The translations under genes and the position numbers were made by a program. From an uncultured Candidatus Saccharibacteria bacterium (lineage in GTDB: Bacteria > Patescibacteriota > Minisyncoccia > Phycocordibacterales > DATGWK01): a DNA stretch of 64,000 nucleotides. Positions within the stretch are counted from its first letter, which is position 1; every line of letters starts with the position of its first letter. This document shows positions 1 to 64,000 of this stretch, piece after piece. The stretch lies in NCBI GenBank assembly GCA_964356815.1, contig CAYHIR010000003.1, positions 2,198 through 66,197 of the forward strand, written 5' to 3'. The notes below the pieces were generated by a model that was not told the origin of the DNA, did not search any database, and worked only from the letters and a program-made list of their open reading frames with translations.

Positions 1-353
1 AAAACACTACCCTCGGCCTCAAGACGTTTGATGGCTGTTGCGCTATATGCAGCAGTGTAATTTTCTATAATTTTTGACGCTGCAGAGGATTTTTTACCCT
101 CAATTAAAATATTGTCTTTGATGGCAAGTGGAATGCCTGTGAGCACGCCAGATTTGCCATCGTCTATAGTATTTTGCGCTTGCTTTGCTGATGCAACGCA
201 ATCGTCAAAAACTTCAATGTAAGCATGTATCTCAGGATTTTTGGCGGCCACGTTTTCGAGCACATTTTTTGTGAGTTCTTCAGCGGTAAAGTCGCCTTTC
301 ACCAAGTGATTGTGAGCCGATTTTATAGAAAGTTTTTCGAGGTCGATTTTCAT
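1..353 (-). CDS. gatA: Glu-tRNA(Gln)/Asp-tRNA(Asn) amidotransferase subunit A, N-terminal part (runs past the window start)
   Basis: The minus-strand translation starting at the ATG (cat at 349-351) reads MKIDLEKLSIKSAHNHLVKGDFTAEELTKNVLENVAAKNPEIHAYIEVFDD...GIPLAIKDNI, a typical GatA N-terminus with the amidase signature beginning. It lies immediately downstream of gatC. Confidence 0.8.
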   Translation of the reverse strand, partial: MKIDLEKLSIKSAHNHLVKGDFTAEELTKNVLENVAAKNPEIHAYIEVFDDCVASAKQAQNTIDDGKSGVLTGIPLAIKDNILIEGKKSSAASKIIENYTAAYSATAIKRLEAEGSV

Positions 354-354
354 T

Positions 355-660
355 TTACTGCGCCAAAATTTTCTTAACCTTCACAAAATTGCCCTCTCGC
401 GATGGCGCGGCGGCAAGCAAAGCTTCGGTATAAATTCCAGATTCGTGCGCATCGCCATCGTCGCGCAAAACGCTTCGCACGATATGGAGATCGGAAATTT
501 CGTCGGCATTTATTTTCCCGTCTTTGCCACCGGCTTCGTTTATTTTTTTCACATAAGCCAAAACGGTGTCGAAGTCGGCGCGGACTTTTTCGACTTGAGA
601 ATCAGGAATGTCGATTCGCGCTAGAGCGGCGAGTCGTAAAACTTCTTCTTTGGTAATCAT
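355..660 (-). CDS. gatC: Glu-tRNA(Gln) amidotransferase subunit C
   Basis: The ORF track entry 355..708 gives MITKEEVLRLAALARIDIPDSQVEKVRADFDTVLAYV, a GatC family sequence. The third Met (ATG at 660) matches the usual GatC start. gatC-gatA synteny supports the call. Confidence 0.85.
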   Translation of the reverse strand: MITKEEVLRLAALARIDIPDSQVEKVRADFDTVLAYVKKINEAGGKDGKINADEISDLHIVRSVLRDDGDAHESGIYTEALLAAAPSREGNFVKVKKILAQ

Positions 661-732
661 GTTGTATGCGGCCACAGCGGCCAAAATTGCTCGCGGCAAT
701 AATAACACTATTTTAGCACGGCCTAAAGTCGA

Positions 733-2892
<2,160 letters not shown>

Positions 2893-2916
2893 TTATAGCC
2901 TCTTTTTTGGGCGTTT

Positions 2917-3474
2917 TTAATATTTCACTTCGAGAGCGCGTTCGACGTTGCGAGAGCCTGCTTCGATAATAAGCACACCATCATCGCCGATTGAGTTGCA
3001 GGTTGTATTGTAGCCACGCGATGTAATTATTGTTTCGATTGGACTCGCTGGAATGCCAGTACTCCTCTTGGTCACTTGAACAAAAACGCAAGTTGCTCCA
3101 GAGATACCCGACGGATCCGGCATACTGTAACTAAAGGATGTAGTTCTGGGATCGTCGATATCAACTGATGGGGTTGGAGTAATTGAACCCAGTCCAGCAC
3201 AATTTAAGCCACCCTGAAATGCTGTCAAGAGGGAAGAACCTGGTATCGGAAAAAAATCGTCAACCTTTAGATCGTGATAGAGCGCGCATTCCAAACCAGC
3301 ATCAGCCGCATAAAAAGCCACCTTAGATTCTCGACCAGAATATGAAATGATTTGCTGTTTGAAAGCAATGTCGCTTATGGCAATTGAAGCGAGCAGGAGA
3401 GCGCTCGAAGCGATAACAGCAATAAGCAGTGCCATGCCTTTTTTACCATTTTGTCTGTGAAAATTATTTTTCAT
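2917..3474 (-). CDS. PilX-like type IV pilus minor pilin / pilus assembly protein (hydrophobic N-terminal helix)
   Basis: The N-terminus MKNNFHRQNGKKGMALLIAVIASSALLLASIAIS resembles the PilX/PilW-type leader plus hydrophobic helix. It is the last gene of the pseudopilin block. The longer ORF reaching 3507 would overlap the upstream gene. Confidence 0.55.
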   Translation of the reverse strand: MKNNFHRQNGKKGMALLIAVIASSALLLASIAISDIAFKQQIISYSGRESKVAFYAADAGLECALYHDLKVDDFFPIPGSSLLTAFQGGLNCAGLGSITPTPSVDIDDPRTTSFSYSMPDPSGISGATCVFVQVTKRSTGIPASPIETIITSRGYNTTCNSIGDDGVLIIEAGSRNVERALEVKY

Positions 3475-3491
3475 TTTTATGCACGCCATGT

Positions 3492-4127
3492 CTACGGCGC
3501 AAACCAATTAAACAAGCTGTCGGTAACTGCAAAACTTTTCTCTGTGCCGTGGTCTGACCAGTAAACTGTTACCGTCACCAAAACCTCTCTTCTTATTGGA
3601 CCAGAAGTAATTTCGGTCAAAGAAATTGTGCGGCTAAATTTTGAGACAGATGTAACAAACGGGATATCGCCGCCGCCGGGGTCTAAAATTCCTTTATGAG
3701 TATAATGACCAATCGTGTCCACTCTGAGTGTACAATCTCCGTTGTCTGTGTTAGAACAATTAATGAACGACAGCCCTCCACCAAAATCAAAGTTGTAATC
3801 ACAGAGATAGTCTGAGCCTCCAGAAGTTTTAATGGCACAAGCGTCACTCTGCAACAATCCATTGAGCCAGAACGGATTAGAATCGCTTCCATCTGGCTTA
3901 TTTTGCATCAAAAGATTTTGATCTTTCTGATTTCTGACCATTTCCATCGCCTCTTGAGCAAGAAAAACTGCGGTTAACCTATCCTTTATAGCGCTAGTTG
4001 CAGAAAGACTGGATTGAGCAGCCGAAAAAGCTGCTGAAATACCTATCAATAATATCGAAATAGCAACTAGGGTTTCCACTATAGTGAAGCCGCAATTTTT
4101 TTTAAATTTTATTTTATGAAAAATCAT
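3492..4127 (-). CDS. Prepilin-type N-terminal cleavage/methylation domain protein (minor pilin, PilV-like)
   Basis: The N-terminus KKNCGFTIVETLVAISILLIGISAAF is a class III signal with the G|FT(L/I)(V/I)E motif. Confidence 0.75.
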   Translation of the reverse strand: MIFHKIKFKKNCGFTIVETLVAISILLIGISAAFSAAQSSLSATSAIKDRLTAVFLAQEAMEMVRNQKDQNLLMQNKPDGSDSNPFWLNGLLQSDACAIKTSGGSDYLCDYNFDFGGGLSFINCSNTDNGDCTLRVDTIGHYTHKGILDPGGGDIPFVTSVSKFSRTISLTEITSGPIRREVLVTVTVYWSDHGTEKSFAVTDSLFNWFAP

Positions 4128-4798
4128 AGATCGGGTATTCGTTGTGAGACAGCAGTTTGGAGAGAAAAAGATGTTTGGTTGCGTGGTCCAGCATTAACCG
4201 TACCTTTTAAAAATATTGAGACTTTGGGTTGGTCGGCATCCGACCCTGGAATCGGAGCCGAAGGAGCTGGTGGATCCGTCCCTGAAATAAAAAACTCAAC
4301 CCGTTCTAGTCTAACTTCTGGTGAAGTTAACGCTACAGGATCTCCTTGTATGGGATTTCCCAAGACACCGATTGTGCGAACAAGACAGCCGAAACTGGTA
4401 TCACCTGAGTCGAAAAAACATGATTTTCTAATAAAAATCTGAACTTGCTTTCCGTCTTGGGAAATAAAAGATACGCCGTTACCGGGAGTTACTCCATCGC
4501 ATTCATTACCCACAGACGGCTCAAGATCGTCACCGACAGTCAAACACTTATAATTAGTACCCACAGCAAGCGCTTTCGTCATACTGTCCATCGCCAAATC
4601 TAGATTATTCATCACCGACTGAAGCGACTGGGCTTTTTTGTTGGCATCAAAAATTGTAATGATTGAACCAATACCGACGGTCATTACCAAACTGAAAATA
4701 AAAAGGGCAACGACAAGCTCGATCAAAAGAAAACCTGACTGACCGCCACGTCTTTCGCGTTTTTTTCCTATTTTATTTTTTATTTTCAAAAAAATCAT
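4124..4798 (-). CDS. Prepilin-type pseudopilin (PilW/GspJ-like)
   Basis: The N-terminus GGQSGFLLIELVVALFIFSLVMTV is a prepilin cleavage motif followed by a hydrophobic helix. Confidence 0.75.
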   Translation of the reverse strand: MIFLKIKNKIGKKRERRGGQSGFLLIELVVALFIFSLVMTVGIGSIITIFDANKKAQSLQSVMNNLDLAMDSMTKALAVGTNYKCLTVGDDLEPSVGNECDGVTPGNGVSFISQDGKQVQIFIRKSCFFDSGDTSFGCLVRTIGVLGNPIQGDPVALTSPEVRLERVEFFISGTDPPAPSAPIPGSDADQPKVSIFLKGTVNAGPRNQTSFSLQTAVSQRIPDL

Positions 4799-4807
4799 CT
4801 GCGGATA

Positions 4808-5518
4808 TTAGTTGTGACAAGGCTCGGTGCCGGTTGTACCAACATTTTCAACAGCAATTTGGCCAGTTACAAGAACAATCATGCGCTTAGCTCGACCTTG
4901 TGGCGACATCAGACAAACAGCCACACCATCGCAAGTACTAGTACCACATCTATCATTGGATGGACTTGAAGGGTAACCATTCAAATAAAAATTAAAAATT
5001 GCATCTGGGTTTGGTCGTTTAAATAAAATATCAATAGCGTACAAACCAGAACCCGAAAGTGAAAGATTTGTCCACGTATCACCCCTCAAACCCCAAAATC
5101 CACTTATGGTAATTCCCCTACCAATTATCGTCTGTTCAATACATTCTGGCGATGTGCAGGCAAAATCATCGCCAACTGTGGTATAAATCTGATCAAAATT
5201 GTCAGCGTTGGCGAAGAAAATATACTTATTTGGATTAACAGATGTGGTGTTGAAATGCAAACCATAAGATAGGCTGAAAGCTTCAACACCAGAACCGACA
5301 GACGCCCCTACAACCTCTCTCGCACTAATGCCATACACCTGTGCTTGTCGTGCAGAAAGCGCCATACGATATGCCGCATTATTTATTTCCAAATCGGAGT
5401 CAAATTTGCCGTGATTGTATACGACAACCGAAGCAATAATACCAATGATAGCCACCGAGACCATCACTTCGACGAGGGTGAAGCCGCGTTTAGATAGCGA
5501 GTGTTTTATCAAAGACAT
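4808..5518 (-). CDS. Prepilin-type pseudopilin
   Basis: The N-terminus KRGFTLVEVMVSVAIIGIIASVVVY is a prepilin motif. Confidence 0.75.
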   Translation of the reverse strand: MSLIKHSLSKRGFTLVEVMVSVAIIGIIASVVVYNHGKFDSDLEINNAAYRMALSARQAQVYGISAREVVGASVGSGVEAFSLSYGLHFNTTSVNPNKYIFFANADNFDQIYTTVGDDFACTSPECIEQTIIGRGITISGFWGLRGDTWTNLSLSGSGLYAIDILFKRPNPDAIFNFYLNGYPSSPSNDRCGTSTCDGVAVCLMSPQGRAKRMIVLVTGQIAVENVGTTGTEPCHN

Positions 5519-5618
5519 AAAGATGATATCTTTTGCTGTTTTTCAGCTAATTTCATAGGGAAATTATAGCACAGCAACAAAAACATCGTTCGACAAATTC
5601 TACCAAATCCTAGACTGT

Positions 5619-6710
5619 CTAGTGTGTGGGGTACTTGCCATATCTACTTCCTCGACCCTGTCCCACCCGTTCAAGGAGCTTCAGCTTCACTAAACGAGAC
5701 AGCGCCTGTTTGATGGTTTCTCTTTGTATTGTGCCTCCAAGAAGTGAAACAATTTCAGCTACTCCCATTTCCTTACCTTCAGTGAATAGCTGATACACCT
5801 CTTTCTGCTTTTCAGAGATAAGTTTTTCTGGTTGATCTTCGTCCATGATTTTTCGAGCTCGCTCTGTCTGCTCTGTTAGTGCATTGAGGAGGTAGTTGAC
5901 CCAAGGAGTAATATCTTCGTGGTCTGTTCCATGATTCTTTTGTGTTGCACGAAGTGCGAGATAATAATCCACTTTGGTTTGTTCAATGATCTCATCGAGG
6001 GAAACATACGGCACATAGCTGTATCCGGTCTGAAGAAGCAGGAGATTGCTGAGAGCACGGCTAACTCGACCATTACCATCTGAGAATGGGTGGATAGCGA
6101 GGAATTCAAAAATGAAGTTTGCGATTACCAAGATCGGATGGATTTGACGACTTTTTAACTGATCATTTGTCCACTCGATAGCGGCAAGCATCTCTCCTTT
6201 TACGAGATACGAGTGTGTAGGATTAAAGAGCACGACTTCTTCCTTCTTTTCGTTTTCCATGATGACGGCATTATCGCCATCCTTGTATTTGCCTTTGTGC
6301 ATTTTATCCTTCTCTGAAAAGTTGAGAAGAATGCTGTGGAATTGCTGTATCCAGCCTTCAGAGAGTTTGATGGTTTTCCAATTATCAAAAACACGACCGA
6401 TGAGATCGGCGTAACCCGCCACTTCCTCTTGATCGCGACCGTTTGGTGCATTTTCTTTCAGGCCTCGCAAAAAGCGAGCGATTTCTTCATCCGTCATTTT
6501 TGCACCTTCGATACGAGTCGAGGCACCTGTTGAGGTGATGATTACGAACGCCTTAAGACGCCCGAGTATTTGCGGACTAAGACGAAGACTTCCCTGCCAG
6601 AGACCTTGAAATTGATCTATTTGGGCAATCTTAGCTAGAATATCTTGCGATAGTGATATTCTTTTGTTGAAGCGCGCAGTTATATTTTCTTGATTATTTT
6701 TGTCTTCCAT
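5619..6710 (-). CDS. Fic/DOC family protein (AMPylator-type Fic with C-terminal wHTH)
   Basis: 363 aa. It has the canonical Fic motif HPFSDGNGRVSRAL (HPFx[D/E]GNGR) and a C-terminal winged-helix-like tail (LSRLVKLKLLERVGQGRGSRY). It is AT-rich relative to its neighbours. Confidence 0.9.
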   Translation of the reverse strand: MEDKNNQENITARFNKRISLSQDILAKIAQIDQFQGLWQGSLRLSPQILGRLKAFVIITSTGASTRIEGAKMTDEEIARFLRGLKENAPNGRDQEEVAGYADLIGRVFDNWKTIKLSEGWIQQFHSILLNFSEKDKMHKGKYKDGDNAVIMENEKKEEVVLFNPTHSYLVKGEMLAAIEWTNDQLKSRQIHPILVIANFIFEFLAIHPFSDGNGRVSRALSNLLLLQTGYSYVPYVSLDEIIEQTKVDYYLALRATQKNHGTDHEDITPWVNYLLNALTEQTERARKIMDEDQPEKLISEKQKEVYQLFTEGKEMGVAEIVSLLGGTIQRETIKQALSRLVKLKLLERVGQGRGSRYGKYPTH

Positions 6711-6805
6711 AAAGATTGGTTATAAAACAACTATACCCAATAGTACACAATTATACCCAATAAAGCAAGTGTGGCGCAACGAGCGGACTTTTTATCCACA
6801 ATCCC

Positions 6806-7636
6806 TTAAAACACCACCACCCCGCCGAAAAAAGCAATTGCCGTGCCGAGAATTAGAAACGGCGCGAAAGGTATCTCACTCTTCATTGTAAGTTGTTTGC
6901 TCCAGGCTATCAAGGCGACGCCAAGGAGAGCACCGACCCAAAACGCAAGCACGAGCGCCGAAAGCCCCGAGCGCCAGCCGAGAAGCAGACCAATGCCAAG
7001 CACGAGCTTTGCATCGCCAAAGCCGAGCCATCGGCCGTGAGACACGAGCCAAAGCCCTGCAAACACCGCGAAGAAAATCGGCCCGGCCCAAAAATCGAGC
7101 GAAGAAAATAGCAAGGGGGCGCTCGCGAATGAGCCAGTCTGCACAACATTGGACATGACATTAAAAACTGCCGCAAACAAAATGAAAGAAAAAACGAAAA
7201 AATCCGGAATTATTTTATGCTTCAGATCGTAAAAGAATATGACGATAAGCGCACACCAAACCAAAAAGTAAAAGATGATTGGCCAGAATATTTCTGATAC
7301 GAAGCCGTCGGGCGCGGCAAAATCTAAGCCCGTACCAGCAACTTTAAAATAAATCGCCGCCAAAACTGCGCCCGTCAAAAATTCCACCATCGGATACTGC
7401 CAAGAAATTTTTGCCTTGCACGCACTACACTTCCCGCGCAAAACCAAAAAGCTCACTAGAGGCACGAGCTCCCACCAGTGAAGCATTTTACCGCAAGAAA
7501 AACATTCGGAGCGACTCACCTTTCCGCCAAAACTCAGAGAAAGAATCGGCTTACCTGTATTGAATCTCAAAATCACAACATTCAAAAAACTGCCGATGAG
7601 GGTGCCGAGGATGAAGAGAAAGACGAAAATTAGCAT
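6806..7636 (-). CDS. pilD: Prepilin peptidase (A24 family, PilD)
   Basis: 276 aa polytopic membrane protein. It has the N-terminal CxxC...CxxC Zn tetracysteine (ECFSCGKM...GKCSACKAKI) and the A24 peptidase domain (GFGDAKL). Confidence 0.9.
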   Translation of the reverse strand: MLIFVFLFILGTLIGSFLNVVILRFNTGKPILSLSFGGKVSRSECFSCGKMLHWWELVPLVSFLVLRGKCSACKAKISWQYPMVEFLTGAVLAAIYFKVAGTGLDFAAPDGFVSEIFWPIIFYFLVWCALIVIFFYDLKHKIIPDFFVFSFILFAAVFNVMSNVVQTGSFASAPLLFSSLDFWAGPIFFAVFAGLWLVSHGRWLGFGDAKLVLGIGLLLGWRSGLSALVLAFWVGALLGVALIAWSKQLTMKSEIPFAPFLILGTAIAFFGGVVVF

Positions 7637-7654
7637 ACAATGATTACAAATAAA

Positions 7655-8218
7655 CTACTTGCAAGAAGCCACGACCAAGCTCGAATAGCTTCCAAACAAA
7701 GTATAATCTTGAAAAGCATTGTCTCCTATAAAATCTAACTGCTTAGAAACTCCAGAACTATCCACACACCACGATTTGGGCGACAAATCAGTTGAGGTTT
7801 TTAGCATAACAGCAATAGCCCAAGAAGTGGCGAAATTGGAAACAGGGTCTCCACCACCATCGAATGTTGGCGAGGTAACACATTTGGCGGCATTAGCATC
7901 AGTCGGAAGAGCGCTCAGACCCTTTGCCGCCACAACAGCAGATTTTATGGTCGCATCTTTTCTAAACATTGCGTTGGCGTTCATTCCTAAATAATCAGTA
8001 CACTCTCGACTTCCATGCCAAAAACCATAATTTTCCCCGTTAGAATCGTAGAAAAGTGCAGCTTGTTTGCGTACAGTATCTAAATTGCCTTTTATAGATG
8101 CATCTGCGCCTTTGTTTCTGGCTGAGTTTAACGAGGCCAAAACAACAGAAGCTAGAAGGCCGATTATTGCGATAACGACCATTAGTTCTATTAATGTGAA
8201 ACCGGCTTTTGTTTTCAT
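7655..8218 (-). CDS. pilA: Type IV pilin (PilA paralogue 1)
   Basis: The N-terminus MKTKAGFTLIELMVVIAIIGLLASVVLASLNSARNKGADASIKGNL is a class III leader with the conserved alpha1 helix. The C-terminal half has a disulfide pair. Confidence 0.85.
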   Translation of the reverse strand: MKTKAGFTLIELMVVIAIIGLLASVVLASLNSARNKGADASIKGNLDTVRKQAALFYDSNGENYGFWHGSRECTDYLGMNANAMFRKDATIKSAVVAAKGLSALPTDANAAKCVTSPTFDGGGDPVSNFATSWAIAVMLKTSTDLSPKSWCVDSSGVSKQLDFIGDNAFQDYTLFGSYSSLVVASCK

Positions 8219-8251
8219 TAAATAAAACTAATACTTAGACCTACTATTACA

Positions 8252-8797
8252 CTAGATGCACACCCCGGCAGCAGAAAAAAGATTAGTTAGACTTACAATA
8301 TTATTTATTTGCTTAGCTGCACCTGTGCTATCGATACACCAAAATTTAGAACCAGAACCTGTGACACCAGTAGATGTTCTTAGCATAACAGCAAGCGCCC
8401 AGGAATCGGCCTGAGAGTCGCCTGTAGTATCGAGCGCAACACATCTTGCTTTTTGGGCGCTGCTAAAACTTGGATTTGAAAAACCTATCGCAACATCTAT
8501 TGCAGATTCTATTATAGTGTCAATATTAACAGTTCCAGAATCATCATCTTCAAACATAGAGTCCGCTGGTCTATTATAACAACTGGTTGCAGGCGATACC
8601 GAACTACCGTAATTTTGTTGACTATCGAAAAATAATCCCGCCTGCGTTCTGATAGTGTTCAAATTACTTTTTATGGCTCCGTCAGCACTCTTAGCCCTTG
8701 CTGAGTTTAGTGAGGCTAAAATAATTGAAGACAAAAGACCAATAACCGCTATCACAACCAAAAGTTCTATAAGAGTAAAACCTTTTTTATTTTTCAT
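8252..8797 (-). CDS. pilA: Type IV pilin (PilA paralogue 2)
   Basis: The N-terminus MKNKKGFTLIELLVVIAVIGLLSSIILASLNSARAKSADGAIKSNL is nearly identical across the first 45 aa to the two neighbouring pilin genes. The C-terminus is divergent. Confidence 0.85.
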   Translation of the reverse strand: MKNKKGFTLIELLVVIAVIGLLSSIILASLNSARAKSADGAIKSNLNTIRTQAGLFFDSQQNYGSSVSPATSCYNRPADSMFEDDDSGTVNIDTIIESAIDVAIGFSNPSFSSAQKARCVALDTTGDSQADSWALAVMLRTSTGVTGSGSKFWCIDSTGAAKQINNIVSLTNLFSAAGVCI

Positions 8798-8843
8798 ATA
8801 TCTTAATTGTTGGCTTTATTTGAAAAAATTACAAACTCGCGCT

Positions 8844-8902
8844 GTGCACAACACATCAAAAAACCGCCACTAGGCGGTTTTTTGATGTGTTGTGCACTTT
8901 TT
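8844..8902. terminator. Perfect 25-bp-stem hairpin with a 4-nt loop, flanked by an A-tract and a T-tract (bidirectional intrinsic terminator) between pilin paralogues
   Basis: GTGCACAACACATCAAAAAACCGCC (8844-8868), loop ACTA, GGCGGTTTTTTGATGTGTTGTGCAC (8873-8897), then TTTTT. It lies directly downstream of the 8921..9322 pilin gene. Confidence 0.8.
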
Positions 8903-8920
8903 GCTAGAAAAATCTTTGCA

Positions 8921-9322
8921 TTATGGACAAGTTACAATTGCCGCAGCGGGTTTAGTTATCTGTTTCGAGGCTCCGTTACTATCCACGCACCAAGCATCCG
9001 TTGCAGTACCCTTCAGACCAGCCCAAACACTCCATGTGGCCGCAGCGTTTGCGCACGCTCCCCCGTTACCACCAGCCGTTTGAGAAGCGGTCACCGCTTG
9101 AGCAACATTTCCATTAGCACAAACTGCTGCGTATGAACCAGGAGCATCGTCGTAAACAATCTCAGCTTGTGCGCGAATATTCGCCAAGTTCGCCTTAATC
9201 GCCGCATCAGCACCCTTACTTCTCGCCGTATTCAACGAAGCAAGCACGACAGAAGCCAAAATACCAATAATAGCGATAACGACGAGCAATTCAATCAGTG
9301 TAAAACCTTTTTTAAATTTCAT
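8921..9322 (-). CDS. pilA: Type IV pilin (PilA paralogue 3, likely major pilin)
   Basis: The N-terminus MKFKKGFTLIELLVVIAIIGILASVVLASLNTARSKGADAAIKANL. It is 133 aa with a C-terminal Cys pair, and is followed by the strong terminator above. Confidence 0.85.
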   Translation of the reverse strand: MKFKKGFTLIELLVVIAIIGILASVVLASLNTARSKGADAAIKANLANIRAQAEIVYDDAPGSYAAVCANGNVAQAVTASQTAGGNGGACANAAATWSVWAGLKGTATDAWCVDSNGASKQITKPAAAIVTCP

Positions 9323-9462
9323 ATTGAATAAAAAAACCGAATAAAATAATAATCGAACTTGTAATAAAGCTTACAGGGTCAATTATAGCAGAGCTGAGAA
9401 ATACAACAGAGACGGCGTGGGGACAACTGTATACAAGAATCAAAATTCACTCTCAAAAATCG

Positions 9463-9490
9463 AAAACGCCAGATTGACTCTGGCGTTTTC
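9463..9490. terminator. Bidirectional intrinsic terminator hairpin
   Basis: GAAAACGCCAGA-ttgact-TCTGGCGTTTTC: a GC-containing stem with an A-tract upstream and a T-tract downstream. Confidence 0.6.
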
Positions 9491-9768
9491 TGCTTATCGC
9501 ATATACACGACTTCCGCCCACTTCCCCGTGGTTTAAATTACTTGGTCGTGCGAGCCTTTGGCATATTGCACAGAGTGATCAAACTCCACACTCATCCTTT
9601 TTTAAGCCAGGTGACAGCTCGATGAAGTTGTCTGGCCGAGTACATGTGCCGGGGAATCGTCACATTGTACGAATAAACACAATTTTATCATGTGAATCAT
9701 CTGTGACAAGTGGATTTTTTATCTTTTCTTTAACGTAACTTGATATCCAAAAAGCTACACTGCCCGGC

Positions 9769-10149
9769 ATGAGATCGAGGCGTGAAAAATACTGTGAGCT
9801 CCTCAATATAAGGACACGAATAATTTACAATAAGATAGGCAGTGCCTATTGCCCCGCACTGGGAAAAACGGTTGTTTTTAATGCCAAAGGATATCATCAT
9901 TTACACTATAAACCAGATAGAACGGCACGCGATGTGAAAGAGAGGATCTACAAATTGAGATTACTCCCACTGGCTGTGCCAGTAATAAAAAATGCAGACG
10001 TGATTGAAAGTGTGAGAAATATAAAAAGAGGCAAACAGTTTGCACTAGTCGCAAAGGTTGGAAGAAAAAATCCAGTTGAGGTGCGAGTTATTATTTTAGA
10101 AGTTGAAAATAGTGGGCATCCTATATTCTGGAGCATTATGAAGCACTAA
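9769..10149 (+). CDS. Hypothetical protein (126 aa), plus-strand gene embedded in the minus-strand pilus locus
   Basis: It is an intact ORF bracketed by terminator hairpins at 9463-9490 and 10152-10177. I recognise no family; it is basic, with a His-rich YHHLHYKPDR segment. Confidence 0.45.
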   Translation: MRSRREKYCELLNIRTRIIYNKIGSAYCPALGKTVVFNAKGYHHLHYKPDRTARDVKERIYKLRLLPLAVPVIKNADVIESVRNIKRGKQFALVAKVGRKNPVEVRVIILEVENSGHPIFWSIMKH

Positions 10150-10151
10150 AA

Positions 10152-10177
10152 AACACCATCAAGTGGTGTGTTTTAGT
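10152..10177. terminator. Bidirectional terminator hairpin
   Basis: AAAAACACCAtcaagTGGTGTGTTTT. Confidence 0.55.
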
Positions 10178-10299
10178 GTGTCTGCTCTTCGACTTAGAGA
10201 TTTCTCTTTTTGTCGAACAAGGCTTTCGCCCACAGACACACCAGTATACTATGCCCAATTATCCGAAAAGTCAACCATATTCGCCCTTTTTTCCCCACT

Positions 10300-11499
10300 C
10301 TAAAACGACTGCGCGAGATTGTAAATTGGGAGAAGAACAGCGGCGAGCAAACCACCGACGCCTAAGCCGAGAACGACGATCATCGCCGGCTGAATGAGAT
10401 CGACAAGCGCATCCACAGCGGCAATAACCTCTTTTTGGTAAAACTTGGCAAGAGTTTTTAAAATATTACCCAGCTCACCCGTCTCCTCACCCACCTTCAC
10501 CATTTGGGTCATGATATTTGGAATCTCTGGGTACTCGGCGAGAGCCACGGAAAGGGCTTTGCCGGCCTTCACCTGCTGAAGCGAATTGAGTAAAATATTT
10601 TTATAGACATCGCTACCCACCACCATGGCTGTGGTCTCGAGTGTGCGGATCATAGAAATACCGGAGACGATCATCGTATTCATGTTGTCGGCGATGCGAG
10701 AAAGATAGAGCTTGCGGAAAAGATTGCCTATGAAAGGAATCGAGAGCTTGAATTCATCGAAAGATTGCCTGCCAGAGCGACGCACATATTGCGCGCCAAA
10801 AAATGCACCCACGATGAGTATCACGGCCGTGAAAATGCCGTAGTTGACTGCGAAATCGCTAATCCAAATGACCACCTTGGTGTAAATCGGAAGCTCTTGG
10901 CCAGATTCTTCGAGAATTGGCGTAACTTTTGGAATGATGACGGTGAGCATCATTATCATAACCGCAATGAAAGTGGCGATAACGAAGGCTGGATAGATGA
11001 GAGCGTGTTTGGCTTTGGATGTCACTTCATACTGACGCTCGAGATAGTCGGCAAGGTATGTAAATGTTTCTTCGAGACGGCCCGATTCCTCGCCGGCTTT
11101 GACCATGTTGACATAAAAATCGGAGAAAACATTTGGATGCTTGGTGAGCGCTTTGGAAATGGAACTGCCTTCTTGGAGATCGTCTGCCACAGCGTTCATT
11201 GCCCGGCGAAGCACTTGGCTTTCTACCTGAGCGGCAAGAAGCTTGAAAACGCGAAGAGCTGAGACCTGCGCCTCGAAAAGCGTGGCCATTTGGCGCGACA
11301 CAAAAACCACTTCTTTGGTGGAAGCGCTGTTGAAAAAAGAAAAACGCTCTAAGATGCCACGATCTTCCTTTGGCACCACGGAAGCCACAATGAGGCCTCT
11401 TTTCTGAAGCGCAGTAATCGCCACATCAACACTTACAGCCTCAATCATTCCGTCTTTCTTTTCGGCATTTTGATCTATGGCTTTGTAAATAAATAACAT
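10300..11499 (-). CDS. pilC: Type IV pilus assembly platform protein PilC (GspF family)
   Basis: 399 aa with two GspF-type repeats and 3 TM segments. Synteny with pilB/pilT supports the call. Confidence 0.9.
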   Translation of the reverse strand: MLFIYKAIDQNAEKKDGMIEAVSVDVAITALQKRGLIVASVVPKEDRGILERFSFFNSASTKEVVFVSRQMATLFEAQVSALRVFKLLAAQVESQVLRRAMNAVADDLQEGSSISKALTKHPNVFSDFYVNMVKAGEESGRLEETFTYLADYLERQYEVTSKAKHALIYPAFVIATFIAVMIMMLTVIIPKVTPILEESGQELPIYTKVVIWISDFAVNYGIFTAVILIVGAFFGAQYVRRSGRQSFDEFKLSIPFIGNLFRKLYLSRIADNMNTMIVSGISMIRTLETTAMVVGSDVYKNILLNSLQQVKAGKALSVALAEYPEIPNIMTQMVKVGEETGELGNILKTLAKFYQKEVIAAVDALVDLIQPAMIVVLGLGVGGLLAAVLLPIYNLAQSF

Positions 11500-11500
11500 G

Positions 11501-12574
11501 TTAGCCGATTATTCTTTCGAGTGTCTTAACATTGTTTGAATACTTGTACGCATTTTCGATTGTTATTTCGCCAGCGCGAACTAGATCGACCAAACATCTG
11601 TTTAGATCGATCATGCCTTCGGCTGAACCTGTCTCTATTATAGTGTCTATTTCGTGAGTGCGCTTGTCGCGAATGACATTTGAGACGGCAGTGTTGTTGA
11701 TAAGTAGCTCATAGGCTGGCACTAAGCCACCAGAAACGCGTGGTACCAAACGCTGAGAAAAGATTCCGGCCAAGCTGCCTGCCAGCTGCATGCGGATTTG
11801 ATTTTGCTGAGTGGAAGGAAAAGAGTCGATGATACGCTCGATGGTTTGTGATGCGCTATTTGTGTGGAGTGTGGAAAAAACCAAGTGGCCTGTCTCGGCG
11901 GCTGTGACGGCCGCAGCCATAGTTTCTGGCTGACGCATTTCGCCGATCATCACCACATCGACATCTTGACGGAATGTACCCCAAAGCGCGGTGTGGAAAT
12001 CGGGCGTGTCGGTGCGCACTTCGCGCTGGTCGATAATGGATTTTTTCGGTTTGAAAAGATATTCGATTGGATCTTCAATGGTGATGATGTGCTCCAAACG
12101 CTCTTCATTTATAAGATCAATGAGTGCGGCGAGTGTGGTGGATTTGCCTTGGCCAGTCGGACCGACGACCAAAAAGAAGCCTTGTTGCTTTCGAGCAAAA
12201 GTGGTGAGAGCTGGCGGAAGCCCCAGCTCTTCTACTGTACGAATATGATCGGAGATGAGGCGTAGGGCGATGCTCACTGAGCCTTGTTGAATGTAGGCAT
12301 TGCCTCTAAAGCGAGAAGTGGTGTTGCTCGGCTGATAGGCGAAGTCGACCTGCTTTTTATCAGCGAAAATGGCTTTTGATTCGTCGTTGATCAGAAAATT
12401 GAGAATGCCAGCGGTATCTTCGCGAGAAAGCTCTTTCTGCTTAGCCAGCGGAATGAGTGAGCCAGAGACGCGAATCATTGGATGACGACCTTCAGAAAGA
12501 TGAATATCCGAACCATTTTCTTTTATGACAACATCCACCAGCCCCTCCATTATTTTTTTGTATTCGGTATTCAT
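11501..12574 (-). CDS. pilT: Twitching-motility retraction ATPase PilT
   Basis: 357 aa. Walker A is GPTGQGKSTT. It has the PilT/PilU hexameric ATPase signature (His box region AIRNLIRE-like VSNVIRDKRTHEI). Confidence 0.9.
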   Translation of the reverse strand: MNTEYKKIMEGLVDVVIKENGSDIHLSEGRHPMIRVSGSLIPLAKQKELSREDTAGILNFLINDESKAIFADKKQVDFAYQPSNTTSRFRGNAYIQQGSVSIALRLISDHIRTVEELGLPPALTTFARKQQGFFLVVGPTGQGKSTTLAALIDLINEERLEHIITIEDPIEYLFKPKKSIIDQREVRTDTPDFHTALWGTFRQDVDVVMIGEMRQPETMAAAVTAAETGHLVFSTLHTNSASQTIERIIDSFPSTQQNQIRMQLAGSLAGIFSQRLVPRVSGGLVPAYELLINNTAVSNVIRDKRTHEIDTIIETGSAEGMIDLNRCLVDLVRAGEITIENAYKYSNNVKTLERIIG

Positions 12575-12597
12575 ATTTTTAATTTCTATTTTTTAAA

Positions 12598-12996
12598 TTA
12601 AGCTTCCGCGCCCAAAATTTCTAAAACTTTCGTCACCACTTCCGAAGGCGTGACCGCGGCTTTGACGATAAACCCCGCTACACCGAGCTTCTTAGCGCCT
12701 TCCACCTCAGCCTCATCTGCCTGATTGGTGAGCATTATATATTTGGCGCTTGGAGCAAGATTTTCTTGTCTGGCTTGAGCTAAAATCTGTAGACCATCCA
12801 TACCAGGAAGCACCACATCTAGAAGAACGGCGTCGGGAGTAGGAAGAGTCTCGTCTTTGAGCCTCGCCAAGGCCTCTTGGCCATTTTTGGCCACTATTAT
12901 TTCATGGCCACTTTTTGTAAATTTCGTAACATACATATTTTGGATGAAGGCGTCATCATCGACAATCAAAATCCGGAATTTCTTTTCTGTAGTCAT
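12598..12996 (-). CDS. Single-domain response regulator (CheY-like receiver)
   Basis: 132 aa. It has ILIVDDD, a conserved phospho-acceptor Asp (LLDVVLPGMDG) and a Lys near the C-terminus. It sits between pilB and pilT. Confidence 0.85.
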   Translation of the reverse strand: MTTEKKFRILIVDDDAFIQNMYVTKFTKSGHEIIVAKNGQEALARLKDETLPTPDAVLLDVVLPGMDGLQILAQARQENLAPSAKYIMLTNQADEAEVEGAKKLGVAGFIVKAAVTPSEVVTKVLEILGAEA

Positions 12997-13039
12997 ACTC
13001 CAGATAATAACATGTTGAAAACTACGAGTTCAAGAAACT

Positions 13040-14785
13040 CTAAAGGCTAAGTATCTCTTCAAAAGGAATTTGCTTGTCAAAAGCTTTCAAAATGCCGTCT
13101 TCGCGCATGGTGAGCATGCCTTTTGAACGCGCGAGCTTTATAATTTCGACTTCTGTCGGATTTTTTAGAATCAGAGCTTCCATTTCTTTGTCTACTTCTA
13201 ACACTTCCATGGCCGCCACTCGGCCGCGTGTGCCTGTAGGACAATCTGGGCCTGGTGCGGCACGATACACATTTCGAGTGAAATCGATTCCCTTTTTAAA
13301 TTTCTCCGGCAAATCTTCAAATTGTTTGTCGATCATGGCCTTGGTGCTTCCGTCCATTGGCATTGGCTCGCCAGAATTTGGACAAAGCTTCACCACCAAG
13401 CGTTGGGCAACGGCGAGTGCGAGCGTTGGGGCAATAAGATACGGATCGATTTTCATATCGATGAGTCGCGAGATGACACCCACAGCATTGTTGGTGTGAA
13501 TGGTAGCAAGCACTAAATGACCGGTAAGCGATGCGTGAATGGCCAAAGCCGCCGTCTCTTCGTCTCGAATCTCACCGACCATTATAATATCTGGATCTTG
13601 GCGGAGTGTGGTGCGAAGAGCGTTGGCAAATGTGTAGCCAATTTCTGGACGAATTTGCGACTGACTGACACCTTCGACGCTGTACTCAATAGGATCTTCG
13701 AGCGAAAGAACATTAGCTTTGTCGCGGTCGAGCTCGTTCAACATTCCATATAGCGTGGTGCTTTTTCCAGAACCGGTCGGACCAGAAATGAGAATGAGAC
13801 CGTATGGCCTTTTCACAGCCTTGCGGATGGCGGCCAAATTTTTTTCACTCAAGCCGAGATCGTCGAGCGTTTTGATGCCACGCGACTGATCCAAAATACG
13901 CATCACGATCTTTTCGCCGAAATATGTTGGAAATGTGGAAACGCGGAAGTCGACCTTCCTGCCTTCGATGGTAGCCGAAAAACGACCGTCTTGCGGCTTG
14001 CGCTTTTCGTCGAGCTTCATGTTGCACAAAATTTTAATACGCGAAATGATCGACGCGTGGACATTGGCCGGAAGAACGAGGCTGGTATTTAAAACGCCGT
14101 CCACTCGAAAGCGCACGCGGATGGTGTCGCGCAAATGCTCAATATGCACATCGGACGCATTACCCTCTGTGGCATAGCGGAGAATGGTGGCGACAATTTT
14201 GGTGATTGGAGCAACTTCGACAATTTTATTATTTTTGTCTTTGGCCTCGACCATTTTATTCGAGTCTTCGCCGGGCAATTCGCCGCCAGAATCTAGGCTA
14301 AAAGAAACGCCGTCTGAGTTCGCGGTGCCAAGTTGATAAAGTGCCTTACCAACTTCTTCCGTAAGACCTTTATACATTTCCAGCACAGCCAAAAAGTCGG
14401 TTTCGGAAATTACGAAAAGTTTAAACGGCATGTCGATGCGGGAAGAAATGAAGTTGAGAGCGTCTTTGGCCTCGATATTATCTGGGTCGACAATGCCCAC
14501 CTCAAGCACGCCGTCGCGCACCTCAAGAGGCACAAAACGATAATGTTCGGCGGATTCTTCTGGCACATATGCGAGCGTCTCGGCTGGAATTGTGCGCTCG
14601 CCGAGTTCTTTCATCGGAATCTTAAAATATTCGCCAATGGTGCTCGCCACCACCTGCGGCGGAATGCCCTTTCCAGCCAAAACCTGCTCGATTGTCCTCG
14701 AAGTGTTTTTTGCTTCTTCTGTTATTGCCGTTACATCGGCCTTCTTTATTATTTTTTTCTCAACGAGTATGTCTAATTGGGTCAT
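13040..14785 (-). CDS. pilB: Type IV pilus assembly ATPase PilB (GspE family)
   Basis: 581 aa. It has the N-terminal GSPII_E_N domain, Walker A GPTGSGKSTTLY, and Asp/His boxes. Confidence 0.95.
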   Translation of the reverse strand: MTQLDILVEKKIIKKADVTAITEEAKNTSRTIEQVLAGKGIPPQVVASTIGEYFKIPMKELGERTIPAETLAYVPEESAEHYRFVPLEVRDGVLEVGIVDPDNIEAKDALNFISSRIDMPFKLFVISETDFLAVLEMYKGLTEEVGKALYQLGTANSDGVSFSLDSGGELPGEDSNKMVEAKDKNNKIVEVAPITKIVATILRYATEGNASDVHIEHLRDTIRVRFRVDGVLNTSLVLPANVHASIISRIKILCNMKLDEKRKPQDGRFSATIEGRKVDFRVSTFPTYFGEKIVMRILDQSRGIKTLDDLGLSEKNLAAIRKAVKRPYGLILISGPTGSGKSTTLYGMLNELDRDKANVLSLEDPIEYSVEGVSQSQIRPEIGYTFANALRTTLRQDPDIIMVGEIRDEETAALAIHASLTGHLVLATIHTNNAVGVISRLIDMKIDPYLIAPTLALAVAQRLVVKLCPNSGEPMPMDGSTKAMIDKQFEDLPEKFKKGIDFTRNVYRAAPGPDCPTGTRGRVAAMEVLEVDKEMEALILKNPTEVEIIKLARSKGMLTMREDGILKAFDKQIPFEEILSL

Positions 14786-14799
14786 AAGACGAGCTCTGG

Positions 14800-15105
14800 C
14801 TAATTGTCGGAACCGATCGGCGCGAAAGGATTTAGACGGCCAAGTGGCTGGGTAGGAATAGGCTGAGTGTAATCTACCAAAGACTCGAAAGCTGGCTCGG
14901 ACAAAATTTCAGTATTGATATTTCTCAAAGCCTTGAGGCGATTGAGCTCGATGACGAGCTCTTGGCCCACCGCGGCCGCGGCAACTGAAGATTCACCAGA
15001 TGTAGTACTCACCGCCGCATCAGGCGCAGGCGAACGAGTAAAAGTGAAGTAGCCAGCAACTGCCACAACGACAAGACCTACAATTAAAGCGATGTTTTTA
15101 TTCAT
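14800..15105 (-). CDS. Small exported/membrane-anchored hypothetical protein in the pilus operon (possible PilP-like component)
   Basis: 101 aa. The N-terminus is a signal/anchor (MNKNIALIVGLVVVAVAGYF). Its position between pilO and pilB suggests a pilus role. Confidence 0.45.
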   Translation of the reverse strand: MNKNIALIVGLVVVAVAGYFTFTRSPAPDAAVSTTSGESSVAAAAVGQELVIELNRLKALRNINTEILSEPAFESLVDYTQPIPTQPLGRLNPFAPIGSDN

Positions 15106-15126
15106 GATAATTTATATTGCTGTGCA

Positions 15127-15660
15127 TTATTTTTTCGGAATCCAATATGTATTGAGAGTTATGGAAAAATCATAACCGGTTTTCCCTGCGGCAGATGGCT
15201 TCACAGAAAGCGAGCGCACATCCATGAGTCGCAAACTGGTTTCCAAATCTCGCAAAAAGTTTACAGCGTTGGTATATGAAGTGCTAAAATCGAAGCCAAT
15301 GGACGCGGCACTATATACTTTTGAAGATCCAGAACCTGCGGACGCCTCTGAGGTCTTCAAATTTTTTAAAGCGATGTTGTATTTAGCGGCCACACCATTT
15401 ACATCGATTACTGTGCGGATGTTGTCCATATAGCTAGGCAAAAACTTTTCTAGCTTGTCTAAATCTTCTGGTGAGAAGCTCGCGAGCTTGTTGGCCAAAT
15501 CTCCACGAACCTGCTCGAGCTCGCTTGCGACATCCAGAGCCTCATCATAATCCGCCGACTGTGCGCGAAGATCTTGTACCACACCATAGAGTGGCTGAAC
15601 CTGCCAGAAAAACAGCCCGATGGCCACAACTATTAAAATGATAGGGGTGAGATTTTTCAT
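15127..15660 (-). CDS. pilO: Type IV pilus assembly protein PilO-like
   Basis: 177 aa. It has a single N-terminal TM (PIILIVVAIGLFFW), then a coiled coil, then a ferredoxin-like periplasmic domain. The pilMNO order supports the call. Confidence 0.7.
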   Translation of the reverse strand: MKNLTPIILIVVAIGLFFWQVQPLYGVVQDLRAQSADYDEALDVASELEQVRGDLANKLASFSPEDLDKLEKFLPSYMDNIRTVIDVNGVAAKYNIALKNLKTSEASAGSGSSKVYSAASIGFDFSTSYTNAVNFLRDLETSLRLMDVRSLSVKPSAAGKTGYDFSITLNTYWIPKK

Positions 15661-15662
15661 GT

Positions 15663-16394
15663 TTATGGGTTTATCGTGCCGCCGATGGTGCCGCCAGCGC
15701 CAGCCCCAGCGCCACCGGAAGATGTGGTGGCTGCGCCAGTAGGCGGTAAGCTTTCAAGCGGCATGATAACTTCTTTCACAGGGTCGACGGGCAATGTTGG
15801 CAAAGTAGGATCGACTGTGAGGCTGTAGGCTACAGACTCTGGATAAATATCTGCTTTCACATCGAAAGTGACAATGCCTTTGTCGTTGAGAGCGAGATTT
15901 GAAATAGTAACCGCTTTTAAATTTTCATTTGTACCAAAAACATCAGATTGAAAAGCCACCGCGGCATAGCTATTGGCCTCACCCTTCATAGAAATAGAAA
16001 TTTTATTATCGTTGCCGGAGGTGTATGAGAGATCGCTAAAGCGCACTGTTTGCACTGTATTTTGCTGAAGAATAGAAAGAAAAACGGTGAAAGCTTCATG
16101 GCTAGACAAAAGCTGTTTGGCTGTGTCGAGACGTGTGCGAAGAAGAGTGAGATTTTTGGTGAGCTCTGGGTCGAACTTTTCAATTGCTTCAGCAATCTGC
16201 GCCTTCTTTTCGTCGTTTTGCTTTGTGAGAAAATATTTATAGCCAAACAAGCCGCCAAAAAGCAAAATGGCGATGACAAAAATGCCGACGGCAATCATCA
16301 TGAAAAAACTCTTTCGAGATTTTGGTCGGAAGCCACTGTCTGTCGGGATAATTGGCCTTTTTGGTACGAAACTATTCTGGAGAGTGTTGTCCAT
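15663..16394 (-). CDS. pilN: Type IV pilus assembly protein PilN-like
   Basis: It has an internal TM (FFMMIAVGIFVIAILLFGGLF) and a coiled coil. The likely start is the Met of MDNTLQ at 16394; the ORF track extends it to 16457. Confidence 0.7.
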   Translation of the reverse strand: MDNTLQNSFVPKRPIIPTDSGFRPKSRKSFFMMIAVGIFVIAILLFGGLFGYKYFLTKQNDEKKAQIAEAIEKFDPELTKNLTLLRTRLDTAKQLLSSHEAFTVFLSILQQNTVQTVRFSDLSYTSGNDNKISISMKGEANSYAAVAFQSDVFGTNENLKAVTISNLALNDKGIVTFDVKADIYPESVAYSLTVDPTLPTLPVDPVKEVIMPLESLPPTGAATTSSGGAGAGAGGTIGGTINP

Positions 16395-16440
16395 TAAGGT
16401 AATTGTACAAGAAGAACAGGGGTAAAGAAAATGGGGACTG

Positions 16441-16570
16441 GTGATAAGAAGAACCAAACACCTTCATCGAAATGCACGGAATAAATTTTTGGTGAAATTT
16501 TTCCTCCTGCTCGGCGCCAAGCGCCTCCGCAGAGTCATTTCTCAAAAGGTGTTTGGTTCTTCTCCTCACT
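16441..16570 (-). repeat. Copy A1 of the multi-copy structured intergenic element (core 16474-16536; 17-bp perfect outer stem 16448-16464 / 16546-16562)
   Basis: The core, read on the minus strand, is GACTCTGCGGAGGCGCTTGGCGCCGAGCAGGAGGAAAAATTTCACCAAAAATTTATTCCGTGC. It lies between pilM and pilN inside the operon. Confidence 0.8.
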
Positions 16571-16600
16571 AACCCACCATCTCTCAGCCCGTCGGCTTCC

Positions 16601-17710
16601 TCACTCCAGATCTTGTAGCTTCCTTAATGCCAAACCTAATGCAACGGCGAATTCGGGACCATTCTTGCGGAGAATTTCGGTGAGAAAGGCGGGTGCTTGG
16701 ACTTTGCTAAATGGATCGCCGAGGGCGACGGGTGTTTCGAGATTTTTTTGCGCGAGTTCAACAAAACCCTTCATCGTTGCCCCACCGCCCATGAGGATGA
16801 CCTTCTCCACACTCTTGTTGTGTTTACTTTGATAATTGATGAGTACGTGACGCGCTTCGGCAAAAATATAATCGAGAGTGAGAGCGATGGTGTCGGCTAA
16901 AGTTTTTTGGCCCGGATCCGCAGACCAGCCGACGGTGCGTTTCATTATCTCGGCTTGGTCGAGCGGCATATTTAAAGAAGTGGCAATGGTGGAAGTAATA
17001 TCTTGCGAGCCGCGATTGATAGTGTGAGAGTTGCGCACGATGCCGCGCTCTATTATATAAAGCTTGGTTGACGCGGCACCAAGATCGAGAATCATTACGG
17101 GCCGAGTGTTGTCGTCGAGCACGGAACGAATGGTGCTAAAAATTTCAATTTCAAAAAAACCAACATCCAAACCAGCTTTGCTGACGATAGTTTCATAGTC
17201 GCGAAGTGTATCGTTGTGAATGGCTACGAGCAAAATATCTGTCTTTGGAATAACTTTGCCCCCCACTGCTTCCACACCCGGGTCATGATCTGTCTGATCG
17301 CGCGGGATGATAGACCAGTCGAGACTCACTTCGGCGATGGGCACCGGAATATATTTTCGCGCCTCAGTGGGTACCATTTGTGCGAGCTGTTTTTCGCCAA
17401 CATTTGGCAATTCAATGATGGTCATGAGGCTAGCCGAAAAAGGAATGGCGACACCCGCCACTTTTGTGGTAGTTTTTGCTTCGCGGAGAATATCGATAAG
17501 TGCGAGTACGACTTTTTCCACCGGCAAATTTGTCGCCCGGCCAATTTCCATCTTTGTATAAGGACCAAGCGCGAGTGCGCCGTATGTTTCGAGCATGACC
17601 CGACTTCCCTGCCTGCGGAGCTGGACGATTTTGATTGCCGACGAACCGATATCCACCCCGATCACACTGCCAGAGGCTCTTTTAAATAAACTTGATAGAA
17701 AATTAGCCAT
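16601..17710 (-). CDS. pilM: Type IV pilus assembly protein PilM (actin-like ATPase)
   Basis: 369 aa with an FtsA/PilM fold (GVDIGSSAIKIVQL). Confidence 0.85.
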   Translation of the reverse strand: MANFLSSLFKRASGSVIGVDIGSSAIKIVQLRRQGSRVMLETYGALALGPYTKMEIGRATNLPVEKVVLALIDILREAKTTTKVAGVAIPFSASLMTIIELPNVGEKQLAQMVPTEARKYIPVPIAEVSLDWSIIPRDQTDHDPGVEAVGGKVIPKTDILLVAIHNDTLRDYETIVSKAGLDVGFFEIEIFSTIRSVLDDNTRPVMILDLGAASTKLYIIERGIVRNSHTINRGSQDITSTIATSLNMPLDQAEIMKRTVGWSADPGQKTLADTIALTLDYIFAEARHVLINYQSKHNKSVEKVILMGGGATMKGFVELAQKNLETPVALGDPFSKVQAPAFLTEILRKNGPEFAVALGLALRKLQDLE

Positions 17711-17847
17711 CTTGATAGATAGTTCAAGACAAGTATAGCACAGGGAGCGCGAGCGGATGGTGGACGAACGGCGGAAATTTGGCGCTATAAGTGGAAATTT
17801 AGTGAAAGTTAAATAAAACTTGATGCGGTTTATGGAAGAATCGCGCC

Positions 17848-18534
17848 ATGACGAAAATTTTAAGAGAAATTACACGCTTTTTCCTTTATTTGGTTGCGCC
17901 GGAAAAAGAATCCGTGCGGAAACTTTCATATGAAGAGCCGCGAGAGCTCGCGCGAATTTTACCAGCCGCGAAGCCGATTGCCTATCTGCGTGACGGCGCG
18001 CAAAATCTTTTTGCACTTTTTGCTTATAAAGATCGACGAGTAAAAGAAATAGTTTGGGAAATAAAATATCGGAAGAATTCAGCACTAGCGGAAAAGATTG
18101 GCTTTTTGCTTTTTGAAAAGATGAAAGCGCGAATACGAGCGCGAGCAGAAAATTTTAATGGGAATCCGCCGGAAATTATTCTCGCGCCGATACCCACAAG
18201 CAGTGCGCGAAGGAAAGAAAGAGGTTTTAATCAGTGCGAAGTAATTTGTGAAGCAGTGATGAAAAATGCACCGCCAGCCAGCGAAATTTTTTCTTACGAA
18301 CCTTATTTGCTAGCAAAAATAAAAAACACGCCGCATCAAGCCGATCTCACGCGCAAAGAACGACTCACAAATGTCGCCGGCTCTTTCGCTATTCCCCACC
18401 CTGAAAAAGTTTGCGGCAAAATTATTTTTATTGTCGACGATGTAATCACCACCGGGCGCACTATCGGCGAAGCAGAGGCGATGCTCATGGAGGCAGGTGC
18501 GAAAAGTGTTTATGGTTTTGCGATCGCGCATTAA
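17848..18534 (+). CDS. comF: ComF family protein (phosphoribosyltransferase domain)
   Basis: The C-terminal PRT motif is IIFIVDDVITTGRT. The size and architecture match ComFC/amidophosphoribosyltransferase-like competence proteins. Confidence 0.75.
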   Translation: MTKILREITRFFLYLVAPEKESVRKLSYEEPRELARILPAAKPIAYLRDGAQNLFALFAYKDRRVKEIVWEIKYRKNSALAEKIGFLLFEKMKARIRARAENFNGNPPEIILAPIPTSSARRKERGFNQCEVICEAVMKNAPPASEIFSYEPYLLAKIKNTPHQADLTRKERLTNVAGSFAIPHPEKVCGKIIFIVDDVITTGRTIGEAEAMLMEAGAKSVYGFAIAH

Positions 18535-18602
18535 TAAAATCGGCGCGGAGCTACAACGGCATTAGAAAAACTCCAAAAAACATGTTACGCTGACGGAGTT
18601 TT

Positions 18603-18689
18603 GGAGACGTGGCTGAGCGGCCGAAAGCGCCTCACTGCTAACGAGGTAGGGTCTAAAAGCCCTCGTGGGTTCGAATCCCACCGTCTCCG
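18603..18689 (+). tRNA. tRNA-Ser (anticodon GCU)
   Basis: Cloverleaf: acceptor GGAGACG/CGUCUCC+G, D-arm GCUGAGCGGCCGAAAGC, anticodon loop CU-GCU-AA, long variable arm, T-arm GUGGGUUCGAAUCCCAC. CCA is not encoded. Confidence 0.9.
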
Positions 18690-18703
18690 TAAATAGACTT
18701 TCA

Positions 18704-18967
18704 ATGCCAAACTCAATTTTTCTCTTGTTACCCATCGCCCTCTTTATTTTTTGGACAGGCTATGTCCTGTGGCTTTTTGTGCGAGGTTTACATGACGGAA
18801 AAGTAATGCGCAGAAATATGTTTAGCTCGGCTTTCAAATACATTCCGGGAAAAATTTTCACTCGCGCGGAAAATCCTGTAGCGTTTTGGGCTTTTATTGG
18901 GCTTTATTTTGTTTTAGCGATTTGCGGTGTCGCGGCTGTTATTTTAATTCTCATCCTACTTATTTAA
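18704..18967 (+). CDS. Small integral membrane protein (hypothetical)
   Basis: 87 aa with two hydrophobic helices. Start chosen after the tRNA. Confidence 0.4.
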   Translation: MPNSIFLLLPIALFIFWTGYVLWLFVRGLHDGKVMRRNMFSSAFKYIPGKIFTRAENPVAFWAFIGLYFVLAICGVAAVILILILLI

Positions 18968-18983
18968 ATATTTTTAAGAAAAA

Positions 18984-19403
18984 TTAACCGTTTCTTGATT
19001 TCGAATCTGCATAGTAAATCATCGCGTCGTGCATAAATTTGGCGAGACCAGGCGCGATTTTGTCGTGAGTTGATCGGAAACGTTCGTCGTTTACGTACAT
19101 GTTTGCCAAGCCACGATACATTTCGAGATTTGGTTCGTAAAAATTGCGCAAACTTTCGTAATGACGACCGATGAGCTTCTGCACTTCTTCACTTTTTGGC
19201 CCTTCATTCATGCGCGACACAATGCCCTGCATAATTTTTGCGCTCTCATGTGCCATCTTGAGCATGCCAAATTTGCCGAGTTTCTTCACCCGTTCTTCCG
19301 ACTGCTTAAAAGCCTCGGTGTCGCCCCACTTATCTTTTGCCTCAGCCGCGAGTTTATCCATGTCTAGGTTGTCTAAGTTTAAATCGCCGTTTAAGTCGTT
19401 CAT
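18984..19403 (-). CDS. TipAS antibiotic-recognition-domain protein
   Basis: 139 aa. It has the conserved TipAS pattern (KWGDTEAF ... YESLRNFYEP ... MYRGLANMYVNDERF ... APGLAKFMHDAMIYYA). Confidence 0.7.
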   Translation of the reverse strand: MNDLNGDLNLDNLDMDKLAAEAKDKWGDTEAFKQSEERVKKLGKFGMLKMAHESAKIMQGIVSRMNEGPKSEEVQKLIGRHYESLRNFYEPNLEMYRGLANMYVNDERFRSTHDKIAPGLAKFMHDAMIYYADSKSRNG

Positions 19404-19573
19404 GTGTTTATATTTTTGCGTTTTTAAATTATGTTAAAAAGATTAAGTTTGGAAATAATGCTCTAAAATTCAAAACCGGTCAATCACTTCTCGACTCCCG
19501 ACCCCCAATTTCCAATTTCCCATTTCCCATAAGTCATTTTTGTGCTATTGTCTTCGTCAGAAAGGAACCAAAC

Positions 19574-19822
19574 ATGGACGACCAAACACCCGACAGTCCG
19601 CCTTCTGTAAAATGGCGTTACTGCGACTGCTCATGTCATCGAAGTGAGCACATTCAACACATGATGGCTTGCTGTGACGGTCAATGTCCCCACTGTGGCC
19701 ACTGGATCATCGGCTTTGATGAACACATTCGTGATCAGCATCCATCGGCACTAGCAGAGGAAATGATGTGCGGAGGAGGTGAAACACCACCCGAACAGCC
19801 ACCGCAATCCATGACAGCGTGA
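19574..19822 (+). CDS. Small Cys/His-rich protein (putative zinc-binding), hypothetical
   Basis: 82 aa: MDDQTPDSPPSVKWRYCDCSCHRSEHIQHMMACCDGQCPHCGHW. It is preceded by AAAGGA. Its stop overlaps the recG start region. Confidence 0.45.
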   Translation: MDDQTPDSPPSVKWRYCDCSCHRSEHIQHMMACCDGQCPHCGHWIIGFDEHIRDQHPSALAEEMMCGGGETPPEQPPQSMTA

Positions 19823-19896
19823 GAATTGCGGACGAAACCTCGAGGACCAGCTATAATAGGCTGGTCCGCTTTCATTATCTAGCATCACCAATCTCC

Positions 19897-29150: not shown

Positions 29151-30410
29151 TTAACCGAAAGTGAAGGTGAAGGCCTTTAAATTTCCCTCCGGGATAGTTA
29201 TTTCTAAAACATGCTCACCGGCAGATGAGTCTTCTATCAACTTATAGAGCTTTGAATTTTTTACGGTCACAATTGACTCCTCATTTTCTATTCGGACATC
29301 GTCGCCGGCAAAGCTCGCGCTGAGTGGCACGCCGTCGCGAGTAATTTTTATTTGCGTCGCATCGTCGGCACTGGCCACGAAAAAAACATTCTTGGCTTTA
29401 TACTTTAAAGAAATGTGCGCTTCATCACTTCGACTCTCGGCGTATTGATTTGTAAAATTCCACTTGCCGGACAAATAAAACAGATTTGGAAATAAGTTTA
29501 CGGACTTTTCAGGCGCAGTTAGAGTTTGTAGACCAGTTTCGTTCTTCTGACCGTTTCCCAACGCTTCATTACGCGCGGCGCCAAAATAAATTTCCGATGT
29601 GACGGCGAAAGTTTGAGTTGTTGCATCAATTGGAGAAACAGTGCCTGAGCCAATCACATCTGAAACATTTTTGATGTTTAGAACTGCCATTCGCTCAGCC
29701 AAAAGCTCCTGAATTTTCTTTTCTGTCTCCGCGTATGCACCCTCGCCGATATGATCGTAGACAATGTAACCGTCTATGTCTATCAAATATTTCCGCGGCC
29801 AAAAACGATTTTCATATGCGTACCAAGTGGAAAAATCATTATCGAGCACTACAGGATAACCAATTTTTTCTTCAGTCACTGCATTTTTTACATTTTGAAA
29901 ATCTTTTTCAAACTCAAATTCTGGCGTATGAATGCCGATGATTACCAAGCCGTCTTTTTCGTATTTACTCCACCAAGCATTTAGAAATGGCTGAGTGCGC
30001 TGACAATTTATACAGCTATATGTCCAAAAGTCTACCAAGACAACTTTCTTGCCGATATATTCGCCGATCGTGACTGGCTTACCGTCGCCACCGGTATTTA
30101 TGAAACCATCGGGCGTAGTAATTTCTTTGGCCAGTTTATATTTTTTGGCTTTTTCTGCTTGAGATAGAAAGGAATTTGCCGCAATGACTGATGGGGCTGA
30201 TAAGGCTGGTAGAATTGGCGCCGGCATAGGACCAACTTCGGACTTTATGGGTGTTGCGTCTGGCGTTGTTGTGCTTGTATCACGAGGCATGACAGTAACC
30301 ACCTCTGCATCTGTCGGCCGTGCAGTTTTTTGTGATTCGAGGTAAAAAATCGCGCCGCCAATAAGCGCGAGGGCAACGACTAAAATTATACTTCTAAGTA
30401 AACTTGTCAT
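29151..30410 (-). CDS. Membrane-anchored thioredoxin-fold thiol:disulfide oxidoreductase (TlpA/ResA-like) with a C-terminal extension domain
   Basis: It has an N-terminal TM and a thioredoxin domain with the WTYSCINCQ CxxC motif. It lies adjacent to ccdA. Confidence 0.8.
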   Translation of the reverse strand: MTSLLRSIILVVALALIGGAIFYLESQKTARPTDAEVVTVMPRDTSTTTPDATPIKSEVGPMPAPILPALSAPSVIAANSFLSQAEKAKKYKLAKEITTPDGFINTGGDGKPVTIGEYIGKKVVLVDFWTYSCINCQRTQPFLNAWWSKYEKDGLVIIGIHTPEFEFEKDFQNVKNAVTEEKIGYPVVLDNDFSTWYAYENRFWPRKYLIDIDGYIVYDHIGEGAYAETEKKIQELLAERMAVLNIKNVSDVIGSGTVSPIDATTQTFAVTSEIYFGAARNEALGNGQKNETGLQTLTAPEKSVNLFPNLFYLSGKWNFTNQYAESRSDEAHISLKYKAKNVFFVASADDATQIKITRDGVPLSASFAGDDVRIENEESIVTVKNSKLYKLIEDSSAGEHVLEITIPEGNLKAFTFTFG

Positions 30411-30426
30411 TTTTTATTTTTAGATT

Positions 30427-31218
30427 TTATTTTCCAACATCCGACTGGGCCGCAGTGACAGGCTTGGCCGCAGTACTCGCTAAATATGTAAGAAAACCTG
30501 GCACGATTGGCAAAATACACGGCGAGAGAAAAGAGCCGAGACCGGCAAGAAACGCAATGCCCGCGTTTACCAAAGAAAAAGATTTTATACCGCCACCAGA
30601 GCCAGTTACTGCATCAAATCTACCAAGCAGATCGATGATAAAAAAAAAATTGGCGATACGCGCGAGCTGGCTCGTAAAAATCAAAACGCCCATGAGCACC
30701 AAGAGCGCGCCGAAGACATACTGAAAATACACGAGCCACTTGCCGGCCCTGTTTATAAGCGACTGAGCTTGCGTAGAAAAAAGGCCGACGACAATAAACG
30801 GAATGCCGATACCGAGCGTGTAAGAAAAGAGTAAGAAAAAAGCACTACCAGGAAAAGTGGCGGCTAGAGCCAGAATCGCGCCGAGTGCCGCCGATACGCA
30901 CGGCGTCCAGCCCACAGCAAATGCCGCACCAAAAACAAAAGAGGTTAGAAGATGCGACTTAAATCTGCGCTTTACAGAAACCGTATGCTCGCGCTCCAAA
31001 AATGAGAGGCGAAAAAGACCCATTATGAAAAGACCGAAAATAATTATGATAGCACCGCCGATGCGCGCCAGCCACTCGGCTACAGTGTTTGAAACATTTT
31101 CCAGAACGGTCTGGAGCAAAACGCCCACAATAGAAAAAACGAATGAAAATCCGAGAACAAAAAATACGCTAGCCCAAAAAATACTCCAATCTCTTTTCAT
31201 TTGCGTATTATAACCCAT
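30427..31218 (-). CDS. ccdA: Cytochrome c-type biogenesis / disulfide-relay transmembrane protein CcdA (DsbD TM domain)
   Basis: It has 6 TM segments and two conserved Cys (LSPCILP and WTPCVSA). Confidence 0.85.
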   Translation of the reverse strand: MGYNTQMKRDWSIFWASVFFVLGFSFVFSIVGVLLQTVLENVSNTVAEWLARIGGAIIIIFGLFIMGLFRLSFLEREHTVSVKRRFKSHLLTSFVFGAAFAVGWTPCVSAALGAILALAATFPGSAFFLLFSYTLGIGIPFIVVGLFSTQAQSLINRAGKWLVYFQYVFGALLVLMGVLIFTSQLARIANFFFIIDLLGRFDAVTGSGGGIKSFSLVNAGIAFLAGLGSFLSPCILPIVPGFLTYLASTAAKPVTAAQSDVGK

Positions 31219-31285
31219 ATTACGATAGGTTGCACTTTTAAGTGTGAGATGTTACACTCACGACACAAAAAACCTTTAAAATCCA

Positions 31286-31813
31286 TTGGCTACCCCAGAT
31301 CGAGTTAAAATAAATCACTTCATTCGTGCCGCAGAGCTCCGTGTCATCGGCGACGATGGTGCAAATTATGGCGTCCTTTCCCTTACCGACGCCCTAAAAA
31401 AAGCTGAGGAGCTCGGCCTCGATCTCATAGAAATCTCGCCTCTCGCCTCGCCGCCGATTGCCAAAATAATGGACTTCGGCAAGTTTCAATATAATCAAAA
31501 TAAAAAACAAAAGAGTGTCCGCACCAAATCTCACACAGTGGAGACGAAGAGCATTCAAATAAAAGTAGGCACCGGCGACCACGATCTCGATCTCAAAGCC
31601 AAAAAAGCTTCGGAGTGGCTCCGTGGTGGCAATCGCGTAAAAGTCGACCTATTTCTCCCTGGTCGCACAAAATATATGGACATAAAGTTCCTCAAGGAGC
31701 GCTTGGAGCGCATTCTAAAGCTCATCACTGAGCCGTACAAAGTATCCGAGGAGGCCAAGAAGGGTCCTAAGGGCATGGGCATGGTAATCGAGCGCGACAT
31801 CACCAAAAAGTAG
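31286..31813 (+). CDS. infC: Translation initiation factor IF-3
   Basis: It has the IF3 N- and C-domains (IRAAELRVIGDDGANYGVLS ... KVGTGDHDLDLKAKKASEWL). It appears to start at TTG 31286; IF-3 typically uses an unusual start codon. The infC-rpmI-rplT operon supports the call. Confidence 0.85.
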   Translation: MATPDRVKINHFIRAAELRVIGDDGANYGVLSLTDALKKAEELGLDLIEISPLASPPIAKIMDFGKFQYNQNKKQKSVRTKSHTVETKSIQIKVGTGDHDLDLKAKKASEWLRGGNRVKVDLFLPGRTKYMDIKFLKERLERILKLITEPYKVSEEAKKGPKGMGMVIERDITKK

Positions 31814-31870
31814 CCGGGTTGCCTAAAAAGTAGACAATATTCCGTAAATCCTTATAATACTAAGTCCGAC

Positions 31871-32053
31871 ATGAAAGTTAACAAATCATTCCTAAAACGC
31901 CTTAAATTGACCCGCACAGGGAAGGTTTTGGCGCGTAAAGCAGGGCAAAACCACTTCAATGCCAAGCAAAGCGGTCGCAAACAGCTCGGTGGCAATCGCA
32001 TGGGTGGTTTTATCGTCAACAACAAAATCAAGAGCCGATACCTCATAAAATAA
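31871..32053 (+). CDS. rpmI: 50S ribosomal protein L35
   Basis: 60 aa: MKVNKSFLKRLKLTRTGKVLARK. Confidence 0.9.
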   Translation: MKVNKSFLKRLKLTRTGKVLARKAGQNHFNAKQSGRKQLGGNRMGGFIVNNKIKSRYLIK

Positions 32054-32054
32054 T

Positions 32055-32399
32055 ATGACAAGAGTTAAAAAAGGTACAAATGCCTTAAAAACCAGAAAAA
32101 ATATCCTTCGCGCCACTAAGGGTTTTCGCCATGGCCGAAGTTCAAAAGAAAAACAAGCTTACGAAGCTTTGATGCATGCCGGCGCTTCTGCCTTCGCTCA
32201 TCGTCGCGACAAAAAGGGTGATTTCCGCCGCCTTTGGAACGTCCGCTTAAACGCCGCTCTCCGCCAACACGGTTGGACATACAGCAAATTCATCGGTGCC
32301 GCTAAGAAAAAAGGTATCGAAGTCAATCGCAAAATGCTTTCTGAAATTGCCGCTGCAAATCCAGAATCTTTCAAAAGAATTGTCGCTAAGGTTGCCTAA
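32055..32399 (+). CDS. rplT: 50S ribosomal protein L20
   Basis: 114 aa: MTRVKKGTNALKTRKNILRATKGFRHGRS. Confidence 0.9.
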   Translation: MTRVKKGTNALKTRKNILRATKGFRHGRSSKEKQAYEALMHAGASAFAHRRDKKGDFRRLWNVRLNAALRQHGWTYSKFIGAAKKKGIEVNRKMLSEIAAANPESFKRIVAKVA

Positions 32400-32469
32400 A
32401 AATTTAGGCGTGCTATTTTAAGCGCGGACAGAACCCAGACAGAACTCAAACAAAAGAAGGAGAACGCCA

Positions 32470-33138
32470 GTGAGTAAACCCATGCGGAGTGTGGTTTTCT
32501 TTTTCGTTGCCACGATCATATTGTTGGTGATCACAGTGGGAGTATGTTTTCTCTCCCCCCAACCAGAATGGAAGAAGTACATCAAGGAAAACTTCCCCGA
32601 GGGCAACCGCACAGAACAGACATCACTAAAAGGAGAGTGGCGAGACCGTGTGTATGAGCTGGAAGACATGGTGGGCAATGAGTGGACAAAGAAAGATGTC
32701 GATAGTCTGGTGAACATCGTAAAAGCTGGCTACCCGACACAAAGCCGAGAGCTCGGAAAGAAAAAATCGACCGAAGAAAACGACCGAGATTTCGGCGAGT
32801 ACCATGTTTGGTGGGCAGCAAACATATGCTTGATGGCAAGGCTTCAAGCCAACATCGAGGTTGGCGCACCACTTCCAAATTCTGCCAGAGAGACCATCGA
32901 GAAATTGTGGATCGAGGAACTCAAACAGGAATTTTCCGAGCGAAGATCGATGGCGGCAGGAAATCTAATCGAACACGGATTCACCGAAAATCCCGTGGTC
33001 CGCAAGTTGGTCGATGACGCAATCGACGAGCTCGATCCAGACGACAAAGACGACATGGTCATCATGCGAGCGAATCACGACAAAGCGAAAGAAAACAAGA
33101 GGAAACTGAAGAAAATGGCGGCGGAGAAAAAGCAATGA
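32470..33138 (+). CDS. Membrane-anchored hypothetical protein
   Basis: 222 aa with an N-terminal TM and an acidic/lysine-rich C-terminus. I recognise no family. Confidence 0.45.
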   Translation: MSKPMRSVVFFFVATIILLVITVGVCFLSPQPEWKKYIKENFPEGNRTEQTSLKGEWRDRVYELEDMVGNEWTKKDVDSLVNIVKAGYPTQSRELGKKKSTEENDRDFGEYHVWWAANICLMARLQANIEVGAPLPNSARETIEKLWIEELKQEFSERRSMAAGNLIEHGFTENPVVRKLVDDAIDELDPDDKDDMVIMRANHDKAKENKRKLKKMAAEKKQ

Positions 33139-33229
33139 AGCCGGCATGGCGCAAAGAGCAACACGACACCGCGAGCCTTCTCGTGGTGTTTTTTTATTTA
33201 AAAATCCGGCCGCCGTCGGCTGTGCAATT

Positions 33230-34681
33230 TTAATCAATTTTATAAACCTTCCCCTCCTCAGGCGCGATTGCTTCCACACCAATATAATCGCGAACGCGTT
33301 GCGTGAGAAAAAGGGCCGACTTCGGCTCGCCCATCACAACAAAAACTTTTTTGAGGCTGTCGCCCGCCGTGGAAATGAGCTCGAGCAAACCTTCTGAGTC
33401 GCGATGGCCGGAGTAGCCGCTAATCATTTTCACCTGTGCTCGCACCGGGATTTTTTCGCCATTTATTTCCACTTCGCGTGCACCTTCTGAAAGCAAGCGG
33501 CCAAGCGTACCCACAGCTTGATAGCCGGTGAGAAGAAGTGTGTTTTCGGCATGTGGCAAATAGAGCGCCTCGTGCGCCACCACTCGCCCACCAGAAGACA
33601 TGCCCGAGCCAGCAATAATTATTTTCGCACCATGAACATTGCCAATAGCCGCCGAATCGTGACCGGTGTAAGAAATTTTGAGTCGCGGAAAATTGAAAAT
33701 GTCGTCGCCACTTTCCATTTCTTTGCGCGCGCCAACATTGAAAAGTGCGCCAGAACTTTTATAAATCGCCGTGAGTTTTATTGCTAGTGGCGAATCGAGA
33801 AATACGGGCACAGAAGGAATGGCGCCAGTTTCCACCAATTTATCTAATTCGTAAAGCAAAATCTGCGCGCGTTCGAGCGAAAAAGCTGGAATTACGAGCG
33901 TGCCTTTTTTCGCTATAGAGCCGCGCACAATATCGGCAAAATTTTTATCGCGTTCACTTTTTGCTTCGTGGTTGCGATCGCCGTACACGCTGTCTATCAC
34001 TAAATAATCCGCGCCGGTGAGATGCTCAGTGTCGCGAATTAAGGGCGACGGCGAATTACCCGTGTCGCCGGTGAAAATTATTGTGCGTGGCGCGACGGTT
34101 TCGCTCACGGTGGCCGCGCCGGCATGGCCACGATGTGTAATTTTCATCATCGCCGAACCGAGAATGTGACCGGCGTCTAAAAATTCAACGCTAAAATTTC
34201 CCACCGCGTGAAAATTTTTGTGATACAGAAATGTGTGCCAAAGATTTAGTGCCTGTTCGATATGATGCTCTTCAAAAAATGGTTCTCGCGACTCTGGCGA
34301 ATTGGTCTGCCAGTCGTGTTCGGCATTTTTTTTAAAACTTTGCACACGAAGTAAATCTTCGAGCATGAAGCGGGCGATGGCTTTCGTTTCTGGTGTCGAA
34401 AAAATTTTGCCGCGAAAACCATCTTTTACGAGCTTCGGAATGCGACCAATATGATCGAGATGAGCGTGAGTGACGAGCAGGGCGTCTATTTCACTCGGAT
34501 TGTATGGAAAAGGTTTGCGATTTTCTTCGTCGGCCGCTGGTATACCTTGGATCAGGCCGCAGTCTATTAAAATTTTCGCCGAGCCGTCAGAAATTAAAAA
34601 ATTCGCGCCGGTCACAGTGCGAACTCCGCTCCAAAATGTTAGTTGTAAATTTTCCGCCGCAGTATCGAGATTTTTTTTCAC
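33230..34681 (-). CDS. Beta-CASP family metallo-beta-lactamase nuclease (RNase J / CPSF-like)
   Basis: 483 aa with the MBL motif HAHLDHIG and downstream beta-CASP motifs. Confidence 0.75.
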   Translation of the reverse strand: MKKNLDTAAENLQLTFWSGVRTVTGANFLISDGSAKILIDCGLIQGIPAADEENRKPFPYNPSEIDALLVTHAHLDHIGRIPKLVKDGFRGKIFSTPETKAIARFMLEDLLRVQSFKKNAEHDWQTNSPESREPFFEEHHIEQALNLWHTFLYHKNFHAVGNFSVEFLDAGHILGSAMMKITHRGHAGAATVSETVAPRTIIFTGDTGNSPSPLIRDTEHLTGADYLVIDSVYGDRNHEAKSERDKNFADIVRGSIAKKGTLVIPAFSLERAQILLYELDKLVETGAIPSVPVFLDSPLAIKLTAIYKSSGALFNVGARKEMESGDDIFNFPRLKISYTGHDSAAIGNVHGAKIIIAGSGMSSGGRVVAHEALYLPHAENTLLLTGYQAVGTLGRLLSEGAREVEINGEKIPVRAQVKMISGYSGHRDSEGLLELISTAGDSLKKVFVVMGEPKSALFLTQRVRDYIGVEAIAPEEGKVYKID

Positions 34682-35058
34682 TGTTTAATCATACTACAAT
34701 CTCGCGGCGTCTAAATCGGCGGCGACATGCCACCGGAAATTAAAATACCCGCTTCGCAAAAGCGTCGCGGATATTTTAAATTGGTTACTCGTAGGATTTA
34801 CCCTAGTTTGAATACTAGGTGGGTGCTCTCAGATGCATTCTTCAGAACGAATTAACGCTCATCCGACTACATAGATATTGAGCTCCCTAGAAACTCTTAT
34901 CTAGATTAAATCATCCAAGTAACCTGTTGTGATTATATTCCTCATGCAACCATCCGAACAGTTGATAACCTGTGCAGAAGTTGTGTACTACTTGGGCACA
35001 ACATCGAAATGGAGGCGAAGCGCGAAAAAACCCTTATCTGCTCTCACCTATTCCCAAC

Positions 35059-35703
35059 CTACTCCCAAATACCGTCCATATTTACATCGTAGAGAATTTG
35101 TTCTTGGATGAGAAGATAGTCGACTAATTCCTCCGGCCGGAACCAAAGTGCCAATTCTTTTTCGGCGTCTTCTGTTGTACCAGAAGCGTGAATCAAATTT
35201 CTGATCGCGCGTTTGTCGGTATCGGACATTGTGTAAGAGTCGAGAACGAAATCGCCACGAATTGTGCCGACGTCTGTAGAAAGCGGCTCTGTGCCACCAG
35301 TAATTTTTCGCACAATCTTCACCGCATGCGCACCTTCCCATGCCATGGCAATGACAGGACCGCTCGTCATATATTTTTTAAGATTTTCTAAAATGACAGC
35401 CGTGATTTCAAACGGATCTTCGCTCGGCGGCGCTTCACCTTTTTCACGCGCCACTTTTATGCGCTTCTCGCCAGTGATGCGTCGCCATTCTGGATCGATT
35501 GTATAATGTTTCTCCACCATATCAGCCGTCGGCACAACCATTTTTATACCCACGAGCTTCAAACCAATGCGTTCATATCTTTTTACAATCTCACCAATAA
35601 GTGTACGCTGAATGCCGTCTGGCTTCACTACCACAAGTGTACGTTCTTTTTTCGGATGCGGTCGTCCGTCTGTTTGTCCGCCTTGTTGAATACTTTGAGT
35701 CAT
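35059..35703 (-). CDS. ndk: Nucleoside diphosphate kinase with an internal insertion
   Basis: ERTLVVVKPDG ... NLIHASGTTEDAEKE (the NxxH active-site His region). Confidence 0.8.
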   Translation of the reverse strand: MTQSIQQGGQTDGRPHPKKERTLVVVKPDGIQRTLIGEIVKRYERIGLKLVGIKMVVPTADMVEKHYTIDPEWRRITGEKRIKVAREKGEAPPSEDPFEITAVILENLKKYMTSGPVIAMAWEGAHAVKIVRKITGGTEPLSTDVGTIRGDFVLDSYTMSDTDKRAIRNLIHASGTTEDAEKELALWFRPEELVDYLLIQEQILYDVNMDGIWE

Positions 35704-35780
35704 GGGAAAAAGTATAAACTAAACCACCTATAAAACAAAACTCTCCCAACAAAACAAATTGGTGGGAGAGAAATGAAATG

Positions 35781-35909
35781 ATTTGCGAGACAGCGAAAGC
35801 AAAGCCGTTCTCACGATTCCACCTGTTGCCAGGATTGTCGTAAAACGCGTTCAGCTTGCGACCAACATCGTTGCGATTCGCACCGAGAAGGTTCGGGTTG
35901 CCGTCTGAA
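35781..35909 (-). repeat. Orphan DGR template-repeat-like element (TR2), cognate to VR2 at 36275..36403
   Basis: It is 129 bp with about 80% identity to the 3' end of gene 36265..37017. Its minus-strand translation is Asn-rich (SDGNPNLLGANRNDVGRKLNAFYDNPGNRWNRENGFAFAV). 17 of 26 differences from VR2 are at coding-strand adenines. Confidence 0.6.
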
Positions 35910-36187
35910 ATGTACAGAATGCCATCCGTATCACTACCCAGCGTGAAAGCCTAAGAATCTTTGGCTGATCTTCTGGGTTGTCTGCGGGGGTTCCGCCTGT
36001 TTTCGGCATCATAATGCCTTAGCACTCTGCACCAAGTAACTTCATTTTTTGAAGTGTCTACATAAGCCCTCCGTCCGAAACCTTAATCGCGGACGCTCTC
36101 AGCTTATGGATACTGGATTCGGTAGCGGGAAACCTTGATCTCCCGCGTATTCACCTACTACCACGGAAGATTTTAGCATAAAAAAAG

Positions 36188-36220
36188 AGCCCGATATCAC
36201 CATGTGTGATGTCGGGCTCG
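36188..36220 (-). other. GC-rich 14-bp-stem hairpin plus T-run immediately downstream of VR2 (DGR target-recognition hairpin or terminator)
   Basis: On the minus strand: GAGCCCGACATCAC-acatg-GTGATATCGGGCTC, followed by TTTTTTT. Confidence 0.55.
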
Positions 36221-36264
36221 AGGACTAAGGTCAAAGGGTCCAAGAGAACCGAGTGATCAAGTGT

Positions 36265-37017
36265 CTAAGCACAAACTTGCGAGACAACAAAAGCGAAGCC
36301 ATCCTCACGACCCCACCCGTAGCCAGGCCAGGCGTAGAACGCGCTCAGCCTACGACCATCGCCGTCGCGACCCGCACCGAGAAGGCTCGGGTAGCCGTCT
36401 GAACCTTTGATGGTGTCGTGCATTGCGATGATCCACCACAAACCCATGGCTTTGATCTCTTCATCCGAGTAGTTTGCTCGTATGAGACATGCGAGCTCGG
36501 CATTCGGGGTGCTCCAGCCACGCTTCTGGCCATCGGCACGAATGTTCTCTGTGGTTCGCAGAGTGTCGGAAAAAAGTTCTCCTTTGAGCACGGCGACACG
36601 GTAGGTCACATTGTTCGTTGTCTTGAAGCTGGGTGAACGAAGAACGAATTCGGCTTCAGAACCAATGCTGTACCCATTCTCCTTGAACCAGGTGATCCAC
36701 TCCTCTCCGGTCTTGCCGTTTGAGGTGACCGAGAAGTAGATGACGCCGTCTTCCTCACGCCAGCGAAGAGCTGGTGTTGAAACCACCAATTCACCACTCG
36801 CAAGCCGATGAACAGCATCAAGTCCTCCAACCCTCTGAATGAGTCGCTCGAGAAGATCGTCTTCGCCGCGGAGAAACCTCTTGATGTCGCTCAGCCAACG
36901 ATCACCATCAATACCGGCCAACCTCAAAGCGATGTCGATGAAGATGCCGAGCTTGGACTCTTCCAATCCACCAATGGCCATAAAAACCTTGCCGAGCATG
37001 CTGTCTCTTGCTTGCAT
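36265..37017 (-). CDS. Putative DGR variable protein (C-type-lectin-fold-like C-terminus) carrying VR2 at 36275..36403
   Basis: 250 aa. The C-terminus is ...SDGYPSLLGAGRDGDGRRLSAFYAWPGYGWGREDGFAFVVSQVCA. The VR ends 8 nt before the stop. The gene is GC-rich relative to its surroundings. Confidence 0.55.
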   Translation of the reverse strand: MQARDSMLGKVFMAIGGLEESKLGIFIDIALRLAGIDGDRWLSDIKRFLRGEDDLLERLIQRVGGLDAVHRLASGELVVSTPALRWREEDGVIYFSVTSNGKTGEEWITWFKENGYSIGSEAEFVLRSPSFKTTNNVTYRVAVLKGELFSDTLRTTENIRADGQKRGWSTPNAELACLIRANYSDEEIKAMGLWWIIAMHDTIKGSDGYPSLLGAGRDGDGRRLSAFYAWPGYGWGREDGFAFVVSQVCA

Positions 37018-37116
37018 GGTCAGCTCCTTTCTGAAATGAGTCTTACTGTCAGCACAACGTGTGCCGAGAGCAAGACTCTGACAAAGAACTACCCGTAAAT
37101 AATATCACAAACTACC

Positions 37117-37932
37117 CTATCTTGTCAACACCTCCGGCCCGTCCTCCCCAATCACAATAGTATGTTCAAAATGTGCCGAGCGGCGGCCGTCTTTGGTGCG
37201 CACAGTGTAGCCATCTTTGCGGTCGAAAACTACGGCGTCGGTGCCCTCGTTGAGCATCGGCTCTATGGCAATCACCATTCCCGGCTTTAGAAGTGCGCCC
37301 TCGCCACGGCGGCCGGTATTGGGCACGTAAGGGTCTTCATGAACGGCATAGCCCACGCCATGGCCCGCGAGCTCTTCTGCCAGGCCGAAGCCGAGCGGCC
37401 GCACAAAGCTCTCCACTGCTTCGCCAATGTCGCCCACTCGTCCGCCTGGTTGGGCCGCGGCAATGGCTTTGTCTAACGCTTCGCGCGTGGCTTTCACAAG
37501 CGCGCGAGCTTTTTCTAGACATTTCGCATCGCCCGCGCTTTTGCCGCCAGCTTTACCCACAATCACCGTCACCGCCGCGTCTGTTATGAGGCCTGCATGA
37601 ATGAGTCCCATATCAACGGCCACGATGTCACCTTCTTTAAAAATTTTATCGGCTGTGGGAATGCCGTGCACGATTTCATCGTTTACTGAAATGCAGACGC
37701 TACCCGGAAAAGGTCGCGCCGCGCCGTCGGGTTGATAGCCGAGAAAAGCTGGTGCGTCTTCTTCGCCGCGTTCGTCTCTACCTGCTTTCACAAGCTCCGC
37801 GGCCAAACGGTCGATATCAGCCGCTGAGACGCCGGGCTTCACCTCGCTCGCCAAGCGCTTCAAAATAGCCGCCAAACGCCGGCCACCCTCTCGGAGAAGA
37901 ACGATTTCTTCTGGAGTTTTAATGGTTATCAT
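37117..37932 (-). CDS. map: Methionine aminopeptidase type I
   Basis: 271 aa with the pita-bread fold and metal-ligand residues (D, D, H, E, E pattern; AHFEHTIVI). Confidence 0.9.
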   Translation of the reverse strand: MITIKTPEEIVLLREGGRRLAAILKRLASEVKPGVSAADIDRLAAELVKAGRDERGEEDAPAFLGYQPDGAARPFPGSVCISVNDEIVHGIPTADKIFKEGDIVAVDMGLIHAGLITDAAVTVIVGKAGGKSAGDAKCLEKARALVKATREALDKAIAAAQPGGRVGDIGEAVESFVRPLGFGLAEELAGHGVGYAVHEDPYVPNTGRRGEGALLKPGMVIAIEPMLNEGTDAVVFDRKDGYTVRTKDGRRSAHFEHTIVIGEDGPEVLTR

Positions 37933-37941
37933 GTGGAGACA

Positions 37942-38538
37942 CTACATGAGCGGCGCGATGCGGTCAATAATTTCTTTATACACCTCGGAAATCGTCTGAT
38001 CGCCATTGATGTGGAGAAATTTGAAATGTGGATTTTGCTTATAGTATTCAATTGTTGGTACAACTTCTTTTTCGTACCAATCCAATCTGTTCTGAATTCT
38101 TTCTGGGGTAACATCATCGAGACGTCCACGCGCGGTGAGACGAGTATGAGAAACATCATTATGAATATCAAGATAAATCACAAAAGGTTTCATCTTATAA
38201 AACAAAAGAGCTGACTCAAGCACTTGAGCTTCCAAAAAAAGACGCGGTGACCCATCAAAAATAATATGCTCTTCACCTGTCAGATCTTCCACAAAATCAG
38301 TGACCCATGTCCAGACAGCTAAGAACGCTGGAAAAATACCACTCCTGTCATAGATTTCTTTTGAGAGCTTACTCGTAAGGGTCGCACCAGTAATAAGTTT
38401 TCGAAACTTAAAACCCGTTTCCTCATAGCGAATTTTTCGCGACGGGTCGGCGGCCGCCAAATACTCCTCTAAAAGTTTGCCCTGCGTCCCCTTCCCGCAA
38501 CCCGATCGGCCGATGAAGATGAATGTTTGAGGTGTCAT
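37942..38538 (-). CDS. adk: Adenylate kinase (short form)
   Basis: P-loop GRSGCGKGTQ, FDGSPR. secY-adk-map synteny supports the call. Confidence 0.85.
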   Translation of the reverse strand: MTPQTFIFIGRSGCGKGTQGKLLEEYLAAADPSRKIRYEETGFKFRKLITGATLTSKLSKEIYDRSGIFPAFLAVWTWVTDFVEDLTGEEHIIFDGSPRLFLEAQVLESALLFYKMKPFVIYLDIHNDVSHTRLTARGRLDDVTPERIQNRLDWYEKEVVPTIEYYKQNPHFKFLHINGDQTISEVYKEIIDRIAPLM

Positions 38539-38765
38539 GTGTAAATTATAACAGAGCTTGCAATTTTAACTCTTTTGGTATATAGTACTCGCATCACTAC
38601 GAAAAAGACCCTTACGCGGTTCCGTCCGCGTCGGGGGCTTTTTCATTTTCAGCCTCTAATTCTAATATGGAGCGTTGGTCATTTATGTACGCAATATTCA
38701 CCCGAACTTTTTCTTCTAATTTGTCGATAGGTAATTCCATAAAAAATGGAAAAATAACTTAGTGA

Positions 38766-40034
38766 TTAGTATTCGCGAATAGAAATCTGCGCGTCGATTT
38801 TCTTGATGAGATCAATCACAACAGAGACAACGATAAGCAGAGCCGTACCACCGATAGAAAGCGCGGTAATACCAGTGAGCGCGCGCATAGCGAGTGGCAA
38901 AACGGCGATGAGACCGAGGAAAATGGCACCGACGAGTGTGAGGCGCACTAAAATCTTAGCAATGTGGGCAGAGGTCGATTGACCGGGGCGCACGCCAGGA
39001 ATAAACGCACCGCTTTTTTGCAAATTTTCTGAGATGGCGTTTGGATCGAAAGTGACGGCGGTGTAGAAATATGTAAAAGCAAAAACCAAAACGAAATAAA
39101 GACCGGCGTAGATCCAAGGATTATTTAAGAAACCAAGAACAACCGTAGAGACTGTCTGAACGGCGGCAACATTCACCTTCGATAAAAACTGAAAAATCAT
39201 CGTTGGGAAAAGCAAAATGGAAAGTGCAAAAATAATCGGGATGACACCAGCTTGATTGACGCGTAGTGGCAAATAAGTAGAAACGCCACCATACACCTTT
39301 CCACCACGCACACGCTTAGCGTAGGTAACAGGAATCGGCCGCTCAGCTTCGGTGACAATCACCACGCCGAGGATTACAAGAACGGTAGCCACCAAGAAAG
39401 CTAAGTAGAGAGGAATTTGCGCTGGCTCAAATGTGAATGTGAATTGAGAAATGGCGACCGGCAAACTAGCGACGATACCGGCAAAGATAATGAGCGACAT
39501 ACCGTTGCCAATACCAAACTCGCTGATGAGTTCACCGATCCACATAAGAAGCAGAGCGCCAGCCACGATGACCGCAATGTTTACGATGTAGCCAAAGGTT
39601 GTGAGACCACTAATGACGCCCTGATTGGCCAAAAGTGCCAAGAAGCTGTAACCCTGAATGATAGCCAAAGGCACAGTGAGCAAACGAGAATAATTGGCAA
39701 ATTTTCGGCGACCAAGCTCCCCTTCTTCGTGATATATCGCCTTAAGCTTTGGCGACATGATGGTCATGAGTTGCATGATGATAGACGCAGTAATGTACGG
39801 ACCAACACCGAGCATCATGATGGAAAGATTGGAAAGACCACCGCCAGAAAAAATATTCAAAAGACCAAAAAACTGATTACCCGCAAGGAAACTCTGAAGA
39901 CGAAAAACGTCTACGCCAGGGATTGGAATTGCGGCGAAGAGTCGGAACACAACCAAAGCCGCGAGCGTAAAGAAAATTCGCTTGCGGAGTATTTTATCGC
40001 CTATAAGTAGATTAAATTTTGCTAGTGCGTTCAT
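38766..40034 (-). CDS. secY: Preprotein translocase subunit SecY
   Basis: 422 aa with 10 TM segments and SecY signature regions. Confidence 0.95.
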   Translation of the reverse strand: MNALAKFNLLIGDKILRKRIFFTLAALVVFRLFAAIPIPGVDVFRLQSFLAGNQFFGLLNIFSGGGLSNLSIMMLGVGPYITASIIMQLMTIMSPKLKAIYHEEGELGRRKFANYSRLLTVPLAIIQGYSFLALLANQGVISGLTTFGYIVNIAVIVAGALLLMWIGELISEFGIGNGMSLIIFAGIVASLPVAISQFTFTFEPAQIPLYLAFLVATVLVILGVVIVTEAERPIPVTYAKRVRGGKVYGGVSTYLPLRVNQAGVIPIIFALSILLFPTMIFQFLSKVNVAAVQTVSTVVLGFLNNPWIYAGLYFVLVFAFTYFYTAVTFDPNAISENLQKSGAFIPGVRPGQSTSAHIAKILVRLTLVGAIFLGLIAVLPLAMRALTGITALSIGGTALLIVVSVVIDLIKKIDAQISIREY

Positions 40035-40068
40035 GAAATTTTCAGGCGAACGGTGGCGCGGGAATTAA

Positions 40069-40518
40069 CTATGCGGCGATTTTTACCTTGCCGCCAGCCT
40101 TCTCTATCTTAACTTTTGCCTCTGCAGATACAGCACAACCCTCAACGAGCAATTTTTTACTCAAATCGCCACTGCCGAGAATCTTAACACGAGGAAGCTG
40201 GCCGCCCATTCGGCTCACGAGCTTTTTCGCCAAAAGAGTTTGTGGAGACACTGTTTCGCCAGCAGAGAAAGAAGCCTCGAGCGCACGGAGATTTACCACC
40301 TCAGACTTAGCGCTGATGCTCTTATGGCTATTTACACCGCGGCCGCGAAGCTTTGGTAGACGCTTGATAGTATCGCGAATCTCCGGACGAAACTTGGCAC
40401 CAGCGCGAGCTTTCTGACCCTTTGTACCACGGCCAGCGGTCTTGCCGCGGCGACCGCCGCGGCCTACATATCGACCTTTCTTATTTGGAGTTTTTCTTTT
40501 TAGTGTATTGAGTTGCAT
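40069..40518 (-). CDS. rplO: 50S ribosomal protein L15
   Basis: MQLNTLKRKTPNKKGRYVGRGGRRGKTAGRGTKGQKAR. Confidence 0.9.
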   Translation of the reverse strand: MQLNTLKRKTPNKKGRYVGRGGRRGKTAGRGTKGQKARAGAKFRPEIRDTIKRLPKLRGRGVNSHKSISAKSEVVNLRALEASFSAGETVSPQTLLAKKLVSRMGGQLPRVKILGSGDLSKKLLVEGCAVSAEAKVKIEKAGGKVKIAA

Positions 40519-40522
40519 GTTT

Positions 40523-41197
40523 TTATTTCACCTGACTAGCAGACGGTCGGTTTGATTTTGAAAGTGTGCGAAGAGCTTCGATCGCGGCGCGAGCGTTGTT
40601 GATCTTGTTTTTGCTACCAGAGCGGATTTTTGCGCCCACGTCTTTTACGCCCGCGAGCTCTAGCACTACGCGCACAGATGAGCCGGCGACCATACCACGG
40701 CCAGGTGCTGGAATAACGAGCACACGAGAAGCAGAGTATTTTGCCTCCGACTCATGTGGCACCGAGCCGTGTTTTGTGAGAGTGACAGTCACCATATTTT
40801 TCTTGGCATCGCGCAAAGCTTTTTCGATAGCAATAGAAGTGTCGCCAGCTTTTCCCAAGCCTACACCCACCGAGCCTTTGCGATTGCCCGCAACGAGCGC
40901 CACTGAGAAGCTAAAACGACGACCTCCAGCCACCACGCGAGCTACGCGACGAATGCTAATGATCTTCTGATCAAACTCTGGCTTCACGCGGCTTTCACGG
41001 CGCTGAGGGCGACGAGGATTTTTCTTAAAATCGCCACGAGAGCGACGAGCATCTCTTTGGTCAATTTTTTGTTCGACGGCTGGCGCGACAACGGGTGCAT
41101 CGGCGACGGGCGCGGCTTCAGCCACTACTTCTACTGGCAAAGTGCCAATTATTTCAGTCGTCTCGGTCGTAGTATTTTTTGTATTTTCTGGTTCCAT
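40523..41197 (-). CDS. rpsE: 30S ribosomal protein S5 with a long N-terminal extension. No L30 gene lies between S5 and L15
   Basis: KIISIRRVARVVAGGRRFSFSVALVAGNRKGSVGVGLGKA. Confidence 0.9.
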   Translation of the reverse strand: MEPENTKNTTTETTEIIGTLPVEVVAEAAPVADAPVVAPAVEQKIDQRDARRSRGDFKKNPRRPQRRESRVKPEFDQKIISIRRVARVVAGGRRFSFSVALVAGNRKGSVGVGLGKAGDTSIAIEKALRDAKKNMVTVTLTKHGSVPHESEAKYSASRVLVIPAPGRGMVAGSSVRVVLELAGVKDVGAKIRSGSKNKINNARAAIEALRTLSKSNRPSASQVK

Positions 41198-41202
41198 ATT
41201 AT

Positions 41203-41553
41203 TTAAAAAGTGAGTCCGCCAGCACGAGCCGCATCAGCCAAAGCTTTGATCTTGCCTGTGTAGACGAAACCACCGCGATCGAAGACGACTGTCTTCACCT
41301 TGCCCTCCACCGCGCGCTTAGCGATGAGACCACCGAGCTCTTTGGCTTTAGCAAGCTGAGTGTCGCCCTTTACATCTTTCGTAGAAGCAGCGGCCAGTGT
41401 GCGGCCAGTGGCGTCGTTGATAACCTGAGCATAAATCTGCTTATTTGATTTGAAAACAGAAAGACGCGGGCGCTCTTCGGTGCCGATAGCTCGAGATCGA
41501 ATACGCGTATGGCGTCGATTTCGTTTTTGAATTTTTGTAGTAGAAGTACTCAT
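41203..41553 (-). CDS. rplR: 50S ribosomal protein L18
   Basis: RLSVFKSNKQIYAQVINDATGRTLAAAST. Confidence 0.9.
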   Translation of the reverse strand: MSTSTTKIQKRNRRHTRIRSRAIGTEERPRLSVFKSNKQIYAQVINDATGRTLAAASTKDVKGDTQLAKAKELGGLIAKRAVEGKVKTVVFDRGGFVYTGKIKALADAARAGGLTF

Positions 41554-41573
41554 GGTGTTAAATTTCGCGAAAA

Positions 41574-42104
41574 TTATGTGGCTTTCTTACCCTGCTTTCG
41601 ACGGATAGTCTCGCCAGCATACGCTATTCCCTTACCTTTGTAAGGCTCTGGCTTTTTCAAAGCGCGAATAGAGGCGGCAAAGTGACCGACCAAATCTTTG
41701 TCGATACCAGAAATAGAAATTTCGTTTTTCACAACGACAACCTTCAAACCTTTTGGAATTGGTACAGAAATCTGATGAGAAAAACCAAGAGACAAAGAAA
41801 GATTTTCGCCTTTGACCTCAGACTTATATCCAATACCTTCGATGATGAGCTTTTTCTCAAAAGCTTTATTTACACCAGCGACCATGTTGCGAATGTGAGC
41901 GGCGGTTGTGCCGAGCATTGCACCAGCGGCCACCGCATCTGAAGCAGATACGACCACAGCACCGTCGGCTACCGCGACAGAAACATTTTTATTTACAGGA
42001 CGAGAAAGAGCGCCGAGAGCGCCAGTCACGGTGATCATGCCGTCAGCCAAAACAGCAGTGGTTTTGTCTGTAAGCATAATTGGTTTTTTTGCGAGTCGTG
42101 ACAT
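41574..42104 (-). CDS. rplF: 50S ribosomal protein L6
   Basis: MSRLAKKPIMLTDKTTAVLADGMITVTGALG. Confidence 0.9.
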   Translation of the reverse strand: MSRLAKKPIMLTDKTTAVLADGMITVTGALGALSRPVNKNVSVAVADGAVVVSASDAVAAGAMLGTTAAHIRNMVAGVNKAFEKKLIIEGIGYKSEVKGENLSLSLGFSHQISVPIPKGLKVVVVKNEISISGIDKDLVGHFAASIRALKKPEPYKGKGIAYAGETIRRKQGKKAT

Positions 42105-42136
42105 GTTTTTATTTTTATTCCGTGAGAATTTTCTGA

Positions 42137-42523
42137 TTACCAAATTTTGAAAAGCACTTCGCCGCCAACATTTGCCTTGCGAGCCTCGGCATCTGTAAGG
42201 ATGCCGCTTGGTGTAGAAAAGACGACCATTCCCCGCCCACGAAACACCGGCTTTATGTCTTTAGATTTTTCGTATATTCGGCGTGAGAGCTTGGAGATAC
42301 GCGCGGCATCGGTAATGCGAGGCTTACCTTCTCGGTATGCAAGCTCCACCTCGAGTGTCTTCACAACCTTTTTACCCTTTTTTGACACAGATTTTAGGTA
42401 GCCGTGCTTTACCAAAACATCGGCGATAGCGGCCACGACATTTGAATAAGGTACGCTTGTAGAAGCGAGGCCAGCATTGCCCGATGTCTTTATTCTATTT
42501 ATAAAATCGCCTATTGGATCCAT
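42137..42523 (-). CDS. rpsH: 30S ribosomal protein S8
   Basis: MDPIGDFINRIKTSGNAGLASTSVPYSNVVAAIADVLVKHGYL. Confidence 0.9.
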   Translation of the reverse strand: MDPIGDFINRIKTSGNAGLASTSVPYSNVVAAIADVLVKHGYLKSVSKKGKKVVKTLEVELAYREGKPRITDAARISKLSRRIYEKSKDIKPVFRGRGMVVFSTPSGILTDAEARKANVGGEVLFKIW

Positions 42524-42548
42524 TGTTTTTAAATTAAATTCTGACTGA

Positions 42549-42734
42549 TTACCAAGAAGACTTCTTAACGCCCGGTATCATGCCTTCGTTTGAAAGCTCA
42601 CGGAAGCAAATGCGGCAAAGATCGAACTCTCGCATATAACCTCGTTTTCGACCGCATTTGAAGCAACGGCGAACAATCCGAGTACTGTACTTCGGTGTCT
42701 TCGCGGCTCGTGCTATTACTGATGTTTTGGCCAT
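42549..42734 (-). CDS. rpsZ: 30S ribosomal protein S14 type Z (zinc-binding)
   Basis: 61 aa with CFKCGRKRGYMREFDLCRICFRE. Confidence 0.9.
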   Translation of the reverse strand: MAKTSVIARAAKTPKYSTRIVRRCFKCGRKRGYMREFDLCRICFRELSNEGMIPGVKKSSW

Positions 42735-42811
42735 ATTTTTGTTCTCGAGCGTCTACTTTAACCTCTAAAACGATTAGAGTCAACGAAAGGCCGGCTCGAA
42801 CCGGCCTTAAG

Positions 42812-43417
42812 CTAAGCCGCCTTTTCCTTCTTTTTCTTCGCCCGCTTTGCCCTATTGGCACCGGCGGCGACATCGGCATCTTCCTTCTTTTTAAAAGGAA
42901 AACCGAGATGATCCAAAAAGGCGCGTGCTTCGACTTTGTCTTTGGCTGTTGTGACGATAGTCACACCGAAGCCAAAAACATCTTTCAAATCTTCATCGGC
43001 TGTCTCTGGGAAAATCGTATGCTCGCGAACACCCATAGTGTAATTGCCCATTGCGTCGATAGAGCTCGCAGACAAACCACGAAAATCTTTTGTGCGTGGC
43101 AGTGCGATGTTCAAAAGACGATCGAGAAAATCAAACATTCTTGCTCCACGAAGTGTAGTTTGAAAACCCACAGGATCGCCTTCACGAACTTTGAAAGACG
43201 CGATAGAAACTTTGGCGCCTTTTTTCACTGCTTTCTGACCAGTGATTTTAGAAAGTCGACTGTCTACAATATCGAGCTTTTTCTTATCTTTGAAAGAGCC
43301 GACGCCAGCCGAAACTACGATCTTCGTGAGCTTCGGTGCTTGCATCGGATTTTTATAACCAAAAGCCGACTTTAGCGCCTCAAATGAATTTTTATTTTTT
43401 TCTCGTGTGGAAATCAT
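42812..43417 (-). CDS. rplE: 50S ribosomal protein L5 with a Lys-rich C-terminal extension
   Basis: L5 core, plus the tail KKKEDADVAAGANRAKRAKKKKEKAA. Confidence 0.9.
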   Translation of the reverse strand: MISTREKNKNSFEALKSAFGYKNPMQAPKLTKIVVSAGVGSFKDKKKLDIVDSRLSKITGQKAVKKGAKVSIASFKVREGDPVGFQTTLRGARMFDFLDRLLNIALPRTKDFRGLSASSIDAMGNYTMGVREHTIFPETADEDLKDVFGFGVTIVTTAKDKVEARAFLDHLGFPFKKKEDADVAAGANRAKRAKKKKEKAA

Positions 43418-43426
43418 GTTGGTGAA

Positions 43427-43735
43427 TTATAGTGTCGTGCCGCTCTTTTTGCTCACTCGGCTTTTCTTGCCATCTTTGTCGCGAGTAATGCCGATGCGTG
43501 AGGGCTTGCTATTTTTTGGGTCGATAAGCATCACATTAGAGACATGGATCGGCATAGATTTGTCGATAATCTGACCCTTTGTGCCAGATTTTTGCGCTCG
43601 CTTGTGAACCTTAATGACATTTACACCAGCAATAACAACTTTGTTTTCCTTAGGAAGCGCGAGAACAACCTTGCCGGTTTTGCCTCGGCTCTTGCCTGAA
43701 ACTACTATTACATTGTCGTCTTTTCTGATTTTCAT
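43427..43735 (-). CDS. rplX: 50S ribosomal protein L24
   Basis: MKIRKDDNVIVVSGKSRGKTGKVV (KOW). Confidence 0.9.
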   Translation of the reverse strand: MKIRKDDNVIVVSGKSRGKTGKVVLALPKENKVVIAGVNVIKVHKRAQKSGTKGQIIDKSMPIHVSNVMLIDPKNSKPSRIGITRDKDGKKSRVSKKSGTTL

Positions 43736-43758
43736 TTTTTTATTTAAAATCGCGACTC

Positions 43759-44130
43759 TTATACAACCTCCGGCGCTTTCGAAATGATCGTTTGGAAACC
43801 TTTCTCAGCAATCTCGCGAGGAATCGGACCGAATACGCGACCAGCAATAGGCTCATCGCTCTCTTTCTCAAGGATCACTACAGCGTTTTCGTCGAAGCGA
43901 ATGTATGAGCCGTCTGCGCGGCGGAAAGGTGCTCGCTGGCGCACAACAACTGCGCGCAAAACATCTTTCTTTTTAACCGCTTTTCGAGGCTGAGCTTTTT
44001 GCACAGAAAGAATAACGATCTCACCAATGCGAGCGTATTTCTTTTTTGAGCCACCGATCACTTTGAAAATGCGTCCGATCTGACCGCCACAATTATCCGC
44101 TATTTTAACTATTGATCTTGGCTGAATCAT
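43759..44130 (-). CDS. rplN: 50S ribosomal protein L14
   Basis: MIQPRSIVKIADNCGGQIGRIFKVIGG. Confidence 0.9.
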   Translation of the reverse strand: MIQPRSIVKIADNCGGQIGRIFKVIGGSKKKYARIGEIVILSVQKAQPRKAVKKKDVLRAVVVRQRAPFRRADGSYIRFDENAVVILEKESDEPIAGRVFGPIPREIAEKGFQTIISKAPEVV

Positions 44131-44131
44131 T

Positions 44132-44362
44132 TTATTTTATTACCTTGAAGCGCTTATCGCGAGAAATCGGCGCGCACTCCTCTATCGTGACTGTCTCACC
44201 CATAGCTTTTGTATTGCCCGCATCGTGAGCTTTGAAACGCTTTGATGTGGAAATAAATTTTCCATATCGAGGATGCTTTGCATAACTTTTAACCAACACA
44301 ACAACCGTGTCTTTCATTTTGGTAGACACCACGACGCCAGTAAGTTGTTTTTTGGTTTTCAT
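44132..44362 (-). CDS. rpsQ: 30S ribosomal protein S17
   Basis: GVVVSTKMKDTVVVLVKSYAKHPRYGKFI. Confidence 0.9.
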   Translation of the reverse strand: MKTKKQLTGVVVSTKMKDTVVVLVKSYAKHPRYGKFISTSKRFKAHDAGNTKAMGETVTIEECAPISRDKRFKVIK

Positions 44363-44370
44363 AAATGTAT

Positions 44371-44553
44371 TTAAACTTTTTTGCTGTTACGCGCAGTGAG
44401 AATGCGAGCAATCTCTTTGCGAATATTTGCACCCTCCTTTACATCGCGCACCTTGCTTCCAGCTGTACCGAAGCGAAAAGCCCTTAAAGCTTTGCGTTTT
44501 TCGACCAAAATAGCGGATAGGTCGGCTTTGGTTTTGTTGGCGTATTCTTTCAT
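44371..44553 (-). CDS. rpmC: 50S ribosomal protein L29
   Basis: MKEYANKTKADLSAILVEKRKALRAFRF. Confidence 0.85.
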   Translation of the reverse strand: MKEYANKTKADLSAILVEKRKALRAFRFGTAGSKVRDVKEGANIRKEIARILTARNSKKV

Positions 44554-44602
44554 AAATTTGTGATTTGTCTAGGGCGCGGTGGTTTTGGCCGCCGCGGGCC
44601 TT

Positions 44603-45025
44603 TTAGCCTTGGCGCATTACAAACTTCGACTTAAGTGGAAGCTTGGTACCGGCCTTGCGGATGGCCTCCTTTGCCGTCGGCTCATCCACGCCCTCAATTT
44701 CGAACATGATTCGACCAGCAAGCACAGGCACTTGATAGCCCTGTGGATCGCCCTTACCCTTTCCAAGCTTTACCTCGGCCGGCTTTTGAGTGTAAGGCAT
44801 GTCTGGGAAGACGCGGATCCATACACGGCCCGTTTTACCCAAAGAGCGAGAAAGGACCTTACGAGCCGCCTCAAGCTGATTTGAGCGAACACGAGCATAC
44901 GAAACCGCCTTGAGACCATATGAACCAAAGGCCAAAGAAGTACCGCGTGTAGAAACACCCACCTTTTTTGGATTCTTTCTGAAAGTGTGCCACTTTCGGT
45001 ATTTAACTTTTTTTGGAATTAACAT
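44603..45025 (-). CDS. rplP: 50S ribosomal protein L16
   Basis: MLIPKKVKYRKWHTFRKNPKKVGVSTRGTSLAFGSYGLKA. Confidence 0.9.
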   Translation of the reverse strand: MLIPKKVKYRKWHTFRKNPKKVGVSTRGTSLAFGSYGLKAVSYARVRSNQLEAARKVLSRSLGKTGRVWIRVFPDMPYTQKPAEVKLGKGKGDPQGYQVPVLAGRIMFEIEGVDEPTAKEAIRKAGTKLPLKSKFVMRQG

Positions 45026-45048
45026 GATGGTTTTTTAATCGCCGCGCA

Positions 45049-45723
45049 CTAGCTAGTTTGACCGGGCTTTTTCGCAAAAATGTCGCCTTTGTAGATCCAA
45101 ACCTTTATGCCAATGCGGCCGTAGGTCATGCGAGCTTCGTGTCGAGCAAAATCGATATCGGCGCGAAGAGTCTGAAGAGGAATTTGACCTTTTTTCTGCT
45201 TCTCCACACGGGCCATTTCTGAGCCGCCAAGACGACCAGAAAGCTCAATCTTGGCACCTTTTACTTCTTTATTGGCCAACATCTTTTCAATAGACTGCTT
45301 GGAAACGCGACGGAAAGGCAAACGCTTCTCGAGGCCGTCGGCAATCATTTGAGCCATGATGCGAGCGTTGGTTTCTGGATAACGAATTTCTTTAATATCA
45401 ATTTTCAAATCATCCTCTGTAGTGATGCCGAGTTTTTTGCTTAGTTTTAAAAGATCATTTCGAAGCTTTACTGCTCCCTCACCGCTTCGGCCAATAATAA
45501 GACCGGGGCGAGCTGTTTCGATAATTATTCGCAAAGTTTTTTGGCCGCGCTCTATTTCTACATTACTTACAAACATGCCACGAAAACGATTTTCCAAATA
45601 TGTGCGTATTAAAATGTCGCTCTTTAAAAACTTTTTGTATAAACCTTTAGGCGCAAACCAGCGAGACTTCCAGTCTCGAAGAATTCCTAAACGATGTGAA
45701 TATGGATGGACAGTGTGTGACAT
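45049..45723 (-). CDS. rpsC: 30S ribosomal protein S3
   Basis: KH domain plus the S3 C-terminal domain. Confidence 0.9.
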   Translation of the reverse strand: MSHTVHPYSHRLGILRDWKSRWFAPKGLYKKFLKSDILIRTYLENRFRGMFVSNVEIERGQKTLRIIIETARPGLIIGRSGEGAVKLRNDLLKLSKKLGITTEDDLKIDIKEIRYPETNARIMAQMIADGLEKRLPFRRVSKQSIEKMLANKEVKGAKIELSGRLGGSEMARVEKQKKGQIPLQTLRADIDFARHEARMTYGRIGIKVWIYKGDIFAKKPGQTS

Positions 45724-45727
45724 GTTT

Positions 45728-46144
45728 TTATTTTTTGGCTTTGGCCGCGCGAGCTTCGCCAGCGTCTAATTTTCTCTGCGCCATTTTTGAACGCTTAGAA
45801 GCAACGACGATTGGCTTTTCTGTGAGCTCAACGATCACCTTGCTTGTGCGCTTGCGCATACGGAAAGCTCGACCGTGGGCCATCGGCAGGCTTCGGTAAA
45901 GAATGGCGCCACCGTCGACAGTAATCTTGCTGATTATAAGCTCATCAGCATTCATGCCACCGGCTTTAGCATTGGCAACAGCAGACTGAATAAGCTTTTG
46001 GATAGGCATAGCCGCCTTCTTACCAGCAAATTGAAGCGCCGCCAAAGCCCCCGGCACACGCTTCCCTCTTACCAAGCCAGCAATAAGCCGGACCTTTCGT
46101 GGCGCTTGGCGATAATTATTTAATTCGGCTTTTGCTGTGTTCAT
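45728..46144 (-). CDS. rplV: 50S ribosomal protein L22
   Basis: RKVRLIAGLVRGKRVPGALAALQFAGKKAAMPIQKLIQSAVANA. Confidence 0.9.
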   Translation of the reverse strand: MNTAKAELNNYRQAPRKVRLIAGLVRGKRVPGALAALQFAGKKAAMPIQKLIQSAVANAKAGGMNADELIISKITVDGGAILYRSLPMAHGRAFRMRKRTSKVIVELTEKPIVVASKRSKMAQRKLDAGEARAAKAKK

Positions 46145-46180
46145 TTTTTTGTATGAAAATTTTTCGTTCCGCGCCGAAAA

Positions 46181-46528
46181 TTATTTCTTTTTAGCGGCAT
46201 CTCCAGTGGCCTTAGCAGATGAAGCGGCCGCGATCTCAGCCTCCTTGGCCTTCATTTCCATTTCTTTCTGCATCTTACCTCCGTGACGGATGAATTTGCG
46301 TGTTGGTGAAAATTCGCCAAGACGATGACCGACCATGTCTTCAGTAACCAAAACCTCAATATGCTCACGGCCATTGTGCACGCCAAACTTATAGCCGACC
46401 ATTTCCGGTGCTATTTGGCTGTCGCGTGCCCATGTCTTAACAACCCCAGCTTGATCGGGCTTTTTACCCTCAATTTTCTTGAGGAGTTTTTCGTAAACGT
46501 ATGGGCCTTTTTTACTTGATCTGGTCAT
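46181..46528 (-). CDS. rpsS: 30S ribosomal protein S19 with a C-terminal extension
   Basis: [77 protein letters not shown]. Confidence 0.9.
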
Positions 46529-46530
46529 CT

Positions 46531-46640
46531 AAATTTCTTAACAGGTTTTAAAGTGAACGGCATAAATTTCTGCTGAAATTTTGCCTCACTCTCGGCCACC
46601 TACGTGGCCTGCGAGAGTCACTTAAAAACCTGTTAAGAAA
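46531..46640 (+). repeat. Copy B1 of the structured intergenic element (opposite orientation); 19-bp perfect outer stem 46531-46549 / 46622-46640. It abuts the rpsS start codon
   Basis: AAATTTCTTAACAGGTTTT ... AAAACCTGTTAAGAAATTT enclose the core AAAGTGAACGGCATAAATTTCTGCTGAAATTTTGCCTCACTCTCGGCCACCTACGTGGCCTGCGAGAGTCACTT. Confidence 0.8.
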
Positions 46641-46851
46641 TTTAAGCGACCAAAGCGATCAAAAAAATGTAAAGGGGACTCAAAAACAAAAAACCTGCCC
46701 CTGTTCAAGAAGGCAGACCCGACCCCGGCTGACAATGCTAGGCGGGTTCCCTAAATGGGAACGCTATATGCGTGGATACCATGCTATCATAAGCCCAGTT
46801 TGGGTCAAGGTTTATAATTGTTTGGCTTAGTCTAATACTCTAAAAACAAGA

Positions 46852-47778
46852 ATGAATGAAAATAAATCGGGGTTTATTTCACGCTTAATAAAAGGTGTTT
46901 TGCTTGTTTCTGCGATATCGTTTGGGCTGTACGCCCTGGTTATCGTATTTTCATTCGGACCAATGCTTGTGCCTCCAAGTGTATTTAACCCAGTAAGGAA
47001 CCTTTTTTCAAAAAATTATTTAGTTGAAGGAACGCACAAACTTGAAAAAAATAACCCAAAGGAGGACATTAGTAAGGTTATTTGGATGGACGCAAACGGA
47101 CAGGCGAATACTGCTGGCTTGGAAATTAGCCGGTGTCCAATTCTAAAAAAATATCTAAATCTTTGGCCTAAACAAGCTGGAGGCACTTTCAATATAAATT
47201 TTGAAAAAAATCTTTTTGTTATAAACAATGAATTAAGCGAAACAAAAGGAGATTTTGTAATCTTTGACAACAGCTGTTCTCTTAAAAGAGAGGTTTCTAT
47301 GCCCGAAACATACTCCCAGGCAGGCCTGGAAAACCCTACTTGGATGGGGAGTGATTTGTTTTTTCAAAAATTTAGTAGGGATTCAAAGGAAAACGGAAAA
47401 TACATATATTCATATTATCTTCTTAACCCATTTGATTTTGAAACCGGAGACAAATATTTAAAACTTAGATCAGATATAGATCGACTAGAAAGCGATAACA
47501 GCGTACACAGCATAAGCGGAATAAATTTTAACCCCAACAATCCTGATTTTGCAGCCGGACAGTACTGCCTAGATTACGGAGGAGGATTTTACTCAGCTTG
47601 CTACAGAACTGTTGTCGTGGTATTTAATAAAAAAATTCCCATGGTGAAAGAGGTGTTTGCAAAAAGTGCTGGTTACTTAGACACAGGCTGGTCTAAAGAT
47701 AATCTATTTATAAGAGAGAGGAGCGATCTTTCGAACGACACGGTCCACGTCATACCAATCAAGAATATTGAGTGGTAA
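46852..47778 (+). CDS. Hypothetical membrane-anchored protein encoded on the opposite strand inside the S10 ribosomal operon
   Basis: 308 aa with an N-terminal TM (LLVSAISFGLYALVIVFSFGPML). It is AT-rich. It lies between rpsS and rplB, which are normally adjacent. Confidence 0.55.
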   Translation: MNENKSGFISRLIKGVLLVSAISFGLYALVIVFSFGPMLVPPSVFNPVRNLFSKNYLVEGTHKLEKNNPKEDISKVIWMDANGQANTAGLEISRCPILKKYLNLWPKQAGGTFNINFEKNLFVINNELSETKGDFVIFDNSCSLKREVSMPETYSQAGLENPTWMGSDLFFQKFSRDSKENGKYIYSYYLLNPFDFETGDKYLKLRSDIDRLESDNSVHSISGINFNPNNPDFAAGQYCLDYGGGFYSACYRTVVVVFNKKIPMVKEVFAKSAGYLDTGWSKDNLFIRERSDLSNDTVHVIPIKNIEW

Positions 47779-47810
47779 AAGAAAGCTATTGTTGATAGAA
47801 CTAGATAGAA

Positions 47811-48656
47811 CTACTCGCGCTTTTTTCCAACACGTCGTCTCGAAACAATGAAAACATTTGAGTACTTCTTTGGAGTACGAGATTTTTGGCCTTTGCCTGT
47901 GCCTTTGCCGTGACGAGTTTTGGCACGACGAGTACCGCGACCTTGGCGACCTTCACCTCCACCGTATGGATGATCCACTGGGTTCATGGCTGTACCACGC
48001 ACTGTAGGACGAATACCGAGCCATCGATTTCTGCCGGCTTTACCGATGTTTACCAAGCGATTTTCATCGTTTGAAACTTCACCGACAGATGCCCAAGCAG
48101 TTTCGAGAATTCTTCGCACTTCAGTGGAAGGCATTTTGATATGAACGAAACCGCCGTCTTTGGCGATAACCTCAGCAAAATTGCCGGCTGAACGAGCGAT
48201 CTTTGCGCCACCGTTTGGCTTTAGCTCAACATTGTATACAAAAGTTCCAACGATAATATTTTTCAAAGGCAGACGATTGCCCGGCTTGATAGGTGCAGTT
48301 TCTGAAGCAACAACCTCATCGCCTGGACGAACACCTTTTGGCAAAAGCATGTAGCGCTTAGCGCCGTCTTTGTAGTGGACAAGACCAATGAAACCACTTC
48401 GGTTTGGATCATATTCAACTGTCTGCACGATAGCAGGCACGCCAACCTTTTCCATAGTAAAATCGATCTCGCGGAAAAGACGCTTCACGCCACCGCCCTT
48501 ATGCTGAACGGTTACACGACCGAAAGCATTGCGACCATTTGAACGACGAAAGCCGTGAGTGAGGGCTTTGTGAGGCTCAGACGCAGTCAAAAACTCCGAG
48601 TAATTGATCGAAGTCATATTTCGACGTGATGGTGTGACTGGTTTGAATCTTTTCAT
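47811..48656 (-). CDS. rplB: 50S ribosomal protein L2
   Basis: 281 aa with the L2 signature (GGGEGRQGRG...). Confidence 0.95.
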   Translation of the reverse strand: MKRFKPVTPSRRNMTSINYSEFLTASEPHKALTHGFRRSNGRNAFGRVTVQHKGGGVKRLFREIDFTMEKVGVPAIVQTVEYDPNRSGFIGLVHYKDGAKRYMLLPKGVRPGDEVVASETAPIKPGNRLPLKNIIVGTFVYNVELKPNGGAKIARSAGNFAEVIAKDGGFVHIKMPSTEVRRILETAWASVGEVSNDENRLVNIGKAGRNRWLGIRPTVRGTAMNPVDHPYGGGEGRQGRGTRRAKTRHGKGTGKGQKSRTPKKYSNVFIVSRRRVGKKRE

Positions 48657-48706
48657 GTTTTTTATTTTAGATTTTTCCGGCGGGCGAAATTTTTGCCTAA
48701 TCGCGA

Positions 48707-49114
48707 TTACACGATTTCAATCTTCTCCCCCGCTTTGAGGTAGACATAGGCCTTTTTGCCGCCTTTCTTCACGCCAGCTTTGCCACGAGAGAATACCTTT
48801 TTTGCTGGCACTTGCACAACGCGGACCTTTGATGGCTTCACATTGTAGACATCTTGCACAGCTTTGGCGATAGAAATTTTTGTCGCGCTTGAGTGAACGT
48901 CGAAAGTGTAGACAGGAGCGGCTTTTCCGTCTTCACCACCTTGAGCGAGCATCGTGGCTTTTTCAGTAATTCTTGGATTCAAAAGAACGAGTGTAAAATC
49001 GCCAGCTGGATTTTTCGGGCCGGTAGAATCAGAATTTTTTAGGACAGCATTTTCTACAGGAACTTTCTTTTCCTTAGGAGCCTTTGTTTCTTTTTTTGAT
49101 TTAAATAAAGCCAT
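48707..49114 (-). CDS. rplW: 50S ribosomal protein L23 with an N-terminal extension
   Basis: KISIAKAVQDVYNVKPSKVRVVQVPAKKV. Confidence 0.85.
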   Translation of the reverse strand: MALFKSKKETKAPKEKKVPVENAVLKNSDSTGPKNPAGDFTLVLLNPRITEKATMLAQGGEDGKAAPVYTFDVHSSATKISIAKAVQDVYNVKPSKVRVVQVPAKKVFSRGKAGVKKGGKKAYVYLKAGEKIEIV

Positions 49115-49119
49115 GGTGA

Positions 49120-49779
49120 TTATTCGAGTTTTCTGGCAATCGCGCCGATAGAAACTTCTGGGTTCACAAAGACAATGTATTTGTAAGACATAATATCGAG
49201 TGGATTCAAATTGCGAGATTCGTCGACCAAAACATTACCGAAATTTTGGAAACTGCGCTCTAAGCCAACATCTTTTTTGTCGAGAGCGATGTAGAGAGCG
49301 TTGTTTTTCTTGATAGCATTTTTTAGAGAATCGATTTTACCCAAACTTTCAAACACGCCACGCGCTTCTTTTGTCTTTGAAGCTTTAAGTGTGAGACTGT
49401 CGAGGAAAACCACCTGTCCATCTTTAAATTTTTTAGACAAAATAGTGTAAAGAGCTTTAGCTTTCATTTTCTTGCTCACAGTGCGAGAGAAATTTTTCTC
49501 ATTGCGAGGACCATGTGTGACACCTCCACCAACCCAAATAGGTGAACGGCTAGAGCCGTGACGAGCGCGACCTGTGCCCTTTTGTTGCCACGGCTTCTTA
49601 CCTCCACCGCGCACTTCGCCACGATTTTTGGTGTGAGCCACAGGCTTGCGCATATTTGTACGAAGAGATGTGACGACCTGATGCACGAGATCTGAATTCC
49701 ACGGCAAACCAAAAACGCCTTCAGGAATTTCGATATTCCCTGCTTCGCTTCCGGTTTGTTTGTAAAGTGTGGCTTTCAT
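49120..49779 (-). CDS. rplD: 50S ribosomal protein L4
   Basis: MKATLYKQTGSEAGNIEIPEGVFGLPWNSDLVHQVV. Confidence 0.9.
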   Translation of the reverse strand: MKATLYKQTGSEAGNIEIPEGVFGLPWNSDLVHQVVTSLRTNMRKPVAHTKNRGEVRGGGKKPWQQKGTGRARHGSSRSPIWVGGGVTHGPRNEKNFSRTVSKKMKAKALYTILSKKFKDGQVVFLDSLTLKASKTKEARGVFESLGKIDSLKNAIKKNNALYIALDKKDVGLERSFQNFGNVLVDESRNLNPLDIMSYKYIVFVNPEVSIGAIARKLE

Positions 49780-49781
49780 GT

Positions 49782-50399
49782 TTATACCCCGCGGATCTCC
49801 ACTACTGTGCCTCGACGGCCAGGAATAGCTCCTGATACGAGAATAAGATTGCCCACAGCATTGGCCTGGAGAACTTTGAGACCTTTGACGCTCACAACAG
49901 CACCACCCATACGGCCGGCCATGCGCATGCCTTTTGGTACTTTGTTGCGAAGACCACCGCCGATAGAGCCGGCCTCGCGCTCAGAATGCTTCTGACCGTG
50001 ACTTCGAGGACCACCGTGGAAACCATGGCGCTTCACAACACCCTGAAAGCCCTTACCCTTTGAAATGGCAGTAACGACGATTTTGTCGCCAGCGGAGAAA
50101 GCATCGGCTTTGATTGAGTCGCCTACTTTTGACTCGGCAAGATCGGCGGCATCGAGACGAAACTCTTTTAGGAGAGAGAAATTGCCAAGCTCTTTTGTGT
50201 GACCAAGCACAGGCTTAGAAATATTTTTAGCCTTGCGTGTACCGTAGCCCACTTGAAGCGCACTGTAGCCGTCGCGCTCTTTTGTCTTCACTTGGGTGAC
50301 GACAATCGGACCAGCAGAAACAATCGTTGCAGGCTGAACTTTACCGGCATCGTCGAAAATCTGAGTCATATGCATTTTTTTTCCGAGAATGATTTTCAT
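49782..50399 (-). CDS. rplC: 50S ribosomal protein L3
   Basis: L3 family, 205 aa. Confidence 0.9.
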   Translation of the reverse strand: MKIILGKKMHMTQIFDDAGKVQPATIVSAGPIVVTQVKTKERDGYSALQVGYGTRKAKNISKPVLGHTKELGNFSLLKEFRLDAADLAESKVGDSIKADAFSAGDKIVVTAISKGKGFQGVVKRHGFHGGPRSHGQKHSEREAGSIGGGLRNKVPKGMRMAGRMGGAVVSVKGLKVLQANAVGNLILVSGAIPGRRGTVVEIRGV

Positions 50400-50791
50400 T
50401 ACATTATCTTCACATCGATATTGACACCTGAAGGCAAGCTTAGATTTGTGAGCGCTTCGATGATTTTTGGATTCGGATTGATGATGTCGATCAAGCGCTT
50501 ATGAATGCGCATTTCAAATTGCTCACGGGCATTTTTGTAGACGAAAGCCGCGCGGTTGACCGTGTACTTCTTGATCTCTGTAGGCAGAGGAATCGGACCA
50601 ACAACCTGAGCATCGTAGCGAAGAGCTGTGTCGATTATTTGACGCACCGAAACATCGAGAATCTTATACTCGTAGGCACGAACGCGGATACGAAGCTTAG
50701 AGATACCGTCGGCTTTTGCAACCTTAGACTCCTTAGCTTCTTTAGAGCTATGGGCCTTTGCCTTTTTCGTTGTTGCCTGTTTGGTAGTCAT
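50399..50791 (-). CDS. rpsJ: 30S ribosomal protein S10 with an N-terminal Lys-rich extension
   Basis: KLRIRVRAYEYKILDVSVRQIIDTALRYDAQVVGPIPLPTEIKKYTVNRAAFVYKNAREQFEMRIHKRLIDI. Confidence 0.9.
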   Translation of the reverse strand: MTTKQATTKKAKAHSSKEAKESKVAKADGISKLRIRVRAYEYKILDVSVRQIIDTALRYDAQVVGPIPLPTEIKKYTVNRAAFVYKNAREQFEMRIHKRLIDIINPNPKIIEALTNLSLPSGVNIDVKIM

Positions 50792-50861
50792 GTGATTTTA
50801 ATGTGCAGTTTTTTGTGCGATTCCCTAAAATGTGCGGGCTGTCAGATTACCAGAGAAGTGT

Positions 50862-52058
50862 TTATTTTACAACCTTTGTGACAACTCCGGCGCCGACTGT
50901 CTTACCACCTTCGCGGATAGCAAAGCGCTGTTTTTCTTCTAGAGCAATAGGAGCAACGAGCTTCACCTTAAAGGTAACTGTGTCTCCAGGCATAACCATT
51001 TCGACTTTTTCAGGAAGAGTTACTTCGCCAGTTACGTCTGTAGTTCGCATATAGAACTGTGGTTTGTAACCGTTGAAGAAAGGAGTGTGACGACCACCTT
51101 CTTCTTTCTTAAGAATGTAGACTTCAGACTCAAATTCTGTATGGGGATTGGCTGTACCCGGCTTAGCAATAACCTGACCGCGAGAAATATCTTCTTTCTT
51201 TAAGCCTCGGAGAAGAACACCAGCATTGTCGCCAGCCATACCTTCTTTTAGAGACTTGTTGAACATTTCAATACCAGTAATAACGCTTTTGACCGTTGGC
51301 TTCAAACCAATAAGCTCAACTTCTTCACCAACCTTTGCAATACCGCGTTCGATACGACCAGTAACGACAGTACCGCGACCTTCGATAGAGAAAACATCTT
51401 CGATTGGCATAAGGAATGGCTTGTCGAGCTCACGAACTGGCATCGGAATATATGTATCGAGAGCGTTTACAAGCTCAAGAACTTTCATAGACCACTCGTC
51501 GTCGTTTGTTTTTGATTCCAAAGCTTTAAGACCAGAACCACGAATAATAGGAGCAGGATTTGCAGGATCGTCGTAATCGTATTTCTTCAAAAGATCGCGG
51601 ACCTCTTCTTCAACGAGGTCGATAAGCTCTTTATCTGGAACCATGTCACACTTATTGAGGAAAACAATGATTTTTGGTACACCGACTTGCTTAGCAAGGA
51701 GAATATGTTCGCGAGTTTGGGGCATAACACCGTCTGTAGCGGCAACAACCAAAATAGCGCCGTCCATTTGAGCGGCACCGGTGATCATGTTCTTAATATA
51801 GTCGGCGTGACCAGGAGCGTCGATGTGCGCGTAGTGACGAGCATCGCTTGAGTATTCGTTGTGAGAAAGAGAAATTGTAATACCGCGAGCCTTTTCTTCT
51901 GGGGCTGAGTCGATATCATCTACACCCTTAATCTTCACGTCTTTTCCAGCACGATGAAGAACGTTCAAAATAGCGGCTGTTAGCGTAGTTTTTCCGTGGT
52001 CAACGTGGCCAATTGTTCCGACGTTTACATGGGGCTTTGTTCGATCAAAATCTGCCAT
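50862..52058 (-). CDS. tuf: Elongation factor Tu
   Basis: 398 aa with [22 protein letters not shown]. Confidence 0.95.
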
Positions 52059-52227
52059 ATTTTTTTATATTAAAATTAATTTTTTATAATGTAACTAAAC
52101 TAACCGGACGATTAATCATCCCGAATTCGTTTCTTTTGACCAGGCACTAGAGTGCCAAAACAAAAACGACGCGCGAAGCGGTAAAGAATATACTAGCAGA
52201 GGGGTGAAATTAGTCAAATAATTACGA

Positions 52228-52320
52228 AACCTTTGTTTGAAAAGTGAACGGCGTAGATTTCTGCTGAAATCTCGCCTCACTCTCGACCCGTCGGTCTGCG
52301 AGAGTCACTTTGTAAAGTAA
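52228..52320 (+). repeat. Copy B2 of the structured intergenic element (opposite orientation), upstream of tuf
   Basis: AAAGTGAACGGCGTAGATTTCTGCTGAAATCTCGCCTCACTCTCGACCCGTCGGTCTGCGAGAGTCACTT. The inner hairpin CTCTC-GACC/GGTC-GAGAG covaries with B1 and the A-type copies. Confidence 0.7.
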
Positions 52321-52449
52321 ATTCTCTCCATTGTCTAATCGTGTGTTTATTCGTCATGGCTTTGACAACTTTCAAACGACTACGTATCATTTAAGTCAGA
52401 TTCTTAGAGTGTACAGGGATGAGAGAAAACCCAAACAACTGGAGGTAGA

Positions 52450-52812
52450 ATGGGGATTCGAGAAACTCTTCAGAATGTGCCTGAAGCAATGAAAGAGGTT
52501 GTGAGAGAAATCAGGGAGGTGAAGCGAAACCCAAAGAATGGCAAAAAAGATTGGGTGGATTTTGGGGCAGACAGGATCTCTGAATTCATTTTGAAATTCT
52601 TTGATCCTGGAGAGCACGAGGTATTCATGGATCAGTTCCACCGAAGGCTCTTGGACAGGACGGCATTCAGGGATTCGGCAGGAGGGGTTGATGAGTGTCT
52701 CCGAAAAGTCCACGGGAAGATCGCGGAGGCTTTGAAAGAACGAGCTGAGGCTACGAAAACCGCTGTCAAAACGGAGGTAGAAACCAGACAAGAAGTTGGG
52801 GTTGGGGTCTGA
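52450..52812 (+). CDS. Hypothetical protein (120 aa) in the tuf-fusA insertion
   Basis: It is an intact ORF followed by terminator 52821-52850. I recognise no family. Confidence 0.45.
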   Translation: MGIRETLQNVPEAMKEVVREIREVKRNPKNGKKDWVDFGADRISEFILKFFDPGEHEVFMDQFHRRLLDRTAFRDSAGGVDECLRKVHGKIAEALKERAEATKTAVKTEVETRQEVGVGV

Positions 52813-52820
52813 AACGGCAA

Positions 52821-52850
52821 GCCCCGCGCGATGCGCGGGGCTTTTTACTT
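52821..52850 (+). terminator. Intrinsic terminator, copy 1 of a duplicated motif
   Basis: AAGCCCCGCGCGatgCGCGGGGCTTTTT. Confidence 0.7.
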
Positions 52851-52945
52851 GACAAATAAACTAAAAAATGTTAGTAATCTGCCAGGCAGTTCGCCTTCAA
52901 CCGTGGTCGAAAACCACATAAACCCAACAAGAGAGGAGCTAGTTT

Positions 52946-53611
52946 GTGAGTCCAGAGAAGACAATGAGAGTTGATGAAATACTAAAAAGTACCATCAGCG
53001 AAGGTGGGATGGTGCTTGTGCTAGGATGGATGGCCAGATATCACGACCGACTGACTTTAAGGCTGGAAGAAGCTGGACTTGTAAGGTTTGTGGAAGAACC
53101 ACCAAGAGTAATAGCCCCGACGACCTTGGTAATTTTCACGCGGTTCATAAAACACAAATCTACGGAGCGAGCTCGTGGACAAGGGGCAAACGTCTTTCCC
53201 CACTCTTTCACGCCAAGAGCCATCAAGTCGCATCTCAAGGTCCTTGTGTCATTTTTACCCAAAAAGACCGAGGCATCCATCGTTCAACCAATCAAGGTTG
53301 AGTTTGTCCACCAATCTGTCCATCAAGTTGGGAAACAAGGAGAGCAATCCGTGAAAAGTACCGAGAGGTCGGATTCGTCAGAACCAGTCAAAAAGGCTGC
53401 GATTGCGGCGATACCACCCGCAACACCAGACCCGCGTCTTGCATTCGCTGTCGAATTTTCAGAATTGGTCAAACATGACCCGCATGGCGAGCTTGGAAAG
53501 TCCAACACAGCCAAGCTGATCAGGAAACATTTCGGCCAACATACCCGCGCCAGTGCACTCACCGATCTTCTCATTTCAGAGAAGAAAGAGGGAAAAAAGA
53601 AAATCGGCTGA
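52946..53611 (+). CDS. Hypothetical protein (221 aa). The same reading frame continues after a single TGA into a 77-codon coiled-coil-like ORF (53612..53845)
   Basis: The first ORF ends ...KKKIG-TGA. Downstream in frame: YRASELLLELATSQ...IEERIRDLRSQIESLEAELKRAEEAEALLTKLDALLK, then TAA, then a terminator. Confidence 0.45.
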   Translation: MSPEKTMRVDEILKSTISEGGMVLVLGWMARYHDRLTLRLEEAGLVRFVEEPPRVIAPTTLVIFTRFIKHKSTERARGQGANVFPHSFTPRAIKSHLKVLVSFLPKKTEASIVQPIKVEFVHQSVHQVGKQGEQSVKSTERSDSSEPVKKAAIAAIPPATPDPRLAFAVEFSELVKHDPHGELGKSNTAKLIRKHFGQHTRASALTDLLISEKKEGKKKIG

Positions 53612-53875
53612 TATCGAGCATCAGAACTTCTCCTCGAACTTGCCACATCACAGGCGGCCACCAATCGCCCTCCTGATGAAGGCGCAGGTTCTCTGGAGAA
53701 AGCTCGGTGGCTGGTGAGCAGAAAACCAGAGATTGAAGAACGGATACGAGACCTCAGATCGCAGATCGAATCTCTGGAGGCCGAGCTGAAAAGGGCCGAG
53801 GAAGCCGAAGCACTCCTAACGAAACTTGACGCTCTGCTTAAGTAAAGTGACTTGAGCAGACGACGCAAGAACACC

Positions 53876-53906
53876 GAAGCCCCGCGCGACGCGCGGGGCT
53901 TTTTTC
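53876..53906 (+). terminator. Intrinsic terminator, copy 2 of the duplicated motif
   Basis: AAGCCCCGCGCGacgCGCGGGGCTTTTTT: 29/30 identical to the 52821 copy. Confidence 0.7.
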
Positions 53907-53952
53907 TTGCCGAAAAATTAGCATTGGGAGTCCGGGAGCAAATAAACAAAAA

Positions 53953-54056
53953 TATTTTGTGTTTTGAGAAATGACTCTGCGGAGGCGCTTGGCGCCGAGC
54001 GGGAGGAAAATTTTCAGCAGAAAATTATTCCGTGCATTTCGAAGAACACAAAAGGT
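53953..54056 (+). repeat. Copy A3 of the structured intergenic element (core 53973-54035), abutting the fusA stop
   Basis: The core is GACTCTGCGGAGGCGCTTGGCGCCGAGCGGGAGGAAAATTTTCAGCAGAAAATTATTCCGTGC. The arms TTTTGTGTTTTGAGAAAT / ATTTCGAAGAACACAAAAG pair, including G·U positions. Confidence 0.8.
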
Positions 54057-54061
54057 TTTCT

Positions 54062-56203
54062 TTACTTTCTCGCCTCCACTATCTCAGTCTCCACGTTCTT
54101 TGGTACAACCTCGTAATGATCAAATTCCATAGTAGCGTTACCGCGGCCTTCAGTCATAGAGCGGAGCTGGGTGGTGTAGCCGAACATTTCTGAAAGTGGC
54201 ACTTTGGCTCGGATGACTTTGAGCATCCCCCTCTCTTCCATACCTTCTATCTGACCACGCTTGCCTGAAAGTGAGCCGGTGATGTCGCCCATGAATTTCT
54301 CAGGGAAAACAACTTCGATTTTCATAATCGGCTCGAGAATAACGGGCCGCGCACGCTTAGCGGCATCTTGAAAAGCTTTCGAAGCGGCGATTTTGTAAGC
54401 AATTTCAGATGAGTCGACATCGTGAGAGGAGCCGAAAGTGAGCTCGGCAGAAATGTTGACCATTTTGAAACCGGCGACGATACCGCGATCGAGTGCTTCG
54501 CGAATACCTTTTTCAACGGCTGGAATAAACTCTTGAGGAATAACACCACCTTTGATGGAGTCGATAAATTCGAATTCGTCGTAGCGTTTGACGTTTTTAG
54601 GAATTTTCTTTTCAGGATCGAGAGGCTCGAGCGGCTTGATATTGATAACGACGTGACCGTATTGACCCTTACCTCCAGATTGCTTGATGTATTTGTGCTC
54701 GGCTTCGGCTGTGCCAGTGATGGTTTCTTTGTAGGCTACCTGTGGCTTACCGACATTGGCCTCCACACCGAATTCGCGCTTCATACGATCGATCATAATT
54801 TCGAGATGAAGCTCGCCCATACCAGAAATGAGAGTCTCGAATGTTTCTGGATTGGTTGTAATGTGGAAAGTTGGATCTTCATCGGAAAGTTTCTTGAGGG
54901 CCATACCCATTTTTTCTTGGTCAGCTTTTGTTTTTGGTTCGATGCGAAGAGACACGACCGGCGCGGCGAATTTTATAACATCGAGAATGACAGGATTGTT
55001 TTCGTCACAAAAAGTGTGAGATGTTTTTGCACTCTTGAGGCCCACAGCCGCCGCGATTTCACCCGCGAAAACTTTTTTCACTTCCTCGCGTTTGTCTGCC
55101 TGGAGACGGACGATACGGCCGAGTCGCTCTTTTTCACCTGTAGTGGAATTGTAAATATATGTTCCCGATTCAATCGTGCCAGAATAAACACGGAAGAATG
55201 TGAGTTGACCAACGAAAGGATCGGTCTGCAATTTGAAAGCGAGAGCAGCAAAAGGCTCTTCGTCGCTTGCGTGGCGAATGACCTCTCCACCCGTGCGTGG
55301 ATCGATAGCCACAACAGGTGGAATGTCGAGGGGTGATGGTAGATATTCCACAACGCCGTCGAGTACGAGTTGAACGCCTTTATTTTTGAGCGCAGAGCCG
55401 GCAAAAACCGGAATGAGTTTCACTTCGAGAGTGGCTTTACGAAGCACGCGCTTCAGATCTTCAATGCTCGCCTCTTTACCTTCGAGATAGGCGTGCATCA
55501 TGGTATCGTCGTGTTCAACAATTTTTTCTACGAGCTCAGCGTGATATTTTTTGGCTTCTTCGAGATATTCGGCCGGAATTTCTGCCTCGCGGACATTAAT
55601 ACCCATTTCGCCTTCAAAATAATAGGCCTTCATTTTCATAAGATCGATCACGCCGCTAAAATTTTCCTCAAGACCCATCGGAATTTGCAAACGCACAGCA
55701 TTTTTATTGAGACGATCGAGAATAGACGCATACGAACGCTCGAAGCTCGCGCCCATGCGGTCGAGTTTGTTTATAAAACAGACGCGAGGCACTTTGCCTT
55801 CGTCGGCATAGCGCCAATTGGTTTCAGACTGTGGCTCAACGCCAGCCACGCCGTCAAAGACGACCACTGCGCCGTCTAGCACACGGAGCGAACGCTTCAC
55901 CTCTGCGGTGAAATCGATGTGTCCTGGAGTATCGATGATATTGAAGCGATGCATTTGGGATTTGTCTTCACCCATGTAGGTAGGATTCCAAAAACAAGTA
56001 ATCGCGGCTGCGGTGATGGTGATACCGCGCTCTCTTTCCTGTTCCATCCAATCTGTAACCGTATTACCCTCATGCACTTCGCCGATTTTGTGCGACATAC
56101 CAGTATAGAAAAGCACGCGCTCAGATGTCGTGGTTTTACCCGCATCAATATGCGCAATGATTCCGAAATTTCGAACTTTTTCTAATGGGTAGTCGCGGTT
56201 CAT
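54062..56203 (-). CDS. fusA: Elongation factor G
   Basis: 713 aa with [21 protein letters not shown]. Confidence 0.95.
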
Positions 56204-56307
56204 GAAAATTATTTTTTAGAAATATACTTCTGTCGTGACCGGCGTAGATTTCTAAAACATTAAATTAATAAATTAAATAATAACTTGCCAAATGCTTTAT
56301 CAGTGTA

Positions 56308-56410
56308 GCAAACTTTATTTCTGAGAGACTCTGCGGAGGCGCTTGGCGCCGAGCAGGAGGAAAAATTTCACCAGAAATTTATTCCGTGCTCGAAGAAATA
56401 AAATTTGCGA
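56308..56410 (+). repeat. Copy A4 of the structured intergenic element (core 56327-56389), between rpsG and fusA
   Basis: The core is GACTCTGCGGAGGCGCTTGGCGCCGAGCAGGAGGAAAAATTTCACCAGAAATTTATTCCGTGC. The arms GCAAACTTTATTTCTGAGAG / CTCGAAGAAATAAAATTTGCG pair. Confidence 0.8.
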
Positions 56411-56413
56411 AAC

Positions 56414-56884
56414 TTACCACGCGAAGTGGGCGAACGCCTTATTCGCCTCCGCCATCTTGTGAGTGTTTTCGCGTTTCTTCACAGCCTCACCTTCGTTTTT
56501 GGCAGCCAAAATGATTTCGTCGGCCAAGCGTTCATTCATAGCCGCGCCTTTTCGGCCACGAGCGGCTTCGATAATCCATTTCATAGAAAGAGCAAGACGG
56601 CGCTCTGGTCGTACTTCACGAGGAATTTGATAATTGGCACCACCGACACGGCGAGAGCGCACTTCCATAAGAGGGCCGGTGTTTTTAAGAGCTGTGTCCA
56701 AAACCTCTATAGGATTTTCCGTCTTGGTTTTTTCTTTAATCAAATCGAGGGCTTCATAGACAATAACGCGGGCAGTGTTTTTCTTACCGCTGTACATAAG
56801 GTAGTTTATAAATTTAGCAACTTTCTGAGAACTATATTTATAGTCTGGTTCAAGTGATGCTTTTTTCTTTAATTTTCTTCGCAT
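56414..56884 (-). CDS. rpsG: 30S ribosomal protein S7
   Basis: 156 aa, S7 family. Confidence 0.9.
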   Translation of the reverse strand: MRRKLKKKASLEPDYKYSSQKVAKFINYLMYSGKKNTARVIVYEALDLIKEKTKTENPIEVLDTALKNTGPLMEVRSRRVGGANYQIPREVRPERRLALSMKWIIEAARGRKGAAMNERLADEIILAAKNEGEAVKKRENTHKMAEANKAFAHFAW

Positions 56885-56928
56885 TTTAGTTTAAATTTTG
56901 TAAGCCGGCGTAGATTTGCCAACTAATA

Positions 56929-57348
56929 TTACTCAGCTTTTGCCTTTGGCTTTTTAGCTCCGTACACGCTTCGGCTTGTACGACGACCTTCCACGCCAGT
57001 GGCGTCGAGACGACCGCGAACAATAGTGTAACGAACACCAACGTCTTTCACGCGACCACCGCGAAGCACAACAACTGAATGTTCTTGAAGATTGTGACCA
57101 ACGCCCGGGATGTAGGCAGTAACTTCCATGCCGTTTGTGAGACGAACTCTAGCGATTTTTCGAATAGCGGAGTTTGGCTTTTTAGGAGTTTTCGTTGTGA
57201 CCTTTGTACAAACGCCGCGCTTGAATGGAGATGGGTAGTAGATAGGGCGGTTTTTGAGAACATTAAAACCACGGTTAAGAGCGATCGCTTTAGATTTGCG
57301 GATATTGCTCTTTCGCTTTCGTTTTACTAATTGGTTGATTGTTGACAT
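56929..57348 (-). CDS. rpsL: 30S ribosomal protein S12
   Basis: [14 protein letters not shown] ... [53 protein letters not shown]. Confidence 0.95.
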
Positions 57349-57387
57349 CTATTTGACCGCGCGGCGGCTTTTGGCCGCGCACTTCGA

Positions 57388-57410
57388 TAAAAAAACGAGC
57401 TTAAACTCGT
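57388..57410 (-). terminator. Intrinsic terminator between the DGR RT and rpsL
   Basis: On the minus strand: ACGAGtttaaGCTCGT followed by TTTTTTT. Confidence 0.55.
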
Positions 57411-57467
57411 GGGGACACTCTACTATGGAGAGGAAAATTGTGCAACAGGTTACCTTATATATAGAGA

Positions 57468-64000: not shown

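Follow-up and report, generated by a model that had tools for sequence, protein, structure and literature searches.

Palindromic repeats with a conserved three-way-junction core in Paceibacteria-type CPR genomes: probable MITE-like elements resembling Rickettsia palindromic elements

Rickettsia palindromic elements (RPE-1 to RPE-10) are repeats of ~100-150 bp, which are present in many copies, both in intergenic positions and in-frame in housekeeping genes, without an associated transposase (PMC10969869). The arms of the bacterial MITE SPRITE are terminator-like, as are some arms of the element described here (PMC10969869). The window, which is the whole 64-kb stretch of DNA analysed, contains exactly seven full copies and one truncated copy of an element of ~100-130 nt that is previously undescribed, RPEs having been compared by description only. 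These repeats are probably small non-coding palindromic mobile elements, MITE-like and spread through Paceibacteria-type CPR genomes, whose behaviour is closest to that of RPEs (probability about 0.6). The best reading is of a non-autonomous, MITE/RPE-like element, with a mobilising mechanism that we infer.

Copies in the window and their placement

Each copy has a conserved core of ~58 nt with two hairpins, P2 and P3, closed by a long copy-specific stem, P1. Coordinates, strands and covariance model scores are as follows.

16441-16570, minus strand: copy A1, A-type core at 16477-16535; 59.6 bits
16601 and ~16394: flanks of A1, namely the pilM stop and the called start of the next gene (243-aa call)
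25181-25310, plus strand: copy A2, core at 25216-25274; 75.9 bits
25131 and 25323: flanks of A2, namely the smpB stop and the tmRNA gene, with weaker inverted repeats out to 25158-25333
25182-25217, plus strand: 5' arm of P1 in A2 (worked example), pairing with 25274-25309 in the dot-bracket fold
25218-25245, plus strand: hairpin P2 of A2, CUCUGC / GGA bulge / GGCGC-UCG-GCGCC / GA / GCAGG
25247-25273, plus strand: hairpin P3 of A2, GGAAAAUUUUC-ACCA-GAAAAUU(A bulge)UUCC
29008-29109, minus strand: copy B3, core at 29031-29088, 22-bp perfect P1, between a thioredoxin-like gene and a PG-binding gene; 90.4 bits
46529-46645, minus strand: copy B1, core at 46558-46618, directly upstream of the rpsS ATG (46528), with weaker inverted repeats out to 46508-46666; 82.6 bits
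52241-52311, minus strand: copy B2, core at 52249-52305, degenerate P1, upstream of the conserved tuf promoter/leader; 87.8 bits
53955-54053, plus strand: copy A3, core at 53974-54032, immediately beyond the fusA stop, antisense to that gene; 73.5 bits
56308-56408, plus strand: copy A4, core at 56328-56386, within the spacer between rpsG and fusA, antisense to each; 71.9 bits
56235-56262, minus strand: truncated B-type copy (19 nt, 95% identity, E = 0.003)

The original prediction of a multi-copy family with a conserved core is real, as judged by both pattern searches and a covariance model. A 44-nt A-type core pattern, with at most one mismatch, gave four matches in the window where shuffles expect none, and the degenerate pattern ACTCTN{10,30}GAGNNNGAGGNNNNNTTTCANNANAAANNNANNCCG gave exactly seven, with none expected. 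The unfiltered covariance model recovered the same seven copies at 59.6-90.4 bits, the next best match scoring 12.6 bits. Full copies in the window span 70-130 nt and their orientations are mixed within the 64 kb. The A copies had been described as co-oriented, which holds for A2-A4 on the plus strand; A1 lies on the minus strand and is their reverse complement.

None of the seven copies is intragenic, and the placement at gene boundaries is as proposed: the distance is 12 nt from the end of A2 to ssrA, 2-3 nt from B1 to the downstream rpsS ATG, 3-5 nt between A3 and A4 and the stop codons of fusA and rpsG, and ~170 nt from B2 to tuf, which is downstream of it. A1 sits between pilM and the next gene. 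The truncated copy, an instance of decay by deletion, retains the junction with the 3' strand of P3 and some of the 3' arm, has lost its 5' arm and 5' core, and is homologous, including its flanks, to a full copy in a related sequence (L081, 70-158).

Fold, covariation and the outer stem

One three-way-junction fold, closed by a long outer stem, is common to all seven window copies (MFE -31 to -64 kcal/mol; z-scores -3.9 to -11.7), the outer stem of B2 being weak. Covariation is strong in P1, P2 and P3, in 29 copies and again in a second, independent set of 98 copies, and extends to P2b, the distal part of P2. Aligned cells are paired in 89-90% of cases, compared with 65-68% in shuffles and 40-60% in slid controls, and double changes occur in 28 of the 30 pairs of the structure. 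P3 is 99% paired, with double changes in 10/11 pairs; its pairing, like that of P2b, is almost purely Watson-Crick, and G·U is nearly missing from P3 (3 in ~980 cells). The junction bases, which are purines, are invariant. The structure of the element is under constraint, and the compensatory change claimed for it is genuine in all three helices.

Long inverted arms are found on every copy, with a median of ~37 pairs, and the stem lengths first reported hold for A1 (17+ bp), A2 (~30), B1 (19-21) and B3 (22). Arm sequence common to copies is restricted to the 8-20 bp adjoining the core, and the distal arms are homologous within subfamilies only, where they have diverged with every difference compensated. 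Copy B3, for example, has a core identical to that of L107 (10414-10503) and arms that are homologous yet diverged. The outer stems had been considered completely different in sequence, and this was taken to exclude a transposon. Neither point is supported, since arms are homologous within a subfamily and both arms are part of the inserted DNA. Across the element, conservation peaks at the centre and is lowest at the termini. The base of P1 in the B3 subfamily resembles a bidirectional terminator, with an A-run, a GC clamp and a T-run.

Internal G·U pairs of P1 are about twice as frequent on the element strand as on the opposite strand (124 vs 63), favouring the strand that the original prediction had called the RNA strand. 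This preference is seen with sense host genes (17 vs 6) as well as with antisense ones (19 vs 3), and the element-sense RNA fold is the more stable in 87/110 copies. Since the bias is to the element strand whatever the host direction, it points to a strand-specific single-stranded intermediate. Strong covariation, invariant junction purines, the more stable element-sense fold with its G·U preference and the terminator-like P1 base are also what favours a host-beneficial structured RNA module, which would be cotranscribed with its neighbours to signal processing, stability or termination, or else be set free as a small RNA acting in trans; in addition, relative L030 has a plain terminator at the place of a window element. 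Such a module is nevertheless unlikely, as the G·U bias tracks the element strand even with the host gene on the other strand, and the scarcity of G·U in P3 is unusual for a selected RNA helix. Moreover, orientation to host transcription is not kept, copies are present in essential ORFs and in operons, and turnover, decay and absence from close relatives are seen (below). The claim that no described RNA family is represented was borne out, with no match to Rfam 15 at the gathering score across the whole window; at E<=10, A-type, B-type and Zambryskibacteria-type copies gave only chance miRNA-hairpin matches far below threshold.

Insertion, turnover and decay in relatives

The approximately 130 further copies that were found all come from CPR genomes or metagenomes, and viral contigs contained none. 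Where host direction could be assigned, 23 copies were sense and 38 antisense, in agreement with the non-constant orientation noted originally, and the neighbouring genes were mutually unrelated. A cis-regulatory RNA or riboswitch-like leader was rejected on these findings, as the copies keep no fixed orientation or position relative to a gene. The element is also found within operons, and copies occupy the same sites in distant genomes.

Within long ORFs, the frame is kept open by the 31 of 110 copies located there, in hosts that include UvrB, UvrC, TsaD, a methyltransferase, RNase R, TGT, PolA and DnaE (Pfam). These coding copies comprise 14 sense and 17 antisense insertions and are read in three or more frames. 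Of their six frames, 55% are open, compared with 22% for non-coding copies. In the UvrB of L001, a clean insert of 43 aa (129 nt) falls between the positions of residues 427 and 428 in solved UvrB; TGT has a ~40-aa insert that is clean against the solved TGT structure, and UvrC has inserts of 37, 37 and 58 aa. Coding insert lengths are multiples of three. In UvrB and TsaD, the same protein site holds the element in either orientation. A split gene was found around none of the 11 flanking gene pairs tested, and no gene interrupted by a stop-containing copy was found among the genes examined.

Like inteins and introns, the element occupies conserved sites in genes for replication and repair, and the base of P1 brings both flanks together, which would suit an intron-like or bypassed element that is removed from mRNA or skipped by the ribosome to leave host proteins without the insert. 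This is extremely improbable: 17/31 coding copies are antisense to the gene, all are frame-open with lengths in multiples of three, six-frame openness distinguishes them from non-coding copies, and no gene was found broken by a stop-containing copy. A self-splicing intron or small self-cleaving ribozyme was likewise rejected, on the antisense coding copies, their open frames and the lack of an Rfam ribozyme match.

Comparison of syntenic sites, as originally advised, revealed both filled and empty sites. L032 has a 126-nt insert that is missing in L079 and is flanked by ATAAAAT / ATAAAAGT, a direct repeat of 7-8 bp; together with the UvrB and TGT inserts, this indicates that both P1 arms are inserted DNA. 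Flanking repeats of 7 bp are present at L005 and L060, and the longest shared flank word across the family averages 4.13 vs 3.85 ± 0.10, a small excess to which palindromic stem ends contribute in part. Just one filled/empty pair has a clear target-site duplication, and none is evident at the window copies. The rpsG-fusA spacer of L025 is an empty site of 9 nt, L030 has its terminator where the window and L029 carry the element, and L021 is without the second copy found in L022. The cores of A1-A4 are 92-98% identical to one another, A4 being only 73% identical to the L026 copy at the same spacer, and the copy that precedes tuf in L029 matches B1 (90% identity) more closely than B2 (77%). These identities indicate that copies turn over at the same position and are not each other's closest relatives.

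A DNA-level host site for a chromosomal protein, acting through REP/BIME-like binding or as a recombination, replication-priming or DNA-uptake signal via a cruciform or ssDNA hairpin, would be consistent with independence of transcription direction, with the Watson-Crick pairing of P3 and P2b, with conserved extrahelical bases (the P3 A bulge and the P2 GNA bulge) and with the lack of a transposase nearby. Extrahelical bases are typical of protein-recognised hairpin DNA, as in attC and IS608 hairpins. However, insertions in essential coding sequence, empty sites in close relatives and truncated copies imply that there is no need for the element at each locus, while its mixed orientation within 64 kb does not follow replication direction. 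This candidate reading, which comes without an identified partner protein, is very unlikely. Of the two options offered by the original prediction, a MITE-like element is to be preferred; the reading as a structured or cis-regulatory host RNA at gene boundaries is not supported, in view of the occurrence of both orientations, in-frame copies in essential proteins, empty sites, turnover and decay.

Proposed mechanism and comparison with known systems

In the mobile-element reading, what is inserted is the whole unit, comprising the long P1 arms and the ~58-nt core with P2 and P3. Insertions survive in intergenic spacers, or in genes where the frame happens to stay open, an intragenic insert then being read through as 37-58 extra residues. 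The three-way-junction core may be recognised by a trans-acting mobilising enzyme encoded away from the copies, with the element acting as a strand-specific single-stranded fold, more likely ssDNA than RNA. Arm complementarity could be kept by arm-against-arm mismatch correction, or by selection against mismatches in copies that are still moving, and recombination between copies and between arms might homogenise, replace or flip copies in place. No transposase or mobilising gene recurs beside the copies, since clustering of 770 neighbouring ORFs gave housekeeping families as the only recurrent neighbours, and no transposase is present in the window gene tables. Counting against a mobile element, besides the lack of a recurrent mobilising gene, the single clear target-site duplication and the absence of intragenic copies from the window, terminal inverted repeats are not common to different subfamilies, and high conservation at the centre with low conservation at the termini is the reverse of an ordinary MITE.

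The presence of copies at the same sites in distant genomes, and the invariant junction bases, could also reflect host function. A more speculative and distinctly unlikely proposal is that the three-way junction forms the active core of a novel type of mobile element, whose moving form would be a single strand, folded, of either DNA or RNA, and which would rely on an enzyme family not yet linked to transposition or on its own catalysis. This would explain the centre-concentrated conservation, the G·U bias to the element strand and the lack of any transposase linked to it. Along the same lines, CPR hosts may have domesticated the element as a portable DNA or RNA signal.

Much of bacterial diversity belongs to the CPR bacteria (Patescibacteria), whose genomes are tiny, and yet ~1% of this 64-kb stretch would be one selfish repeat. 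Its presence in UvrB, UvrC, PolA, DnaE, RNase R, TGT and TsaD of relatives would mean that "protein-coding palindromes", best known from Rickettsia, recur in reduced, host-dependent genomes and are a source of protein insertions in CPR. The repeat also breaks metagenome assemblies and creates chimeras, with contigs that end within the element and one (L110) that fuses PolA to UvrB through it, and it inflates apparent "CPR-specific insertions" in proteins. The centre-conserved, arm-variable design and the strand bias make the mobilising mechanism a testable question.

Integron attC sites share with the element a folded single strand, extrahelical bases, conservation of structure over sequence and a strand bias. 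The base of the attC stem (R''/R' boxes) is conserved and its tip varies, whereas in the CPR element the base varies and the tip is invariant; attC was rejected on this reversal, and cassette arrays or an integrase are not found nearby. REP/REPIN sequences, mobilised by RAYT (an HUH Y1 transposase), are likewise abundant hairpin repeats with a strand-specific, single-stranded form, and REPs are mobilised in trans by a single-copy gene away from most copies, as may be the case here. However, they are ~20-40 nt, with a conserved 5' GTAG, and are strictly extragenic, whereas the CPR element is ~100-130 nt, forms a three-way junction and invades ORFs. Membership was rejected on size, architecture and the existence of intragenic copies, and no RAYT-like gene was seen in the window and the neighbouring sequence examined.

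Bacterial MITEs (Correia/NEMIS, ERIC, RUP, BOX, SPRITE, QMITE) resemble the element in being small, non-coding and multi-copy, with long transcript hairpins and positions at gene boundaries, and one CPR filled/empty pair has a direct repeat at its ends. The many dispersed, non-coding copies are well below 500 bp. In MITEs, by contrast, it is the terminal inverted repeats that are retained and the middle that varies, and an IS can usually be matched to them, whereas the CPR element has an invariant centre and termini that differ between subfamilies, and the 770 neighbouring ORFs contained no autonomous parent IS with matching ends.

RPEs are the closest in behaviour. Both are palindromic repeats of a reduced, host-dependent lineage, with many copies at intergenic and in-frame sites, the latter adding a peptide segment, and neither has an associated transposase. 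The defining feature of RPEs, a palindrome in-frame in unrelated protein genes and tolerated by the host protein, is seen in relatives (31/110 copies) and not in the window. The hosts are CPR bacteria, so that membership of the RPEs by descent is unlikely. In this unrelated phylum, and in contrast to RPEs, the arms vary around a central three-way junction that many CPR lineages conserve; three or more reading frames are used, a single protein site can hold the element in either orientation, and G·U pairs have a strand-specific bias.

Copies, fold and distribution of the element

The seven copies of the original prediction (A1-A4 and B1-B3, named after two core classes, A-type and B-type) are recovered both by a degenerate pattern and by a covariance model. 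The pattern, made from the columns invariant across all seven, finds the known sites exactly and no others in the window; the model (R1), with filters off, scores them at 59.6-90.4 bits, and the next match reaches 12.6 bits. The A-type core has four matches in the window with at most one mismatch to a 44-nt pattern, where none is expected by chance. A1 had been given the same orientation as the other A copies, but its core lies on the minus strand. All seven copies are intergenic in the window, which is part of a 163-kb contig from Hainich groundwater (ERZ1292625). A truncated eighth copy and its flanks are homologous to a full-length copy (L081) that lies on a different contig of this sample.

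A-type cores and truncated copy in the window
16493-16536, minus strand: A-type 44-nt core, pattern match
25215-25258, plus strand: A-type 44-nt core, pattern match
53973-54016, plus strand: A-type 44-nt core, pattern match
56327-56370, plus strand: A-type 44-nt core, pattern match
56235-56262, minus strand: truncated eighth copy, between A4 and the fusA start

Every window copy folds into a three-way junction of an outer stem (P1, two arms) and two core hairpins (P2, P3). P1 is 17 to more than 30 bp long and, in A2 and B1, weaker complementarity beyond it extends to 46-49 nt per arm. P2 has a GC-rich distal stem and a 3-nt GNA bulge that is conserved; the 11 bp of P3 form the hairpin GGNNNNNUUUC-ANNA-GAAANNN-A-NNCC, in which the bulged A is invariant. 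Invariant bases are concentrated in three places: the junction, the bulges and the P3 loop. A conserved AC dinucleotide at the junction may pair in either of two ways. The compensatory change originally proposed is evident in two sets of copies. Among 29 from the window and genome assemblies, 89% of cells are paired versus 68% in shuffles, and double-change cells number 194 versus 63. Among 98 further metagenomic copies, 90% of cells are paired, versus 65% in shuffles and 40-58% in slid controls, although this pairing is biased towards structure because the alignment was fitted to the model; double changes occur at 28 of the 30 pairs, and G·U pairs in P3 are very rare (3 of ~980 cells). The element had not been recognised as a described RNA family, and comparison with Rfam agrees: the whole window gives no match at gathering score, and three copy types at permissive E-values give only chance matches to miRNA hairpins. 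The junction strands also differ from the hammerhead, twister, pistol and HDV ribozyme cores, as judged by eye.

When one genome per species was scanned with the exact pattern, 23 loci came up, every one in a CPR assembly (Zambryski-, Taylor- and Nomurabacteria, Paceibacterota and MAGs labelled Saccharibacteria). At least 111 metagenome stretches match the element pattern, and the covariance model found 98 copies in the 80 of these loci that were searched. Viral contigs gave no match to the element.

Insertion, turnover and the outer stems

Comparison with syntenic sites in relatives, as the original prediction advised, reveals both filled and empty sites (L-numbers denote other loci from CPR genomes and metagenomes). 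The cleanest pair is L032 and L079, in which the 126-nt insert of L032 lies between a stop codon and the following ATG, carries both arms and is flanked by ATAAAAT / ATAAAAGT, while the empty L079 site is hairpin-free. L022 contains a second in-frame copy of 135 nt that is absent from L021, and the rpsG-fusA spacer measures 210 nt in the window, with A4 and the remnant, versus 9 nt in L025, with 89% identity in EF-G. In L026 (91% identity), this spacer holds a diverged copy whose left junction matches that of the window. Upstream of tuf, L029 has a copy at the place of B2, and L030 has an ordinary terminator hairpin. As for the target-site duplications (TSDs) of a plain MITE, a direct repeat is present at one filled/empty pair, and two copies besides L032 have 7-bp flanking repeats, but the TSD excess across the family is small and only marginal. 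No transposase recurs among the neighbours of copies.

The A1-A4 cores are 92-98% identical among themselves, whereas A4 and the L026 copy at the same spacer share 73% identity; likewise, the L029 copy upstream of tuf shares 90% identity with B1 and 77% with its positional counterpart B2. Copies at the same position are thus not closest relatives, which implies re-insertion or conversion between copies. At a UvrB site just before GQIADFI the element occurs in either orientation, depending on lineage, and one TsaD site also carries both orientations across lineages. Recombination between the arms could have flipped the element, or tolerant loops could have been used repeatedly.

The outer stems had been described as completely different in sequence, which does not hold within the B3 subfamily. 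Its four copies (window 29015, two in L107 and one in L070) have cores that are identical or ≥90% identical, and their arms are clearly homologous, with differences compensated without exception, indicating that P1 belongs to the transposed unit. The L107 and L070 contigs come from the window's sample, and their similar coverage (18-20, versus 21 for the window's contig) suggests that all may belong to the same genome. In one other MAG, a motif is common to the arms of its copies. P1 therefore diverges fast yet stays paired. Two other origins of the arms were rejected: inverted target duplication, since both arms are extra DNA in UvrB and L032, and insertion of the core into a pre-existing hairpin, since the empty L079 site has no hairpin and the UvrB and L032 arms are extra DNA.

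The strand preference first noticed as wobble pairs is upheld across the family. Within P1, the element sense strand has 124 internal G·U pairs versus 63 for the other strand, and in 87 of 110 copies it gives the more stable fold. Host-gene direction makes no difference to the bias (17 versus 6 for sense genes, 19 versus 3 for antisense ones), so the constraint follows the element and not the host transcript. It fits a single-stranded intermediate of fixed polarity; an RNA made from the element strand, together with flipping at a high rate, would fit as well.

Copies within genes and neighbouring features

Outside the window, in other genomes, many copies lie within long ORFs, encoding by Pfam UvrB, UvrC, TsaD, a small-domain methyltransferase, RNase R, TGT, PolA and DnaE. 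Compared with solved UvrB, the L001 protein has a clean 43-residue (129-nt) insert at residues 427/428, aligned on both sides, which is the entire element including both arms; the TGT of L054 has a comparable insert of ~40 residues. One example of a predicted insert-spanning peptide is ...EQPGYFSAEKSPHSPASR... in UvrB, PolA and TGT. At least three reading frames are used through the insert (two sense, one antisense). A simple ORF criterion places 31 of the 110 distinct copies inside genes (14 sense, 17 antisense), and 55% of the six frames of these 31 are stop-free versus 22% in other copies; insertions that break the reading frame are presumably lost. None of the 11 ORF pairs flanking "intergenic" copies is a split gene, all being different genes. 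Since inserts in genes keep an open frame and the 11 flanking pairs are not gene halves, the element is read through and not spliced out. An intron or split-gene origin was likewise rejected, as in silico deletion of the element joins ORFs only between Pfam-distinct genes.

A second, smaller family of in-frame palindromic inserts, CCCCTCTCC-N5-7-GGAGAGGGG with a GGGGTGAGG tail, encodes roughly SPLLxxGEGxGGEV. It often adjoins the three-way-junction element, occurs in both orientations and is absent from the window. It is found in UvrB (L001 aa 298-316, L103, L051), TsaD (L036, L097) and TGT (L086), and in L031 versus L124. The TGT site that is occupied by the element in L054 and L086 holds, in L049 (4480-4590), a related palindrome with homologous arms but no P3 hairpin, a hint that palindromic inserts form a wider superfamily. 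The L054 TGT has an extra insert of ~33 residues (aa 101-133) relative to solved structures, upstream of the element insert. L110 (658-2496) has one ORF in which PolA 5'-3' exonuclease domains are fused to a UvrB C-terminus, exactly inside the element; one side is identical to L089 and the other to L006, and the repeat has most likely given rise to an assembly chimera here. Similarly, L142 ends inside copy A1.

Three orphan genes without a Pfam match lie on the opposite strand within conserved ribosomal operons of the window, at rplB|rpsS (46852-47778, plus) and tuf|fusA (52450-52812 and 52946-53611, both plus). The first adjoins B1 and was rejected as its cargo, being unrelated to the opposite-strand ORF at the same place in L030. 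Each of the two tuf-fusA genes is followed by a near-identical terminator hairpin (52819-52843 and 53877-53901), and this 1.6-kb segment, bracketed by the inverted copies B2 and A3, is absent from the relative L029. At 8844-8897, a perfect palindrome of 25 bp with a loop of 4 nt is preceded by an A-run and followed by a T-run; it resembles a bidirectional terminator and contains no core element. Direct repeats of 127 nt, 80% identical and 494 nt apart, lie at 35783-35909 and 36277-36403. A diversity-generating retroelement (DGR) occupies 57468-60226, with 16 of 18 mismatches between its repeats at template adenines on the coding strand.

DGR features in the window
57468-58517, minus strand: reverse transcriptase
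58636-58896: bAvd gene
58892-59017: template repeat
59318-59443: variable repeat, 3' end of ORF 59306-60226 (minus strand)

Nature of the element

The evidence best supports a non-autonomous palindromic mobile element of the MITE/RPE kind. A structured RNA serving the host, as the original prediction had it, is weakened by mixed orientation relative to host genes, by copies inside genes and by the turnover and decay of copies. Some intergenic copies may act incidentally as terminators or processing sites, and B3-type arm bases resemble bidirectional terminators. As a mobile element, it would be mobilised by a trans-acting enzyme through a single-stranded intermediate, either ssDNA or RNA; arm-to-arm correction would keep P1 paired, and copies may also be inverted in place. 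A literature search found no element of this kind described in CPR. The likeness to Rickettsia palindromic elements, with their features as summarised in PMC10969869, is one of behaviour, and whereas ordinary MITEs are conserved at their ends, the CPR element is conserved at its centre.

Follow-up and report, generated by a model that had tools for sequence, protein, structure and literature searches.

The closest described counterparts of the locus analyzed here are degenerate DGR loci. Thiohalocapsa PB-PSB1 has degenerate DGR loci and uses DGR machinery in trans (Dore et al. 2024, PMC10907252), and isolates of Treponema denticola without a core DGR carry leftover targets (PMC4891356). Two further points of reference concern organization. 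The architecture B3, TR-(avd)-RT, is described as common in CPR bacteria in the relevant passages of the survey by Wu et al. (2018, PMC5758913). In the DGR RNA of Bordetella phage BPP-1 (avd 3′ end, TR, Sp), the template repeat (TR) lies within structured RNA with a stem-loop just 3′ of it, and the flanking structured RNA is needed by RT-Avd (Handa et al., PMC6182149; bioRxiv 10.1101/2023.10.23.563531).

We analyzed a 64-kb stretch of DNA (the window) from a contig that is at least 221 kb long. The window holds one complete DGR, DGR1, with the architecture TR-(avd)-RT, and a second repeat pair, TR2 and its variable repeat VR2, at a locus that we call cassette 2 (Table 1). DGR1 and about 40 related loci from other genomes share the B3 order of the survey passages, whereas cassette 2 lacks the (avd)-RT part. 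Cassette 2 resembles Thiohalocapsa DGRs 1, 3, 4, 5 and 7 and the Treponema leftover targets in that a target whose VR carries A-to-N changes stands at a locus without key machinery (RT, accessory gene), with a complete DGR elsewhere in the same genome. Unlike those cases, it keeps its TR and the whole RNA unit around it, the RT and avd being cleanly deleted, and the complete DGR of the window is of another class in TR, leader and target. VR2 also matches no available TR at non-A sites, so diversification in trans is not indicated. No transposons were noticed where the deletion ends. We put at about 75% the probability that cassette 2 is the remnant of a second, once-complete DGR, with its VR frozen and its RT and avd lost by deletion. 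On that reading it is a case of ordinary retroelement decay and not a new trans-acting system.

Table 1. Features of cassette 2 and DGR1, in window coordinates.
Feature	Position	Strand	Evidence or remarks
ndk, housekeeping gene	35059..35703	-	Pfam NDK E=5e-37; deletion boundary, not part of the DGR
Post-TR element: linker, stem-loop (35741..35770), UUUUGUUUU tract (35732..35740)	35732..35782	-	Terminator-shaped 3′ end of the TR RNA
avd remnant, ‘KQNSP’ tail codons	35733..35747	+	Comparison with complete loci; antisense to hairpin and T-tract
TR2, template repeat	35781..35909	-	Repeat search, mismatch analysis
TR2-type leader, structured RNA fused 5′ to TR2	35910..36161	-	Profile HMM, covariance model, consensus structure
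Extended -10-like box TGCTAAAAT	36170..36178	-	Family alignment; 8 nt upstream of the first base of the leader
Intrinsic terminator of target gene 2	36180..36219	-	13-pair stem (36187..36219, one internal mismatch) and U7; stable fold
Small hairpin GGUUC-UCUU-GGACC	36237..36250	-	Fold and family alignment; just past the target 2 stop
Target gene 2, 250 aa, variable protein of cassette 2	36265..37017	-	Conserved body; C-type-lectin-like fold with VR2 at the C-terminus
VR2, variable repeat	36275..36403	-	Last 43 codons of target gene 2; 26 differences from TR2, 17 at TR adenines
RT1, sole RT in the window	57468..58517	-	RVT_1 E=4e-22; part of complete DGR1
avd1	58534..58896	+	bAvd E=8.5e-10; DivGenRetAVD E=8e-14; antisense between TR1 and RT1
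TR1	58892..59017	-	16 A-site differences and 2 at the extreme 3′ edge
Target gene 1	59306..60226	-	Carries VR1
VR1	59318..59443	-	At the 3′ end of target gene 1; pairs with TR1

The TR2/VR2 pair has the mismatch pattern of a DGR. A repeat search of the window recovered positions 35783-35909 and 36277-36403 as a pair of 127 nt with 80% identity (blastn E=1.4e-28), which bears out the 129-bp copy reported at the 3′ end of the target gene in a first-pass annotation of this DNA; blastn found no further copies of TR2 or VR2 in the window. On the coding (minus) strand the repeats differ at 26 of 129 positions, and from TR2 to VR2 the changes are A>G (13), A>T (3), A>C (1), C>T (4), T>C (3), T>A (1) and T>G (1), with no G>A. 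Seventeen of the 30 adenines of TR2 are changed compared with nine of its 99 other bases (Fisher p=1.8e-7). This bias is strand- and direction-specific: it is gone when the TR and VR roles are swapped (1 of 14 adenines) and on the plus strand (5 of 31). The first-pass annotation had given the same count of adenine differences and had named a loss of the enrichment on re-alignment as grounds for abandoning its DGR interpretation; the enrichment stands. Also as it had described, the nine other differences are mainly at third codon positions (seven, with two at second positions), TR2 codons at the divergent sites are mainly the Asn codons AAC and AAT, and VR2 ends 7–8 nt ahead of the stop codon (8 nt in that annotation) and is followed by a hairpin, the stem of the terminator in Table 1. 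TR and VR of a DGR are expected to be identical at non-A positions apart from minor exceptions, and here nine core non-A positions differ. For comparison, passages of the survey by Wu et al. (2018, PMC5758913) report non-A-to-N differences in 23% of DGRs and up to 11 in one target.

Target gene 2 has the form expected of a DGR target, in which the VR occupies the C-terminus of a protein that folds like a C-type lectin (or Ig domain). The CLec-like C-terminus suggested earlier from the sequence is supported by fold comparison, and the protein retains all residues invariant in its family, though sequence searches of Pfam, NCBIfam and the PDB returned no matches. Among 5.8 billion clustered proteins its nearest relative shares only ~60% identity with it and it is alone in its 90% cluster, which implies that no assembly so far contains a near-identical paralog or a VR variant. 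(The corresponding cluster of target 1 has two members, the second being merely a longer start-codon call.) Contigs from groundwater well H41 at Hainich and a Patescibacteria MAG at NCBI encode the exact target 2 protein. The independent Hainich assemblies (L001-L003, L084-L091) are all at least 99.9% identical, and neither VR2 nor VR1 varies among them, a uniformity that fits active and inactive cassettes alike. Given such close assemblies, we take the divergence between TR2 and VR2 to represent a long time without full homing. VR2 would then be an allele that has become fixed in a C-type-lectin-like protein widespread among Patescibacteria. Three independent assemblies of this population with low coverage (L003, L088, L089) stop within 15 nt of each other, at 36059..36073 in the leader of TR2, and another two (L090, L091) break off inside TR2; these breaks could stem from the low coverage or from a structural variant that the population carries.

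Two elements follow the target gene. The first is the small hairpin just past its stop codon, where an alignment of the region across the target 2 family shows a conserved hairpin. Since a hairpin also follows the VR in Bordetella (PMC3240598), it could, by analogy, be a target-site element. Beyond it lies the intrinsic terminator of the target gene, also kept in place and form in the family.

The interval between VR2 and TR2, whose nature had escaped the first-pass annotation, is not a spacer; most of it is a conserved structured RNA. Across the family this interval is ~330 nt long, and its conserved parts are the terminator, a TGnTAnAAT-like box and a leader of ~220-250 nt that runs into the TR. 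The consensus structure of the leader, obtained with RNAalifold from 19 diverse leaders, has 53 pairs, 37 with compensatory double changes, compared with 11-15 double-change pairs when partners are slid by 1-3 columns. Cells are paired in 97.9% of cases versus 36-52% after the same sliding, and none of 500 shuffles reached the observed values. With the window left out of both builds, a profile HMM matched the leader at 36161..35911 (E=2e-44) and covariance model R1 matched it at 36161..36032 (125.8 bits, E=5e-27). The TR2 leader keeps 52 of the 53 consensus pairs intact and is changed in 7 of 85 conserved columns, inside the range of 0-22 and as well kept as in RT-linked loci; the one broken pair compares with ~3 expected at ~4% drift per lineage, a comparison of little statistical power. 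A search of both cassettes against Rfam at E≤1 gave only sub-threshold chance matches of terminator-like form and no family, the RT-10 motif of Bordetella-type DGR RNA (PMC5737381) included.

The box upstream of the leader keeps its place throughout the family alignment, and similar boxes stand upstream of TR1 and of the TR of L092, a locus linked to a target 1 homolog. From this conserved placement, TGCTAAAAT is probably the promoter of the TR RNA itself. A sigma-70 consensus scan did not call the TR2 promoter; the scan needs a -35 hexamer, and the box is without a matching one. Directly 3′ of the TR, the family has a conserved linker, a covarying stem-loop and then TTTTGTTTT. This post-TR element is conserved in 40 or more cassettes, and at TR2 its hairpin is intact and folds at -16.6 kcal/mol (z=-3.4). 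The TR therefore appears, as far as promoter and terminator functions can be predicted from conserved sequence, to sit in a transcription unit of its own. TR2 is thus flanked, like the TR of a DGR, by RNA elements of the kind that RT-Avd would recognize, and the leader and the post-TR hairpin are the candidates. The arrangement differs from that of BPP-1, where the large structure (Sp, 140 nt) follows the TR and no more than 20 nt are needed ahead of it; the clade studied here has its large structure ahead of the TR, with only ~50 nt after it. In the passages of Wu et al. (PMC5758913) that concern B3, we found neither a structured leader of ~220 nt nor an overlap between avd tail and hairpin. 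Degenerate DGR loci are already known, and the leader is a side observation that deserves follow-up: as a covarying TR leader without an Rfam family, it is a candidate for the RNA recognized by this RT-Avd clade, and its model offers a sensitive route to TRs that is independent of the RT.

Downstream of TR2, the machinery is missing and a trace of it remains. As the first-pass annotation had noted, no RT or avd lies near TR2: the single RT and the single avd of the window are 21 kb off, and tblastn at E≤1 found no others in the 64 kb. In complete loci the avd strand encodes ...MLGGWNGQLxKQNSP...EK*, and in the window it reads V*TKPPI-KQNSP. Only five tail codons of the avd are left, with stop-containing unrelated sequence ahead of them, carried by the TR2-side hairpin, a connection that had likewise gone unnoticed. 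The ATG of ndk is 28 nt past the T-tract, where avd and RT would stand; the RT of family members normally starts ~400 nt past the TR. With the KQNSP codons alone beside TR2 and ndk close by, the junction is a deletion scar.

The same overlap is visible in the complete family loci and at both cassettes of the window, where the C-terminal tail of Avd (KQNSP...EK*) is antisense to the post-TR hairpin and U-tract (58845..58896 and 35732..35782). TR RNA and avd converge and overlap, and one stretch of DNA serves as RNA stem-loop and as coding sequence.

Comparison with related loci places the missing parts. We fetched 80 genomic loci encoding members of the target 2 family. About 40 are complete, with target-VR, terminator, leader RNA, TR, hairpin, antisense avd and RT, and their RTs are 45-50% identical to RT1 by tblastn. 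In target, leader and TR these cassettes are of one type with cassette 2, and by synteny they show where its avd and RT would have been. Several other loci represent intermediate states of loss. Downstream of the TR, L019 and L036 retain a full avd and the first 31-55 RT codons, L060 retains Avd residues 50-136, and L011 the last 32 Avd codons; L010 retains nothing past the hairpin, like the window, and in L056 the hairpin is clipped too. About 30 more loci have the target gene without a detectable TR. Judged from these gene arrangements, these small genomes have repeatedly lost the RT/avd side of such cassettes and kept the diversified target, so DGR surveys that start from the RT will miss many former targets. 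For annotation, the fitting label for cassette 2 is a DGR remnant; it should be entered neither as another active DGR nor as a remote target. Two family loci are arranged differently: in L074 (554..2479) antisense avd and RT come straight after the target, without an intervening TR or leader, and in L026 (5131..8411) a family target lies downstream of an RT with no matching TR.

To gauge drift since the last homing, we counted non-A mismatches strictly inside the TR core. Among 35 RT-linked cassettes there were none in 24, one in six, two in four and 13 in a single locus (L059); RT-less cassettes of other genomes have 0-2. Cassette 2 of the window has nine, spread over core positions 36-110. 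When polarized against 40 family TRs, ~4-5 of the nine fall on TR2 and ~4-5 on VR2, though individual assignments are uncertain, since third-position sites vary in the family; those assigned to TR2 include an A>T (position 38) and a C>T (position 60). With non-A changes on both copies, drift after the last complete homing event has affected TR2 as well as VR2, as expected of independent drift in a remnant DGR once homing is lost. A second drifted pair, in L059 (JAQUHX010000022.1, 2028..4499), has an intact-looking avd and RT and yet 13 core non-A mismatches, mostly third-position transitions; an adjacent RT is no guarantee of a clean pattern.

These observations fit a simple sequence of events. 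Cassette 2 would once have been complete, in the order target-VR, terminator, promoter-leader-TR-hairpin, antisense avd and RT. On the established DGR mechanism, its RT and Avd would have copied the TR RNA into cDNA with misincorporation at adenines, and replacement of VR2 by this cDNA would have produced the 17 A-site differences. A deletion ending just past the TR hairpin then took the RT and nearly all of avd and brought ndk next to the hairpin, as the scar shows. Afterwards TR2 and VR2 each gained ordinary substitutions, ~4-5 apiece and mainly silent in VR2. What is left would be a frozen allele of a still-conserved C-type-lectin-like protein, together with a TR RNA unit that is structurally intact and has no cognate enzyme adjacent.

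The first-pass annotation had offered two readings, a formerly active target that is now drifting and a target serviced in trans by the RT at 57.5 kb. The former gains from the avd scar, the deletion series, the nine non-A mismatches against 0-2 elsewhere and the split of the drift between both copies. The latter, in which RT1 and Avd1 would still act on cassette 2 from 21 kb away and one enzyme would use two TR RNAs, has lost ground to the non-A drift, to the position of RT1 in a sister lineage and to the different leader, and we consider it unlikely. It could draw on a TR2 RNA unit that is complete from promoter-like box through leader and TR to terminator hairpin, on an RT1 and Avd1 that look intact and a DGR1 pattern that is clean and A-only, and on the use of DGR machinery in trans elsewhere, as parts of two reports describe (PMC10907252, PMC5758913). 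However, nine non-A differences that arose on both copies persist and one full homing would erase them, and servicing by RT1 is therefore not supported. The relationships of RT1 point the same way. It shares a broad clade with the RTs that usually accompany TR2-type cassettes, but its identity to the 34 such RTs is 46-57%, compared with 50-100% (median 63%) among themselves, which places it beside the group as a sister or outlier lineage. Its closest characterized relative is instead the RT of L092 (63%), whose leader aligns with the TR1 leader – a comparison of two sequences, as the target 1 family has seven proteins and one usable locus. The TR2-type HMM finds no match at TR1. The second-best match of covariance model R1 in the whole window is the first hairpin of the TR1 leader, but it scores 14 bits (E=0.18) and covers that one 5′ hairpin only, the P2 domain being deleted. 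There is no sequence relationship between TR1 and TR2 or between the target 1 and target 2 proteins; the two TRs do share a similar ending in a stem-loop and U-tract. By these comparisons the TR2 RNA appears not to be of the same recognition class as RT1’s own TR RNA, and cross-recognition is unlikely.

An enzyme or template from outside the window could take the place of RT1. Our RT search covered the 64 kb of the window, and another RT could exist on the rest of its contig, which is at least 221 kb long; remote targets are common in DGRs according to passages of Wu et al. (PMC5758913). A TR2-type DGR elsewhere might thus supply a cognate RT and Avd for the TR2 RNA, whose leader is well preserved, or another TR might template VR2. 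We regard either version as improbable: non-A differences should not persist if TR2 acted on VR2, the canonical position of TR2 next to VR2 and the avd scar marks it as the cognate template, and the protein searches described above, with a nearest relative at ~60% and a 90% cluster of one, yielded no close relative of target 2. Preservation of the TR2 leader would also fit continued function, and some of the clean, A-only RT-less cassettes in other genomes may be used in trans. A more speculative variant, which we hold to be doubtful, builds on these two points. The template would be a self-contained unit that outlives its RT as a ‘satellite’ cassette usable by an RT and Avd elsewhere, and clean RT-less loci such as L010, L011, L056 and L060 would be its active form; cassette 2 might then be kept by occasional mobilization, by RT1/Avd1 or an outside RT, or by templating another target, too rarely to erase the consensus drift. 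Least probable by far is an ordinary gene-fragment duplication with an adenine bias arising by chance. The distance of 21 kb to any RT or avd and the nine of 26 differences that are not at adenines would suit it, but the bias (p=2e-7) vanishes on the other strand and in the other direction, 13 A>G changes face no G>A, an avd remnant lies beside TR2, and the same target family stands with the same TR, leader and hairpin beside avd-RT in about 40 other genomes. These comparative data refute a duplication, and loss of the RT and avd from a once-complete DGR remains our preferred reading.

The avd of DGR1 at first appeared truncated. Its listed ORF (86 aa, TTG start at 58636) is shorter than its homologs, but we rejected truncation: the frame is open to 58489, and in-frame homology to other Avds reaches ~58534-58567 without any ATG, GTG or TTG. 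This suggests a non-canonical start codon, possibly CTG, as called for the avd of L092.

Cassette 2 sits between map (37117..37932) and ndk, at the end of a ribosomal-protein/secY/adk/map cluster. Both cassettes of the window adjoin clusters of translation genes, map/adk/secY at cassette 2 (35059..40034) and rpsL/rpsG/fusA at DGR1 (54062..60972), and family members elsewhere (L013, L042, L043) also lie beside secY/adk/map. Ribosomal protein genes are reported inside five CPR DGRs in part of the survey by Wu et al. (PMC5758913). A 63-nt intergenic repeat (GACTCTGCGGAGGCGCTTGGCGCCGAGC...) flanks fusA (53973..54035 and 56327..56389, 94% identity) and has a third copy at 16474..16536, and positions 52819 and 53877 carry copies of a 41-nt terminator-like repeat.
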